64,000 nt of DNA, taken from positions 2,208,001 through 2,272,000 of the forward strand of contig OZ243927.1 in NCBI GenBank assembly GCA_965213925.1, written 5' to 3'. How positions within the stretch are numbered: the first letter of the stretch is position 1; every line of letters starts with the position of its first letter. The DNA comes from Trueperaceae bacterium (GTDB lineage Bacteria > Deinococcota > Deinococci > Deinococcales > Trueperaceae). The notes under the pieces are model-generated. The model was not told where the DNA came from. It saw only the letters and a list, made by a program, of their open reading frames with translations, and searched no databases. The position numbers and the translations under genes were made by a program. Positions 1 to 64,000 of the stretch are shown here, one piece after another.

Positions 1-8
1 TGGTTCGT

Positions 9-2876
9 ATGCTGACCCTCCAGCAGCGCCTCCTCCGTGCTCAGGCGCGCGTGCTCGAGCTGTCACTCTGGAAGGTGAGAGCGCACGTGCAACTTGGCGG
101 CTGGCACTGGGATGGTCAACCTCTTCGGATGGGCGACGCTTGGCACGAGCGCGAGGGCGTTCACTATCTGACCTGTAAAGAGGTGCGTGTACCGGATGAG
201 TGGAGCTTAGACGAGAGTTTTTTGCATCTGAACGTGGGTGGGGAGAGCTTATTGAGCATAGAGTACGAGGGAGAGACCGAACGCTTCGGTCTCAACCCGC
301 ACCACGAGCACTTCCCGCTGTTGGGACGGAATTTCTCTATTCACACGGAATCCGTCGCTCGCTTCGAGTTCGGCGTGCCGAACCCTGATCCGCGTTTGGA
401 GGTGGCGCGGCTCGAGTGGCGAGACAGCGGCGTCGCTTCCCTGGTGAGGCTCCTTAGCGTGACGCTCGAGACCGCCGAGTGCCTCGCTAAAAATCAGCCC
501 GTCCATGAAGTCGCGCCGCTGCTTATCAAGGCGGCTGAACGCGCAATTCGGTCGGTGGCGTTGCCCTCGCACACCCCTCTTTATACTGCCCGTACCCTCG
601 GAGAGTTCGACACGCCGCCTATCTGGAAAGCCCCCGACGTTGACAGCCATCCGCCCGGTCTCAGCGACGAGGGGCGCGAAAGCGTGCGCCGAGCACAGGG
701 GACTTTGGAGGAAGACCTCGCGCAACTCCGCACCTGGTTCCCCAAGGTTGGAAAACTCTGTCTGAGCGGTCACGCGCACCTAGACCTCGCCTGGCTCTGG
801 CCCCTGGACGAATCCAAACGCAAAGCCCGGCGCACCGCCTACACGCAACTCGCGTTGATGAAACGCTACCCCGAGTTCCGCTTCAACCAGTCCTCGGCGC
901 AGTGGTATGCGTGGCTGGAGGAGGACGCGGACCTCTTCGGGAGTATCCAAACGGCGGTGCAAAGAGGTCAGTGGGAGGTTGTGGGTGGCATGTGGGTGGA
1001 GCCCGATATGAACCTCTTGGCGGGCGAGTCGGTGGTGCGACAGCTTCTCTACGGACAGCGTTATTTCGAGCGGCACTTCGGCGCAACGTGTGACACCGCG
1101 TGGCTCCCGGACTGCTTCGGCTTCTCGGGTTCGGTGCCGCAGCTTTTAAGAGGCGCGGGCATCCGCAACTTCTTCACCGCCAAGCTCAACTGGAATGAGA
1201 CGACGAAATTTCCACACGACCTCTTCTGGTGGGAGGGCTTGGACGGGTCCAGAGTTCTCACCCACACCCTCGACAACAAGCCTTTCGGTGAGGGCTACAA
1301 CGGTATCGTGCGCCCCGAATCGCTACTGCGCACGTGGGGCAACTACCGCGGCAAGACGGCTCACCGCGAGAGCCTCTTTGCGGCGGGCTGGGGCGACGGG
1401 GGCGGCGGTCCGACGCCGGAGATGTTGGAGGACGCCCGCGCTATGACGCACCTTCCCGTCGTCCCCGAAGCGACATGGGGCAGCGTGAGTGACTTCTTCG
1501 CCCGTGCAAGAGAGAGCGCCGAGCGCGAGCCCATTTCCCTCTGGCAAGGCGAGATGTACTTGGAGTTTCACCGGGGCACCTACACCTCGCAGGAGCGCAC
1601 CAAAAACCTCCACCGCCGCGCTGAGGTTGCGTTGGTCGAGGCAGAAATGGACTCGAGCCTCGCCTACCTCCAGTCTCGAGCTGAGCAGAAGGATGATAGG
1701 GGATATCCTAAGTCGCTCGAGTCCAAATGGCACACCGTTCTCCTAAGCGAGTTTCACGACATCTTGCCGGGCACATCTATACGAGAGGTTTACGAAGAGG
1801 TTGAGCCGATGTTAGGGGAGATGTTGGCGTCGTTGCCGCCTGCCGAAGAGGTCCACAATCCTGATGTAAAACAATCTGAGATAAAACAAGAGGTGCGGCA
1901 AGATGGGCTCGAGAACGCCCACCTCCGCGCCGCCTTTTCATCCTCCGGACACCTCACCAGCCTGTTCGATAAACGCGCCGGGCGCGAACTGCTGAGCGAG
2001 CCGAGCAACGCGCTTTGGGTCTACCCGGATAAGCCGCGCCGCTGGGACGCCTGGGATGTCGAGGATTTGCACGCGCCTTACAGCGTTCCCGGTGAGCCGT
2101 TGCACGCCGAGTACGCCGAAGTTGTGGAAGAGGGTCTGGCGGTTCACTACGTTTTTCGCGAGAGTCGCGTCGTGCAAACGTACCATTTAGTAGGGAGGCG
2201 GCTCGAGGTCCAGACCGAACTCGAGTGGCGTGAGCGGCGGCACCGGTTGAACGCCGTTTTCGGGCTGCGCGGAATTGGACCCTTGCTCACAGGAACAGCG
2301 TTCGGCTTTCACACCCGCTCACCTCTTTTGACGAGTAGAGCGCGTCAAGCCAAGTTCGAAGTGCCGATGCAGGGCTTCGCCGCGCTTTTAGGAACAGATG
2401 GCTATGCGCCCGCGCTCCTTGCGAGCGGGCGCTATGGTCTCTCACTGCGCTCACTCGGGAGGGCGACGGAGTTAAGCCTATCGCTTCTGCGCTCACCCGT
2501 CTATCCCGACCCCTACGCCGACGAGGGAGCGCACACCTTTCGTTACGCACTTACAGCAGGTCACTTCGCGCAGGGCGAGGTTCATGCGGAATTAGCGTCA
2601 TTTGAGAACCGTTCGACCTCGGCGGTTTACGAATGGCTGGGGTTGGACGAAAAGGGACCGTTGGAGTTAGCCGCGCTCAAAAGAGCCGAGGACGGGGACG
2701 GGCTCATCGTCCGGTTTGCTGAGCGCTTCGGGCTCTACGCTTCACCTCCCCAGAGGCTCGAGCTAAAAGGTTGGCGCGTCCAAGAGGTTGACCTCTTAGA
2801 GCGCGAGCTTGAAACGACCTCTTTCGACTTCGCCCCTTTTCAGGTGCGCTCATACCGTTTAACCGAGGATGGTTGA
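9..2876 (+). CDS. Alpha-mannosidase, glycoside hydrolase family 38
   Basis: 955 aa ORF with GH38 motifs GHAHLDLAWLW, GGMWVEPD, WLPDCFGFS, GWGDGGGGPT, YLEFHRGTYTSQ, FHDILPGTSI. Confidence 0.93.
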   Translation: MLTLQQRLLRAQARVLELSLWKVRAHVQLGGWHWDGQPLRMGDAWHEREGVHYLTCKEVRVPDEWSLDESFLHLNVGGESLLSIEYEGETERFGLNPHHEHFPLLGRNFSIHTESVARFEFGVPNPDPRLEVARLEWRDSGVASLVRLLSVTLETAECLAKNQPVHEVAPLLIKAAERAIRSVALPSHTPLYTARTLGEFDTPPIWKAPDVDSHPPGLSDEGRESVRRAQGTLEEDLAQLRTWFPKVGKLCLSGHAHLDLAWLWPLDESKRKARRTAYTQLALMKRYPEFRFNQSSAQWYAWLEEDADLFGSIQTAVQRGQWEVVGGMWVEPDMNLLAGESVVRQLLYGQRYFERHFGATCDTAWLPDCFGFSGSVPQLLRGAGIRNFFTAKLNWNETTKFPHDLFWWEGLDGSRVLTHTLDNKPFGEGYNGIVRPESLLRTWGNYRGKTAHRESLFAAGWGDGGGGPTPEMLEDARAMTHLPVVPEATWGSVSDFFARARESAEREPISLWQGEMYLEFHRGTYTSQERTKNLHRRAEVALVEAEMDSSLAYLQSRAEQKDDRGYPKSLESKWHTVLLSEFHDILPGTSIREVYEEVEPMLGEMLASLPPAEEVHNPDVKQSEIKQEVRQDGLENAHLRAAFSSSGHLTSLFDKRAGRELLSEPSNALWVYPDKPRRWDAWDVEDLHAPYSVPGEPLHAEYAEVVEEGLAVHYVFRESRVVQTYHLVGRRLEVQTELEWRERRHRLNAVFGLRGIGPLLTGTAFGFHTRSPLLTSRARQAKFEVPMQGFAALLGTDGYAPALLASGRYGLSLRSLGRATELSLSLLRSPVYPDPYADEGAHTFRYALTAGHFAQGEVHAELASFENRSTSAVYEWLGLDEKGPLELAALKRAEDGDGLIVRFAERFGLYASPPQRLELKGWRVQEVDLLERELETTSFDFAPFQVRSYRLTEDG

Positions 2877-4383
2877 GACGCTCGAGGCTGACGTCGCTAT
2901 CATCGGCGGCAGCTTGGGCGGTGTCGCCGCCGCGCTCGCGGCTTGTGAGATGGGCTGCACCGTCATTCTAAGCGAGGAGACAGACTGGCTAGGCGGACAA
3001 CTCAGCGCTCAGGGCGTCTCGGCGTTAGATGAGCACGAACGCACCGAAACGCACGCGAACGCTCGCTATCTGGAGTTGCGCCGCCGCATCCGTGAGCATT
3101 ATGTTAAAAGGGGTGCGCCGCGCTTTATGCCGGACTCTGCGTTTAATCCGGTGCCATTAAATCCTGGCAACGCTTGGGTCAGTCGGCTCTGTTTTGAACC
3201 TCTTGTCGGCGTCAAAGTAATACGTGAAATGCTCCGCCCGTTTGAGCGAGCGGGGCAACTCGAGGTGCTGCTTCAGCATCGCCCCGTCGCCGCTAAAGTC
3301 GCGGGTGAAGAGGTGCGAGAGGTGAGGCTCGAGGCTCCACACACGCACGTCACCCTTCGCGCCGACCTCTTCCTAGACGCCACCGACTTGGGCGACCTCT
3401 TGCCGCTGACGCATACACCTTTCGTCACGGGTGCGGAATCTCGGTTTGATACGGGCGAACCTCACGCGCCCGAAAAGGCAAATCCAAATGAGGTGCAGAG
3501 TTTCACCGCCTGCTTTGCGGTTGAGTATTGCCCCGGCGAATCCCACGTCATTCCGGAACCAGAAGGTTACGAAACCCTCCGGGACGCTCAGCCTTACAGC
3601 TTGAGCTTGGATATTGACACAGGGCAAGAGAAGCATTTCAAGATGTTCGCTGAAGGTGAAAACGGCGAACTCCCTTTCTGGACGTACCGCCGCTTGCTGG
3701 ACGCGGAACTTGTAGGCGTGCCGAACGACGTCGCGCTGATCAACTGGGCGAGCAACGACTACAGCGGGCTGAGTCTGTTGGAGGATTACGAACGCGCCTG
3801 GGCAGAAGCCAAACGTCTCTCGCTAGGGTTTCTCTACTGGCTTCAGACCGAAACCCCTCGAGGTGAGGGCGACGGGAAAAATAAGTGTGGCTTCCCCGAG
3901 CTAAAGCTGCGCCCCAACGTGATGGGAACTTCGGACGGGCTCGCTAAAGCGCCCTACGTCCGTGAATCTAGGCGAATCGTTGGCTTAGAGCGCGTCCTCG
4001 AGCAGCACCTCACAGGCGCTCACGATTGGCACATACCCGTCGCCATCGGCTGGTATCCGCTCGACTTGCACCCTTGCGTAGGCAACCCCAAAAGCTCCAT
4101 GTATCACCCCACCCGCCCTTTCACCCTGCCGCTCGGCGCACTGATTCCGCAGACGCGCACGAACCTCCTAGCGGCGTGTAAAAACGTGAGCACGACGCAC
4201 CTGAGTAACGGCGCGTGCCGCGTCCACCACGTCGAGTGGGCGCTAGGCGAGGCGGCGGGTGTCGTGGCGGCGCTCTGCGTTCAGGAGCGGTGCACGCCGC
4301 ATGAGGTGCACGCTTCGCAGAGGTTGCAAAAGAGGTTGGCTGAACGCTTCGCGCAGCAAAACATCCTCATCTCGTGGACGTGA
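2869..4383 (+). CDS. FAD-dependent oxidoreductase (FAD_oxidored family)
   Basis: N-terminal IIGGSLGGVAAA Rossmann motif, WLGGQLSAQGV, PYVRESRR; overlaps GH38 stop by 8 nt. Confidence 0.85.
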   Translation: MVETLEADVAIIGGSLGGVAAALAACEMGCTVILSEETDWLGGQLSAQGVSALDEHERTETHANARYLELRRRIREHYVKRGAPRFMPDSAFNPVPLNPGNAWVSRLCFEPLVGVKVIREMLRPFERAGQLEVLLQHRPVAAKVAGEEVREVRLEAPHTHVTLRADLFLDATDLGDLLPLTHTPFVTGAESRFDTGEPHAPEKANPNEVQSFTACFAVEYCPGESHVIPEPEGYETLRDAQPYSLSLDIDTGQEKHFKMFAEGENGELPFWTYRRLLDAELVGVPNDVALINWASNDYSGLSLLEDYERAWAEAKRLSLGFLYWLQTETPRGEGDGKNKCGFPELKLRPNVMGTSDGLAKAPYVRESRRIVGLERVLEQHLTGAHDWHIPVAIGWYPLDLHPCVGNPKSSMYHPTRPFTLPLGALIPQTRTNLLAACKNVSTTHLSNGACRVHHVEWALGEAAGVVAALCVQERCTPHEVHASQRLQKRLAERFAQQNILISWT

Positions 4384-4406
4384 CGCTGAATTGAATGAGG
4401 TAGCGT

Positions 4407-5030
4407 TTAAGTCTGGCGGAGTTTCTGTCCCATATAGACCTCTTGCGGCTCCTCGAGTAAAACCTCAAAGCCTACCCGTTTATAAAACTCGAAAGCCCTC
4501 TGATTACTCGTCCCCAAACCGAGATGGACGCCCGCTGAGCCGCGCCGCCTGAGTTCGCCCAGTAGCGTTTCCATCAGCTTACGCCCCCAACCTTGACCTT
4601 GTGCGCGCGGCAAGAGGTCGATGTGGAGGTGCGAGGGATACGCGGTTAAATCGACGGGTTTAGAGAGGTCGGGGTGATGGACTCTGTTATAAAGGCGCTC
4701 AGAGGGCGTCCAGTCCGGGTTACCTGATGGGTCGGGCAACGTCGCTTGTAGCGGGGGGAGCCACTCGAGCCGATACCGCTCATTGAACCTCTCCGTACCG
4801 AACGCACCTAAGATATAACCCACGACCTCCCCTTCACCCTCTCTCTCATCCGCAAGCATAAAGGCGAGTTCGGGCTCGAGCGTCACGTAGGGTCCTGCGT
4901 AGAGGTGTCCTAAGATATTGGGGTCACTGTAAAGTTCGCTAGCGTCGTCTCCCGAGTTGCCCGTACGGAGGCAGATGTCGTAGACCGCGCTCAGGTCTCG
5001 CGCGTCATAAGGGCGGATGGAGAAAGCCAT
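4407..5030 (-). CDS. GNAT family N-acetyltransferase
   Basis: HLHIDLLPRAQGQGWG acetyl-CoA motif, N..A..FY motif; ATG at 5030 (MAFSIRPY) preferred over the GTG at 5096. Confidence 0.85.
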   Translation of the reverse strand: MAFSIRPYDARDLSAVYDICLRTGNSGDDASELYSDPNILGHLYAGPYVTLEPELAFMLADEREGEGEVVGYILGAFGTERFNERYRLEWLPPLQATLPDPSGNPDWTPSERLYNRVHHPDLSKPVDLTAYPSHLHIDLLPRAQGQGWGRKLMETLLGELRRRGSAGVHLGLGTSNQRAFEFYKRVGFEVLLEEPQEVYMGQKLRQT

Positions 5031-5115
5031 AAAAGAGTCTAAGCGTTTTCCTTCACACGTGTTCTTGAATCGCGCCTTACGCCGTCTCACAGGCACTTCG
5101 CGGTAAGGTAAAAGG

Positions 5116-6066
5116 GTGAAAGAGGGTCGCCAAAAGAGCTGTTGTGCTCCTTCGCGTTCGGCGAATGAGGCTCGAATCGGCTCGAGTGAGGGCAGTGCTG
5201 CAAAAAGCTCAATGAACAGTTCCGTAGAAGGAATGGTTTATCTTGAAGGTGGGAGCTTCCTCATGGGCACCGACGAGCCGACCTTTCCCGCCGACGGCGA
5301 GGGTCCGGTGCGCGAGGTGACGCTCTCGCCTTTTTGGATAGACCCCTTTGCTGTCACCAATGCGCAGTTCGCGGCGTTTGTCGAAGCGACAGGTTACACC
5401 AGCGAAGCGGAGCGTTTCGGCTGGTCGTTCGTGTTCTATCAGTTTTTACCTGAAGACGCGCCGCCGACACAGGGCGTCGCGGACGCTCCCTGGTGGCGGC
5501 AGGTCTTCGGCGCGTGTTGGCACCGTCCCGAAGGTTCACGCTCATCGGTGGACGGGCGTCTGAACCATCCTGTGATTCACGTCTCTTGGAATGACGCTAT
5601 AGCTTACGCGACTTGGGCGGGCAAACGCTTACCGACAGAAGCGGAGTGGGAATACGCCGCAAGGGGTGGGCTCGAGCAAAACACCTTTCCTTGGGGAGAC
5701 CGCTTGGTCCCCAACAAAAAGCACCGCTGCAACATCTGGCAAGGGACCTTTCCGAGCAAGAACACCGCCAAGGACGGCTTTGTCGGCACTGCGCCCGTAG
5801 ACGCTTTTGAGCCGAACGGCTACGGGCTCCACAACGTAACGGGCAACACGTGGGAGTGGTGTGGCGACTGGTGGGGCACCTCTCACGGAAAAGGACCCTA
5901 CCTCAATCCGCGCGGACCCGAAGAGGGTGGAGCCAAAGTCATCAAGGGCGGCTCTTACCTCTGCCACGCTTCGTACTGCAACCGCTACCGGGTGGCGGCC
6001 AGAACGTCGAACACGCCGGACAGCACAACGGGGCACATGGGCTTTCGGGTGGTGCGGGATGCCTGA
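5116..6066 (+). CDS. Formylglycine-generating enzyme (SUMF1/FGE family)
   Basis: RLPTEAEWEYAARGG, GNTWEW, KGGSYLCHASYCNRYRVAAR with both catalytic Cys, HMGFR. Confidence 0.92.
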   Translation: MKEGRQKSCCAPSRSANEARIGSSEGSAAKSSMNSSVEGMVYLEGGSFLMGTDEPTFPADGEGPVREVTLSPFWIDPFAVTNAQFAAFVEATGYTSEAERFGWSFVFYQFLPEDAPPTQGVADAPWWRQVFGACWHRPEGSRSSVDGRLNHPVIHVSWNDAIAYATWAGKRLPTEAEWEYAARGGLEQNTFPWGDRLVPNKKHRCNIWQGTFPSKNTAKDGFVGTAPVDAFEPNGYGLHNVTGNTWEWCGDWWGTSHGKGPYLNPRGPEEGGAKVIKGGSYLCHASYCNRYRVAARTSNTPDSTTGHMGFRVVRDA

Positions 6067-6146
6067 GCTAAGAGGTGCGGAGCCCACCGAACAGTCTGAA
6101 TAGATAGGGGTGAGGTAAATTGCACCTAACTTTTTAGGGGGACGAG

Positions 6147-6461
6147 ATGAAACACATTCAGATGCAGCTTGATGGTAGTGGACAGTTCTTTAACGTCATC
6201 GCCGAAACCAGCCGCTCGCAGGTCGCCGCGATGACGCTGACAAAAGGTCAGACGACAGGCGGACCGAACAACAAGCATAAGAGCAGCGACCAGTGGCTTT
6301 ACGTTATTTCGGGCACGGGCGAAGCGGTTGTGGCAGGGGAGAGCGTCCAACTTTCGCCCGGTAGCCTCTTGCTGATAGAAGCAGGCGAAACGCATGAGAT
6401 CAGCAACTCAGGTGATGAGCCTCTGCAGACGGTCAACATCTACGCGCCGCCTGAGTACTGA
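6147..6461 (+). CDS. Cupin domain protein
   Basis: 104 aa; H..SDQWLYVISGTG and IEAGETHEI cupin motifs. Confidence 0.85.
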   Translation: MKHIQMQLDGSGQFFNVIAETSRSQVAAMTLTKGQTTGGPNNKHKSSDQWLYVISGTGEAVVAGESVQLSPGSLLLIEAGETHEISNSGDEPLQTVNIYAPPEY

Positions 6462-6586
6462 GCTTTTGCCACAAGCTTAGGGAAGAATCCTGCTCAAGTC
6501 CACCGCCTGCGCACTGATTTCTAAAACTTCAGGCACACTACCTTCTAAGCTCGTCTGCGAGCCGAGCTTAATGATGTTCACTTATC

Positions 6587-6595
6587 TGCTATACT
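6587..6595 (+). promoter_or_regulatory. Putative extended -10 promoter (TGcTATACT) for the ABC-F gene
   Basis: TGnTATACT match about 105 nt upstream of the ABC-F start. Confidence 0.35.
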
Positions 6596-6701
6596 CACCT
6601 TGCCGAGCTTCGGCGTTCTATGCGTGACTAATACCTTTTCCTAATTCCTATCAGGCGCGTGCTTGTGAGCACGCGAGCTTCCCCTTTGGAAAGGTGTTTT
6701 T

Positions 6702-8247
6702 ATGTCGCTTGCGCTTCAGGCGGAGGGCCTAACCTACCGCTATCCCCAACAGCTAGACTTTCTCTTTCAAAATCTCTCTTTATCGCTCTACACCGGCGAT
6801 AAAGTCGCGCTTTTGGGCGCGAACGGCGCGGGTAAAACGACGCTGCTCAACCTCTTGAGTAGTGAGATAGAGCCGCTCGAGGGGCGTGTCACGCGTCACG
6901 ACGAGCCTTATGTCCTCCGCCAAGAGGACCTGCTCAGTGGCGAGGGTAACGTGTTGGACGCGCTCCTGCTGAACTTCCCTGACCTGGGACCGCTCTGGGC
7001 TGAGCTTAAAGCGGTGGAGCGCTCCGGCGTCCCCGACCCGCTGCGCTACGCCGACACGCTCAGCGCCTTTGCCGAGCGCGGCGGCTATGAGGTGCAAAGA
7101 CGTTTAGAAGCCGAACTCACTGCGCTCGAGTTTCCAGCGGACACGTTAGCGCGACCTCTCGCCACCCTCTCCGGCGGCGAGCGGCGACTTTTGCGCCTCG
7201 TGGCGGCGTTCAGTCGTCCGCAAGGGCTCTACCTCTTGGACGAGCCGACGAACTATTTGGATGAGCGCGGCGTCCGCCACTTGGAGACGCGCCTGCGTGA
7301 AACCTCGGCGGCGTGCCTCATCGTCTCGCACGACAGGAAGTTTTTAGATAACACGGTGAGCGCGGTGTGGGAGCTGGAGCGGGGTGGGCTTACGAGGTAT
7401 AGCGGGTCTTATACGAGCTTCCGCCACACCAAAGAGGTGCGCTACAGAGAACAAGTGCGCAAGAGTCAAAAGCTCAAACGCGACATCGCGCAGCTTAGGG
7501 AGCAGGAGCGCACCTACAAGGTGTGGGGCGCGCAAGGAGAAGGAGAAGTCGGGCGCGGTGGACAAGGGCTTTGTCGGCGCACGCGCCGCCCGCCTCACGA
7601 AGCGCGGTATCCAGGCGAAAGAACGGTTGCGCGAGCAGGCTGAAGCGTTGGAGCAGGAGAAGCCTTGGGTGGAGAAGCGTTACGGCGTCCGCTTCGCGGT
7701 GCCCGATGTGCCGAGCGGTGTTTGTCTGAGGGCTCGAGCCTCCAGTTTTGACCTCTTAGTCCCTTGGGGTGAGCGAATTGCGCTTAGAGGGCGTAACGGT
7801 GCGGGCAAGACGACGCTGTTAGAGACCTTTCTTGGTTTGAGCAGGGTTTGTGCGAGTGAAGTGCACTGGGATTCAGAAGCCGTCATCGGCTACTTGCCGC
7901 AGCGCTGGAACGATACCCAAGACGCTAGACCTCTTGCTGAGCGGTTTTTACGCTCTCAACAGGACGAAGCCCGCATTCTTTTAGGCGCGCTCGGTGTAAA
8001 AGGGGACCACTTCACCGCGCCTCTCGGAGCGCTCAGCGAGGGACAAAAGTGCAAGGTGCGTCTGGTCGAAACTATCCTCAAGCGACCCAACGTCCTCGTA
8101 TTGGACGAGCCGACCACGCACCTCGACTATGTAAGTATCGAGATACTCGAGACCGCCCTCTTCAATTTTCCAGGCACCATCCTTTTAGTGAGTCACGACA
8201 GGTATTTGTTAGAGCGAATCGCGGAGCGAACGGTTGCGCTAGACTGA
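6702..8247 (+). pseudogene. ABC-F family ATPase split by a +1 frameshift near 7530
   Basis: First NBD (GANGAGKT, LSGGE, LDEPTN, SHDR) in ORF 6702-7643; linker and second NBD (GRNGAGKT, LSEGQ, LDEPTT, SHDR) in the +1 frame; no TM domains; switch at TGGGGCGCGCAAG. Confidence 0.85.
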
Positions 8248-8300
8248 CGCAACGCGAGATGGTTTCATTCTGATCTGGTGAAGTGGTAGCAACAGGAGAG

Positions 8301-8415
8301 TATAGCAAGTATCATTTGGTTTGAGCCAATCCGAGAAGAGGGAACGCAGTCTAGCGCGCACGTTTGGAAATGATACTTGCGTGATTCAAGCTCAGTGCTT
8401 ATGTGAACTGCTATA
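8301..8415 (+). mobile_element. Repeat family 1 copy A, 115 bp MITE-like (TATAGCA...TGCTATA)
   Basis: Exact reverse complement of 18388-18502; internal 13-bp inverted repeat GCAAGTATCATTT/AAATGATACTTGC. Confidence 0.9.
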
Positions 8416-8520
8416 AAGCGTGCGAAACGTATGCAAGGCAAACGCCATTTTGTTCAACGTTGCTAGGAAGGCGCTCGCGGTGAGTGCGTCCCTAAAGTTT
8501 TGGTTCGTTCTCTATGGGTG

Positions 8521-8621
8521 ATACCGTTTCCGGTCAAATTACGATGCGAGTAGAAACAGCGACGGATGCCGTGGGTAACGCAGGGGTGCGAAAGTGTCTT
8601 GTAGTGGATCGGAATCCGTAT
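8521..8621. repeat. Repeat family 2 copy (ATACCGTTTCCG...CGGAATCCGTAT ends)
   Basis: Imperfect 12-bp terminal inverted repeats; body similar in reverse complement to 18612-18718. Confidence 0.8.
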
Positions 8622-10180
8622 TAGGACCAAATAGAGCGCATAGACCAGGCCTCAAAGCTCAGCAGCCTCGAGCCTCCTTCCACAAAAGGTTGTACTGACG
8701 CGCCGCCAGGATGCTCCTGATAGACCCTCGTCGTCAGGCAAAACCGCGCGTTGGCGTAGACCTCGGTAACGGAGTGGTCGATGAAGACGCGCAGCTCGAG
8801 CCTTTCTCCTGCCTCTAGCTTTAGTACACCTTCTTGCAGGTCAGTGGCTAGGTTCGCGCCGTCCAACTGAGCAAGCTTCCTACCTGCTGTCAGACGCCCT
8901 GTCGCCGGTGTATAAGTTATCCGCCTTTCGCCTTCAAGCGACAAGATACTTAAACCGCACTTTCCCTCAGTTACTTCGAAAGTAGCGCAAAGCTCGAGCT
9001 GTCTGCCTTGAAAGGATGCGAGGCGTTTGCTCCTCAATTCGCTCAGCTCCGGCGCTGGCGAAAGGCGTAGCGCGTTTCCTTTTAGGTCGATCAGGCGCGG
9101 CAGCGACATCACCCCAGACCACCCCGCGCGGCGCTGCGCGCGCTCGCTCCGCCCCTCCTGCAGCCAGCCCCACATCAAAACGCGCCCTCGGTCATCTCGC
9201 AGCGCTTGGGGCGCGTAGAAGGAAGCGCCGCCGTGATCGAGCGTTTGCACCCGCTCTATAGTAAACTTGCGTTTTTCACCGTGGGGATTAAATCGACCTA
9301 CGAGCGCAACCGTACCGCAAGTTTTGGGCGTTCCGTTATGTTTGAGGAGGCTGAGGAGTAAAACGTGCCGCTCGCCGAACGTGAGCAGTTGCGGGCACTC
9401 CCACACGTCCGCCCGGATGAGGTCTGCTTGAATGAGGTCTGTTTGAATGAGGCCGTTGTCTAAGTCTCGAGCCGTGAGCAGAGGTCCTAGATAACGCCAG
9501 TCGAGCAAATTATCCGAACGGTAGAGGAGTACCGTGCCGCCCACCCCGCGCAGCCCCGCCCCAACGAGCATGTACCAGGTGCCCTCAACGCGCCAGACGT
9601 TGGGGTCGCGAAAAGCGGTCAGCTCGAGCCCTGAAGGGGCGCTCAAGATGGGGTTCGCAGCGTGCTTCGTCCACCTCTTTAGGTCCGCCGACCCCAGCGC
9701 CGCGCAAATGCTCTGACTTTGCGCCACCTCTACGGGACGCCGCACGCCCGTGTAAAACAGCATCGGCTGCCCGCCGTCGTCCACCGCACAACCCGACCAG
9801 CACCCCTCTTCGTCCGCGCTACCGGGCGTCGGCGTGAGCGCGACATCCAGGTCACGCCAATGAACCAGGTCGCGGCTCACCGCGTGCCCCCAGTGGATAC
9901 CGCCCCAAGCGGCGGCCTTCGGGTTGAACTGATAGAAGAGGTGGTATTCGCCCCCCCAGTAGATGAGCCCGTTCGGGTCGTTCATCCACTTTGAGGGCGG
10001 CAAGAAGTGATAGCGCGGTCTATGAGGGTCGTGGGCGAAGGGGGCACGCATAAAGAGGGGTTCGTTGTGAGGTGGCACGTCAGATAGCTCCTTGAAGGGG
10101 TAGGGTCTTCGTGTCAAGGCTAAGGGTATCGTTTTTTGGCGGCTGGCCCGAGGTCTGTTCGCGAATGTCGCAACGGTCAC
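8621..10180 (-). CDS. Glycoside hydrolase family 32 (beta-fructofuranosidase/levanase-like)
   Basis: Catalytic motifs WMNDPNG, FRDP, WECP; true start may be the ATG at 10051. Confidence 0.93.
   Translation of the reverse strand: MTVATFANRPRASRQKTIPLALTRRPYPFKELSDVPPHNEPLFMRAPFAHDPHRPRYHFLPPSKWMNDPNGLIYWGGEYHLFYQFNPKAAAWGGIHWGHAVSRDLVHWRDLDVALTPTPGSADEEGCWSGCAVDDGGQPMLFYTGVRRPVEVAQSQSICAALGSADLKRWTKHAANPILSAPSGLELTAFRDPNVWRVEGTWYMLVGAGLRGVGGTVLLYRSDNLLDWRYLGPLLTARDLDNGLIQTDLIQADLIRADVWECPQLLTFGERHVLLLSLLKHNGTPKTCGTVALVGRFNPHGEKRKFTIERVQTLDHGGASFYAPQALRDDRGRVLMWGWLQEGRSERAQRRAGWSGVMSLPRLIDLKGNALRLSPAPELSELRSKRLASFQGRQLELCATFEVTEGKCGLSILSLEGERRITYTPATGRLTAGRKLAQLDGANLATDLQEGVLKLEAGERLELRVFIDHSVTEVYANARFCLTTRVYQEHPGGASVQPFVEGGSRLLSFEAWSMRSIWS
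9417..9452. repeat. In-frame 15-bp tandem repeat inside GH32 (LIQTD-LIQAD-LIRAD)
   Basis: ATGAGGTCTG(C/T)TTGA x2 plus partial third unit. Confidence 0.75.
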
Positions 10181-10269
10181 GTCTCAAAGTGGCTTCACGC
10201 TAACGCCGACGTTGACCGTGACCATGCGGCGTGATTCTCTCAACCGAATAACTCAGCCGATCACGACGT

Positions 10270-11208
10270 CTATCCTTTCACACCTGACGCCGCCACGCTC
10301 TCGATGAACCACCGTTGGAAGAGCAGATACACGACCAAGATGGGCAGCGTCGCCATCGACGCGAACGCCATGATGGAGCCCCAGTCAATGTCTTGCAAAT
10401 AGAGCTGTGTGATACCCACCGTCAAGGGGCGGTAGGTCTCGCCGCGCGTGGTCATGAGGGGCCACAAGTAGGCGCTCCAGATGCTCAGCGTGTGTAAAAT
10501 AGCGACCGTCGCAAAGGCAGGGCGGGCTAGGGGCACGACGATGCGCCAGTAGACGCCGAAAGGCGACGCGCCGTCCACGATGGCGGCCTCGTCGAACTCC
10601 TTGGGAATATCCAAAAAGAACTGGTAGAAGAGGAAGATCGAGAAGGGGTAGGCGATAAAGGGAATGATCTGCACCTGATACGAGTCGAGCCAGGTCTGCA
10701 CGACCTCGAGGCTTAGCCCGCCCCCTAAGTTGACCCAAGGTAGCTCATTCACCACCACGAGCATGGGAATACTGATAGCCTCCAAGGGCACAATGATGAG
10801 CGCGATCACCGCCGCCAGGACGAACGACCTACCGCCCCAGCGCAGACGTGAGAGCGCGTAGGCGATCATGCTGTTGATAAAAAGTCCCGTTCCGACCGTC
10901 ACCACGGTGATGAAGACCGAGTTAAACAAGTAGCGCAAGAAGGGCGTGCGCTCGAAGACGAAACCGTAGTTCTCCCAGGAGAAGCCGCGCGGCACGAAGG
11001 CGAGCACGACCGTCTGCAAGTCCTCGAAGATAAAGCGCTCAGGCTTAAAAGACGAGGCGAACATGAAGACGATGGGAAAGAGAAAGAAGAGCGCGAGCAC
11101 GCTCATGAAGGCGTAGTCGGCGATAGTGAGCCAGCGCCGCCGCGCCTTGCGGCTGACGCCGGGGCGCGGCGCGGTCTTCGTCGTAATCTGCTTCTGCTGG
11201 TCCATCAC
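10270..11208 (-). CDS. Carbohydrate ABC transporter permease (MalG-like)
   Basis: TM helices, EAAIVDGA EAA loop. Confidence 0.92.
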   Translation of the reverse strand: MMDQQKQITTKTAPRPGVSRKARRRWLTIADYAFMSVLALFFLFPIVFMFASSFKPERFIFEDLQTVVLAFVPRGFSWENYGFVFERTPFLRYLFNSVFITVVTVGTGLFINSMIAYALSRLRWGGRSFVLAAVIALIIVPLEAISIPMLVVVNELPWVNLGGGLSLEVVQTWLDSYQVQIIPFIAYPFSIFLFYQFFLDIPKEFDEAAIVDGASPFGVYWRIVVPLARPAFATVAILHTLSIWSAYLWPLMTTRGETYRPLTVGITQLYLQDIDWGSIMAFASMATLPILVVYLLFQRWFIESVAASGVKG

Positions 11209-12278
11209 ACGCCTCCTTCCGAGGGCAGGACGCGGCGCTGTACAAGTGCGATGACCAAAACAATCACGAAAAAGACGATGGTTACCGCCGAGCCGTAGCC
11301 GATTTGCTGCTGCCGAAAGCCCGTATCCACCGCATGGTAGATGATCGAGCGCGTCGCGTTCTGCGGCCCGCCCCGCGTCATCACGTCGATCTGGGTAAAA
11401 ACTCTAAACGCGAGAATCGTCGTGCTGATAAATACAAAGATCGTGGTATTGCGAAGCTGCGGCAGCGTCACGAAGCGGAAGCGCTGGGAGGCGTTCGCCC
11501 CGTCAATCCGCGCCGCCTCGTAGAGCACGAAGGGGATACCCTGGAGACCCGCTAAAAAGATGATCATCTGCAGTCCTACCGAGTGCCAGATAGACAAGAT
11601 CACGACCGCGATGAGCGCCGTGTCCGTCGAGATGAGCCAGGGGATACCGTCTACCGCGCCGAAGGTGATGACCCCTAGAAACTCGTTGATGAGCCCCTGG
11701 TCGGGGTTATAAAGAAAGGTCCAGACGATGGCGATAACCGCCATCGAGGTGACGATCGGCGTGAAGTAAGCCGTGCGGAAGACGTTGATGCCTCTAAGCC
11801 GTTGGTTGACTAAAAGCGCCAACGCGAGCGCCAAGCCGCCCTGCCCTGGCACGATCAAGATGACGAACAAGAAGGTGTTGACCAGTGAGCGCATGAAAAC
11901 TGGGTCTTTGGCGAGCACCGCGCGGGGCGCGCCGAAGAGGTCTACGGTGAACCACTCGCGGAAGCCCTCGTAACGTTCGCTGCCCCGCACGAGGCTGCGC
12001 ACGCGCGGGTAGACCGGGTCGCCTGCTTCGTCCCGCACAACCTCATCCGCATCGTCCCTTTCGGGCTCGAGCGTCAAGATGCTCAAGCTCAAGAGCCTGT
12101 CGTAGTTTTCAAAACCGATGAACTGCGTAGGCAGGGGCGAGATGAGACGCTTGTCGGTCAAGCTCCAATAGAAGCCTAGTGCCAGAGGTGTCGCGATAAA
12201 GAGGAGTGCGAGCAAAATAGCGGGCGAACTCATAGACCAAGCGGCGCGCACCTCGCGCTGGCGGCGGTTGAGAGCCAT
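11205..12278 (-). CDS. Carbohydrate ABC transporter permease (MalF-like)
   Basis: LAGLQGIP..LYEAARIDGA, FRFVTLPQL. Confidence 0.92.
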   Translation of the reverse strand: MALNRRQREVRAAWSMSSPAILLALLFIATPLALGFYWSLTDKRLISPLPTQFIGFENYDRLLSLSILTLEPERDDADEVVRDEAGDPVYPRVRSLVRGSERYEGFREWFTVDLFGAPRAVLAKDPVFMRSLVNTFLFVILIVPGQGGLALALALLVNQRLRGINVFRTAYFTPIVTSMAVIAIVWTFLYNPDQGLINEFLGVITFGAVDGIPWLISTDTALIAVVILSIWHSVGLQMIIFLAGLQGIPFVLYEAARIDGANASQRFRFVTLPQLRNTTIFVFISTTILAFRVFTQIDVMTRGGPQNATRSIIYHAVDTGFRQQQIGYGSAVTIVFFVIVLVIALVQRRVLPSEGGV

Positions 12279-12302
12279 AAAACCTCCTAAGAATTCAGTG
12301 GA

Positions 12303-12350
12303 CAGTAGTCAGAATTCGGCCGTGCTTCCTACCCTGAATTCCGACTACTG
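12303..12350 (-). other. Intercistronic stem-loop between the binding-protein and permease genes
   Basis: CAGTAGTCAGAATTCGG / CTGAATTCCGACTACTG 17-bp imperfect inverted repeat. Confidence 0.6.
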
Positions 12351-12411
12351 AATTCTATTTACCCGAGCCTAACGACCGCCCAACTGAGCAGCCATCATGT
12401 CGCCTTACGCC

Positions 12412-13686
12412 CTACTGCTCCGAAGGGGGCGGATAGCCGCTATTCGCCTCGATGTTCTGGTCGATCTGGTCTACAGCAGCGTCGAGTTCGCTCTGCGCGT
12501 CCGCGCCTTTAATAACGTTGTCCATCGCCGTATAAAAGGCTGAGGTGACAACAGGGTATGCGGGCGTCACCGGGCGGGGGAAGCCCAAGCCCTCTTCTAG
12601 CTGCTGGCGGATGACGTACATGTCGCCCCCTTCACTCCACAGCTCTTGCGAATCTAAAAGCGAAAGACGCGCGGGCATCGAGCCGAACTCGCTCGTCCAC
12701 TCGTCTATCTGCTCAGCTGCCAAGAGGTACTCCATGAGCGCCCACGCGCCCTCTTCGTTATCGCATTCGGCGCTCATCGCCCAGGCCCACGAGCCCATCC
12801 CCGTGAGGTGGCGTGCGCCGAAGTTCGGCAGCGTCATGATGACAAGGTCGTCGCCGAAGGCCTCGTGGTAGTCGTTATACATCCAGTTGACGAACCAGCC
12901 TAAACCCGCTTTCCCGTTGACGAACTCGAAGTTGTCGGTAGGCGTTAAGGTCGCGTAGCCCTGCTCGAAGAGCCCCTGCAGCCACTCCATCGCCTGGACC
13001 GATTCCTCGCCGTTTAGGACGCCCTCCGCACTCTCATACTCGGGGCGCTCGATGAGCCCGCCGCCCCACGACTGCAGCGCGGGCGAGAAGGCGTAGGTAT
13101 ACCACTCGCCCGCGCCGAAATTCATCTTGAGGTCGATGGCGTAGTCCGCCGAGTCCAAGTTCTGCACCGCCTCTAAATACTGGTTGAATTCGTCTAACGT
13201 CCAGGGGTCGTCGATACCCTCGGGGATACGCGCGCCAATCGCCTCTAAAACGGGGCGCGTGCTGACCAAGCCGATGCTCGTGTCCGAGGGGCCGATAGCG
13301 TAGAGGTTGCCGTCGTAAGTGCCTTGGTCGGTAATAGAGGGCAAGAAGTCGTCCATGTAGCCTTCGGGCAGATAGTCGTCTAAGGGCTCCAAAAAGCCCG
13401 CCCAGGCGTAGTTGTAGGCGTAGGGGCCGTCTAGGTCGAGCACACAAGGCAAGTTACCTGCGACCGCAGCGGCGTTCACGGCGTCGTTATAGCCGCTGCC
13501 CGAGACCGAACCACCCGGAATCTCGGTGATGACCGCTTCGTACTCGTCTTGCGACTCGTTGAAGCGCGCGATTTGCTCCTCGTAGATGGGCGAGGCGCTA
13601 GACGAGTGGAACCAGATGGTGACCTCTTCTTGCGCGAAGGCGAGCGCGAAAAGAGAGGCGAAAAGTAGTGTGAACAGTCGTTTCAT
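12412..13686 (-). CDS. Sugar ABC transporter substrate-binding protein
   Basis: Signal peptide, SBP_bac_1-type features, upstream of two permeases. Confidence 0.9.
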   Translation of the reverse strand: MKRLFTLLFASLFALAFAQEEVTIWFHSSSASPIYEEQIARFNESQDEYEAVITEIPGGSVSGSGYNDAVNAAAVAGNLPCVLDLDGPYAYNYAWAGFLEPLDDYLPEGYMDDFLPSITDQGTYDGNLYAIGPSDTSIGLVSTRPVLEAIGARIPEGIDDPWTLDEFNQYLEAVQNLDSADYAIDLKMNFGAGEWYTYAFSPALQSWGGGLIERPEYESAEGVLNGEESVQAMEWLQGLFEQGYATLTPTDNFEFVNGKAGLGWFVNWMYNDYHEAFGDDLVIMTLPNFGARHLTGMGSWAWAMSAECDNEEGAWALMEYLLAAEQIDEWTSEFGSMPARLSLLDSQELWSEGGDMYVIRQQLEEGLGFPRPVTPAYPVVTSAFYTAMDNVIKGADAQSELDAAVDQIDQNIEANSGYPPPSEQ

Positions 13687-13752
13687 GAACGTTCCTTTCA
13701 GGTAGCTTCGAAAGAGGTACGAGACTTTATGGATGAACCGTAGACCTCCTCT

Positions 13753-14745
13753 CTAAAGGGAGTGACGCGAGATAAGTGGGCAGGGCAGCTTGTGACATAG
13801 AGGTGGTCCGGTTGCCTGGTTGGTGCCAGTCAGATAGTTCACCGCCCAGCGCCCCATCTCGGCGTGGGGTAGCGCGACGGTCGTGAGCGCAGGTCGCAGA
13901 TAGGCGGAAATGACCTCTTGGTTGTCGAAGCCGATGACCGCAACGTCATGAGGGACGTTCAAACTCAATTCAGCCAGCGCGTTATAGACGCCCATCGCCG
14001 TGCGGTCGTTGCCGCAAAATATCGCGGTGGGCGGCGTGGGTAGCGCCATGACACGCCTTGTGATGTCGTAGCCGCCCGTCGCTGTCCAGTCACCCTCGAC
14101 GACGTAACACTCTTCGTAAGGCACACCGAATTTAGCGAGCGCTTGCGTATACCCTTTGTGACGAGCAGGCGCAGCAAATTCGCCGCGCATGTTGATGAGC
14201 GCGATACGCCTGTGACCTCTCTCCAAGAGCGCTTCGGTTGCCCGGTAGCCTGCGCCCGCCTCATCCGGGACGACGCAAACGAAACCCTCGTCGCTAAAGC
14301 AGTTGAGGAGCACAGTCGGCACCTCGTGTAAAAGAGGCGGCGGCGCGACGCGCCGGAAGTACATCGCGGCGTAGATGACACCGTCGACTTGACGGCTTAG
14401 AAGGTTCTCCAGCATCGCCTTTTCACGCGCGACGTCGCCCCCAGTGTTGGCGATGAAGAGCAACTTGCCGCGCTCCCAGGCGGTGCGCTGCGCCCCCTCG
14501 ACCACGCCGACGGCGAAAGGGGTCGTGGCAATCTCGTCGGTGACGAGTGCGATGACGTTCGTCTCTTGCGTGCGCAGGTGCTGCGCCGCTGAATTCGGAC
14601 GGTACTGCAAAGCTTCGATGATGGCGCTAACCTTCTCCCTGGTCTTCGCGCTTACGTTAGGGTGTGCGTTTAGAACCCTCGAGACCGTGCCCACCCCGAC
14701 GCCCGCCAAACGCGCAATATCTTGGATGGTTTGTTTCTCTGACAT
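13753..14745 (-). CDS. LacI family transcriptional regulator
   Basis: TIQDIARLAGVGVGTVSRVLN HTH, YRPN hinge, VAVIGFDN, PALTTV. Confidence 0.95.
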   Translation of the reverse strand: MSEKQTIQDIARLAGVGVGTVSRVLNAHPNVSAKTREKVSAIIEALQYRPNSAAQHLRTQETNVIALVTDEIATTPFAVGVVEGAQRTAWERGKLLFIANTGGDVAREKAMLENLLSRQVDGVIYAAMYFRRVAPPPLLHEVPTVLLNCFSDEGFVCVVPDEAGAGYRATEALLERGHRRIALINMRGEFAAPARHKGYTQALAKFGVPYEECYVVEGDWTATGGYDITRRVMALPTPPTAIFCGNDRTAMGVYNALAELSLNVPHDVAVIGFDNQEVISAYLRPALTTVALPHAEMGRWAVNYLTGTNQATGPPLCHKLPCPLISRHSL

Positions 14746-14757
14746 AGCGATCTCCAG

Positions 14758-14775
14758 TTTGGAATCGTTTCCAAA
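14758..14775. promoter_or_regulatory. LacI-family operator palindrome TTTGGAATCGTTTCCAAA
   Basis: Near-perfect palindrome with central CG, 12 nt upstream of the LacI gene start. Confidence 0.7.
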
Positions 14776-15016
14776 TCACTCTCAAAAACGAGCGGTTGTG
14801 AAACAGCAAGTTGTTTAAGACCCCTTTAAGCTAGCAGACACGTTTCAGTCTGTCAATGGAGCGTGTAAAACAGGTGGCGCAACGTCTACCGGGTCGCACT
14901 CGAAAAGGAGCGCAACTGGTGGTGTGAGGCTCGAGCTTCACGCAGAAACTTCGGCAGACCGGTTCTGCTTGATTTATACACCTCTTTGCATATACTATCA
15001 GTTCTTTGAGGCTCAA

Positions 15017-15095
15017 AGCAGGTATTATCTGGTCACAGAAGCCCTCGCTGGAAGAAGCGTCGGCTTCGCGCACGCGCTGAGGGATAATACTTGCG
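15017..15095 (+). repeat. Repeat family 1 copy B (partial, stem only)
   Basis: GCAGGTATTATC ... GATAATACTTGCG stem homologous to copy A; lies upstream of argF. Confidence 0.6.
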
Positions 15096-15142
15096 AAAAC
15101 GTAATGATATTGACGTAACGACTCGAGCCGGAAGGACTTCTA

Positions 15143-16093
15143 ATGACCACTACCGCCGACGTACCCGCCGTTGACAGCCTGAAAGGACGCGACCTCCTCT
15201 CTCTCGCCGACCTCTCTAAAGAAGAATTTAGGGGGCTTTTGCAAAGCGCTCACATCATGAAAAACAACTTTAAGCGCGGCGAACGTCCGCTCTATTTGCA
15301 GGGTAAAACGATCGCGATGATCTTCGAGAAGCAGTCCTTGCGCACGCGCTCGACGTTTGACATCGCCATGTACCAACTCGGCGGACACTCGGTGCTGCTG
15401 AGTCAGAACTACATCGGCTGGGGCGTGCGCGAGACCATCAAGGACGTGGCGCACAACTTAGAGCGCTGGGTCGAGGGCATCATGGCACGGACCTATGGGC
15501 ACGGGACGCTCGTAGAACTCGCCCGCTACGCGCACGTACCGATTATCAACGGGCTCTCAGATTTGGTGCACCCCTGTCAGCTCACGGCGGACTACCTCAC
15601 GCTCAAAGAGGAGTTTGGCGTTTTAGAGGGCGTCAAAGTCTGCTTCGTCGGCGACGGCAACAACGTCGCCAACTCGCACCTCTACGCGGCGATGCACGCG
15701 GGAACCTCCCTGACGATCGCCTGCCCGGAAGGGTTCGACCCGGACGAGGGCGTCTTAGAACAGGCGCGGGAGAGCGGCGCGGACGTGACCATCGAGCGAG
15801 ACCCGAGGGCGGCGGCGAGAGGGGCAGATGTGCTCTACACCGACGTGTGGATTTCGATGGGACAAGAGGAGGAGACCGAGCGGCGCAGGGAGGCGTTCGC
15901 GGGCTACACGGTGACACCCGAATGGTTCGCTGACCTCTCCGAAAGAGGTATTTTCATGCACGACTTGCCCGCGCACTACGGCGAAGAGTGCACCGAAGAC
16001 GCCGTCTACCACGAGCGTAGCCGCGTCTTCGACCAAGCGGAGAACAGGCTACACGCGCATAAAGCCATCCTCTTTCAGCTTTTGAGGGATTAG
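15143..16093 (+). CDS. argF: Ornithine carbamoyltransferase
   Basis: FEKQSLRTR, HPCQ, GDGNNV, YTDVWISMG, MHDLP, QAENRLH; clustered with argC and argJ. Confidence 0.93.
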   Translation: MTTTADVPAVDSLKGRDLLSLADLSKEEFRGLLQSAHIMKNNFKRGERPLYLQGKTIAMIFEKQSLRTRSTFDIAMYQLGGHSVLLSQNYIGWGVRETIKDVAHNLERWVEGIMARTYGHGTLVELARYAHVPIINGLSDLVHPCQLTADYLTLKEEFGVLEGVKVCFVGDGNNVANSHLYAAMHAGTSLTIACPEGFDPDEGVLEQARESGADVTIERDPRAAARGADVLYTDVWISMGQEEETERRREAFAGYTVTPEWFADLSERGIFMHDLPAHYGEECTEDAVYHERSRVFDQAENRLHAHKAILFQLLRD

Positions 16094-16095
16094 GC

Positions 16096-17169
16096 GTGGC
16101 GGATAAAGTAAGAGTCGGCATTCTCGGCGCGAGCGGCTACGGTGGTGCGGGCCTCTTGCGGCGCTTAGCGGTTCATCCGCAGGTGGAGGTGACAAGCGTT
16201 GCCTCGAGGCAATTCATCGACCAGAACGTCAGCGCGTGTTGGCCGCAACTCGTCGGGCACTTTCCTTTAACCTTCCAGGATAACGACGCCGTGATCGAAT
16301 CTTGTGACGTGCTCTTCTGCGCCACCCCGCACGGCGCAACGGCACCTCTTGTCAAACAGGCACTGGACGCAGGCTGCAAAGTCATCGACCTCTCCGCTGA
16401 CTTCCGCTTGCCACCGGACGAGTACGCCCACTGGTACGGCGAGCATCCCCACCCTGAGCTTTACGAACGCGCGGTGTACGGTCTCGTTGAGCTTCACCGC
16501 GACGAGTTGAGGGGGGCGGAGCTTGTCGCGAATCCGGGGTGCAACTCATCGGCTGCCATCCTCGCCCTCGCACCGCTTGCCGCGCACGGGCTGTTAGGAC
16601 GCGGTACAGTCATCAGCAACGCTTCGGGCGTGTCGGGGGCGGGGCGCAGTCCGAGTTTGGGGCTGCACTACCCTGAACTCAACGAGGACATGAGACCGTA
16701 CAAAGTTGCGGGGACGCACCGCCACACCGCCGAAATCGAGGCGACGTTGGGACGGGTACAACACATGGGACGGCATCTGAAGACGCACGAGGCGTTCGAC
16801 AAGCCAATTGTAACGCTTTCGCCGCATCTCGTTCCGATGACGAGAGGTATTTTAGCGACCTGCCATACGAGACCCGAGGAGACAGATAGACCTCTTAGCA
16901 ACGAGAGTTTGCTCGAGCTTTACGGGTCTTTCTATCAAAATGAACCGCTCGTCAGCGTGCAGACGGACTTGCCGCAAACCAAGGCGGTCTATGGAGGTGA
17001 CAGATGCGTCCTCAGTGTGCGCTATGACGAGCGAAGTGGGCACATCGTGGCGATGGCGGTCATCGACAACTTGGGTAAGGGCGCGGCGGGGCAAGCGGTG
17101 CACAACTTCAACCTGATGATGGGTTTCGAGGAGACGCTCGGGCTTTTTACGCAGGGGGTGTGGCCATGA
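16096..17169 (+). CDS. argC: N-acetyl-gamma-glutamyl-phosphate reductase
   Basis: GASGYGG, IDLSADFR, VANPGC, SGVSGAG, IDNLGKGAAGQA. Confidence 0.95.
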   Translation: MADKVRVGILGASGYGGAGLLRRLAVHPQVEVTSVASRQFIDQNVSACWPQLVGHFPLTFQDNDAVIESCDVLFCATPHGATAPLVKQALDAGCKVIDLSADFRLPPDEYAHWYGEHPHPELYERAVYGLVELHRDELRGAELVANPGCNSSAAILALAPLAAHGLLGRGTVISNASGVSGAGRSPSLGLHYPELNEDMRPYKVAGTHRHTAEIEATLGRVQHMGRHLKTHEAFDKPIVTLSPHLVPMTRGILATCHTRPEETDRPLSNESLLELYGSFYQNEPLVSVQTDLPQTKAVYGGDRCVLSVRYDERSGHIVAMAVIDNLGKGAAGQAVHNFNLMMGFEETLGLFTQGVWP

Positions 17170-18314
17170 GTATACCTATGAGGTTACCGAAAGGATTTCG
17201 CGGGGCGGGCGTGGCGACGGGCATCAAGGCGTCGGGTAAGCCGGACTTGGCGCTTATCGCTGGACAGGTCGGGCTGAGCTGGGCACTAGCTTCGACGACA
17301 AACACGCTTAAAGCGCCCTTTGTGACGCGAAATGCTCAGCGTTATGGATCGGGTGAAGAGGTTCGCGCGGTTGCGATCAGCAGCGGCAACGCGAACTGCG
17401 CGGCGCAAGGGGACGTGGCGGCGAACGAGGCGTTCGTGGCGGCGGTGGCGAAGAGGTTGGGGGTTGTCTCTCAAGAGGTCTTGACGCTAAGCACCGGCGT
17501 CATCGGTCACGCTCTGCCTGTGGGTAAGATCGAGGCGGCACTCCCGAACGTGGCGCTTTCGGGAGAGGTAGAACCCATCGCCGCAGCGATTCTCACCACT
17601 GACCTTGTACTCAAAACGGCTGAGGTCGAACTGGGGGGCGGCGCACGGGTCGTCGGCGTCGCCAAAGGCTCCGGTATGATTCACCCGAACATGGCGACGA
17701 TGCTGGCGTTTGTTCTAACAGATGCCGACGTGCCGCAAGCCGACCTGCGCGAAGTGTGGGCTGAGGTCGTCAACGGGAGTTTCAACCAAGTGACGGTGGA
17801 CGGGGACACGTCGCCCAACGACACGGCGCTCTTACTCTCGAGCCAGCAAACCCTAGCCGATACGGAAGAGGTCACAGGGGCGCTCCTCAGCGTCTGCCAG
17901 GATTTGGCGAAACAGATCGCCAGGGACGGTGAAGGGGCGACGAAGCTCCTTACCGTTCAAGTGACGGGGGCAAAAGATGTAGAAGAAGCGAGGCGGGCGG
18001 CTAGGGCGGTTGTCCTCAGCCCTTTGGTCAAAGCGGCGGCGCACGGCAACGACCCGAACTGGGGGCGCATTTTAAGTTCTGTAGGCGCAACAGGCGTGGC
18101 ACTCGACCTCGCTAAACTCTCCATTCGTGTGCAAGGTCAAGAGGTTTATTGCGGCGAGGCTCGAGCATTTGACGCGGAGGAGGTCTCCCGTAAGATGGAC
18201 GCGCCCGACCTCTCCATTGAGGTTGACTTAGGCGTAGGTGAAGCAGCAGGGAAAGCGTGGGGTTGCGACCTCTCGGCGGACTACGTGCGGATCAACGCGG
18301 ACTATCACACGTGA
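17166..18314 (+). CDS. argJ: Glutamate N-acetyltransferase / amino-acid acetyltransferase
   Basis: KGSGMIHPNMATML, VDGDTSPND, DGEGATK, DPNWGRI, WGCDL; ATG at 17166 overlaps argC stop (ATGA). Confidence 0.95.
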   Translation: MSIPMRLPKGFRGAGVATGIKASGKPDLALIAGQVGLSWALASTTNTLKAPFVTRNAQRYGSGEEVRAVAISSGNANCAAQGDVAANEAFVAAVAKRLGVVSQEVLTLSTGVIGHALPVGKIEAALPNVALSGEVEPIAAAILTTDLVLKTAEVELGGGARVVGVAKGSGMIHPNMATMLAFVLTDADVPQADLREVWAEVVNGSFNQVTVDGDTSPNDTALLLSSQQTLADTEEVTGALLSVCQDLAKQIARDGEGATKLLTVQVTGAKDVEEARRAARAVVLSPLVKAAAHGNDPNWGRILSSVGATGVALDLAKLSIRVQGQEVYCGEARAFDAEEVSRKMDAPDLSIEVDLGVGEAAGKAWGCDLSADYVRINADYHT

Positions 18315-18324
18315 GCATCCTTTG

Positions 18325-18572
18325 ATACGGATTCCGATTGATTCGCTATGTTAGCGAATCAATTCGAGCGCAGCGAGTAAGAAGAAATATAGCAGTTCAC
18401 ATAAGCACTGAGCTTGAATCACGCAAGTATCATTTCCAAACGTGCGCGCTAGACTGCGTTCCCTCTTCTCGGATTGGCTCAAACCAAATGATACTTGCTA
18501 TATACGGATGGAGCGGTGTGGACTGTCACCGAGGCTTTTTCTCGGTGATAGGGCACTAAGCGGGATCCGTAT
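18325..18572. repeat. Repeat family 2 copy carrying a nested family 1 insertion
   Basis: Ends ATACGGATTCCG / CGGGATCCGTAT; internal hairpins ATTGATTCGCTA-TGT-TAGCGAATCAAT and TCACCGAG...CTCGGTGA. Confidence 0.8.
18388..18502 (-). mobile_element. Repeat family 1 copy C, identical to copy A
   Basis: 115/115 reverse-complement match to 8301-8415; TA at both ends. Confidence 0.9.
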
Positions 18573-18611
18573 GACCTCTCGAAGAGGGTATGGAGCCCTC
18601 TCTAGCAGGTT

Positions 18612-18718
18612 ATATAGATTCCGGGTGAATCCACTGCAAAATGCATTCGCACCCCTGCGTTACTCACCGGCATCCGTCGCTGTTTCAACTCGCTATGCTC
18701 GTTTGCTGGAGCCCGCAT
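18612..18718. repeat. Repeat family 2 copy (diverged)
   Basis: TTCGCACCCCTGCGTTAC...GGCATCCGTCGCTGTTTC shared in reverse complement with 8521-8621; degenerate ends; abuts the TAA of the SorC gene. Confidence 0.75.
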
Positions 18719-19686
18719 TACGCTCGTAGCAACACCGCTCGCGCCGCCGCATCGTCCGTCACGAGCACATCCGTGTAGCCGCCGCGCAGGGCACCTAAAA
18801 TAGCTTGCGCTTTCCCCAAACCGCCCGCAACGGTGACGACTTCGCGCACGTCTCGCAGCGTCTCTAACCCGATCGTGATCGCCCGCTCGTTAAAGAGCGT
18901 GTCGGTGAGGGTTCCGTCTTCATCAAAGAACTGAGCGCACATGTGCCCGACTGCGCCGCTAGCGCTGAGGCGCTCCAAGTCCGCCTTACTCAAGTAGTCC
19001 GCAAAGATGAGCCCCGCCGCACTAGGCGTCAGAGGGCTCACGCCCATCAAAATCACGTCCGCTTGGCGGGCAATTTGTAAGAGGTCTTTGACGAGCGGCT
19101 CCTGTGTGAGTAGCGCGCGCGTCCGCGCGCTCTCGACCATCAAAGGCGCGTGGAGGTAGCGGTACGCCCCGCCGTAGAGGTTGGCGAGTTGCCGCGCCAA
19201 GTCGGGACCGTCTTGCAGAGGATTACCCGAGCCCAACGCGCCGATAACTTGAAGGACGACGATGTCGGCGAGGCTCTTAGACTTGACACGCTGCACGACG
19301 CTCGCCACCGAGCGCCCATACGAGACACCCACGATCATCCCGTCCGTAACGACCTCGTCTAAATAGCTCGCCGCGAGCTGCCCCATCCCGCCGATGACCT
19401 CACCCTCTGAACGTCCAAAACTGCGCAGCACGCGCGCTTCTTTGAGGTCGAAGTGCGCCTTGAGTTCTCGTTCCAGCAAGCTGTCCCTCGCCAGACTGTA
19501 GTCGATCGAAATCTGTACGACGCCGCGCGCTCTGGCTTCTTGTAAGAGCCTAGAGACCGTCGAGCGCGAGGTGCCGACCCGCCGCCCGATTTCGGCTTGG
19601 GTGCGACCCTCTTCGTAGTAGAGCATGGCGACCTCGATGAGGAGGGCTAAGTCGTTGGGGTTGGTTAAGGTGTCGGTCCGGGTCAT
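18718..19686 (-). CDS. SorC/DeoR-family sugar-binding transcriptional regulator
   Basis: LYYEEGRTQAEIG..SRSTVSRLLQEAR HTH; GVSYGRS, GAVGH, AGG..KA.AI.GAL.GG, LVTD. Confidence 0.92.
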   Translation of the reverse strand: MTRTDTLTNPNDLALLIEVAMLYYEEGRTQAEIGRRVGTSRSTVSRLLQEARARGVVQISIDYSLARDSLLERELKAHFDLKEARVLRSFGRSEGEVIGGMGQLAASYLDEVVTDGMIVGVSYGRSVASVVQRVKSKSLADIVVLQVIGALGSGNPLQDGPDLARQLANLYGGAYRYLHAPLMVESARTRALLTQEPLVKDLLQIARQADVILMGVSPLTPSAAGLIFADYLSKADLERLSASGAVGHMCAQFFDEDGTLTDTLFNERAITIGLETLRDVREVVTVAGGLGKAQAILGALRGGYTDVLVTDDAAARAVLLRA

Positions 19687-19688
19687 AT

Positions 19689-20927
19689 TTAGGTAACCCT
19701 GAGTATAACGCGGTGCGCCTCGTCTGCGTAAGGAAAGTCTGTTTTAGCGATTTGCGCCGCTAAAACAGGGTCGGGTACGGCGTCTTGCCTTGTTCGGTTG
19801 CGGACGAAGAGGTCGGTGACAGAAGGTTGCAGCGCTACGAGCGTCGTCAGCGCGCCGTAGTCGAAACCGAGAGCTAAGACCGCGCTGCGCTGGTTTCTAG
19901 TCAAACTCGTTGCGTCCCATACAACCTGCTCTTTATTACGTAAATGCGCTTTTAGCTGCGCCTTCGCGTTCTGCAATACCTGACCGTTCTTGCTCTGGTC
20001 GCCGCGCTCGCCCGTCAGGTTTTCGCGGATATCGTCGAGTGAAATAACGTGGAACTCCGGCAGATGCTCCGCTATCCAACTGCTCTTACCCGCGCCGCTC
20101 GGACCGCACATGACGGCGAGGTGTGCGAACCCCTCACGGAAAGGGTAGCCCCGCGCCACTGCTTCGTGCGGCGTAGAGATGAGCCCCGCCTCTGCGTCTA
20201 AAATGCCTCTTTGCAGCGTGACCTCGCGTGTTTTTAGGTCGAACGTATTCATTTCGGCGTCTACGACCTCTTGCCAGTGCGCGTAGGGGTCGCTCACGCT
20301 CACCTTCCAAACGCCGACCTCTTGCGCGAGGAGCTTGAACAGCTCCAGCGTATCCAACTGCTCCTCTAAATCTTTCGCTAAGCGACCCCTCAAGTCGGCG
20401 CGCTCGAGCCAGTACACCAGTTCCAAATCTACGAGCCGCGCTAGACGTCTATACGCAGAGTCGGGCGCGTCGTTCATCACCAACCGCTTAGGGTCATGAT
20501 GGTGTCCGACGAGCGCCATCACACCGTTTATTTCAGCAGGGGAGAGGTCAAGCTCAGGCAGTCGGTATGCCAAATATGAGCGTCCTCTATCCGCGTGGCG
20601 CGGCGAGACGGTGCGCTCTTGACCCCCAATCAAGCTGGTGCGCGTCGTCAAGGGTTTACCGGTGTCGTGGAGCATCGCGCCCAGGACAAGGATGGTGCGT
20701 TTTTCGGGAGAGAGGTGCGCGGCTTCAGTTTGGAGGAGGTTGTAGACTTGCCCCAACACCAACGCTGTATGAGTCTCTACGTTCCCTTCGCCGTGCCACT
20801 TGGGGTCTTGCGGCGTAGCGTGCAACTCGCCGAGTAGAGGGAATACAGCGCCCAACACCTCTTTGAACGTCTGAAAGTCCGGCGTTTTACCCTGTTTGAT
20901 AGCGTCGATGAGTAATGCTGGTGTCAC
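19689..20927 (-). CDS. HD-domain phosphoesterase fused to polynucleotide kinase (HD-Pnk-like)
   Basis: N-terminal H.EG.V..H, LHDTGK, HADRG, HHH, AD..G; C-terminal P-loop GPSGAGKS, SLDDIR, VWDATS. Confidence 0.88.
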   Translation of the reverse strand: MTPALLIDAIKQGKTPDFQTFKEVLGAVFPLLGELHATPQDPKWHGEGNVETHTALVLGQVYNLLQTEAAHLSPEKRTILVLGAMLHDTGKPLTTRTSLIGGQERTVSPRHADRGRSYLAYRLPELDLSPAEINGVMALVGHHHDPKRLVMNDAPDSAYRRLARLVDLELVYWLERADLRGRLAKDLEEQLDTLELFKLLAQEVGVWKVSVSDPYAHWQEVVDAEMNTFDLKTREVTLQRGILDAEAGLISTPHEAVARGYPFREGFAHLAVMCGPSGAGKSSWIAEHLPEFHVISLDDIRENLTGERGDQSKNGQVLQNAKAQLKAHLRNKEQVVWDATSLTRNQRSAVLALGFDYGALTTLVALQPSVTDLFVRNRTRQDAVPDPVLAAQIAKTDFPYADEAHRVILRVT

Positions 20928-20932
20928 AGAAG

Positions 20933-21562
20933 TTACGTTTCCCTAAGTTTGTTCGGCACGACCGCGCGGTGCATCCAGTGTTCATCCGTCTGCACGTGGC
21001 TCGCTCTCACCCACTTGGCGACGGAACGCCCGAACGCACCGTAAGAGAAAGAGGTTGCCAATCTGACGACGTAGCCTTCTTGCTTTGTGGGGTCTAAGCT
21101 CACGGATTTTAAGACCTCTTCATTCCATAGTCCTTGGTAGAAAACACGGGGCAGCTCGAGCCCCAACCGCGCTGCCCAACGCCTCGTGTCGTCCCAAGTC
21201 AGACACTGGTTCGACTCATCCCATACCGAAAAGAGAATGAAGTAGCTCGGCAAGTCCTCATAGTGAAGCGAATGCTGCGCGTAGAGGTTCTCGCCGCAGA
21301 GCCGCCAACCACTCGGGATGTCGTGGGCGACCCTAGCGTGCAGGGCTTTAATCCAGGTTCTGGAGGGGTGATGCTTAGAGTTCAAGCTGCGCGCGTGCAA
21401 ACCGTCGGAATAGAGTGTCGTATTCTCGCCGTCGTATTTCTCAGTGATAATGACTTCTCGACCTCCGAAAGCGTACGTGTCCACGAGGTAGGTGTCACCG
21501 CCCGATGCGCCCGGCGACCAGGGAAGATGCGGCGTGCGCGGGTATTTGTAGCGTTGTGTCAT
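20933..21562 (-). CDS. ATP-dependent RNA ligase family nucleotidyltransferase
   Basis: KYPRTPHLPWS, motif I EKYDGEN, motif III GEN, IIIa FILFSV, IV EGYVVR, V AKWV; ATG at 21562 preferred. Confidence 0.88.
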   Translation of the reverse strand: MTQRYKYPRTPHLPWSPGASGGDTYLVDTYAFGGREVIITEKYDGENTTLYSDGLHARSLNSKHHPSRTWIKALHARVAHDIPSGWRLCGENLYAQHSLHYEDLPSYFILFSVWDESNQCLTWDDTRRWAARLGLELPRVFYQGLWNEEVLKSVSLDPTKQEGYVVRLATSFSYGAFGRSVAKWVRASHVQTDEHWMHRAVVPNKLRET

Positions 21563-21659
21563 GGGATGACCTCTAAAAGGAACGGTGCAAAGAGATAAAC
21601 TCACTGCTTGTGAAGTCGGCGCATTGAGCGCTTTAGACGCTCAACATGCAGCCCCGAGT

Positions 21660-22601
21660 TCACTTCAACCAGAATTTGTCATGGGGTAGCGGGTTTCCGG
21701 CGGTGTAGGCGTCTAGCTCGAACACGCCGAGTATCTCCATCACCCGCCGCTCCTCCTCCGGCGTCACCTTGTCCTGCCACTTCTTGATGAGGTAGTCGCG
21801 TTCGTACGCGCCGCTGAGCATCTGCTGCGTTTTCTCATCTGACTTGTACGTCGACTTGGACCTCACGTGAAGTTGCTCTTCCATGAGGTGCGGCGCGGGC
21901 AGCTCGAGCTTGCACGCGAGTTCTCTAAGCACCGGGGCGGGGTCTACAACGAGCTGTTCGTAAGAAGCGACGACCCAGTCGTCCGCTGCGTGTTTGAGGG
22001 GCACGGCCATCTGAAAACACCACGACAGCGTCGCGCGTTCGAGGTGCGACCCCGAGCGAACGATCTTTTCGGCGAACGCCAACTGCTGGTCCGTAAAGTG
22101 CTCTTTATAGTCGCTCGTCATAAAGGCGTCTAAGCGCCACAGCTCTTTGCGCGAAAGGCTCACCGCGATGGGGTGTCGCAGCAACAGAACGACGCGCCCA
22201 TTAAAGGTGTCGCGAAACCAGTTAATCCTATCCTCGCCGCCGTGAAGCATTTTGAAGACGATGCGCCGCGTCAGGAAGCGGTAGTGCTTGTTGTGCCGGA
22301 AGTTCGTGTCCTTAAAGTGCAGCTTGCCGCTGCATATATCCCCGAAGTAAGCCTGCAGCGCCGCTTCTGCTCGCTCACCGTGGAGCCCTTGCCAACTGCT
22401 GATTCCTAAACGGTCTCTGATTCGCTTCTGTTTGAGGTTGAGCGGCTCGTCGATCGCCTTGAAGGTCGGCTGACTTAAAACAAGCTCCGCGAGCCAGGTC
22501 GAGCCGCCGCGCGGCATGGCGAAGACGAAGACGTTAGGCGAACCGTCAGGTCTGTGAATATTCATGGCGGACTTTACAAGGCGTTTCAACGTTTCGTTCA
22601 T
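21660..22601 (-). CDS. Sulfotransferase-family protein (paralog 1)
   Basis: PRGGSTW 5'-PSB-like loop, LRHP...S 3'-PB motif, YEQLV.DP; ATG at 22601 gives 313 aa, same length as the neighbouring paralog. Confidence 0.8.
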   Translation of the reverse strand: MNETLKRLVKSAMNIHRPDGSPNVFVFAMPRGGSTWLAELVLSQPTFKAIDEPLNLKQKRIRDRLGISSWQGLHGERAEAALQAYFGDICSGKLHFKDTNFRHNKHYRFLTRRIVFKMLHGGEDRINWFRDTFNGRVVLLLRHPIAVSLSRKELWRLDAFMTSDYKEHFTDQQLAFAEKIVRSGSHLERATLSWCFQMAVPLKHAADDWVVASYEQLVVDPAPVLRELACKLELPAPHLMEEQLHVRSKSTYKSDEKTQQMLSGAYERDYLIKKWQDKVTPEEERRVMEILGVFELDAYTAGNPLPHDKFWLK

Positions 22602-22887
22602 GATCACCGTTCTATTCATAAGGTCGTGGTTTCGGCAACCGCTACAAACTCTCGGCTGAGCCGTTTGGTCTAAGCCGGAAGACGCGGCGCGCGTGCAGCA
22701 GCCAACGTCACCACTGAGCTTGTACCGCGCGGACATCAGCTTCTGATGCGCGCGGGCGTCCTCTCAAGCGATAGCTCAAACCAGATCTTACTCGCCAGGG
22801 TGCTCTTTGCGCTCGTAATTTGCTCACGCTTAGCGGCGGGACGTTGCCGCTGAGCCGCGCAGCCCTACTCGTGGCGCAGCTAAACGC

Positions 22888-23829
22888 CTACCGTATCCAG
22901 AGTCGCCGATTGGGTAAGGCGTCGCCGGCGCTATAGGTATCTAGCTCGAAGCAGGCGAGTATCTCCATCACCCGCCGCTCCTCCTCCGGCGTCACCTTGT
23001 CCTGCCACTTCTTGATGAGGTAGTCGCGTTCGTACGCGCCGCTGAGCATCTGCTGCGTCTTCTCGTCTGACTTATAGGTTGAGTTAGAGGCGACGTGTAG
23101 CTGCTCTTCCATGAGGTGCAGCGCGGGCAGCTCGAGCTTGCGCGCGAGTTCTCTAAGCACCGGGGCGGGGTCTACGACGAGCTGCTCGTAAGAGATCACC
23201 GCCCAGTCATCCGTCATCTGTTTGAGCGGCACCGCGACCTCGAAGCACCAGTGCAGCGTCGCGCGTTCGAGGTGCGACCCCGAGCGGACGATCTTTTCGG
23301 CGAACGCCAACTGCTGGTTCGTAAAGTGCTCTTTATAGTCGCTCGTCATAAAGGCGTCTAAGCGCCACAGCTCTTTGCGCGAAAGGCTCACCGCGATAGG
23401 ATGACGGACTAAAAACACGATGCGCCCATTAAAGGTGTCGCGAAACCAGTTGATCCTGTCGCCGCCGCCGCGAAGCATTTTGAAGACGATGCGCCGCGTC
23501 AGGAAGCGGTAGTGCTTGTTGTGCCGGAAGTTCGTGTCCTTAAAGTGCAGCTTGCCGCTGCATATACCCTCAAAATAGGTGTGTAGCGCCGCCGTTGCCG
23601 ACTCGTCGTAGAGCGCTTGCCAACTATAAATGCCGGAGCGGTTTCTGATCTTTTCGTATTCGAGGTTGAGCGGCTCGTCGATCGCCTTGAAGGTCGGCTG
23701 ACTCAAAATAAGCTCCGCGAGCCAAGTCGAGCCGCCGCGCGGCGTCGCGAAAACGAAGACGTTGGGCGAACCGTCGGGTTTATGGAGATTTGTTGCGAAC
23801 TTGATGAAATTTTTGAGAGGCTCTTGCAT
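22888..23829 (-). CDS. Sulfotransferase-family protein (paralog 2)
   Basis: Same motifs; long nucleotide-identical blocks with paralog 1. Confidence 0.8.
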   Translation of the reverse strand: MQEPLKNFIKFATNLHKPDGSPNVFVFATPRGGSTWLAELILSQPTFKAIDEPLNLEYEKIRNRSGIYSWQALYDESATAALHTYFEGICSGKLHFKDTNFRHNKHYRFLTRRIVFKMLRGGGDRINWFRDTFNGRIVFLVRHPIAVSLSRKELWRLDAFMTSDYKEHFTNQQLAFAEKIVRSGSHLERATLHWCFEVAVPLKQMTDDWAVISYEQLVVDPAPVLRELARKLELPALHLMEEQLHVASNSTYKSDEKTQQMLSGAYERDYLIKKWQDKVTPEEERRVMEILACFELDTYSAGDALPNRRLWIR

Positions 23830-24183
23830 GACGTATGGCTCCGTTGATCGGCTACGTGGTTTCTCACATGACCGCTAGATTAGATAAAGCTTACCTCGAG
23901 CCGCCCGGCTAAAATTCTCACTGCGCACAGCCGCGCGCTTTCCCTGTAGAACCTCTGCCGAGGGTAAAACCGCGCTAAACCTGTGTGGGAGGCAGTCGAG
24001 CAGCGTACGCGTCAGGGGATACTTTTGTATTCCCGATTTAGATTAAAGCGAGGTTAAGACGAAACATGACTTTGCCTCACAGACTTCACCGCCTTCATGA
24101 GAGAGACTCATAGCGGGTGGGTAAGCTTATAGCTAAGATTGCAGGGCTATCCCTAAATAGGACAATCTAAGAGGAGTGACATA

Positions 24184-25944
24184 GTGAACGCGAGACGACT
24201 ATTTCTTTCGCTAGGCGTGATGGCGCTGCTAGGTTTCGGCGCGTTTAGTGTGGTCGGAACGGGCGCAGTTACCGCGCAACAAACGGGCGGCCAGAGCGGC
24301 GAACAGACGAGCGCGCAGAGCACGTCGCCGGACGGCGGGCTTTTGGAGTACGAGCAGAATACAGTCAGTGTGGTCGAAGAGTATGGTCCGAGCGTGGTGT
24401 CGGTCAACGTGACCGCGCGGGGGCAGCAGGTCACCAACCCTTCACTGCCCGAGAACCTGCCCGATGACTTTTTAGAGCAGCTCCCCCCGCAGTTCCGCGA
24501 GTTTTTTGACCAGCTTCCGGGGCAGCCTGGGCAGGGTCAGCAGCCGCAACAGCCGCAGCCCGTCGAGGGCGCAGGCAGTGGTTTCGTGATCGACGAGCAG
24601 GGGCGCATCATCACGAACTACCACGTGGTGCGCGCCGCCTTGCAAGACGGTAGCGTGAACCTCACCGAAGGTTCCGAAGTCACGGTGACGTTTCCCAGCA
24701 ACGACGAGGCGTACCCGGTGCGCGTCGTGGGCGCGAACGCGCTTTACGATCTGGCGCTTTTAGAACTGCAAAATCCTGACGAGTTGCCAGAGAGCGTCAC
24801 GAGCGTCCCGCCGATCCCCTTCGCCAACTCGGACGAGCTGAGTATCGGTCAGAAGTCCATCGCCATCGGCAACCCCTTCGGCTTTAACTCATCCGTGACC
24901 ATCGGCATCGTCTCGGGCGTGGGGCGCAGTTTGCCAGGTGTTGGCGAGGCGGACATTCCCCTGATCCAAACCGACGCGGCGATCAACCCCGGCAACTCGG
25001 GTGGTCCGCTTCTGAACTCGAGGGGTGAACTCATCGGCGTGAATACCGCCATCATCCCCGGGCAAGGCGGCGGTTTAGGACAGCGGGGCAACATCGGCAT
25101 CGGCTTCGCGGTGCCTAGCAACCTCTTGCAGAGCAGCTTGGCGCAGTTGGAGTCGGGCGGCGTCACCGACCTCTCGACGCGGGCGCGGCTCGGCGCGAGC
25201 ATCGCCAGCGTCGACGTCTACCCCGACAGCGTTCGCCAGGAGCTGAATTTGCCCGAAGAGGGCGTGGCGCTCCTAGAGGTTGCGCCGGGCAGCGCAGCCG
25301 AGAGAGCCGGCCTGCAGGGCGGTCAGTTCGAAGTCACGGTGGACGGTCAGCCCATCCCGGCGGGCGGCGACGTGATTCTCTCCGTAGACGGTCAAGAGGT
25401 CTCGAGTTCGGGTGAACTGCAGCGGCTTATCTTCGCGCAAGAGGAGGGCGACACCGTCGAGCTGCGCATCTGGCGCAACGGCGAAGAGATGACCGTGCCC
25501 GTCACGCTCTCCGTGGTGCCGCAGGAGAGGCAGGCGCAAGCGCCTCAAGAGGACACGGGCGGCGCAGCTGAGCAACCTTCGGGTCCGCGCCTAGGCGTCG
25601 GCATCTTCGACGTGCAAAACTATCCTGAAGGGGTGCGTAGCAGCTTAGGCTTGCCCGACCAAGGCGTCGCCGTGACCGCCGTGCAGCCGGGCAGCCCTGC
25701 CGAGCAAGCCGGGCTGCAAGCGGGCGAATTCACAGTCGACATAGACGGTGAAGCTGTGCCCGTGGGCGGCGACATCATCCTCGCGGTGAACGGTCAAGAG
25801 GTGACGACGCCGCAGGAGCTTCAGCAGGTCATCTCGAGCCAAAGCGCAGGCGACACGGTCGACTTGAGAATCTTACGCGACGGCGAAGAGCAAACGGTCC
25901 AAGCGACGCTCGCCGCACCCGAGGGTCAGGGCGGCAATAACTAA
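24184..25944 (+). CDS. htrA: HtrA/DegP-family serine protease with two PDZ domains
   Basis: Signal peptide, ITNYHV, DLA, IQTDAAINPGNSGGPL, two PDZ repeats. Confidence 0.92.
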   Translation: MNARRLFLSLGVMALLGFGAFSVVGTGAVTAQQTGGQSGEQTSAQSTSPDGGLLEYEQNTVSVVEEYGPSVVSVNVTARGQQVTNPSLPENLPDDFLEQLPPQFREFFDQLPGQPGQGQQPQQPQPVEGAGSGFVIDEQGRIITNYHVVRAALQDGSVNLTEGSEVTVTFPSNDEAYPVRVVGANALYDLALLELQNPDELPESVTSVPPIPFANSDELSIGQKSIAIGNPFGFNSSVTIGIVSGVGRSLPGVGEADIPLIQTDAAINPGNSGGPLLNSRGELIGVNTAIIPGQGGGLGQRGNIGIGFAVPSNLLQSSLAQLESGGVTDLSTRARLGASIASVDVYPDSVRQELNLPEEGVALLEVAPGSAAERAGLQGGQFEVTVDGQPIPAGGDVILSVDGQEVSSSGELQRLIFAQEEGDTVELRIWRNGEEMTVPVTLSVVPQERQAQAPQEDTGGAAEQPSGPRLGVGIFDVQNYPEGVRSSLGLPDQGVAVTAVQPGSPAEQAGLQAGEFTVDIDGEAVPVGGDIILAVNGQEVTTPQELQQVISSQSAGDTVDLRILRDGEEQTVQATLAAPEGQGGNN

Positions 25945-25969
25945 GTCCAGATTCTTGTGTAGGTCAAAG

Positions 25970-25994
25970 AGGGGCGCACCGCCGGTGCGTCCCT
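25970..25994. terminator. Intrinsic terminator hairpin between convergent genes
   Basis: AGGGGCGCACC-GCC-GGTGCGTCCCT followed by a T run. Confidence 0.65.
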
Positions 25995-26586
25995 ATTTTT
26001 GTGCTTCCACTTGCGTCACCGCGTAGATGCGAGTGTCGCGCAAGGAGCCGTCTACGCCCCTCGAGTAGCGCCTCAAAACGCCCTCGAGCCCGTACCCGCA
26101 CCGCTCCGCGACTCGCGCGCTTCGCTCGTTTTCATCGTCGCACTGAATCTCGACCCTCGCCGCCCCGAAGTCCTCCAAAGCGAGTTTTGTCAGCGCACGA
26201 ACAGTCTCCGTCACGTAACCTTGTCCGGCTCTCGAAGTGCGGCACCAGTAGCCGATCTCGAACTTGGGTACCTTCCAGTCGATCCGGTGGAGGCCGCTGT
26301 TGCCGATATGCTCGCCCGTCTCCTTGTCGTGAAAGTGGTAGCGCAAGTTCTGACAGGTGATGAACTGGGCGACGGCGTCGCGGGTGTTCTCTTCGCAGCC
26401 TTCGCGCGAGTACACAGGCGTCGCCCAAGCCATCCAGGGTGAGAGTTCGCTGAGCGATTCGCGCACCGAGGTGTAGATCGCGTCCACGTCCTCCACGCGC
26501 GGTCGGCGGATGGTGAGGCGCTCGGTTTCTAAGCGTTCGGGCACTCGGGGAATCATCAGGCTACAAGTATAGGGTTTTTCGTTCAC
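25993..26586 (-). CDS. RimJ/RimL-type GNAT acetyltransferase
   Basis: LETERL.IR, FEIGYW, GQGYVTE, NERSARVAERCGY. Confidence 0.9.
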   Translation of the reverse strand: MNEKPYTCSLMIPRVPERLETERLTIRRPRVEDVDAIYTSVRESLSELSPWMAWATPVYSREGCEENTRDAVAQFITCQNLRYHFHDKETGEHIGNSGLHRIDWKVPKFEIGYWCRTSRAGQGYVTETVRALTKLALEDFGAARVEIQCDDENERSARVAERCGYGLEGVLRRYSRGVDGSLRDTRIYAVTQVEAQK

Positions 26587-26587
26587 A

Positions 26588-26718
26588 TAGCAGGTATCAT
26601 CTGGTCTGAGTGTACGTAGTTCTGCGAAGCAACACTCTCACTCTACAAAGCAGCGTTTAGCACGCACCTTATAAGATGATATCTGCGGCATTCTGTCTCA
26701 GTATGTTGTGGAACTGCT
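26588..26718 (+). mobile_element. Repeat family 1 copy D (diverged)
   Basis: TAGCAGGTATCATCT ... TTAGCACGCAC-N7-GATGATATCTGCG ... CTCAGT ... GAACTGCT. Confidence 0.8.
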
Positions 26719-26766
26719 TACATTCACACCCTTAGGGTTCATCTAGCGGTGGTAGAGTAGTCTCCT

Positions 26767-27693
26767 ATGGAGTTGACGGAAGGTCCCGCTAAAAATAAGG
26801 GCAGAACGCGCAAGGTCGGGCTTATTCTGAGCGGCGGCGGCGCGCGGGGCTTCGCGCATATCGGCGTGTTGCGCGTGTTGGAGCGGGCGAATATCCACGT
26901 GGACGTGGTCGCGGGAACGTCTATCGGCGCGATCTTAGGGGCGCTCTACGCGAGCGGCTACAGCGCCGACGAGATCGCCGATCTATCCAAGTCGGTCTCG
27001 TGGCGTCATCTCCTGGACTTCTCCATGCAAGCGGGTCTCCTCAAGGGCGAAAAGCTCCACGACCTCTTGGCGCTGCACCTGCCCGCCGACTTCAGCGCGC
27101 TAAAGAAGCCGCTCGCGATTGCGACGACGGACGTGGAGACGGGCGACGAGGTCTTCATCTTAGAAGGCGACCTGGTGACGGCGGTGCGGGCGTCTAGCTG
27201 CTACCCCGGCGCGTTCGAGCCCGTGAATTTCAACGGGCGGATGCTGGCGGACGGCGGCATCGTGAATAATTTGCCCGTGAACGCGGTCGCCTTTTTAGGC
27301 GCGAACTACGCGGTCGCCAGCGACGCCACCGCGCCGCGCCGCGCCGCCTTTTCGGACCCCCCGGGCGACGAGAACTGGTGGCGGCGGATGACGGCGACGA
27401 TCAAGCTCGAGCGCCGCAGCCTCATGGCGCAGATGGTTTTGCGCTCTACGGACATCATGCAGAGCATCCTGACCGAAATCCAGTACAACATGCACCCCGC
27501 CGACGTGCGGGTGCAACACGCCATGCCCCACGTGCGCGTCGAGTCGTTCTGGGCCTTCGACGAAATCGTAGCGCTCGGCGAGTGGGAAGCGATGCGCGTT
27601 CTCGGCCAGGCGGGCTTGCTCTCTGAAGAGGTCATCGAGGCGTACACGCCACCCGAAGGGATACCTAAGCACCTCGCTATGAATATGAAGTAG
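26767..27693 (+). CDS. Patatin-like phospholipase
   Basis: GGGARG, GTSIG, DGG motifs. Confidence 0.92.
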   Translation: MELTEGPAKNKGRTRKVGLILSGGGARGFAHIGVLRVLERANIHVDVVAGTSIGAILGALYASGYSADEIADLSKSVSWRHLLDFSMQAGLLKGEKLHDLLALHLPADFSALKKPLAIATTDVETGDEVFILEGDLVTAVRASSCYPGAFEPVNFNGRMLADGGIVNNLPVNAVAFLGANYAVASDATAPRRAAFSDPPGDENWWRRMTATIKLERRSLMAQMVLRSTDIMQSILTEIQYNMHPADVRVQHAMPHVRVESFWAFDEIVALGEWEAMRVLGQAGLLSEEVIEAYTPPEGIPKHLAMNMK

Positions 27694-27896
27694 GTGCAGC
27701 AAAACCCAGCGTGCGTCAAGTCTGCACCAAAATTCCACATCGTTAAGAAAGAATCCAACCATGAATTCAGCAACAATCTCCCTTTCAACCTACCGCGCCA
27801 CGCCGCACCTCGGCACCGCACCTGTCGCCCCATTTGCAAGTGCTCACGTAGCCCTAGCCGAAGGAGCCGTCAACGCGAAGGGGTACACTACACGTT

Positions 27897-28808
27897 ATGG
27901 CAACTGAAGCGACCGCACCTGAACAGTCGGGTGAAAAACCAGCAAAAAAAACCGCCTCTCAGCGCTTTTGGGCAGAAGTCCGGGGCTACGCCGAAGCGCT
28001 CGTCGTGGCGTTTCTCATCGTCACCTTCATCTTTACGACAGTGGGCGTCGTGGGCCGCTCGATGCGCCCGAACTTAGACGGCGGCAGCGGCAGGCTCCCC
28101 CAGTCGCTCTTCACGGGCGACAGGGTGTTTATTCCTAAATACGACACCTGGCTGAGGCGCGCTGGAATTTTAGGACCGTATGAGCGCGGCGATATCGTGG
28201 TGGTCCGCGAGCCCGCCAACTCGCCTAACTCGCAGCGTTCGGGGCGGCGCAGCTTCTTCATTAAGCGCGTCATCGGTGTGCCGGGCGACCACCTCTACAT
28301 TCAAGAGGGGCAGGTCTACGTCAACGGCGAAGCGCTCGACCAGAGCTTTATCACCGAGAGCGGCGAGATTCGCCCCGAGCCCATCACCTTTCCGGTCGTC
28401 GAGGCGAATAACGGCGAGGTGACGGACTTTCAGGGGCTCATCTCCGGCACCTTCGAGGGCGGCTTGGGCGGTTTGGAGCCCGCTCCCGTCAGCAACCCCG
28501 AGACGCAGTTCTTTTATGGCGGCACCGTAGACGCCCTCGCCCCGATTCCGGCGGACGCGCCCGAAGGCGAGCCCTTTCTGCACGAACTCATCGTCCCCGA
28601 AGGTCACTACTTCATCATGGGCGACAACCGCTCGCCCGGCGGCAGCGAGGACTCGCGCTACTTTGGACCGATCGACAGCATCGCCGTGGCGGGTCAGGCG
28701 AGCGCCGTGATTTGGCCGCCGCGCCGCGACGGTGAGTGGAACTGGCGTCTTTTAAGCTCGCCCGAAGCGTTTGAAGAGATTCCAAACGAGCCGCGGGGGA
28801 GCAACTAA
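27897..28808 (+). CDS. lepB: Signal peptidase I
   Basis: TM segment, SMRPNL, FIKRVIGVPGD, GDNR...SEDSRYFG. Confidence 0.93.
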   Translation: MATEATAPEQSGEKPAKKTASQRFWAEVRGYAEALVVAFLIVTFIFTTVGVVGRSMRPNLDGGSGRLPQSLFTGDRVFIPKYDTWLRRAGILGPYERGDIVVVREPANSPNSQRSGRRSFFIKRVIGVPGDHLYIQEGQVYVNGEALDQSFITESGEIRPEPITFPVVEANNGEVTDFQGLISGTFEGGLGGLEPAPVSNPETQFFYGGTVDALAPIPADAPEGEPFLHELIVPEGHYFIMGDNRSPGGSEDSRYFGPIDSIAVAGQASAVIWPPRRDGEWNWRLLSSPEAFEEIPNEPRGSN

Positions 28809-28843
28809 ACCAACGAAACAGGGTGAAATAGTGTGATTCGCTA

Positions 28844-28879
28844 AGGGGCAGAGGTCGTGGTGACCTCTGCCCCTCTTTT
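28844..28879. terminator. Intrinsic terminator hairpin
   Basis: 13-bp perfect stem AGGGGCAGAGGTC/GACCTCTGCCCCT plus T run, between convergent genes. Confidence 0.75.
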
Positions 28880-28884
28880 ACGGG

Positions 28885-29463
28885 TTAGGCTAACCGCCCG
28901 TCAAGCCCCAACGTCTCGGCGTCGCGCTGCATCGCGGCGAGCACAAAGGCGACGTGCTCCCACAACTCAACGTCCAATTCCTCCGCGCCGCGCACCACAT
29001 CCTCACGGTTTACACCCTTGGCAAACGCTTTATCCTTAAATTTCTTTTTTAGACTCTTGAGCGTCTGATTGCGAATATCTTTGTCAGGGCGCACCAGCAC
29101 GGCGGCGGTAATGAGCCCCGTAATCTCGTCGCAGGCGTAGAGCGTCTTGGCTAGGAGCGTCTCGCGCGGCACACCCGTGTAGTCCGCATGTCCCATGATG
29201 GCGTCTGTAACGATGTCGGGATAGCCTCTCTCTTCAAGGTGCCTAACGCCAACATAAGGATGTCCTTCTTCGCTGGGTTCGGGGTACTTTTCGTAGTCGA
29301 AGTCGTGCAGGAGCGCGGCGGTGCGCCACAGCTCCTCGTTCTCGCCGAACTCGCGGGCGTAAGCGGCTGTGGCGCTCTCTACAGCGAGCATATGTTTGCG
29401 CAACGACTCGGACTCCGTCCACTCGGTCATAAGGGCGTAGGCGTCTTCTCTGGACACATCCAT
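28885..29463 (-). CDS. HDIG-domain metal-dependent phosphohydrolase
   Basis: KHMLAVE, LLHDFDYE, DEITG, KAFAKGVNR. Confidence 0.88.
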   Translation of the reverse strand: MDVSREDAYALMTEWTESESLRKHMLAVESATAAYAREFGENEELWRTAALLHDFDYEKYPEPSEEGHPYVGVRHLEERGYPDIVTDAIMGHADYTGVPRETLLAKTLYACDEITGLITAAVLVRPDKDIRNQTLKSLKKKFKDKAFAKGVNREDVVRGAEELDVELWEHVAFVLAAMQRDAETLGLDGRLA

Positions 29464-29552
29464 ACGCCCAGCTTACCAAGCACGACGGCGCACTGCGCAC
29501 TTTTAGAGCTACCGCGAAATGTCGGAGAGGCTCGGCGCGTAAACTGCGGCTT

Positions 29553-30071
29553 ATGAGACTTGGCCGCATCTTCGAGTGGATTCTGATACAGGTGCGTTGG
29601 CTGCTCCTCGCACCCGTTTTGGCGCTGATCGTCGGCGCGGGATTTCTATGCTACCGCACCGTCATGGACATCGTCTCGGCCTTCTATAAAACCAAACCTG
29701 AAGATTCTATCTCTGAGATTCTTAAAGCGGTGGATTCGGGGCTGCTCGCCGCTATTGTAATCATTGTTGCGCTAGGGCTGTACGAACTCTTCATCGACCG
29801 CATCGAGCCAGCGGACGACAAGACGCTCGGCTCGACCTTGAAAGTGGGCGACTTAGAGGGGCTTAAAAACCGCTTAGGCAAGGCGATCATCCTCGTTTTT
29901 ATCATCCGCTTTTTCGAGTACCTGACGCAGATTGAATTCAAAGAGTCGCTCGATCTGCTCATCTACGCTGGCGCGATTGCCCTCCTAGCGCTTACACTCT
30001 ACTTGATTCGCGACCTCAAACAAGACGATGATAAAGGAGACGAAGATGCAGCGAGAGGTTCAGACGGTTGA
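29553..30071 (+). CDS. YqhA (UPF0114) family membrane protein
   Basis: Four TM segments, GLYELFI and LK..LGK.I motifs. Confidence 0.75.
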   Translation: MRLGRIFEWILIQVRWLLLAPVLALIVGAGFLCYRTVMDIVSAFYKTKPEDSISEILKAVDSGLLAAIVIIVALGLYELFIDRIEPADDKTLGSTLKVGDLEGLKNRLGKAIILVFIIRFFEYLTQIEFKESLDLLIYAGAIALLALTLYLIRDLKQDDDKGDEDAARGSDG

Positions 30072-30738
30072 AGATGTCGGCGCAGCAGGAGCGCAGCTTT
30101 TTGTAGAGGCGGCGCAGCGGAGCATCGAGGCGAGAGGGCGCTTCTTCGTCGCGCTTTCGGGAGGGAGTACGCCGCTCGAGGTCTACGCCCATCTGGTCGA
30201 GGCGTACCGCGACGCCCCCTTTTGGACGCAGACGCAGCTTTTCTGGGGCGACGAGCGCTTCGTCCCGCACGACCATGACGACAGCAACTTCGGCGCAGCT
30301 AAAGAGCACCTCGTCCGGCACGTGCCGATACCGGACGGGCAGGTGCACCCGTGGCCCTACTTAGCGGACGAGCCGGAGCGCTCGGCGCATTCCTACGCGG
30401 CGATCATCGGCGAGGTCTTAGGCGATACGCCGCACTTCGACCTGACCTTTTTAGGTTTAGGCGACGACGGACACACCGCGAGCCTCTTTCCAGGTACGGA
30501 CGCTGTGCACGAGGAAGGCTGGACCACCGTGGTCCAGCCCGAAGGAAAAAACACGCGGCTCAGCTTCACGGTACCTTTGCTTAGCCAGAGCCGCACGGTG
30601 GCTTTTTTGGTGCAGGGTGAGAAGAAGCGTGACGCGCTCCAGGCGACGCTGCACGGCGAGAAGGACGTTGAAAACTACCCCGCCCAAGCGGTCAGCGCTC
30701 ACGAGCAGCTTCTGTGGCTGACGGACTTAGAGGTGTAG
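30046..30738 (+). CDS. pgl: 6-phosphogluconolactonase
   Basis: ALSGGSTP, FWGDERFVP, SN, LGLGDDGHTASLFPG; ATG at 30046 preferred. Confidence 0.93.
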   Translation: MQREVQTVEDVGAAGAQLFVEAAQRSIEARGRFFVALSGGSTPLEVYAHLVEAYRDAPFWTQTQLFWGDERFVPHDHDDSNFGAAKEHLVRHVPIPDGQVHPWPYLADEPERSAHSYAAIIGEVLGDTPHFDLTFLGLGDDGHTASLFPGTDAVHEEGWTTVVQPEGKNTRLSFTVPLLSQSRTVAFLVQGEKKRDALQATLHGEKDVENYPAQAVSAHEQLLWLTDLEV

Positions 30739-30750
30739 ATTCGGGTAAGT

Positions 30751-30783
30751 GGAGGGGGCTCGAGTCTGACTCGAGCCCCCTCC
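30751..30783. terminator. Long hairpin (probable terminator) containing two CTCGAG sites
   Basis: GGAGGGGGCTCGAGTC-T-GACTCGAGCCCCCTCC 16-bp perfect inverted repeat between convergent genes. Confidence 0.75.
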
Positions 30784-30801
30784 TTTCTGCACTTTACGCG
30801 G

Positions 30802-32007
30802 TTAGTTGAGCGACGCGGCTTCGGGTGCGTTCGGCGAGACGTTCTCCAACTCGTCCGTGCGCCCGTTCACGAGGTCGTCTACCCACGAGACGAAGGGCGT
30901 AGAGATACTGCCATCACCGTTGTCTGGGTACTCATAGAACTCTGGCCTGCCGATGATGCAGTGCGTCGTGCCGTTCTCCAGGCTGTCATCGTTGTCGAGC
31001 AGCGAGGTGTAGAAGTAGAAGTTATCTGTACCTTCCGCGATCGCGCCGAGCGAAGCGTCTAGGCCCGCTGTCCACTCCCGCGTCGCCCTCTCCAGCTCCT
31101 CCGGGCTCGGCTGAAAAGACGCGCCCTGCTGCAGCGCGTAGAAGTAAATCTGAATGCCGTCGAAGGCTGAATTGTACTGCGAGACGACGCTCTCGGGGTA
31201 GGTTTCTCCCACCGTTTCGTAGATGTTGGTAAGAAAGGTTGCGTTGAGACCACCGCTCAGGTCAAGCTCGGGGATAAGCTCGGTGAGTACGCTCTCGGTG
31301 TTCCAACGGCTGACGCCGTCCTCGCCCTCGAAGAACGCCTCCGGGGTGACGCCCGCGCCGCAGTCGCCCATCTGGTAAACCTCTGCGTCAGGGTACCTCT
31401 CTTGAATCTGCGGCGTGTAGGCGATTGAGCCATATGCGCCCGCACTGCAACCCGTCACAAAAATTGTTTCGGGCGCTTCAAATTCTTCAAAAACCCAGTT
31501 TAAGACCGCTTGTGCGTTGACCTGACCCTTGTGCTGCACGGTGATCTCTTCCCCACTGGTCGTATTCGTATAGGTCTGTGTGCTGTTACCGATATGGATG
31601 TCCGCTGTGCAGTACGGGATATAGGCGTGGTACCAGTCGCCGACGGGGTTGTCGGGGTTGGTTTTGTCGTAGATACCCAGCGGTGTGGGCTCGCCAAACA
31701 CGCGGCTATTGTAGACGCCGAAATCGTTTGGTTCGTCGATGGGCAATGAGCACGTCCCGTCGTTCCAGCACGCGCCGCCGCCCTGAAAGTCGACGACGAG
31801 CTTGTTCTCGGTGCCCGGATAGGCGTAGTACTTGTACTGTGAGCCGTCCGCGCAGGTGGTTTCGCCGCCCGGCGAAAATTCGTTCCAGGTGTCCGCCATA
31901 AGCTCGGGTACTCTGGGTTCGGTTATCGCCTCTTCGCTGCACGCCACTAAAAATAGGGCGCACACGCCGAGCAACAACACTGCGTAACGCTTGAGATAAC
32001 GCGACAT
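30802..32007 (-). CDS. Pectinacetylesterase/Notum-family hydrolase lipoprotein
   Basis: Lipobox LVAC, FQGGGACW, YCTADIH, GCSAGAYG; ATG at 32007 with GGAGG. Confidence 0.8.
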   Translation of the reverse strand: MSRYLKRYAVLLLGVCALFLVACSEEAITEPRVPELMADTWNEFSPGGETTCADGSQYKYYAYPGTENKLVVDFQGGGACWNDGTCSLPIDEPNDFGVYNSRVFGEPTPLGIYDKTNPDNPVGDWYHAYIPYCTADIHIGNSTQTYTNTTSGEEITVQHKGQVNAQAVLNWVFEEFEAPETIFVTGCSAGAYGSIAYTPQIQERYPDAEVYQMGDCGAGVTPEAFFEGEDGVSRWNTESVLTELIPELDLSGGLNATFLTNIYETVGETYPESVVSQYNSAFDGIQIYFYALQQGASFQPSPEELERATREWTAGLDASLGAIAEGTDNFYFYTSLLDNDDSLENGTTHCIIGRPEFYEYPDNGDGSISTPFVSWVDDLVNGRTDELENVSPNAPEAASLN

Positions 32008-32171
32008 AATTATGACGCCTCCTAAGGATTTGGGCGAGCATACCACTTCTAGTCCCTGCGCGTTAGGCACGAAGAAGGAGGCGTTCGGGGATGACGCGCG
32101 GGACGGGCGACGTAGAGGAGCCCTGTCGCCGACAAAAAGGCGAGTGCGGAGCCTGCCCCCAGCTGCTACGT

Positions 32172-33323
32172 TTACCGCGCGACTAGCCGCCCCCGCGCGA
32201 CTTCGGCGATCACCAACGATTCCGGTTGAACCCCCGCGGAGTCACCCTCGTGGTAGTCGTAGACAGCGGCTGCGCCCGTCACGGGTCCGAGCCCTACGAA
32301 GGAGTCGCGCAACGCTTGGCGGAGGGCGGCGGTGTTACTGGGCTCGAGTCGGTTGTAAGCGAGCAGCTCTTCGAAGGCGCGCTCAGCGAGCGTCATAGCG
32401 TCCCAGGCGTAGCCGCCGGCTGACGTCGGGCGATTCGCCCCTGAGACGGCGCTCAGCGCGGAGATAAAGCGGCGCGTTTCCGGGTAGGTCGGGTGACCGG
32501 GCGACACGCTTCCCTCGACGCTCAGCGCGTCGCTCACGGTGAGCGTCCCCCGCAGGTCTGCACGTTCCAACACGTTCGCGTCCTCGTAGACCTCTGGGTT
32601 GATATAGACGCGACCTTCATAGCCGCGCCCAGAGAGGGCGTCTACGGCGACGTTCGTGTCCGCCGCATGTCCCCAAACGAGCACCGCGCCAGGCTGCCGT
32701 GTGGCGACCCAGAGTGCTTCGGGGGTGAGCGTGCGCACGTCCGGCGCGTAACGCTCCTCCGCGACGAGGCGTACGTCCGAACCTCGGAGAACACCGGCGG
32801 CGACATCGCCTAAGGGGCCCTCCAACCCCAACAGGGCTAGGTCGGTTGAGCCTCTAGCGTACTCGTTAAGCACCACCGTGCGAATCTGTGTCTGCCGGTC
32901 AGGTACGAGGCTGAAAAGCCAATAGTCCGCGGTGGTACGTTCGAAGGCGTGGGGCGCTAGCGTCAGCACGCCCGCCTCTTGCACGGCGGGCAAGAGGCGC
33001 TCCAACGCCTCCGAGGTCCCGCAACAAAAGAGCGCATGGACGCCGCTCCCTATAAGTTGCGCCGCTCCCGCCGCGGCGTTTGCCGGGCTGCTCCTGTCGT
33101 CCGCGGTGAGAACCTCGACGGACAGCCCCCGCCGCTGCGCGCCCTTCTGCCACGCGCGCAGCGCCGCGTCTTGCGCCTTGCCGAGCGCCGCGTCCGTTCC
33201 CGTAAGGGAGAGTACCGCGCCGACCCGCAGGGTCACGGGTTCAGTCGACGGCGCTTGTGCGAGCGACAAGTTCCCGAGTAAAAGGCAGATGAAAACCGTG
33301 TATCGTCCGAACGAGTACGCCAT
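32172..33323 (-). CDS. ABC transporter substrate-binding protein (LivJ-like)
   Basis: VGAVLSLTG..A.LG, DDRS.P, YAWDA; no permease adjacent. Confidence 0.75.
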   Translation of the reverse strand: MAYSFGRYTVFICLLLGNLSLAQAPSTEPVTLRVGAVLSLTGTDAALGKAQDAALRAWQKGAQRRGLSVEVLTADDRSSPANAAAGAAQLIGSGVHALFCCGTSEALERLLPAVQEAGVLTLAPHAFERTTADYWLFSLVPDRQTQIRTVVLNEYARGSTDLALLGLEGPLGDVAAGVLRGSDVRLVAEERYAPDVRTLTPEALWVATRQPGAVLVWGHAADTNVAVDALSGRGYEGRVYINPEVYEDANVLERADLRGTLTVSDALSVEGSVSPGHPTYPETRRFISALSAVSGANRPTSAGGYAWDAMTLAERAFEELLAYNRLEPSNTAALRQALRDSFVGLGPVTGAAAVYDYHEGDSAGVQPESLVIAEVARGRLVAR

Positions 33324-33565
33324 ACCCGTATTTTTACAGGCGCGCCGCCTAGAGATGTGAAACCTTTGACTTTTTCCTTCACCGGGCGATTAGCATTTGG
33401 CGCTCGAGGGGACGCAAAATTTAGTCCAAGAAAGAGTGACAGGCACGTTCCGCTAGAAGTGTTGACCGAACGTCTCAAAACGCCCAAAAAACGAGAAATT
33501 ACCGTCATAGACATGTCTCCCGGTTTGCCCGCTGCGCCCGAAACGTGTTACAATAAAGCGTTTAA

Positions 33566-35605
<2,040 letters not shown>

Positions 35606-35624
35606 GGCTTAGTTGGTGGAAGGA

Positions 35625-35656
35625 GAGGGCTGTTCAGAAAGCTTGGAGCAGCCCTC
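35625..35656 (+). terminator. Hairpin after gyrB
   Basis: GAGGGCTGTTC ... GAGCAGCCCTC inverted repeat. Confidence 0.5.
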
Positions 35657-35829
35657 ACATTGGTCACAATATTCAGTGGAATTCTGCGTTGTAAATCTAT
35701 GAATCAATCTTACTCTTTGGATAACTTTCTACTCAATAAGAGCCTTGAACTGCTTGATGAAATAAGTATCACTGAGCTAAAACGTATATAAATCCTTGAT
35801 GTTATAGATTTTACAGAAGCTGACGTAAG

Positions 35830-35995
35830 TACTCTGTTAATTAAAAAATGAGTGATGTCATTCTGAACGTAAAGAAGTGAAGTGAAAGAATCTCTGCCCT
35901 TGCTGACTCCTCTGCCAGAGAACGAAAGGCGAGACCCTCACGCCTGCGGTCAGGGTGACATCAGTAATAAGTATCATTTCTTACTTAACGTTGTA
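35830..35995. mobile_element. 166-bp MITE (family 3) with 22-bp imperfect TIRs and 5-bp TSD GTAAG
   Basis: TACTCTGTTAATTAAAAAATGA / TCATTTCTTACTTAACGTTGTA (17/22 match); GTAAG at 35825-35829 and 35996-36000; internal GATGTCATTCTGA...TCAGGGTGACATC palindrome. Confidence 0.85.
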
Positions 35996-36148
35996 GTAAG
36001 AGAAGAGATAATTAACCCAATTCTGAGGATTATGGGTCACAGAACGCCTGCGGCTCAGGGTGACATCAGTAATAAGTATCATTTCTTACTTAACGTTGTA
36101 GTAAGAGAAGAGATAATTAACCCAATTCTGAGGATTATGGGTCACAGA
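35940..36148. repeat. Tandem duplication of 104/105 bp
   Basis: 35940-36043 and 36044-36148 are identical except for one extra C. Confidence 0.92.
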
Positions 36149-37703
36149 AAGGGAGACTTCTCCTCAGTAGATAGAGAGAAGCACATTTCTTTTGCAGGCA
36201 AAACCAGCAAGTACATTGATTACAACTTAACACTTTGGGAAAGTAATTTTTGACTTGTTGAAGCTAAGCGACCAAATCTGAACCGCAAAACATTCGATTA
36301 TAAAGACCTTAGTCAAGCGGTAGAGTACGCCGCACATCCCGAAATAGATGCTGCTCTGGTCGTACTATGTGATGGTTACAAGATTGAACTCTTTGATAGA
36401 GAAGTAAATCTTGTTGAACCTGTTTTCAACATTTTAATATCCGAAATAGCCCAAAATTTTGATCAACTCCGCAGGGTACTTTCTCCTATCAACTTATGGT
36501 TTTTCTACAAACGGAGAGTGATTCGTGCGATAGATAGAGCTTTTGATCACGAAATGAATCAGAGTCGAGTAGTTGAGTTTCAGCAAATTGTTGAGAAGCG
36601 GCTAAGCGAGAAACGTTCTATAATTCTCTAAAACTTTCAATCCATGAATTTATTAGAAAAAGATGATTATGCGCAGCATTTAGCTGAGGCTTCTATAGAC
36701 GAAATTGTAGACATTCACTTTTTCATTTTGCAAGCGCTCAGCAATATAGCTACTATGACTGAACAACTCGTTTCATCTTGTGTAAGTAAGTGGTCGTTTC
36801 CTGTTCTTCGCAAAGTTTTTCCTGATGATCCTAGAGACGTGAACGACTATTTTTACATGCACGCCTTACATTTCCTGATAGAACTAGAGAAAGTAGATGT
36901 AGATATAAATTGGCTTCCCTCGTGGCTCACAAGTAATTGGAGTTCGCCATCGGCGCTGCATGTTTCGATTAAACGCTTGATACACCTATGCTTGACATAC
37001 TTCGATCAGGATGAACCGCGTAAGGCTATCTTATTAGCTTCGAATACGTATAGAAGAATATTTAAGCTGCTTGCGATGACTCTTCCACATCAAAAGAAGG
37101 CAGCAGAGATAGAACATATCTTAACTCGCTACTTTGCTGCCGAACTATCCTGGTAGCAGATTATATCTTCCCCCGAGCGACATGCGATACTGAATTGGGA
37201 ACGGCTTGCTGTGATTCAAACTAATGGATTTACTAAGAAACACTTGAATGAGTCACATTCTTTCAATATCCACCGAGCGAAACAAGACCTTAAAGAGTTT
37301 TGGAAGCTTGAGAAAGTTTTACTTAGTAATCTAGGGAATTACAGAGCACTTAGTAAAGAGTACGGTTTTGGGGAAATATACTCGACCTCATCTTCAGCAA
37401 TTATTTGGGATGATTTAGGACACGGTGCATTGTGTGTAGTCAAAGCGTTTCCTGACTGGCGCGACTATCTATTATCAGAATATAGAGACGAACTTCAGGT
37501 TCTAGTCGATATGCGCTCTTGGGCTGCTTACGAAATTTTAGATTTAGACAAGGAGCCGCACTTGCCTGCTTCGGTAAATGAAGAGTTATTAGCTAACCAA
37601 TTTTTCTTTGGAGATATTGAAACGATGAGGGAGCTTAGAAGAGCGTATCAAATTTGAATTCCTACCTACGTCTAATCACCTTGTATCCTGTAAGCCAAGG
37701 AGA

Positions 37704-37934
37704 ATGATGCTCCAAGAACACGATACTGTAGTGCTAGTGCGCGACCTACCCGCGCTCGGTTTGGAGCGAGGCGACGTTGGAGCGGTCATTCACATTTATG
37801 ATGATCAGGCTGCCGTGGAAGTGGAGTTCGTTTCTGGTGCTGGGGCGACAGTGGCAGTAGAGACGCTGGCGCTGGAGGACGTGCGTCCGCTTGCTCGAGG
37901 CGAAATCTTACACGTGAGGGTCATGGCTGCGTAA
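37704..37934 (+). CDS. DUF4926 domain protein
   Basis: EHDTVVLVRDLPALGLERGDVGAVIHIY...EVEF pattern; AAGGAG RBS. Confidence 0.8.
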   Translation: MMLQEHDTVVLVRDLPALGLERGDVGAVIHIYDDQAAVEVEFVSGAGATVAVETLALEDVRPLARGEILHVRVMAA

Positions 37935-37994
37935 CGAGGTGTTGCAAAAGAATGCAATAGGCTCGCTATCTCAACGACCCTCGAGCCAAAAACA

Positions 37995-38022
37995 AGGACA
38001 GGAACCTGCAAGTCCCTGTCCT
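37995..38022. terminator. Hairpin between convergent genes
   Basis: AGGACAGG...CCTGTCCT stem with adjacent A run. Confidence 0.55.
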
Positions 38023-38047
38023 CTAGCTGAGCGCTAATCCTTAAAGC

Positions 38048-40615
38048 TTACTCGTTCACCTCATCATGATGGTCATGTCCTTCATCAGAGACCGCTTGCG
38101 TACCCACAGAGGTTGACTCCAAAGGCGCACTTAAAATCTCCTCGACATCCCCCGCCGCCAAAATCGCCACCGCGTACGCCACCGCGTCGGAGTTTTGGTC
38201 GAACGCTTCTAAGCTGATGTTGTCGAAGGTATCGCACGCCTCGTGGTAGCAGGGGTCGTACTGGTCGCCTACCGTGCCGCCATAGATCGCTTGCTCTTCT
38301 TCGGTCTTGATGCCTTCCGCCCCGGTGAAAAGACCGCCTGCCGGGATGCCGTTGTTGATAAACGCCTGATAGTCGCTCCGCCCGCTGAATTCCACATCTT
38401 GGTACGCAAGCTCGTTCTCTTCGTAGAAGGTCTCGAAGATTTTCTCGAGCTGCTGTGAGCCTGCGGGCACGGGCACGGGCGCTTCGAAGGTGGACTGGTT
38501 GCCGTCGTAAACGCCGCGAATGAAGTTCGGCGAGCCGATCATGTCGAAGTTGAGGTACAAGGCGATGTCTTCTAAAGCTTCGGGGTCGTTCTCGACCAAG
38601 TCATTCACGTAGAACGTCGAGCCGATGAGCCCCGACTCCTCAGCGCTCCACCAGGCGAAGCGGACCTTGTTGTTAAGTAAAATCGCGTCTTCGTCGTTCA
38701 CGCCGAACTGCTCCGCCATCTGCAGGGCGATCTCTAAAATCGCTGCCGAGCCGGTGCCGTTGTCCTGAATGCCGGGACCTTCGATGACCGAGTCCAGGTG
38801 TGCACCCGCCATGACCACCGTTTCGGGGTCGCCCGCCACGCTCTCGGCGATCACGTTGCGTGTGGTGAGGGTTTCGCGCAGGGCGTCGGTTAAGATGCGC
38901 AGTTCTAAGCCCTCTTCTATGAGGTCGTTAAAGGTAACGCCGAGGTCGTACGAGGTGCTCAGCACGGGGATGGTGGTGATGGTCTCGCTGGTTAGCGTGC
39001 CGCCGAACAGCTCGGTGCGCTCCGCGTCGTTGCCCTGGTTAAAGATGATGACGGCTGACGCGCCCACCGCTTCTGCCTGCTCCGCCTTGGTTTGAAAGGC
39101 GCATGCGCCGCGCTGAATAAGCGCGATATTCCCTTCGGGGAAGTCTACGAAGTCTTCCGCTTCGCAGCCGGAGGTGGAGGTGTTGCCTTCGCCCAAGTCG
39201 AGGTCTACGGCGGTGACTTGGGCGGTCACGTCGCCGCTACCCGAGTAGCTCTGGATGGCGAAGTCTTCGTTGTTCACATACGTCACCTCGTCGGGCGCGA
39301 CTTGCTCCAATTCAGAGTCGACGTTCTCCACGAAGGCGGGATAGTCGAACTCTTGATATTCGACGTCGTAGCCTGCCTCGTCTAAGAGGGTGTAGACGTA
39401 CTCAGCCGACAGCTCGTAGCCGGGTAGACCGGCGTAGCGGTTGCCGCCGTTTTCGTCCGCGATGGCTTGCCACGCAGCTTGATGCGCACGTAAGCCCTCG
39501 AGGGTTACCGCTTCTTGGAGCAAGGCGGCGAGGTCGGCACCGCCTGGCGCGCTCACCTGCAACTCGGCGCGGTTTTCGTTGGCAGCGTTGTCATAGGCGA
39601 GAACGATGAGACGGTAGTCGCGGAGCCTGTCGGGGTTGATCTCATAGCTCCAGGTGTTAGGCGTGACGCCCGTGTCGAGTTCCGCTTCGCCCAAAAGAAC
39701 CGGACCGTCGTAAATCTCGACGCGGTCGACGCCGGTCTGCAAGTCGTTGACTTCGCCTGCAAGGGTAAACGCGCCGCTAAAGGGTGCACCCGCTTCGGGG
39801 CTAGTGATAGAGATGAAGGGTGGGACGAGGTCGACACCGACGCTCGTACCTGCGCAGGTGGTGCTGAGCGGGATGGTGATAGAGGCGGTTGTTTCCCCTT
39901 CGGAGCTGACGTCGCCCGATTCGTCGAACACGCCGACGGCAACGGTCACCTCGTCGCATTCCGCCACGAGTCTCACGCCCAGGTTGCTCTCGCTCAGGAT
40001 GGTACCCTCGCCGTCTCCGCTGAACACTTCCCAGTTGTTAATGCTGTAGTCCGAGGCGGGCAAACGCAAGTCGGGGCGACCCCGCGGTGAAACCTCTAAA
40101 AATACGTCGAAGATTTCGTTGGGTACGACCTCCTCAGGCGCGCTCAATTTAACGTCACCTACGATACCCGTGAGCGGCACGGTGATCTCGCTACCGTCAG
40201 CAACGGTGGCGTTGAGTAGACCGTAGGCAAGAGGAAACGCTGCTGCTACAAAGGTGTAGTCGCCTGGGGGAATAAAGAGGGTCGCGCTGGGGTCGCTCTT
40301 CGTGAGCGTCTGTGTGACCGCGTCTTCTTCTGCGACTAGGTTACCGTCGGCGTCGAAGAAAAGCTCTTCTCCGTCCACATCGTCAACAGTTCCTTTGAAA
40401 ACGCGTAGCTCCGCGTTCTCGACCCCTGACTCACCCGTTTCTGGGTCGTAAGGGACGCCTTGAGCGGACAGCTCAGCACCGGACGCCCCAAAGTTTGTAC
40501 CGATAGAGATAGCAATGGTGCCTTCGGGCGCGGTGTAGAGGTCGGATTCTTCGTTACAAGCGGCTAGAAAGACGAGTAGTAAACTACATAGAACAGCGTG
40601 AACGGCGCGCTTCAT
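38048..40615 (-). CDS. Lipoprotein with Ig-like region and PA-domain M28 aminopeptidase
   Basis: Lipobox LAAC; ALIQRGACAF PA domain; GAHLDSV, DNGTGS, WSAEESGL, LNFDMIGS, YHEACD. Confidence 0.88.
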   Translation of the reverse strand: MKRAVHAVLCSLLLVFLAACNEESDLYTAPEGTIAISIGTNFGASGAELSAQGVPYDPETGESGVENAELRVFKGTVDDVDGEELFFDADGNLVAEEDAVTQTLTKSDPSATLFIPPGDYTFVAAAFPLAYGLLNATVADGSEITVPLTGIVGDVKLSAPEEVVPNEIFDVFLEVSPRGRPDLRLPASDYSINNWEVFSGDGEGTILSESNLGVRLVAECDEVTVAVGVFDESGDVSSEGETTASITIPLSTTCAGTSVGVDLVPPFISITSPEAGAPFSGAFTLAGEVNDLQTGVDRVEIYDGPVLLGEAELDTGVTPNTWSYEINPDRLRDYRLIVLAYDNAANENRAELQVSAPGGADLAALLQEAVTLEGLRAHQAAWQAIADENGGNRYAGLPGYELSAEYVYTLLDEAGYDVEYQEFDYPAFVENVDSELEQVAPDEVTYVNNEDFAIQSYSGSGDVTAQVTAVDLDLGEGNTSTSGCEAEDFVDFPEGNIALIQRGACAFQTKAEQAEAVGASAVIIFNQGNDAERTELFGGTLTSETITTIPVLSTSYDLGVTFNDLIEEGLELRILTDALRETLTTRNVIAESVAGDPETVVMAGAHLDSVIEGPGIQDNGTGSAAILEIALQMAEQFGVNDEDAILLNNKVRFAWWSAEESGLIGSTFYVNDLVENDPEALEDIALYLNFDMIGSPNFIRGVYDGNQSTFEAPVPVPAGSQQLEKIFETFYEENELAYQDVEFSGRSDYQAFINNGIPAGGLFTGAEGIKTEEEQAIYGGTVGDQYDPCYHEACDTFDNISLEAFDQNSDAVAYAVAILAAGDVEEILSAPLESTSVGTQAVSDEGHDHHDEVNE

Positions 40616-40877
40616 GCAGGGTCCTTTCTCAAGCTGAAGTCATAGTTATGGTCGAGACGTGAAGTTGCAATACCGGATTGAGTATGCAGCACGAGTATTT
40701 CCGTGCGGCGTCTCGAGCGGCGTCCGCTAAGCTAAGGGACTCCTGAACACATATGCCAACCTCCCATTCTTTATCTACTTCATCGGAAGATAACAAATTT
40801 CTCACATCTTTGCAAAAGGAAAGGGTGTTTAATAAGGGTTGCCCTGCGGCTATCAGCTCTAAAGTACACAGGTGTGG

Positions 40878-41000
40878 TAGCAAGTATACCCGCTGAAGCA
40901 GGGCACTTTCATCTGTTTACAAACGCTCTTGGTCAATACAGCAATGGCTAGCACGCACCCTAAAGGATGACATCCGCGTGACACAACCTCAGTGGTTATG
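40878..41000 (+). repeat. Repeat family 1 copy E (diverged)
   Basis: TAGCAAGTAT ... CTAGCACGCAC-N7-GATGACATCCGCGTGA ... CTCAGTGGTTATG. Confidence 0.7.
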
Positions 41001-41167
41001 CAAAACGTTCCAAAACCTAAGATACTGTTCTGCTTAAGAAAACAGCCTGAGCAAGCCCTGTCTTGCTAACGGTCTCGCAGACCCAGTAGAAAAGCGGGCT
41101 TTGCTCAGGTTCGCTTAGCTGAAGTCTAAACCCTATAAGACTTGAACTTCCTATACAAGAAACAAGG

Positions 41168-41255
41168 ACGGATTCCGATGAGCTTCACGTCAGTACTTCC
41201 GCAGGAAACGGAAGAAGCTCTGCAAGAGTTTATGCAGTAATCAATCGGAATCCGT
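41168..41255. repeat. Repeat family 2 short copy
   Basis: Perfect 12-bp TIR ACGGATTCCGAT / ATCGGAATCCGT. Confidence 0.7.
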
Positions 41256-41478
41256 GTTACTACAGCCGCACTTAACCGAATAAAGAACTCCGCTGCGAAT
41301 AGCTCGAGTTCTGCCCCTTCCCAATTCTCTCCCGCTTCAGCCCACGCTGCGTCCGCCTTTTTCGTGGAGGTAGAGATGAGGGTTCAAGGGGTCGACGTAC
41401 ATAGCAATGAGCACATCCGACATCGGCTCATCAAAGGTCACGGGGTAAACGTCGTAGAAGACACCTCTTTATTGACGC

Positions 41479-43425
41479 TCAAACAAGCCAGAGCCGCGCA
41501 TAGGGCGCTAAAACTAAACCGTCGCCCGAAAAGGTCACGAACGCCTGCTCCAACACGTCGAACGCACCGTCCAGACCTTGTTCGGAAAGCAGGCGCTTAG
41601 AGACCCACTGCTGCTCTTCTGAAAAGTTATAGATCGCCACGAGCGCCCCTAGTGGATGCGAGCGGCTGTAGGCGAAGAGGTGCGGGTTGCCGCTGTCCAA
41701 AATATCGTTCGCGTATGAAGCGTGAAACTGCGGCGTGCGCTTTCTGGCGCGGGCGATATTTTGGGTACCAGTGAAGACTCGAGCCTCCACGCTCCCCGGC
41801 TCACGCCGCCGCGCCGCCGCGTCCCAGTCCATATAAGGGCGGTGGACCCAGCGGTTGTCGCCCGGATGTTCTTGCACGTAATCGTAGTCGTTAAGCAGCC
41901 CAAGTTCGTCGCCCATGTAGAGGAGCGGAATCCCGCCGAAGCCCGCCATGAGCGCGTGGCCCAGTAGGATGCGTTCGATAGAGAGGGCGATGAGGTGTTC
42001 GTCTCGTTGCTCTAGGGCGAGTTCTAAACCCGCCAAACTTGCGAAACTCCCCGAGACGCGCCGGTCGTTCGTCTCAGGGTTAAACTGGAAGACTTCGCCT
42101 CGAGCGTGCGAGCCTTCAAACTGACCCGAGTAGTAATCGGACAAAAACGAGCGGTGCATCGCGCCGTTTAGGCCCACCGCCGCCGCGTCCTCTTCGGTCA
42201 CTGCCCAGCCGATGTCGTCGTGGCATCTTATATAGGTTCCCCACGCAACCCGCGCGGACGGACGCGGAAAGCGCCCCAAGGTGTGCGTCATCAGGCGCGT
42301 GTCGCGGCTAGCCAATGAGGACCAAAACTGCACCATCAGCGAGTTGTGGTAGGCGATGTTCGAAACCTTGCCGTAGCGCTTGCCCGTGCCGAAGTAGTGG
42401 ATGAGGTCGTCCGGTGAGACGATGGCTTCGGCTTTGTGGGCGACGGCGGGCGCGGCGATGCGCGAGCACGCCCGGAGTGCCTGCAAAATATCGTGGACTT
42501 CGGGCTGATTTTGACAGTCCGTGCCGAGCCGCTTCCACATAAAGGCAACGGCGTCTAAACGGAAAATCTCGACGCCCTTGTTCGCCAAAAAGAACAAAAT
42601 ATCGACGATTTCCACGAAGATATCGGGGTTGCTCCAGTTCAAATCCCACTGGTACTCATTAAAGGTCGTCCAGACCCAGCCCAGCTCGGGGTAATATGAA
42701 AAGTTACCGGGGGCGAAGTCGGGGAAGACTTCGGGCAGCGTTTTTTCGTACTCGTCGGGTATGGCGCGGTCGCCGTAGATGTAAAAGTAGTTTTGATACT
42801 TCTTCTCTCCAGCCCTTGCCCGCTGCGCCCACTCGTGCTCTTTGGCGCAGTGGTTGAGCACCAAATCCAAACAGACGCTAATCCCTCTGCCTCGCAGCGT
42901 GCGGCACACCTTCTCTAAATCATCTACTGTACCGAGTTCCGGCTCGACCGCTCGGTAGTTTTCGACTGCGTAGCCGCCGTCATTCTCACCCTTACGCGCC
43001 TTGATAGTCTTCATCAGGTGGAGGTAGTTCGCGCCGATGTCTTCGATGTAGTCCAGGTGCTCCCCTATCCCTTGCAGCGTCCCGGTAAAGCGCTCTACAT
43101 AGAAGACGTAGCCCATCATGCTCTCGCGCTGGAACCAGTCAGGGGAGAGGTCGCGCTCTATGTCGAGCACCTTCAAATCTTCGGGGCGCTCAGTGTAGTG
43201 TTCGGCTAAGCGGAGGACCAGGCGCTCCATTACCTTAGCGAAGTCGCCGCGTTTGGCGTAGAGCGGTTCTAAGCCGTCGAAGAGGTTTTGAAAGTAGCGT
43301 GCCAAGCGCAGTTTGAAAATCTGCTGGTCGCGCTCGGCTAAACCCTGAAGAGGTTCGTCTAGCTTAGGCAGCAAGGCGTCAAAGTGTCTTTTTGCGTCGG
43401 GTGTAAGGTGGAGGGCGCTCTGCAT
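41479..43425 (-). CDS. Amylosucrase / sucrose hydrolase-like GH13 enzyme
   Basis: DGGYAV, DLVLNH, FRLDAVAFMWK, AEAIV, RCHDDIGW, DNRWVHRP. Confidence 0.9.
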   Translation of the reverse strand: MQSALHLTPDAKRHFDALLPKLDEPLQGLAERDQQIFKLRLARYFQNLFDGLEPLYAKRGDFAKVMERLVLRLAEHYTERPEDLKVLDIERDLSPDWFQRESMMGYVFYVERFTGTLQGIGEHLDYIEDIGANYLHLMKTIKARKGENDGGYAVENYRAVEPELGTVDDLEKVCRTLRGRGISVCLDLVLNHCAKEHEWAQRARAGEKKYQNYFYIYGDRAIPDEYEKTLPEVFPDFAPGNFSYYPELGWVWTTFNEYQWDLNWSNPDIFVEIVDILFFLANKGVEIFRLDAVAFMWKRLGTDCQNQPEVHDILQALRACSRIAAPAVAHKAEAIVSPDDLIHYFGTGKRYGKVSNIAYHNSLMVQFWSSLASRDTRLMTHTLGRFPRPSARVAWGTYIRCHDDIGWAVTEEDAAAVGLNGAMHRSFLSDYYSGQFEGSHARGEVFQFNPETNDRRVSGSFASLAGLELALEQRDEHLIALSIERILLGHALMAGFGGIPLLYMGDELGLLNDYDYVQEHPGDNRWVHRPYMDWDAAARRREPGSVEARVFTGTQNIARARKRTPQFHASYANDILDSGNPHLFAYSRSHPLGALVAIYNFSEEQQWVSKRLLSEQGLDGAFDVLEQAFVTFSGDGLVLAPYARLWLV

Positions 43426-43600
43426 TGCCTTTCGTTATACCAACTAATTGCACCGTAGCTCGAGACTTAGCGGTTCGTATTCCATTTACAACTGTGACTC
43501 TGGCGATAGTCACTGAGGAGGTCAGTATCTTCAAATAAATACCGGAAGTAAGAGACCGAAATTCGGGGCTCGAACGTAAGATACTCGAGGGGGGTAAAGC

Positions 43601-45202
43601 ATGGACCAACCGCGCTTTGAACTAGCGACGATAGATATCATTATCGTGATCGTCTACTTTATCGGCATCATCGCTCACGGCGTTTACGTGAGCCGCAAGG
43701 GGAACGAAAGTTCCGACGATTACTTCTTGGCGGGGCGCGGGCTCCCCTGGTACTTAATCGGCTTTTCGCTCTTCGCCTCGAACATGTCGGGCTCGTCCTT
43801 TGTCGGGCTGATGGGCGGCACCTACGCCAACGGCATCGTGATCTACAACTACGAGTGGACCGCGACGCTGGTCTTAATCTTCTTCGCGTTTTTTATCCTC
43901 CCCTACTTCTTACGCGCCAAGCTCTACACCGTCCCCGAGTTTTTAGAGAAACGCTTCGACAACCGCAGCCGCCGCGCCTACTCCGCTTTCACCGTTTTAG
44001 CGGTTATCTTTATCGACGCAGCCGCCGCTGTCTACGCGGGCGGCTTAGTCATCACCCAGGTTTTCCCCATCGACCTCTGGTTAGCCGCCGCGATTCTAGC
44101 GGCAGTCGCGGGCGCGTATACGATTTTAGGCGGGCTCGCCGCTGTCGTCGTCACCGACACGGTGCAAGCGATTTTGCTCATTATCGGCTCGCTCATCATC
44201 TTCGTGCTGGGGCTTAACGCAGTCGGCGGTTGGGACGCGATGTTTGCGGGCGTCCCCGGCGGGAAGACCTCCATCATCCAACCGCCCACAGACGACTTTG
44301 TCCCCTGGCCCGGTCTGTTGGGCGTGCTGGTTGTCGGCTTCTACTTCTGGTCGTTCAACCAGTTTATCGTGCAGCGCACGCTAGGCGCGAAAGACTTAGA
44401 CGAGGGGCGCAAAGGGGCGCTCTTCGCCGGGCTCTTAAAGCTCCCCAATATCTTCATTATGGTGCTGCCCGGTCTCATCGCGCTGCAGCTCTACCCGAAC
44501 CTCTCGAACCCCGACCTCGCGTTTCCGGCGCTCGCCTTTGACCTCTTGCCCGTCGGTCTGCGCGGGCTCATCATGGCGGCGCTCATCGCCGCGATCATGT
44601 CGAGTTTAGACTCCGCCTTTAACGCCATCAGCTCGATGGTCACGATGGACTTCATTGAGCCGATTCGCCCCGACTTCGGTCAGGACACCCTGGTCAGAAT
44701 CGGACGCATCTTCACAGGGGTTGCCATGGTTATTGTCGCGGTCTACGCGCCCTTAATCGCCAACTTCGAGACGCTCTTCGGCTACTTGCAGTCGGCGCTC
44801 TCGTATATCGTGCCCGCGCTTGTCGCCATCTTCTTTTTAGGTCTCTTCTGGAAGCGGGCGAACGCGGACAGCGCCTTTTACACCATCGTCCTAACGCTCC
44901 TCATCGGCATCCCGCTCTTTATCTTGAAAGAGGTCACGGGCACCTGGAGCGCCTGGGGGCTGCCCGACATCCACTTCACTTACATGGGCATCATCATGTT
45001 CGTCCTCGGGGCGCTGCTGGTCGTCGGTATCAGCTTAGCGGGCGAAGAGCCGGACGAGGAAAAGGTCAGGCAGTACGCCTTTACGCAGGAGAACTACCGG
45101 AAAGATATCGCCAGCGTAGACAAGGTTTGGTACCGAGACTTCCGTCTTCAGTCGGTCGGCTTGGCGGTTGTTATGGTTGCGGTGATTGTGGCGTTTTGGT
45201 AG
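43601..45202 (+). CDS. Sodium:solute symporter (SGLT-like sugar transporter)
   Basis: DYFLAGR, SLFASN, GGLAAVVVTDTVQ, NQFIVQRTL, AIMSSLDS. Confidence 0.92.
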   Translation: MDQPRFELATIDIIIVIVYFIGIIAHGVYVSRKGNESSDDYFLAGRGLPWYLIGFSLFASNMSGSSFVGLMGGTYANGIVIYNYEWTATLVLIFFAFFILPYFLRAKLYTVPEFLEKRFDNRSRRAYSAFTVLAVIFIDAAAAVYAGGLVITQVFPIDLWLAAAILAAVAGAYTILGGLAAVVVTDTVQAILLIIGSLIIFVLGLNAVGGWDAMFAGVPGGKTSIIQPPTDDFVPWPGLLGVLVVGFYFWSFNQFIVQRTLGAKDLDEGRKGALFAGLLKLPNIFIMVLPGLIALQLYPNLSNPDLAFPALAFDLLPVGLRGLIMAALIAAIMSSLDSAFNAISSMVTMDFIEPIRPDFGQDTLVRIGRIFTGVAMVIVAVYAPLIANFETLFGYLQSALSYIVPALVAIFFLGLFWKRANADSAFYTIVLTLLIGIPLFILKEVTGTWSAWGLPDIHFTYMGIIMFVLGALLVVGISLAGEEPDEEKVRQYAFTQENYRKDIASVDKVWYRDFRLQSVGLAVVMVAVIVAFW

Positions 45203-45241
45203 AAGAGAAAGTTTGAGTATAGTCTCTATAGCTCTAGTAAT

Positions 45242-45673
45242 TTAGAGACCAAGAACTGAGAGCGTACCCTCTTCGGAGATATTTTGCTGAATCCAGCGTC
45301 CTAAATCTTCGAGCATAGAGGCTAACTGCGCGTGTGCTGTGTCCCACTCATCCTCGAGCCAATCAACATCGCGCAAGCGAATCTCGTACTGGATACCAAG
45401 CTGCATAACCGACATAGCATCTGTTTCTCTCACAGCGTCGGCATACTTGAGCAGGTCCTCCGCGAGCTTATGCGCACGCCGCGCATCTACGACCATGTAG
45501 GCGTACCAGCGATAATCTTGTATGTGCTCTTTCAAGAGCGAGTCGAACAACCTAACGTCCTCATACCATACGAAGACCGAGGTATCATTCCAGTGCTGTC
45601 CATCAAACTTCCGAGGTAAAAACTCGAAGTACTTGCTTCCCTGAAGGTCTTTTATGTCCGTGATGAGTTTCAA
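45242..45673 (-). CDS. Hypothetical protein
   Basis: 143 aa ORF, 12 nt downstream of the Uma2 gene; family not recognised. Confidence 0.6.
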   Translation of the reverse strand: MKLITDIKDLQGSKYFEFLPRKFDGQHWNDTSVFVWYEDVRLFDSLLKEHIQDYRWYAYMVVDARRAHKLAEDLLKYADAVRETDAMSVMQLGIQYEIRLRDVDWLEDEWDTAHAQLASMLEDLGRWIQQNISEEGTLSVLGL

Positions 45674-45685
45674 AAATGTCAGGCT

Positions 45686-46303
45686 CTAAAAATTATGCTT
45701 GTCGAGCAACTCCAATATCGCTTCGGGCAACCACTGTCGCGCCGTATCAGGGAAGGCGGTGGGTGCTAAGGTCGCGGTTAAATCCTCGTTCACGCGGCGG
45801 GCGTATTCACCGTCTTTAGGCTCGGTGTAGACCTCGATGCGGCGCTGGATGAGGTTGACAATCCAGACTTCGGGAATCTCTGAGCGGGCGTAGAGAGGGA
45901 GTTTTAGGATTCTATCCTTGCGAAGTGTCGTATCTGACACTTCAATAACCAAATGCACATCCTCTGGTTTCGGATGGTCTACGTAGAGCTTGTCTTTAAT
46001 CAACAAAACGTCGGGCTGAGGTAGCTCGGCGTCCTCTAAGTCACCGGAAAGCCTCAGAGGATTTTGGGGCAAAATTTGCGCTCTGCCATCAAAAGCGACG
46101 CTGAGTCGCTGCGTAAATCTCGCCGTTACAAAGCCGTGGGGTGGGTTGATGGTCATTTTGAAGATATGCCCTCCGAGAAGTTCGACGTGTTCATCTTCAC
46201 CAATGATGCCCCTTTTCTCCATCTCTAAAAGGTCACGGTAGGTGAATTTTCGCAGTCCTGACTCGTCGGACGTTGGTACTGCTTTGCGCTCTAAAATTGC
46301 CAT
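45686..46303 (-). CDS. Uma2 family putative endonuclease
   Basis: HVELLGG, PQPDV, LVIEVSDTTLRKDR..KLPLYA..IPEVWIVN. Confidence 0.92.
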   Translation of the reverse strand: MAILERKAVPTSDESGLRKFTYRDLLEMEKRGIIGEDEHVELLGGHIFKMTINPPHGFVTARFTQRLSVAFDGRAQILPQNPLRLSGDLEDAELPQPDVLLIKDKLYVDHPKPEDVHLVIEVSDTTLRKDRILKLPLYARSEIPEVWIVNLIQRRIEVYTEPKDGEYARRVNEDLTATLAPTAFPDTARQWLPEAILELLDKHNF

Positions 46304-46350
46304 ACTTTAGTTTACTCCGTTTTCAGGTGTGAGGGTTTTGAAGTAGAAGC

Positions 46351-46417
46351 AGCCGTTAGCGGTTGGCCATTAGCAAAAGCCCTCAAGCTAACGGCTAAAA
46401 GCTAACCGCTAATAGCT
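46351..46417. repeat. Heptamer-based hairpin (GCTAANN units) at the purK 3' end
   Basis: AGCCGTTAGC / GCTAACGGCT inverted pair plus GCTAACG GCTAAAA GCTAACC GCTAATA. Confidence 0.55.
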
Positions 46418-47529
46418 CGTCTAGCTTCCTTTACCCGCTCCACAATCCCTTCCCTACTCCCCGCCAACGCCGTTACATGTCCCATCTTCCGCCCCGCTCT
46501 CGCCTCGGCTTTGCCGTAGAGGTGCAGGTACACGTTAGGGAGGAAGAGCGCTTTCGCCCAGTCCGGCTCGCCGTTTTGCCACACCTCGCCTAAGAGGTTC
46601 GCCATCGCCGCAGGGCGCAAAAACTCAGTTGACCCGAGCGGTAAACCGCACACGGCGCGGAGCTGCTGCCCAAACTGACTCGTCGCGCACCCTTCGATCG
46701 TCAAGTGACCCGAGTTATGTGGGCGCGGCGCGATTTCGTTGACGATGAGTTCACTCTCGTGCGTGAGGAAGAATTCGACACACGTCGTACCGACGACTTC
46801 TAACGCTTCTAAAATACCTCTGGCAATCTCTACCGCTTCAGCCGTAACCTTTTCGGAGAGGTCGGGCGGCGCAAAAGAAACGTCTAAGATGTGGTTTTCG
46901 TGCTGATTTTCAATGACGCCGTAGTGAGCGAAGGAACCGTCTTGACCTCTCGCCGCGACGACAGAGACCTCTCGCTCAAACTCTATAAACGCCTCTAAAA
47001 CTGCCTCTTGCTTCAATTCAGCAAAGGCGCGTTTTCCCTCCTCTACGCCCCTAACCTTCGCCTGCCCCTTGCCGTCGTAGCCAAAACCAGCCGTTTTCAG
47101 CACCGCAGGCGTGCCGACCTCTTGCAGCGCGGCGTCTATCTCGTCCTCTTGACGAACCGCTCGAAAGGGAACGACTGGGAAGCCCTGTTCCGACAGAAAG
47201 GTCTTTTCTCGTAGGCGGTTTTGCGCGGTGTAGAGCGCTTTAATGCCGGGATGCACAGGCGCGTGCTCCAGGGCAGCCTCGAGCGTCGTGACGGGGATAT
47301 TTTCAAACTCGAGCGTGACCACGTCAACCTCTTTGGCAAAGGCTTTCACCACGTCTATATCGTCGTAAGGAGCGCTCACCTCTTTGTCCGCGACTTGACC
47401 TGTCGGCGTATCCTCGCCGGGTGAAAAGGTGTGGACGCGGTAGCCCATATACTTTGCCTCAACTGCCAGCATCCGCCCGAGCTGACCGCTGCCTAAGATG
47501 CCGATGGTCGAGCCGGGTAAAAAGGTCAT
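46402..47529 (-). CDS. purK: N5-carboxyaminoimidazole ribonucleotide synthase
   Basis: [38 protein letters not shown]. Confidence 0.95.
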
Positions 47530-48035
47530 GGCAACTCCGAATTTAGAACGTTCTCGGTTTGAGTGCGGCGGAACTCGAGGAGCTTGTCGCGTAAGGGGGG
47601 TCTCGAGGTCGCCAAGATGGAGACTGCTAAAAGCGCCGCGTTGATTGCGCCTGCGCGTCCAATCGCCAGCGTACCCACCGGAACCCCTGCGGGCATTTGG
47701 ACGATGGAGAGAAGCGAATCTACACCGTTTAAGACGCGGCTCTGCACAGGTACGCCTAAGACGGGTAGAACAGTCTGCGCCGCGACCATCCCCGGCAGGT
47801 GCGCCGCGCCGCCTGCGCCCGCGATGATGACCTCTAACCCACGTTCCGCCGCACCTTCGGCAAAGTCAGCCATCCGAGCGGGCGTTCTATGTGCGGAGAC
47901 GACAGCGCGTTCAAAAGGTATATCAAACTTCTCCAACGTCTCCACCACATGCTTCATCGTCTCCCAATCGGAGGTGCTGCCCATGATGACCGCCACAAGA
48001 GGTTGCTCGAGTTGAGGGCTAGAAGCTGCCGTCAT
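47526..48035 (-). CDS. purE: N5-CAIR mutase
   Basis: [35 protein letters not shown]. Confidence 0.96.
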
Positions 48036-49023
48036 TGTGGACCTCTTTCGTGGCAGCGCGTCTCAGTCTGTCGCGCACGGCGAGCCATTCGGGGATGCTG
48101 GGCACAGCCTCTACGATGATTTCGTCGCAATTTGCTTCGTCGAGTTCGCGGAGCCCAGCGTAAAGTCTTTTTCCATACGCCGCTGGGTCGCCGGGCAAGA
48201 CGAGCCACCTCTCGCTCTCTAACCAGGCGGGCTTTTGACTTCTCGCCAATATTGCGAGCTTTTTGTCCACATTTTCGCCTAGATAATCTGTCAGGCTTTC
48301 AGCGATGACAACAGGCGTTGTTGGGGCGTAGTGGCTTTCCAAGGTTCCGGGTGCTTTAGGCACGTCACCTTTGTCTGTACTCGCATCTGTTCCCACGAGT
48401 GGCTCCTCTCCTAAAACCTCGGCGAGTTGCGTGAGCGAGACCGCGCCGGGACGCAGCAAACGGGGTCTCGAGCCGCTCATATCTAAAATCGTGGACTCTA
48501 AACCGACCTCGCACGGTCCGCCGTCTAAAATCATATCGACTCTGTCGCCCAATTCCGCGCGGACATGCGCCGCTGTAGTCGGGCTGATGCGCCCGAAGCG
48601 GTTGGCGGAAGGGGCAGCGAGTCCACTGCCGAAGGTCTCGAGCAAGGATAGCGCCAACGGATGCCCCGGCACACGCATACCTACCGTATCCTGTCCGCCC
48701 GTCACTACGTCCGGCACACGTTCCGAGCGCTTCAAGATAAGCGTCAAGGGTCCAGCCCAAAAGGTCTCGGCGAGCGTGTAGACCTCCCGAGAAACATTCG
48801 TCGTCCATTCTGAAAGCGCATCAGAAGAAGGAAGGTGAACGATGACGGGATGGTCCGCGGGGCGACCTTTGGCCGCGAAAATCCGTTTGACGGCGTCACT
48901 GTTACTCGCATCTGCACCTAAGCCGTAAACCGTTTCTGTTGGAAAGGCAACAAGCCCGCCCGCCCGCAACACTTCAGCGGCTTTCTCTAATTCGACCTCT
49001 TGACGCTTTTGCTCGAGCGGCAT
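48019..49023 (-). CDS. sua5: L-threonylcarbamoyladenylate synthase (Sua5 type)
   Basis: [28 protein letters not shown] plus C-terminal SUA5 domain. Confidence 0.93.
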
Positions 49024-49112
49024 CAGGCGTGCATTCTAACGTGTAGGGAGCATCTCAGCTAGTCAGCACTTTAGGACAAGCTAAAACCTGACAAGCTGAA
49101 ATGCTGACACGC

Positions 49113-50027
49113 TCATTTGGATGCACTTTCAATCGCCTCACGAATGACACTGATACTCCTATCCAAATCGCTTCTCTCATCGCCATTGAGTTCGACCTCG
49201 AGCGTCGCCACCACCCCGCCGCGCCCGAGCACGCGGGGCAGGCTATACGCCACCTCGCCGTCGCTCATAGACACGGTGAGGACGCTCTGCTGATTGCCCA
49301 AAACTGCCTCGACGATGCGGGCGATGCCTGTGGCAACGCCGTAATAGGTTGCGCCTTTGCGCTCGATGATGTTGTAAGCCGCCCGCTGCACGTCGCGCTG
49401 CACCTCACGCTGATCATCGTCATTCCACGACAGGTCGCGCTTTGGGAAGTAGCGCGTGAGCGGCATCCCGGCGATATCCATCGTGCTCCACGCGACGATT
49501 TCGGAGTCGCCGTGCTCGCCCAAAACGTAGCCGTGAACGTTCTGCGGCGCAACCTTCGCTTTCGCGCCGACGAGCGAGCGCAGCCGCGCCGTGTCTAGAA
49601 TTGTACCCGAGCCGATCACGCGCGCTTTAGGCAGACCGCTCTCCTGCCACGCGATATGCGTCAATACGTCTACAGGGTTCGTAGCGATGAGCAGCACCGT
49701 GTCCGGCGCGTGCTCGGTGATTTGCGGGACGATATCGCGGAAGATGGCGGCGTTTTTTGCGGCTAAGTCGAGCCGCGTCTCACCCTCTTTCTGGTTCGCG
49801 CCCGCCGAGATAACTACGAGCGCGGCACCTGCTAAGTCCTCGTAGCCGCCGGCTACGACCCTGGCCGGATGCGAAAAGGGTGTCGCGTGCGACACGTCCA
49901 TCGCTTCACCCTCCGCCCTCGCCTCGTTCTTGTCGATAAAGACAACTTCGCTCGCTAAGTTTTCGGTTACTAAGGTGTAGCCCGCCGTCGAACCGACTAA
50001 ACCTGCACCTACGATGCCAATTTTCAC
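49113..50027 (-). CDS. ldh: L-lactate dehydrogenase
   Basis: GAGLVG, AGANQKEGETRL, NPVD, GSGTILDTAR, GEHGDS, KGATYYG; GTG start with AGGAGG. Confidence 0.93.
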   Translation of the reverse strand: MKIGIVGAGLVGSTAGYTLVTENLASEVVFIDKNEARAEGEAMDVSHATPFSHPARVVAGGYEDLAGAALVVISAGANQKEGETRLDLAAKNAAIFRDIVPQITEHAPDTVLLIATNPVDVLTHIAWQESGLPKARVIGSGTILDTARLRSLVGAKAKVAPQNVHGYVLGEHGDSEIVAWSTMDIAGMPLTRYFPKRDLSWNDDDQREVQRDVQRAAYNIIERKGATYYGVATGIARIVEAVLGNQQSVLTVSMSDGEVAYSLPRVLGRGGVVATLEVELNGDERSDLDRSISVIREAIESASK

Positions 50028-50154
50028 AACGACCTCCTACTCAGCGTCACTGTAGCCGCGTGGCGAGGATAAGACCTTGTTTCAAGTAGTGTTTGTGCTC
50101 CCGTGGGTTCCAGGAATTCAAGCGCGCGGTTATGGTTTGATAGTCGGAGGCACT

Positions 50155-50567
50155 ATGAAACGTCAGAACTTTTCGTCGGGTACGCCTTGGGAAGCGGCGG
50201 TCGGGTACTCGAGAGCCGTCCGCGTCGGTCCTCACATATTCGTTGCCGGGACAACCGCGACCGACAGTGAGGGTCGTGTCGTCGGCGTGAGATGACCCTT
50301 ACAAACAGGCGCAGCAAATCTTGCAGAACATCCGCGCGGCGCTGGAAAAAGCAGGAGCGACCTTAGAGGACGTGGTACGCACGCGCATCTTCGTGACCGA
50401 CATTCGCCCACTGGCAAGAGGTGACGAGAGCGCACGGCGAGGTGTTTGCAGACATTCGCCCGGTCGCTACGCTAGTTGCAGTGAGTGGGCTGATCGACCC
50501 TAAGATGCTCGTAGAGATTGAGGCTGATGCGCTGATTGGAGGAAAAGGAGAGAATAGGGATTACTAA
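50155..50567 (+). pseudogene. RidA/YjgF family protein with two +1 frameshifts (~50290, ~50408)
   Basis: [14 protein letters not shown]; then DPYKQ...[12 protein letters not shown]; then HWQEV.RAHGEVF.DIRP...LVEIEADA in successive frames. Confidence 0.8.
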
Positions 50568-50624
50568 GCAATTTTCGTAGGGTGAATGTCTTGGTTTTTA
50601 GTGCGGCTCGAGCCAGCACGTAAA

Positions 50625-51364
50625 CTAGACCTCTTGCTCACTGACCTCAATCAGATGTTCTGCTAACCGCTTCCCCTCAGCCGCCGCCTCTTCGTAGGTC
50701 AGATAGCCAGACGCACAGACGCCTGCGGCATAAGATTGGCGAGTCTTTCTAATTCGAACGTTTCGTTTCTTTCAGCAGGCGCGAAGCGTTTGCAGTTCAC
50801 GGTGTAAGGGAGTGAGCCGTTTTGGGAGTCGGCCTCCAACCGCACCTCTTCAAACGCAAAGCCGAGTGACTGCAAATCTTCAAAGAGGTCGTCGTACGCC
50901 ATCTCGCTGAGGCGACCCGCCTTTTCGGTCAGTTCGCCGACGTTGAGCCGCGCCTCTAAAAAACTGCCGACACAGAGCGCGGTGCGCTTGGCGAGGCGGT
51001 CCACCCCCTCCCAGGTGCGCACGCCTTTGACCTCGCCGTCCGTTATAAGCAAAGACGAGACGCTCGACTGAAGCAAGTGGATGCCGGACTGATGCTCCAA
51101 AACATATTTCGCGCGGCGGTGACACGCCCAGTTACCGACGAAGCCGCGCTCACCGGTCACCTCACTACAGATTGCCATGAGCGTATCTGGGGAAGGCTCC
51201 AAGGTCGCGCCGTCGCCGACGAGATTATAGACCGTATCTAAGCTCGTCGTCACGAGGAGCACGTCGAGTCCTGCTCTCGCGCACGCGAACGCCGCTTCGC
51301 TGCCCGCGATGCCCGCGCCGACCACCGCAACGTCGTAGACATGCCCTGGACCCGGAAAGCTCAC
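50625..51364 (-). CDS. Short GidA/MnmG-related FAD-binding protein, apparent 1-nt frameshift near 50732
   Basis: YDVAVVGAGIAGSEAA, VRTWEG, GSFL, AGRLSEMAYDDL; alternate frame continues YAAGVCA..YLTYEEAAAEG to TAG at 50625. Confidence 0.75.
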
Positions 51365-51370
51365 CTGCGC

Positions 51371-51949
51371 TTACTCGCTAAAGCCGTCCAGCAGCGGGAA
51401 GGGCTGCCGCCGTCCGGGGGCGCGTAAGAGGAGGTGTTCGCCCGTCCGGGTGCGCTGATAGATGAAGACGCCTTTAGGGTGCGATAGGAGGTCGCTCGGC
51501 TGCTGCGCGTCCACCATGACGCGCAGGTGAAGGGGCAGCGTGTTTTGAAGTTCGCCGAGTTCGTAGTGTTCGCCCTGAGCGCGGTAGCCGAAAAAGACGT
51601 CGGTGGTGATTTCGCTGTAGATACAGGTCAAGGACTGGGCTTCCGAGGCGCGGTAGAGCGCAACGGCTTCCCAAACCGCGGAGAGCGCCTCCTCTTCACT
51701 CACGAGGTCGCGGGTGATGCTCCCGGTGTCACCGTAAAATGCCGCCGGGAAGTTGCGCGACTGCGCGTAAAAGCCGTGCTTACTCACGATGAGCCGCATC
51801 ACCTTGTTGCTGTACGACGAGCCTTTCACCGCGTTCTTCATATAGGCGATGGCAAGCCCGTAGCGGCGCTCGTGCAGCTCGGCAAAGTCTTCCCAATCGG
51901 GGTCGATCAGAGCGGTGTCGGTATTGACCTCGAAACCTGTGCGCGTCAA
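51371..51949 (-). CDS. Hypothetical protein
   Basis: 192 aa ORF with typical codon bias, TTG start, 6 nt upstream of the GidA-like gene. Confidence 0.7.
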   Translation of the reverse strand: MTRTGFEVNTDTALIDPDWEDFAELHERRYGLAIAYMKNAVKGSSYSNKVMRLIVSKHGFYAQSRNFPAAFYGDTGSITRDLVSEEEALSAVWEAVALYRASEAQSLTCIYSEITTDVFFGYRAQGEHYELGELQNTLPLHLRVMVDAQQPSDLLSHPKGVFIYQRTRTGEHLLLRAPGRRQPFPLLDGFSE

Positions 51950-52057
51950 TGTAACTCTCCAAGGGGTGTAAGTGCGAGTTCGTCTAATGTAGTTGATTGC
52001 AGGTTCGCCAGCATAGTACTCATTCTAATGTCACGCGTCGTCTTAATAATTTCAACC

Positions 52058-52876
52058 TTAACGGCTCGAGCGCTCACCTTGGCTACCTCCGCCCTTTGCC
52101 TTCATCCCCGCCTTTTCTCCCCCTACCTTATCTCCTATGTGCAGCGCCGACACCCCAAACGTCTGCAAGGTGTAGCGGACGTTCCCGAACCCTGCCGCCT
52201 CCATCATCGTCGCGAGTTCGGCGGGCTTAGGAAACTTTAGGACCGAGTCGGGCAGATAGGTGTACGCGCTGCGCCTGCCGGACAAGAGCCCGCCTAAAAT
52301 CGGTACGACTTTAAGAAAGTAAAAGCGGAAGAGTTGCCCGAACACACCTCCGGGTGGAGGCGGAAACTCCAAGACGACCAAGCGCCCGCCGGGTTTGAGC
52401 ACGCGGTGAAACTCAGCGAGGCCTCCCTCATAATCCGCGAAGTTGCGCAGTCCGTAGGCGATTGTTAGCGCGTCGAACGTGTTGTCAGAAAAATCTAAAG
52501 CTAAGCCGTCGCCCTGCTCGAGTCTGATATCTACGCCTCTTTTCGCGGCTTTGGCGCGACCTAGCTCGAGCATCGCCGGGACGAAATCCACGCCGATCAC
52601 TGCGGCGTTCGGCGCAGCCTTTTTGAGTGCTAAGGCGAGGTCCGCCGTACCTGTTGCCACATCTAAAATGCGCGGCGCGTCCCCCTGCACCCTTTCCAAC
52701 GCCCGTGCGGTCGCCTCGCGCCGCCATGAGCGGTCGATGCCTAAACTCAGCAGGCGGTTCAAGAGGTCATAGCGGCGTGCAATCGCGCCGAACATCTCCC
52801 TGACCTGATGCGCCTTCTCCTGATCTTGCGGCGCATCGTTTTTCGGCTGAGCGGGTGAAGGCTTAGGCGAGTCCAT
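52058..52876 (-). CDS. menG: Demethylmenaquinone methyltransferase (MenG/UbiE)
   Basis: YDLLNRLLSLG, LDVATGTADL, AYGLRN, RVLKPGG, YTYLPDS. Confidence 0.92.
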   Translation of the reverse strand: MDSPKPSPAQPKNDAPQDQEKAHQVREMFGAIARRYDLLNRLLSLGIDRSWRREATARALERVQGDAPRILDVATGTADLALALKKAAPNAAVIGVDFVPAMLELGRAKAAKRGVDIRLEQGDGLALDFSDNTFDALTIAYGLRNFADYEGGLAEFHRVLKPGGRLVVLEFPPPPGGVFGQLFRFYFLKVVPILGGLLSGRRSAYTYLPDSVLKFPKPAELATMMEAAGFGNVRYTLQTFGVSALHIGDKVGGEKAGMKAKGGGSQGERSSR

Positions 52877-52964
52877 GCCTTTACGGTATCACGGCGTTCT
52901 CGGCGGTGTCTTAACGTTGCTGACTCGGAACCTTCATCGTTCGGGCTTCACCGAACACGAAAGG

Positions 52965-53000
52965 AGCGCTTAGCCTGCAACCGCGTGACGGCTAAGCGCT
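52965..53000. terminator. Hairpin downstream of the glutaredoxin gene
   Basis: AGCGCTTAGCC / GGCTAAGCGCT 11-bp stem. Confidence 0.55.
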
Positions 53001-53040
53001 TTTGACGCTGCTTCGGTGAGGACGCCTTGATAAACCCTAT

Positions 53041-53346
53041 TCAAGATGCGGTGACGAGCCTGTGGCGGCTTAGAAAGGCGTCGAGCTTGGCGCGGCTAAA
53101 GCCCGACATGCTCGACGCATCGCCCTTATAAACGAGCGTCGGCACGCTTCTGCGCCCGTTATTGACGCTCATGACGTAGTCGGCTGCGCCGTCCACCTGC
53201 TCGATGTTGATCTCTTCAAAGGGGACGTCCAGTTTTTTCAAGAAGGTCTTGGTGACCTGGCAGTCGCCGCACCACGAGGTCGTATACATCTGAACCTTGT
53301 CGGTCTGAGCGGTGTCGGTTTGAACGGTCGTCTGGGGGGTATTCAT
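53041..53346 (-). CDS. Glutaredoxin/NrdH/mycoredoxin-like protein
   Basis: YTTSWCGDC, NNGRRSVPT; ATG at 53346 with AGGAG. Confidence 0.88.
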   Translation of the reverse strand: MNTPQTTVQTDTAQTDKVQMYTTSWCGDCQVTKTFLKKLDVPFEEINIEQVDGAADYVMSVNNGRRSVPTLVYKGDASSMSGFSRAKLDAFLSRHRLVTAS

Positions 53347-53909
53347 GGGTTCTCCTAACGCAACCGCGCGCTGCACTAACTATAGCGCACTGACTACAAG
53401 TTGCACTGGCTACAATTTGTAGCACGCCGAGCGCGTCCGTGCGCTGATACTTTTCTCAGTTGAGGGCAAGCCGTTCGCTCGGTGTGAGGTAATTCGCACA
53501 GCTAGGGAGCGCGGTATGAAGTGTAAAGGGTAGCGTGAACAGCGGCGTTCACTACCAAAATTTATCACGCGCTCGCGTGCGGCTTGTGTTCTGGACGTCA
53601 TAACGCTGCGCGGTAGTCGCGTGAAGAGGTCCGGTCCAACTTTGGGCGGCGCACAGTCTATATCTGCGCGGCGGAATAGACGAACGGCACGCTCGCGTGC
53701 CGCTTTAGCGTGGTCGAGTGGTGGCGAAGTGTGAGCGAACGCCGGTCAGACTCGAGCCGAGTGAGCGCGCGCGGCTTGACCCCTACACGGTTAGATACGC
53801 TATAAAGAGGGCTCCAGCCCTCTCGAGGTCGCGCCGATGTGTGTGCTGACGCCACATAATGTAAGCTGTGTTCCGATAGCGTGAGATACTTAACTAAGGA
53901 GGTTTTACC

Positions 53910-55280
53910 GTGATTTACGCTGCTAAACGCATAGCTGTCGTCTGTTTCTTGGCGCTCGCACCCTTAGCCGCCGCGCAGACCATTGTCGAGATCGCACAGG
54001 ACACCCCGGAGCTGAGCACGCTCGTCGAGGCGCTAGGGGCGGCTGACCTCGTCGACACGCTCTCGGGCGAGGGTCCTTTTACGGTCTTCGCGCCGGTCGA
54101 TTCAGCCTTCGAGAAACTGCCGCAGGGACAACTCGACGCGCTCCTAGAGAACCCCGACGCGCTTCGCCAAATCCTCACCTACCACGTCGTGCCCGAGCGT
54201 TTCGAAACCTCGGACATCACAGCGGACATGACCGAGTTCGAAACGGTGCAGGGCAGCGCGCTGCCTATTACGCAGATCGGCGTCGGTCAGGCGGCGGTTA
54301 CGGCGGTCGACATCGAGGCGTCGAACGGTGTGGTCTATCTGATCGATTCTGTACTGACCCCGCCCGACTTCGAGATGACGGAGGGCAGCTCCGAGACCGG
54401 GGGAGATACTGGCGGCAGCATGGCGGGTAGCATGACAGGCGGCGAGAGCGGCTACATGAGTAACGCTACGCGCACCGTCCGCTACGCGGTGGACCCGCAA
54501 GAGGATAGCGGCGTCAGCGGCTCGGTCTTGATCGCTGAATACGACGCGCAAACCGTGGTCACGCTGTCACTCTCCGGCACGCCCGATGGGGGCACGCACC
54601 CCGCCGAGCTGCGCATGGGTGACTGCGGTGAAGAGGGGGAGGTCGTTCTCCCCCTCGAGAATGTGAACGGTGACACCGGTCTGAGCACGACCGTCACGGA
54701 CACCTCGTTCGACGCCATCACGGGCGACGACCACGCGCTCAACGTCTACCTCTCGCCCGACGACACCGAGAGCGCTGTGGCTTGCGGCGAGGTCGGCACG
54801 GGCGCGGAGGAACTATCGTCTATGAGCAGCATAAGTATTGACGATTTGAGCGTTGATATGTCGGGTGGCGATATGTCAAGTGATGATATGACGGGCGGGA
54901 TGAGCAGCGAAGAGCAGGGTCTTTTAGAAACCGTCTTTTATGAAATTTATCCGAACGAGGGTTATGAGGTCGGGGGCACTGTACAGGTCGTAGAGAACGT
55001 CGAGACGGGCGGCGCGAGGGTCGTCGTATCGCTGCAAAACACCTCCGAGGGAGACTTGCACCCTGCGCACTTCCACGCCGGTAGCTGCGGCGACGGCGGC
55101 GACATCATCGTGCCGTTAGAGAGCATCGACGGGGAGAGCGGCTCGAGCGTCACCGATACGGGCACCTCGTTCGAGGAGATCACCGCCTCGGACTTCTATA
55201 TCAACATCCACCTCTCACCCGACGAAATCAGCACCATCGTGGCGTGCGGTGAGGTCGGGCAAGGCGCGGGGGACCAGTAG
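53910..55280 (+). CDS. Secreted fasciclin (FAS1) protein with two CHRD-like domains and Met-rich linkers
   Basis: Signal peptide; FTVFAP, ILTYHVV, SNGVVYLIDSVL; repeats HPAELRMGDC..VACG and HPAHFHAGSC..YINIH..VACG. Confidence 0.85.
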   Translation: MIYAAKRIAVVCFLALAPLAAAQTIVEIAQDTPELSTLVEALGAADLVDTLSGEGPFTVFAPVDSAFEKLPQGQLDALLENPDALRQILTYHVVPERFETSDITADMTEFETVQGSALPITQIGVGQAAVTAVDIEASNGVVYLIDSVLTPPDFEMTEGSSETGGDTGGSMAGSMTGGESGYMSNATRTVRYAVDPQEDSGVSGSVLIAEYDAQTVVTLSLSGTPDGGTHPAELRMGDCGEEGEVVLPLENVNGDTGLSTTVTDTSFDAITGDDHALNVYLSPDDTESAVACGEVGTGAEELSSMSSISIDDLSVDMSGGDMSSDDMTGGMSSEEQGLLETVFYEIYPNEGYEVGGTVQVVENVETGGARVVVSLQNTSEGDLHPAHFHAGSCGDGGDIIVPLESIDGESGSSVTDTGTSFEEITASDFYINIHLSPDEISTIVACGEVGQGAGDQ

Positions 55281-55408
55281 CAAACCCATTTCATGAAGTG
55301 TTATCTCGGCGATAAGACTAGGCGTACGCGCCTAACTTCTGTTATATTTGCCACAGAGACACCACAGATTGGTTCAAGCAACGACCCCAGCCAACAGGAG
55401 GCAGAACT

Positions 55409-56182
55409 ATGAAACGCAACCCCTTACTCAACCTCTTTTTCAGCATCATGCTCGCTTTCACGCTCGTTAGCTTCGCGCAGGATACGGGCGGCGACATGGA
55501 GGACATGGACATGACGGGCGGGATGTCTGACATGACGGGCGGCGATATGACCGGCGGTGACATGACCGGCGGTATGGTCGACCCCAATATGTCGAGCGAG
55601 ATAGATGCGATGCTCGAGGACCTCATGCAGGACAGCAGCGCGACCGGTGGCGACATGACCGCGATGGACACCGCTTCGATGACCATCGCTGAAGTGGTCG
55701 CAGCCAACCCGGACTTCGGCATCTTGGCGCAGCTCGTCCAATCGGCCGGGCTCTTAGAAACGCTGAACGGCGAAGGTCCCTTCACCGTCTTCGCGCCGAG
55801 CGACAGCGCTTTCTTACCCTTCACGAATAATGAGATCGTCTCGCTCTTAGGCGACACCGACGCGCTCACCAACGTGCTGACCTATCACGTCGTCGACGGC
55901 GAGCTGCTGTCAGAGGACCTCATGGGCATGAGCAGCGTTACCACGCTGCAAGGCGAAGACCTCACCATAGGCGAAGGCATGGCGATGGGCGAGATGACCG
56001 GCGGTGAGATGACCAGTGATATGTCCAGCATGACGGGCGGCGAGATGACCGGCGGCATGAGCGGCGGCATGAGCAGCGGACCGAGCCTCATGGTCGGCAG
56101 CGCGAATGTCGTGACGGCGGACATTCAGACCGCCAACGGCGTTATCCACGTGATCGATTCGGTGCTCATGCCAGGCAACTAA
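55409..56182 (+). CDS. Secreted fasciclin (FAS1) protein with Met-rich DMTGG/EMTGG repeats
   Basis: Signal peptide; FTVFAP, VLTYHVV, NGVIHVIDSVL. Confidence 0.88.
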   Translation: MKRNPLLNLFFSIMLAFTLVSFAQDTGGDMEDMDMTGGMSDMTGGDMTGGDMTGGMVDPNMSSEIDAMLEDLMQDSSATGGDMTAMDTASMTIAEVVAANPDFGILAQLVQSAGLLETLNGEGPFTVFAPSDSAFLPFTNNEIVSLLGDTDALTNVLTYHVVDGELLSEDLMGMSSVTTLQGEDLTIGEGMAMGEMTGGEMTSDMSSMTGGEMTGGMSGGMSSGPSLMVGSANVVTADIQTANGVIHVIDSVLMPGN

Positions 56183-56195
56183 ACCCTTCTTCGCT

Positions 56196-56233
56196 ATCAA
56201 AAGAGCGACCTCGCATGAGGTCGCTCTTTTGAT
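56196..56233. terminator. Intrinsic terminator after the fasciclin genes
   Basis: ATCAAAAGAGCGACCTC-GCAT-GAGGTCGCTCTTTTGAT perfect inverted repeat. Confidence 0.85.
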
Positions 56234-56347
56234 TTGCGGGCTCGAGAACAATCCACTCGCCGCCGGTTAGCTGACCGGGTTGCCGTACCCGAAGGGCTTC
56301 TCCCGAAGGTGTGCGGAGCATAACGAAGTAAGCTTGCGCGTCCGCTT

Positions 56348-56376
56348 CGCAGATATCATCCCCAAGTGTGCGGACT
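56348..56376 (-). repeat. Repeat family 1 fragment F (core motif only)
   Basis: Reverse complement TAGTCCGCAC-N6-GATGATATCTGCG. Confidence 0.45.
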
Positions 56377-56493
56377 ATGCTCTTCAAACTGAGCGCAACG
56401 CTCTGGTCACAAGCCAAGTCTAAAAGGCTCACACCGCTGACGCCCCCTCAACTCGGCCTTCCTAAACACCTACACGACCGTTTAGCAGCCAAT

Positions 56494-56527
56494 AAAAAAG
56501 CTCCACAGTTAGGCTGCGGAGCTTTTT
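56494..56527 (-). terminator. Intrinsic terminator of the Wzc-like gene
   Basis: AAAAAAGCTCC...GGAGCTTTTT hairpin flanked by A/T runs. Confidence 0.75.
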
Positions 56528-56541
56528 CGAATTTAGTAGGT

Positions 56542-58101
56542 TTAGCGGGCGACGGCGCGGTCTGAGATGGAGGGGTACTCGCCGGGCGCGTCTACGGCGT
56601 CGTAGTCGTAGCGCGACGTTCTGCGGTTCATGTTGACGTGCGTGGCGACGATGCCTAAGAGGTTGACGCGACTTCTGTTAAGGAGATCGACGGCGTCGTT
56701 GACCTCTTGCGGGTCGGTGTCTTGCAGGCTCGCTACGAGCACGGTGCCCGTGCAGAGCGGCGCGATGGTCAAGGTGTCGGCGACGTCTAAGATGGGCGCG
56801 GAGTCGATGATGATGACGTCGTAGTCCTTGCGCCAACTTTCCAGGCAGTCCTGGAACCCTAAGCTGAGAAGTTCGGTGGGCGAGGGCGCGGCGCGGAAGG
56901 TCGGAATGATGTCTAGGCGCTGCGTCAAGTTGACCGAGACGTGGGCGGCTTCGTAGGAGTCGTGGGGGTTTTCCAGGTGCGCCCGCAGCGGCATGTGGCG
57001 CTTGTCGTCGAGGTTATACTCCTTGGCGATAATGGGACGGCGTAAGTCGGCGTCGACCAAGAGGGTGCGGTAGTCCGCGCGGGTGAAGCTCTCGGCTAAG
57101 CTGAGCGCCACGCTCGACTTGCCTTCGCCCGTCTCCGGGCTCGTCACCAGGATCACTTTAGGCTCCGCTTCGGCGGTGGCGAAAAGCAAGTTCGTGCGCA
57201 AGTAGCCCGAGGCTTCGCGGGGGAGTCGCCGCGCCTTTTTAGGCAGCTTGGGGAATTCGCCGAGGATGGGCAGGCCCGTGGCGGTCTCCAGGTCGCTGGC
57301 GCTGCGCAGTCTCGTGTCGAGCATGTTGCGTAAGAGGAGCAGCGCGTAGCCGAGCAAGAAGCCGAACACCGCCGCGAAAGCCGCGAACAGAACGGGGCGA
57401 GGTGCGATGGGACTAACGGGTACGGAAGCTGCCTGGACGATGATGAGGCGGCTCGCCGCCGTGCCGATAAGCGATTCCGCCTCGACGAGGCGCTCTTGTA
57501 AGCTGCTCTGCAGGTTGCTGAGCCGCTCGATTTCGTTCGCGGGCGCGCCGCTCGCTTGTGCTTCGCTGATCCGCGTGCCGAGGTTCGCGATCTGCTGGTC
57601 GATAGCCTCGACGCTGTCCGCTAGGTAGGCGCGGGCGCGGTTCTCGTCCCAGTTGATGAGCGAGCGGGCGAGCGCGTTTGCTTGGGCTGCGGCCGCTTCA
57701 CCTGTACCGCTCTCGACGATCGTCGTCACCGAGCTTGACTCGCGCGTTTCCTGTACGGCGACGTTCATGCGCTTGCGCAGGTCCCCGATGTCACTCTGGG
57801 TGATATTCTCAACGCCTAAAATCGCGAGCGCGTCCTGAATGACGGTGTCGCTGAGCGCCGCGAGTCGGTAACCCGAGACGCTAATTGGCGGCGCGGTAAC
57901 TCTAGGGATGCCGAATGAACTCCCGCTGATGTCGCCTGTGGGAGCGAGCACCGTCGCGTTCGCTTCGTAAACGGCGTCGCTGCGACTGGTTAAATAATAG
58001 ACGGTGGCGGCACCTGCGCTCGCGAGCAGGAGAGCGAGAAGTAAGCCGCGCCCCAAGAAGCGGAAGAGTTCCCCTATGGTTATGTTGATATCTTGCTGCA
58101 T
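56542..58101 (-). CDS. Polysaccharide co-polymerase / bacterial tyrosine autokinase (Wzc/CpsCD-like)
   Basis: Two TM segments, coiled coil, P..P..P motif, LRTNL, TSPETGEGKS, DADLRRP, DSAP, C-terminal tyrosines. Confidence 0.9.
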   Translation of the reverse strand: MQQDINITIGELFRFLGRGLLLALLLASAGAATVYYLTSRSDAVYEANATVLAPTGDISGSSFGIPRVTAPPISVSGYRLAALSDTVIQDALAILGVENITQSDIGDLRKRMNVAVQETRESSSVTTIVESGTGEAAAAQANALARSLINWDENRARAYLADSVEAIDQQIANLGTRISEAQASGAPANEIERLSNLQSSLQERLVEAESLIGTAASRLIIVQAASVPVSPIAPRPVLFAAFAAVFGFLLGYALLLLRNMLDTRLRSASDLETATGLPILGEFPKLPKKARRLPREASGYLRTNLLFATAEAEPKVILVTSPETGEGKSSVALSLAESFTRADYRTLLVDADLRRPIIAKEYNLDDKRHMPLRAHLENPHDSYEAAHVSVNLTQRLDIIPTFRAAPSPTELLSLGFQDCLESWRKDYDVIIIDSAPILDVADTLTIAPLCTGTVLVASLQDTDPQEVNDAVDLLNRSRVNLLGIVATHVNMNRRTSRYDYDAVDAPGEYPSISDRAVAR

Positions 58102-58245
58102 CTTTCACCTCAGTGGCGATCACGCCGTCGGCGCGTGATTCCTAAGTTATCTATCTATACCTGTTTAATGTGAGTGTTTCATCACCGCTGCTGACGTTGC
58201 CCGACGTTGTTATTCTGAACTGCGCCTATCCAGATGACCTACCGT

Positions 58246-58283
58246 TGTTCCAGAACCATTCAATTGTTCCAGAACCATTCAAT
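58246..58283. repeat. Perfect 19-bp tandem duplication
   Basis: TGTTCCAGAACCATTCAAT x2 upstream of the Wzc-like gene. Confidence 0.85.
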
Positions 58284-58455
58284 GTGAATCATCGCGGTTT
58301 TCGAAGCCCCTTAAAAAGCTCTCTAAAGCGTACTTTAGCAGATTCAAAGGCGGGGATAGCGGTACACCTCACACGCCGCGGTGCTCACCAAAAGTTCACA
58401 ATTAGGAGTAGGTCGGAGATAGGCTGCGCCGACGCGGACGCTTTCACCGCAGTAA

Positions 58456-58602
58456 CAGCAGTCCACGACATACTGAGACAAAGTGTCGCAGATATCATCA
58501 CTGAATGTACGTGGTAGACATCGCTTTATACGGTGAGCTTTATACGGTGAGAGTGTTTCAAATCAGCTCCGAACGCAGTAAGACAGACTTTGATACCTGC
58601 TG
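58456..58602 (-). mobile_element. Repeat family 1 copy G (with internal 14-bp duplication)
   Basis: Reverse complement AGCAGGTATCAAAGTCTGTCT ... GATGATATCTGCG ... TGTCTCAGTATGT ... ACTGCT; GCTTTATACGGTGA x2 at 58523-58550. Confidence 0.8.
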
Positions 58603-58621
58603 AAATAAGCGAACAAGGTGC

Positions 58622-59602
58622 TTAGCGTCCGAGGTGCCCGGTTTGCGACTCGAGCCACCCCCGCAGTTCTTGGGCTACCGCTCCGAATTCCACTTCGTCC
58701 TCGAAAGGATAGAGTTTCGCCCCTGGCTCCTTGCGAAACCACGTACGCTGGCGTTTGGCGTAGCGCGTTGTAGCGAGCGTCACAGCTTGCTCAGCCTCTC
58801 GTAAGGTGCAGCGACCTTCTAAGTAGGTAGTGACCTCTTTGTAGCCGATCGCTTGCGTGGCGGTCGGGCGCGCGGGATAGCAGTCCAGAAGGTCGCGCAC
58901 CTCTTCGGCAAGCCCGGCGCGGAACATGCGCTCCGTCCTGAGCGCGATGCGTTCGCCGAGTGCCTGGGCGTCGGGGAGTAAGATCGCTTTGTCGTAGCGA
59001 AAACGGGGCGTCGTATTGGCAAAGTTGCTGGGCGCGCGTCCGGTTCGCCGAAAGATTTCTAACGCGCGCACCACGCGGCGCGGATTTCTCTGCGCCCGCG
59101 CCGCGTCCTCCGGGCTAAGCGTTTGCAGTTCGTCCACAAGTCTCTCCAAGCCCTCACGCTCTAAACGCTTCCACAGTTCAGCCTGCACCTCCGCGTCGGC
59201 AGGAGGGACGGTGGGCAGACCTTCGGACAAGGCGCGTATGTAGAAGCCCGTCCCGCCTACAATCAGAGGGAGCTTGCCGCGCTCTAAAACATCGGCGATG
59301 ACCGTTTCTGCGTGCTTGACGTAATCCGCGACGCTAAAAGGTTCGTTCGGGTCTACGATGTCGATGAGGTGATGCGGCACGCCGCGCCGCTCGGCTAGCG
59401 TAGGTTTCGCCGTGCCGATGTCCATACCTCTATACACCATCATCGCGTCGGCGGAAACGACCTCGACCGGTGCGTTCTGGGCGAGCCGGAGCGCAAGGTC
59501 GCTCTTACCCGACGCAGTCGGACCTGCGAGGACGGGAACGGTGAGGTTGGGCACAGTGAGGTTGGGCACAGTGAGGTTGAGCACAGTGAGGTTGGGGGTC
59601 AT
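58622..59602 (-). CDS. miaA: tRNA dimethylallyltransferase
   Basis: GPTASGKS, DAMMVYRGMDIGTAKP, VGGTGFY, QAIGYKE, YAKRQRTWF. Confidence 0.96.
   Translation of the reverse strand: MTPNLTVLNLTVPNLTVPNLTVPVLAGPTASGKSDLALRLAQNAPVEVVSADAMMVYRGMDIGTAKPTLAERRGVPHHLIDIVDPNEPFSVADYVKHAETVIADVLERGKLPLIVGGTGFYIRALSEGLPTVPPADAEVQAELWKRLEREGLERLVDELQTLSPEDAARAQRNPRRVVRALEIFRRTGRAPSNFANTTPRFRYDKAILLPDAQALGERIALRTERMFRAGLAEEVRDLLDCYPARPTATQAIGYKEVTTYLEGRCTLREAEQAVTLATTRYAKRQRTWFRKEPGAKLYPFEDEVEFGAVAQELRGWLESQTGHLGR
59538..59597. repeat. 15-bp tandem repeat x4 at the miaA 5' end (TVPNL units)
   Basis: GTGAGGTTG(G/A)GCACA repeated. Confidence 0.9.
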
Positions 59603-59767
59603 CTCTTTTTACTCTATCGTGGCGGTGAGCGCGTAGGCGTTGCGGGGGAGGGTAGCGGAACGGGGGAATAGCGAAAAAGCCACCTCTTCTTACTTCCCTC
59701 TTTAACCCCGCGAACCGATATGTAAGCGCAACAAGCAGGCTGCGAGGCGCGTGCTAAACTCGCGGAC

Positions 59768-60163
59768 ATGGAGCCTGATAAGATGGAGCTTGACAAAAGC
59801 CACACCACGAGTAGCGATTTGCAGCACCTCCTCACCCTGCGCGAGCGCGTCGGCGAGCTGGTCAGTGAGCTAGAGGACGAAGCCACGATCAAAGTAGACC
59901 TCTTAGAGTTGGAGGACGCCTACCGTCTGGTCGCAGACCTCCCTGGTATCGCCCAAGATGACCTGGAGATTTCTATACAGGGGCGGTCCCTTACGATCGC
60001 CGGCGTCGTCCCGCCACGCGACGCCGACGCGCACCTTCTCGTCGGTGAGCGCGCTAGCGGATACCTCCAGCGCACCCTCGAGCTACCCGGAGAGGTCGCC
60101 GAAACGAAGAGCAACGCGCATTTAAGTCACGGCTTGCTCGTGCTGCATCTGCCTAAGCGCTGA
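59768..60163 (+). CDS. Hsp20/alpha-crystallin family small heat-shock protein
   Basis: ADLPG, LTIAG, ER.SG...R...LP, GLLVLHLPK. Confidence 0.85.
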   Translation: MEPDKMELDKSHTTSSDLQHLLTLRERVGELVSELEDEATIKVDLLELEDAYRLVADLPGIAQDDLEISIQGRSLTIAGVVPPRDADAHLLVGERASGYLQRTLELPGEVAETKSNAHLSHGLLVLHLPKR

Positions 60164-60171
60164 TCTGGTCC

Positions 60172-61140
60172 ATGACTGCCGGTCTCTACGCGCCTTTCCC
60201 GGTCGAGGTTCCCTACCGAACCGGACCTGTCATGAAGAGGTTGGGAGGAGTTGAGGGCGATTCGGGCGGTCTTTTCGTTGTGGACGAGGCGTACGGGCGC
60301 TACCTCGAGCAAAAACTCTCCCGCCTCGCTAGCCAGCCCGAACGCTACGGCGGTCTTTCGGTAGGACCGCACGGGGGTCTGGGCGACGCCCTTCTACACG
60401 TCTTTAGTCTTCTCGCGCGGGAACAGCCGAACTTACTGACGTTAGAGGCTGGAACGGTCCGGCTCGAGGCGTTGGGGCTCAGGCTCGAGCGAAATCAGCA
60501 GGATCACTGGAGAGTCGAAGCCATTCCTGATACCGACACACCTCTCGCGGCGTTGGGGCGGCGCGTCCAAGCTCACCTAGAAGCCCAATTTGATCTCACA
60601 GTCCTTATTCACGCACTCGCGCTGAGTCTCCAAGAGGACTTCGTCATCCTGCGAGACTTAGACGGCGAGGACGAGGCGGAGTGTCTCTGCGTAGTCTTTC
60701 CGAGCGACTGGAACCCGCAGGAGAAAGTCGGACAGAATTTTTCAGAGCTGCACAAACCTGTTGCGAATAACACCGCTCTGCTGAGGTCACACCGCCCGGT
60801 CATGAACGCGCTCTTTCACAAGGGACCGTTCGTGCGCTTCGTGTGGGGCTTGAGCGCGGACGGGCGTCTGGGGCAGCATCCGGCAGAGACACCTCGAGCC
60901 GTCACATGCTCGCCCGCTGCCCTCTTCTTCCGCACCGAGCGGCAAGTTAGTGTGCCGTTACCCGGCGGACGCTGCCTCTTCACTGTTCGCGTCGCGGTGC
61001 AACCGCTCAGCGACGCACTCTGCAACGAAGAACGGCGGCAGAGATTTGCTGCCGCGCTCGCATCTATGGATGACGAACTGTTGGCTTACAAGGGGCTGAG
61101 CGCGTGGCGTGACCCCTTGCTCGCTTTTTTGAGCGGCTGA
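60172..61140 (+). CDS. DUF3445 / heme-dependent oxidative N-demethylase alpha-subunit-like protein
   Basis: LQEDF, FPSDWNP.EK.G, LHKPV, RFVWG, RTERQ, FTVRV, YKG. Confidence 0.8.
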   Translation: MTAGLYAPFPVEVPYRTGPVMKRLGGVEGDSGGLFVVDEAYGRYLEQKLSRLASQPERYGGLSVGPHGGLGDALLHVFSLLAREQPNLLTLEAGTVRLEALGLRLERNQQDHWRVEAIPDTDTPLAALGRRVQAHLEAQFDLTVLIHALALSLQEDFVILRDLDGEDEAECLCVVFPSDWNPQEKVGQNFSELHKPVANNTALLRSHRPVMNALFHKGPFVRFVWGLSADGRLGQHPAETPRAVTCSPAALFFRTERQVSVPLPGGRCLFTVRVAVQPLSDALCNEERRQRFAAALASMDDELLAYKGLSAWRDPLLAFLSG

Positions 61141-61145
61141 GGGAA

Positions 61146-62108
61146 TTAGAAAGCGTCGTCCGGGTCCTCGAGCGGGTCGTCTGCGCCGATACCGTTCTCG
61201 TCGTCGTCCTCGTTACCGTCCTCGCCCAAATCTTCGCCCAGGTCCTCGCCGATATCCTGAGAGCCGCCCGTTACACCCGGCGCGCCGACATCGAGCGGCT
61301 GGGGCTCGGCGTCGCCCAAGTCGATGTCCAAAGACGCCCGCACGCTGCCCTCGCCGCGCACCACCACGTCGTTGCTGTCGAGGTCGTATTCGATGAGTTC
61401 GCCCGAGACCACGCCCTCTTCGTTGCGGCTCGTGGCGGGGCTGCCCGTGAGCACCGCGAAACCTGTTTCTTCGTCTAACTCGAGCCGCTCCGAGCGGCTG
61501 GTGCGCCCGTCCGACGCGACTTCGACGTTTCCTTGCAAGGTGGTGAGGTCGCTATCCACATTGAAGGCGAGGTCTCTCGAGCTGGCGGTCAAGGCAGGCG
61601 AGTCGCCCTCTTCGACTCGTTCCAAGTTGATGGGTCCGTCCATGTCACCGATGCCCGTCGCGTTGTTGTAAAAGAACGTTCTGCCCGTCGTCGTCGTGCG
61701 CCCTTCCGTTACCGTGATCGTCTCTTCGGTGCGTTGAACGTTCGTCGGACAGAGTGTCGCAGGGTCGAGTTCTAAGGAGCCGTCAAATAGCTCTAGCGTC
61801 TCTTCGTCTTCCGCCTCGTCGGGACGTCTGAGGAGCGCGACCGTCGAGACGATGCGGGTGTCGTTGACCACCGTCTCGACGAAGCCGGGCGGCGGCGCGT
61901 AGACGACGCCCAGACTCTGACCCTCCTCGCAGCCTGGGTTGCTCGGGATAAACTCCGCGCCCTGATCGCTCCTGCCGTTTTGAACGACGCGAATCTCGGT
62001 GTCGTTGCGGTCTATCGTGAGCTGGGAGCGCGTCAAGGGCGCGTCCTGGGCGAGCGCTAAGCCCAGAAGTCCGACGAAAAAGACCGAAAGACGGGTGTTC
62101 GCGCTCAT
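61146..62108 (-). CDS. LptA/OstA-like beta-jellyroll protein
   Basis: Signal peptide, beta-strand-rich, LQGNVEV, LTGSPA, GELIEYDL; acidic tail. Confidence 0.7.
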   Translation of the reverse strand: MSANTRLSVFFVGLLGLALAQDAPLTRSQLTIDRNDTEIRVVQNGRSDQGAEFIPSNPGCEEGQSLGVVYAPPPGFVETVVNDTRIVSTVALLRRPDEAEDEETLELFDGSLELDPATLCPTNVQRTEETITVTEGRTTTTGRTFFYNNATGIGDMDGPINLERVEEGDSPALTASSRDLAFNVDSDLTTLQGNVEVASDGRTSRSERLELDEETGFAVLTGSPATSRNEEGVVSGELIEYDLDSNDVVVRGEGSVRASLDIDLGDAEPQPLDVGAPGVTGGSQDIGEDLGEDLGEDGNEDDDENGIGADDPLEDPDDAF

Positions 62109-62113
62109 CTCTT

Positions 62114-63127
62114 TTAGCTCCCTTCGTTCGTCAGGCTGAACTGCGCGGGGTCGAACTCCGCCGGGACGGTCTCGTCTAAGACGCGCACGACGTCTAGGTC
62201 GGTACGCTGCTCGAGCCGCGCTCCCGTCAGCGTCACGCCTTGCGCCTCGTTGACCGAGGTGGCGGGCGAGCCGATGACCTCGGCGCGGGAGGCCTCGTCG
62301 TTGAAATATACCGTGTCGCCCGTGCTGGTGATGTCGCCGTCCACGATGGTCACGTTGCCCGTCGCTAGGAGCGTGTCGTCGGCGGTGTTCGTGCGGATGA
62401 CGTCGGCGGTGATGGTCAAGACGCCGTCTTCGCTCTCACGGCGGGCGGTGACCTGCTCGCCTTCGCTCGAGAGCCTCGCCAAATCGCGTCCCTCTTCGAA
62501 GGTCAGCTCCTGCGCCTGAGCGCTCTGGTTGCCGTTTGTAAGCGTCACGTCGCCCCGGCTGACGCTCGTATCCGTGTCTACGTCGAAAGTGACTTCGTTC
62601 GCGCTGATATTTACAGGTGCACTATCTTCTTCGGGACCCTCTTCGGCAGGCGTCACCACGATGTCCGTGTTCGACGGCATCACGCCTAAACCCGTCGATT
62701 CGCTGTAGACGAGGTCGGGTCCGGTCGCCGTCAGGCGACCTCTCTCCACGCGCACGCCGCCCGTGAATTCCGCCTCGCGCTGCCCTTCAGCTTGCGCGAT
62801 GAGCACCTCTTCGGGCGCGCTGAGCTGGGCATTTTGCGCGTAAATCGTGAGGTTCGAGACCGTCGCGACGAGCCCTTCGGGGTCGGGGTGCGTGTAGACC
62901 AGGGGACCGTAGCGCAAGCTCTCGCTGCGCTGCGAGCCGCCGCTAAAGTCGATGTTGATGATGCGCTCCTCGGCGGCTTCGCGGGCGTCGTCCTGGGCGT
63001 TCTCTTCGTCGGTCTCTTCCTGTTCGGGGTTCGTGGGTTGGGTCTCGCCCTGTCCCGTATCTTGCGCAAGGACGAAGAGGCTTGTGATGAGAAGGAAGAG
63101 TAAAGTTGTGCGTAATGCTTTAAGCAT
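62114..63127 (-). CDS. LptA/OstA-like beta-jellyroll protein
   Basis: Signal peptide, FTGGVRV, ATGNVTI, GDTVYFN, IGSPA; ATG at 63127 with AAGGAG. Confidence 0.72.
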   Translation of the reverse strand: MLKALRTTLLFLLITSLFVLAQDTGQGETQPTNPEQEETDEENAQDDAREAAEERIINIDFSGGSQRSESLRYGPLVYTHPDPEGLVATVSNLTIYAQNAQLSAPEEVLIAQAEGQREAEFTGGVRVERGRLTATGPDLVYSESTGLGVMPSNTDIVVTPAEEGPEEDSAPVNISANEVTFDVDTDTSVSRGDVTLTNGNQSAQAQELTFEEGRDLARLSSEGEQVTARRESEDGVLTITADVIRTNTADDTLLATGNVTIVDGDITSTGDTVYFNDEASRAEVIGSPATSVNEAQGVTLTGARLEQRTDLDVVRVLDETVPAEFDPAQFSLTNEGS

Positions 63128-63141
63128 GGCGGGCTCCTTGG

Positions 63142-63277
63142 ATAGCATAATGTTTGAGGTCCTGATTTTGTATCACGCAAGCATCATCTGTGGATGTGCG
63201 TGCTAAGGAATGACTTGTCTTCTGATTGCGTTTGTGACCAGCTCCGAGCTTTGCGAGACAGACTTTGATACCTGCTA
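63142..63277 (-). mobile_element. Repeat family 1 copy H
   Basis: Reverse complement TAGCAGGTATCAAAGTCTGTCT ... TTAGCACGCAC-N7-GATGATGCTTGCGTGA ... TGCTAT; 21-bp exact match with copy G. Confidence 0.8.
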
Positions 63278-63832
63278 CTGCGCCTCTTGGTCCCGAAACT
63301 CGTTCTGGCACACTGCGCTATCACAGAGGGCTTCGTAGTCGGTGAGGTTGAAATTCATGCGGACGTTCTCGGCGTGGTTTTGCCCCAAACCGTCTCCTGT
63401 ATAGTCCAAAATCGGCACCTCGAACTTACCCTCCGCTTGGTCGATGACCACCTGGCGCTCCTCGCCCGCTTGCATGGTGAGGTCCCAGTTGGCTTCGACA
63501 AGGTGCACGAGCATCTGCTCGCCGCGCAAGTTGTCTTCGGTGTCGATGACGACCTCGTCGGACTGCAAGGTGAAGTCGGTCGCGCCGTCCACCGTACGGC
63601 GGGCGTCGTCCACGCTGTAGAGCGTGGTTTCGCCGACCACTGGGTCGTAGTCCACGCTGTCGGCGTCGAAGTACCAGACGGCTTCGGGGTCGGCTTGCGG
63701 GTAGAGGGTGACGCGGGCGTCACTCAGCTCGATGACCTCGCCGGGTACGGCGCGTTCTTCTTGCGGCAAGAGCGCGACGACGAGAAGGCCAACGACGGTG
63801 AGCGCCAGGGCGATAGCGGTAAGTCTAAGCAC
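63275..63832 (-). CDS. LptC-like membrane-anchored periplasmic protein
   Basis: Single N-terminal TM helix then beta-rich domain, upstream of two LptA-like genes; GTG start with GGAGG. Confidence 0.55.
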   Translation of the reverse strand: MLRLTAIALALTVVGLLVVALLPQEERAVPGEVIELSDARVTLYPQADPEAVWYFDADSVDYDPVVGETTLYSVDDARRTVDGATDFTLQSDEVVIDTEDNLRGEQMLVHLVEANWDLTMQAGEERQVVIDQAEGKFEVPILDYTGDGLGQNHAENVRMNFNLTDYEALCDSAVCQNEFRDQEAQ

Positions 63833-64000
63833 CCTCCCAATGTAGCAGTTCGGGGCGGTGAGAAGCGTGACATGACGTTAAAGATTTGTCCTGTGAACCT
63901 TTACACATCGCGCAAGCTGTGCTAGTATAAGAATTTGCTGTGTAGACTACACGCTCGAGCTTCATGTTGCCTTACACTAGAAAGAGCGTGAAGACGCCTA

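What the first reader, a model, noticed from the sequence alone, without database searches (positions are those of the whole stretch)
8301..63277. Dispersed structured repeat family (8 copies in 64 kb) with a covarying stem and fixed-spacing core motif
Seen: related intergenic elements at 8301-8415(+), 15017-15095(+), 18388-18502(-), 26588-26718(+), 40878-41000(+), 56348-56376(-, fragment), 58456-58602(-) and 63142-63277(-). Full copies begin (T)AGCA(A/G)GTAT, have a variable middle, then a (C/T)TAGCACGCAC-like motif, N7, (G/A)ATGAT..TGCG, and most finish with CTCAGT...TGCT(A). The 5' end pairs with the GATGAT..TGC segment: perfectly in A/C, with a compensatory change in B (TATT/AATA), and with G-U wobbles on the same strand in B, D, G and H. 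The 7-nt spacer differs in each distinct copy but keeps its length in A/C, D, E, G, H. Inference: a non-autonomous element (TA-flanked ends resemble IS630/Tc1-mariner insertion) whose fold is selected as RNA or ssDNA, possibly an unannotated structured RNA or a substrate for a mobilising enzyme encoded elsewhere. I do not recognise it as a known family and no transposase is in the window.
Basis: partly seen in the sequence, partly recalled or inferred. Interest (0 to 1): 0.82.

Follow-up and report, generated by a model that had tools for sequence, protein, structure and literature searches.

The report
Mini-transposon with hairpin hosting tinier inserts
This is a 111-base non-coding DNA element, repeated about 210 times in one bacterium, whose right end matches a resident IS630 transposon that likely moves it; it also keeps an inner hairpin that likely folds on one strand only, and carries even smaller 21-24-base inserts whose mover is unknown.

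Summary
All eight copies are real, and a ninth lies at 22697-22791. The family has 213 loci on the chromosome (probably a Trueperaceae). It is a 111-bp element between TA duplications. Its consensus right end matches the end of a resident 1-kb IS630 (22/28), and sister genomes show empty sites, so it is most likely an IS630-driven MITE of the RUP type.

It is not wholly ordinary. A 12-bp inner arm pairs with the left end at a fixed 76-bp span across six genera while loop and right end are replaced. Compensatory changes exceed the control (14 vs 4.0). The G-U bias is real (55:19) but comes from three adjacent pairs only, copy E contradicts it, and the 'core motif' is genus-specific. RNA versus ssDNA is unresolved; no RNA data were available.

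The 'variable middle' is mostly 21-24-nt site-specific, nesting inserts (109 in about 84 loci). One class has only C-GNA-G loops, a DNA mini-hairpin signature. They resemble the SDR elements of Nostocaceae; their mover was not found. This scan noted both the MITE and the inserts earlier on other DNA of this genome.

The parts
8301..8415 (+). Copy A, full young copy: TA + 111 bp + TA; left arm 8305-8316, inner arm 8369-8380
   Evidence: 6 exact copies on the chromosome, 10 in its 90% cluster
15015..15095 (+). Copy B, old copy without a right end, lying between a promoter-like site (14969-14996) and argF; arms 15018-15029 and 15083-15094
   Evidence: orthologous copy with stem kept in G002, absent in G001; RNA fold z -4.65 on + strand, -3.39 on - strand
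18388..18502 (-). Copy C, identical to A; its two flanks are contiguous with a 2-bp gap in G002
22697..22791 (-).
26586..26720 (+). Copy D, full copy; right end 22/28 identical to the resident IS630 end
26611..26631 (+). 21-nt insert (class a, two C-GNA-G mini-hairpins) inside D, at the inner block of the left end
40878..41007 (+). Copy E, decayed; stem has three A-C mismatches
40887..40908 (+). 22-nt insert (class d) in the left arm of E
56346..56396 (-). Copy F, fragment (loop, core motif and inner arm)
58454..58604 (-). Copy G, full copy with an insert and a 14-nt tandem duplication
58569..58591 (-). 23-nt insert (class c) in the left arm of G
63142..63279 (-). Copy H, right end decayed; the site lacks the element in G002
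63244..63266 (-). 23-nt insert (class c) in the left arm of H

Best explanation
The repeats are a 111-bp non-coding element flanked by TA, whose right end matches a resident IS630 and which is likely cut and pasted in trans by IS630 transposases; its left end likely pairs, when the + strand is single-stranded, with a 12-bp inner arm that may be the right end of an older 84-bp element. Shown: copy number, TA ends, two-block terminal repeats, end match, empty sites, conservation and covariation of the stem, and site-specific 21-24-nt inserts that differ between orthologous copies. Inferred: transposition in trans; switching between IS630 drivers by changing the right end and the inner block of the left end together; single-strand folding of the stem; independent mobility of the inserts, likely through single-stranded DNA.
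For: Ends: both read TAGCAG-N13-TGAG(A/C)C. A single-copy 997-bp IS630 at C1:1889065-1890061 (NF033545, 123 bits, cut-off 100) has an end 22/28 identical to the consensus right end; best copy 25/28, null 99th percentile 18; 36 of 44 ungapped cluster representatives match it best, and one 6-copy subfamily matches a second IS630 best (22/28). 27 of 33 young copies have TA on both sides. Nine empty sites in 2.49 Mb of sister DNA, three with exactly one TA. Left and right inner blocks change together (3.79 of 6 vs 3.01+-0.14 permuted, 43 distinct pairs). Stem: same-branch double changes 14 vs 4.0+-1.8; G-U-making 55 vs A-C-making 19 with symmetric rates in loop columns. Columns 75-77 vary as often as the loop but 59 of 67 changes are transitions vs 626 of 1129. 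Consensus fold forms on the + strand only. Span of 76 bp in 172 of 339 distinct hits. Short palindromic forms in G018, L211, L332. Inserts.
Against: The consensus left end matches the IS630 end at only 13/28, and no autonomous element with that left end was found. The youngest subfamily (A/C) matches at only 18/28, the null's 99th percentile, so its driver is unidentified. G079 has a young family but no IS630 over the cut-off. Six of nine empty sites lack an exact TA. Without columns 75-77 the G-U bias vanishes (23:18; 18:19). No single pair is convincing, and some off-helix pairs score as well. Copies in co-directional gaps lie antisense more often than sense (80:50, p=0.011), which does not favour selection for a fold in host mRNA. 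Copy A does not fold better than shuffles on + (z -0.63).
Confidence: 0.72

Rival explanations
1. Same MITE, but the inner arm is a second double-stranded binding site (for a transposase or host protein) in inverted orientation at a fixed span; no single-strand fold is selected.
For: Nine of the 12 inner-arm columns are nearly invariant in either direction (5 events per site vs 22 in the loop). The terminal inner blocks also covary, presumably for double-strand reasons. The 76-bp span is fixed across genera. Mild antisense excess.
Against: Three arm columns are free in sequence yet almost confined to wobble-compatible transitions. Left-arm C>T (G-U) 9 vs G>A (A-C) 1. Terminal pairs show no G-U bias (21:28).
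Confidence: 0.2
2. The stem is a relic of older terminal repeats, kept complementary by arm-to-arm templated copying and by conversion among 200 copies, with no selection on it.
For: Short palindromic forms exist, and in two G018 copies the symmetry runs 1-2 bases beyond the TA position. In flank-defined orthologues the stem is only modestly more conserved than the loop (18-21% vs 28% differences).
Against: Templated copying should erase wobble pairs, yet they are the commonest variants. The arm sequence is kept across six genera while the loop is fully replaced.
Confidence: 0.15
3. A functional structured RNA family (own transcript or cis-regulatory element) spread by the transposon ends.
For: + strand wobble bias; sense copies G-U 23: A-C 2 vs antisense 26: 9 (small numbers). 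Copy B sits behind a promoter-like site before argF, folds with z -4.65, and keeps its stem in G002.
Against: Only one helix is supported. The loop and core motif are not conserved across genera. No Rfam match. Antisense excess. Many sites are species-specific.
Confidence: 0.12
4. The 21-24-nt inserts are not mobile by themselves but spread by gene conversion among MITE copies.
For: Classes a, c and d lie almost only in MITE copies (15 of 17, 12 of 12, 9 of 11).
Against: The same class occurs in reverse orientation at the matching site of the other arm or end, with different variants in the two arms of one copy. Inserts nest inside each other. Class e lies mostly outside the MITE (18 of 96 inside), and similar units interrupt dead IS630 copies.
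Confidence: 0.2

Closest known systems
RUP (repeat unit of pneumococcus, 107 bp), attributed to IS630-Spn1 (passages of PMC2229807 and PMC3049150)
   Same: About 110 bp, over 100 intergenic copies, TA target, terminal repeats like those of a resident IS630, mobility in trans inferred not shown.
   Different: RUP folds with its two terminal repeats paired to each other (PMC3049150). Here the left end pairs with an inner arm 35 bp short of the right end, the two ends share only two blocks, and the element hosts nested inserts.
ISY100 (IS630/Tc1/mariner; passages of PMC2170065, PMC6400869)
   Same: About 1 kb, imperfect repeats of about 24 bp bound by the transposase, TA duplication (34 of 39 insertions). 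This is the mechanism assumed for the resident IS630.
   Different: ISY100 has one reading frame; the resident element has two frames joined by a +1 shift at an A7 run, as in the multi-copy relative in G022. ISY100 needs only its ends, so it gives no role for the inner arm.
Small dispersed repeats (SDR1-8) of Nostocaceae (Elhai et al. 2008; paper not held; seen only through citing passages in PMC4390886 and PMC5861425, the rest recalled)
   Same: Precise insertion at a short target (SDR5 in HIP1, passage). From recall: 21-27 nt, nesting, residence in mini-transposons, small hairpins with compensatory changes.
   Different: Host is Deinococcota, whereas the passage reports none outside Nostocaceae among HIP1-rich cyanobacteria. 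Targets are MITE arms. Class a loops are all GNA, which points to DNA rather than the RNA intermediate I recall being proposed. Sequence homology to SDR1-8 was not tested.
bcr1 of Bacillus cereus group (passage of PMC3184786)
   Same: Dispersed repeat with compensatory changes maintaining a fold.
   Different: bcr1 is about 155 bp with 5-bp direct repeats, a cruciform-like fold and shown transcription.

Membership tests
IS630-dependent MITE (RUP type) | Short, multi-copy, non-coding, intergenic | tested here: met
   111 bp; 213 loci; 219 of 221 hits outside ORFs by my own simple gene caller
IS630-dependent MITE (RUP type) | Terminal inverted repeats | tested here: met
   Two-block imperfect repeat with equal spacing at both ends; terminal 6 pairs Watson-Crick in 297 of 370 cells; middle 13 positions not complementary
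IS630-dependent MITE (RUP type) | Ends resemble those of a resident IS630 | tested here: met
   Right end 22/28 (consensus), up to 25/28; left end only 13/28
IS630-dependent MITE (RUP type) | TA target duplication | tested here: met
   27 of 33 young copies TA..TA; 3 of 9 empty sites hold exactly one TA, the others a gap of -1 to 2 bp with other letters
IS630-dependent MITE (RUP type) | Mobilised in trans by the transposase | not testable with these tools
   Needs a transposition assay
SDR-like micro-elements (the inserts) | 21-27 nt units (recalled) | tested here: met
   69 of 109 inserts are 21-24 nt, 20 are 42-48 nt
SDR-like micro-elements (the inserts) | Precise insertion at a short target; nesting | tested here: met
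   Five hotspot zones; class a always before AC(A/G)C in the 20 contexts listed; nested up to 113 nt
SDR-like micro-elements (the inserts) | Small hairpins with compensatory changes (recalled) | tested here: met
   Class a inner pair Watson-Crick 42 of 42 (two types), outer 24 of 42; class e 81 of 89 perfect 3-bp stems of 7 types
SDR-like micro-elements (the inserts) | Sequence or structural homology to SDR1-8 | not testable with these tools
   Paper not held; no SDR sequences obtained
Known Rfam RNA family | Match above gathering score | tested here: not met
   0 matches in the window; best E 1.3 around copy A
REP/REPIN with RAYT | Y1 (HUH) transposase in the genome | tested here: not met
   PF01797 not found in G000, 97% complete

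The most novel reading that the evidence does not exclude
The MITE is the main landing pad of an undescribed single-stranded-DNA mobility system in Trueperaceae: 21-24-nt modules built from GNA mini-hairpins insert at fixed sites in the folded MITE strand, and the stem kept across six genera is part of what that machinery, or a single-strand step in the MITE's own cycle, recognises. This would extend SDR-type elements beyond Nostocaceae and point to DNA rather than RNA as their intermediate.
Probability: 0.3. Interest if true: 0.82.

Novelty: new variant of a known kind. Interest (0 to 1): 0.52.

Why it matters
As a MITE alone this is a new member of a familiar class. Two things lift it. First, an inner arm stays paired to the left end across genera while the right end is exchanged, apparently to fit different IS630 transposases; cut-and-paste does not call for such a stem. 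Second, the element collects over a hundred ultra-small, site-specific inserts with filled and empty states in sister species. How 21-27-nt elements move has, to my knowledge, stayed open since the Nostoc SDR paper. Defined targets, several classes, a GNA-loop signature and a patchy distribution within one family make that question testable.

Tried and rejected
Rfam: nothing. Plasmid and phage collections: no match. Protein-pattern scan of named genomes with the transposase: no relative confirmed. An autonomous element bearing the MITE's left end: not found among 30 IS630 loci of the family, 19 loci from five carrier genomes or 130 metagenome and viral loci (two held transposase pieces, and the motif did not run into a transposase start in the stretches printed). 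Inversion between the inverted twins A and C: suggested by gene order in G002, rejected because both flanks of C are contiguous in G002. Pseudoknot between the inner blocks of the ends: not supported on the + strand (G-U 45: A-C 173); read as ordinary end symmetry. Further helices: none. Movers for the inserts: no Y1 transposase; four group II intron RT copies and three IS110-type matches exist, but I found no sequence or position link for the introns and did not examine the IS110 ends. Fold-back origin of the short palindromic form: only 6 of 339 hits extend 3 or more bases, too few. Expression: no RNA holder listed. Laying two DNA runs showed no clean joint skipping A or C; one contig replaced the B region with 35 other letters. 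The orthologue test weakened from 10-14% vs 34% (15 profile-detected pairs) to 18-21% vs 28% (31 flank-defined pairs, some probably false). No covariance model was built and R-scape was not available; covariation was tested with my own tree-based counts, on short alignments whose trees are poorly resolved.
Full report
1. Observation. All eight stretches are in the window as described. A profile built from A, D and G and refined on the genome finds 221 hits at E<0.01 on the 4.58-Mb contig C1, none on the five small contigs, and none in a shuffled plus a reversed chromosome. They merge into 213 loci. A ninth, decayed copy lies at 22697-22791(-), and F extends to 56346-56396. With my own simple gene caller, 219 of 221 hits are outside ORFs. 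Named records carrying the left-end pattern are Trueperaceae MAGs (7 of 7 listed), so the host is probably of that family (inference). A two-arm pattern occurs in 11 of 301 genomes of the phylum: the window's genome, 10 of 102 others of its family (six genera in all) and 0 of 198 from four other families.

2. Ends and driver. Clean copies are 115 nt counting a TA at each side. Both ends read TAGCAG, 13 bases, then TGAG(A/C)C. The 13 bases between the blocks are not complementary between ends. The chromosome holds a single-copy 997-bp IS630 (C1:1889065-1890061; NF033545 123 bits, cut-off 100). Its two frames are joined by a +1 shift at an A7 run, as in a multi-copy relative in G022, so it may be intact (inference). 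Its end matches the consensus right end of the repeat at 22 of 28 positions but the left end at only 13. Of 44 ungapped cluster representatives, 36 match this element best among 11 IS630 elements compared (median 20, best 25; null 99th percentile 18). One 6-copy subfamily matches a second, decayed IS630 best (22/28). The youngest subfamily, A/C, reaches only 18. Left and right inner blocks change together (mean 3.79 of 6 over 43 distinct pairs; permuted 3.01+-0.14), as expected if lineages switch drivers. Of 33 young copies, 27 have TA at both sides. In 2.49 Mb of the two sister genomes I found nine tight empty sites: three hold exactly one TA, the other six have gaps of -1 to 2 bp with other letters. 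ISY100 transposase binds 24-bp ends and duplicates TA (passages, PMC2170065); RUP is the textbook IS630-dependent MITE (passages, PMC2229807, PMC3049150).

3. The stem. Columns 5-16 pair with columns 69-80, 35 bp short of the right end. Over 183 clusters and 13 pairs, 1484 of 1815 cells are Watson-Crick, 182 G-U and 46 A-C; the terminal pairs give 21: 28. On a tree of 93 copies (90 of 183 dropped for arm inserts or gaps), G-U-making changes number 55 and A-C-making 19, while loop columns have symmetric rates. Same-branch double changes number 14 against 4.0+-1.8 for re-paired columns. With sister copies (111 representatives of 356 loci) compensatory events occur at 6 of 12 pairs, but some off-helix pairs score as well, and no second helix appears. 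The wobble bias sits in three adjacent pairs: without columns 75-77 it is 23: 18. Those columns change as often as the loop (22 events per site) yet 59 of 67 changes are transitions, against 626 of 1129 in the loop; the other nine columns are nearly fixed. This pattern fits a helix that must pair on the + strand and is also read by sequence; a duplex site with three tolerant positions is not excluded. Across genera the arms and the 76-bp span persist (172 of 339 distinct hits) while loop, 'core motif' and right end are replaced. Short palindromic forms ending at the inner arm exist, so the arm may be an older right end.

4. RNA or DNA. Copies in co-directional gaps lie antisense 80: sense 50 (p=0.011). 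Sense copies show G-U 23: A-C 2, antisense 26: 9, too few to separate. Single-copy folds are mostly unremarkable (A z -0.63; D -1.35; E, G, H near 0), except B (z -4.65). B lies behind a promoter-like site before argF and keeps its stem in G002. Orthologous copies differ less in stem than loop, strongly in 15 profile-detected pairs, modestly in 31 flank-defined pairs. No RNA run was listed, so expression is untested.

5. The variable middle. Aligning each locus to a clean copy gave 144 insertion rows. After removing duplicates, 109 inserts of 17 nt or more fall in five hotspot zones in about 84 loci; 69 are 21-24 nt and 20 are 42-48 nt. D, E, G and H each carry one. They form five or six classes by eye, each with its own site. 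The same class appears reversed at the matching site of the other arm or end, and classes nest. Orthologous copies differ by a single insert at C1:1158351 (exact) and, less cleanly, at 3250438, 3565223, 1520997 and 3101364. In class a both hairpins have C-GNA-G loops: 42 of 42 and 45 of 45 with the loop left free in the pattern, though these counts include many copies of few variants. Only GNA loops form the very stable DNA mini-hairpin, and a corresponding RNA hairpin is much weaker (passages, PMC13037366). Class e stems covary (81 of 89 perfect, 7 types, all closed by C-G) but only 13 of 29 distinct loops are GNA on either strand. Class a occurs in 5 of 128 family genomes. No mover was found.

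6. Comparison. The carrier meets four of five testable or stated features of an IS630-dependent MITE; mobilisation in trans is untested. It differs from RUP in pairing its left end with an inner arm. The inserts work like the SDR elements of Nostocaceae. That paper is not held; I saw two citing passages (PMC4390886, PMC5861425) and recall the rest, so membership is not claimed. Six literature searches (listings only) showed no description of this family; the library lacks most subscription papers, ISfinder was not available, and no supplements were read. Other papers seen as passages only: PMC3184786, PMC6400869. Earlier notes of this scan on the same genome reach the same two readings; I had recorded mine before looking, and they are not independent support.

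7. Verdict. A real family and most likely an IS630-driven MITE (about 0.85 for that part), with a conserved inner stem that likely folds on one strand (about 0.6) and a load of SDR-like inserts that are likely mobile (about 0.7). New variant of a known kind; interest 0.52.

Noticed in passing
window 8610 (-) and 18326 (+); C's flanks 18330-18387 and 18503-18720: A second repeat family with the end motif TACGGATTCCG (63 exact matches on the chromosome), the same motif that ends another IS630 near C1:3220525. C's flanks also have 18-26 BLAST matches on the chromosome, so C sits inside repeated DNA.
   Followed up: partly
window 6702-8247: Two overlapping ORFs in different frames; the second matches only the C-terminal half of ribosomal-protection-like ABC-F models, below cut-off. 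It may be a split gene.
   Followed up: no
G000 C1:291528, 2670406, 3431155, 3475943: Four near-identical group II intron copies with an RT gene, one truncated at the 5' end.
   Followed up: partly
G000 C1:2769400, 3177673, 3490848: Three decayed IS630 copies interrupted by short hairpin units like the inserts in the MITE.
   Followed up: no
L160, L177 (G018), L211, L332: Short forms that end right after the inner arm as near-perfect palindromes, about 84 bp where unexpanded; possible ancestral or fold-back forms.
   Followed up: partly
L167, L174, L183 (G079): A young 104-bp version with the same stem and span but a different loop and a shorter right end (72 pattern matches, some counted on both strands), in a genome with no IS630 over the cut-off.
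   Followed up: partly
L059, L064 (G001) and L060 (G002): G001 has different copies in the same intergenic gaps as D and H (opposite orientation at H). G002 has a short hairpin at the D site whose arms differ from the consensus by two compensatory changes.
   Followed up: partly
G000 C1:16608-16707 (-): An old copy with a compensated stem directly upstream of a short gene whose start I recall as ribosomal protein L36.
   Followed up: no
model column 74, genome-wide: 45 of 221 aligned hits have G or A instead of T where class b inserts; some lack an insert and may be scars of gain and loss.
   Followed up: no
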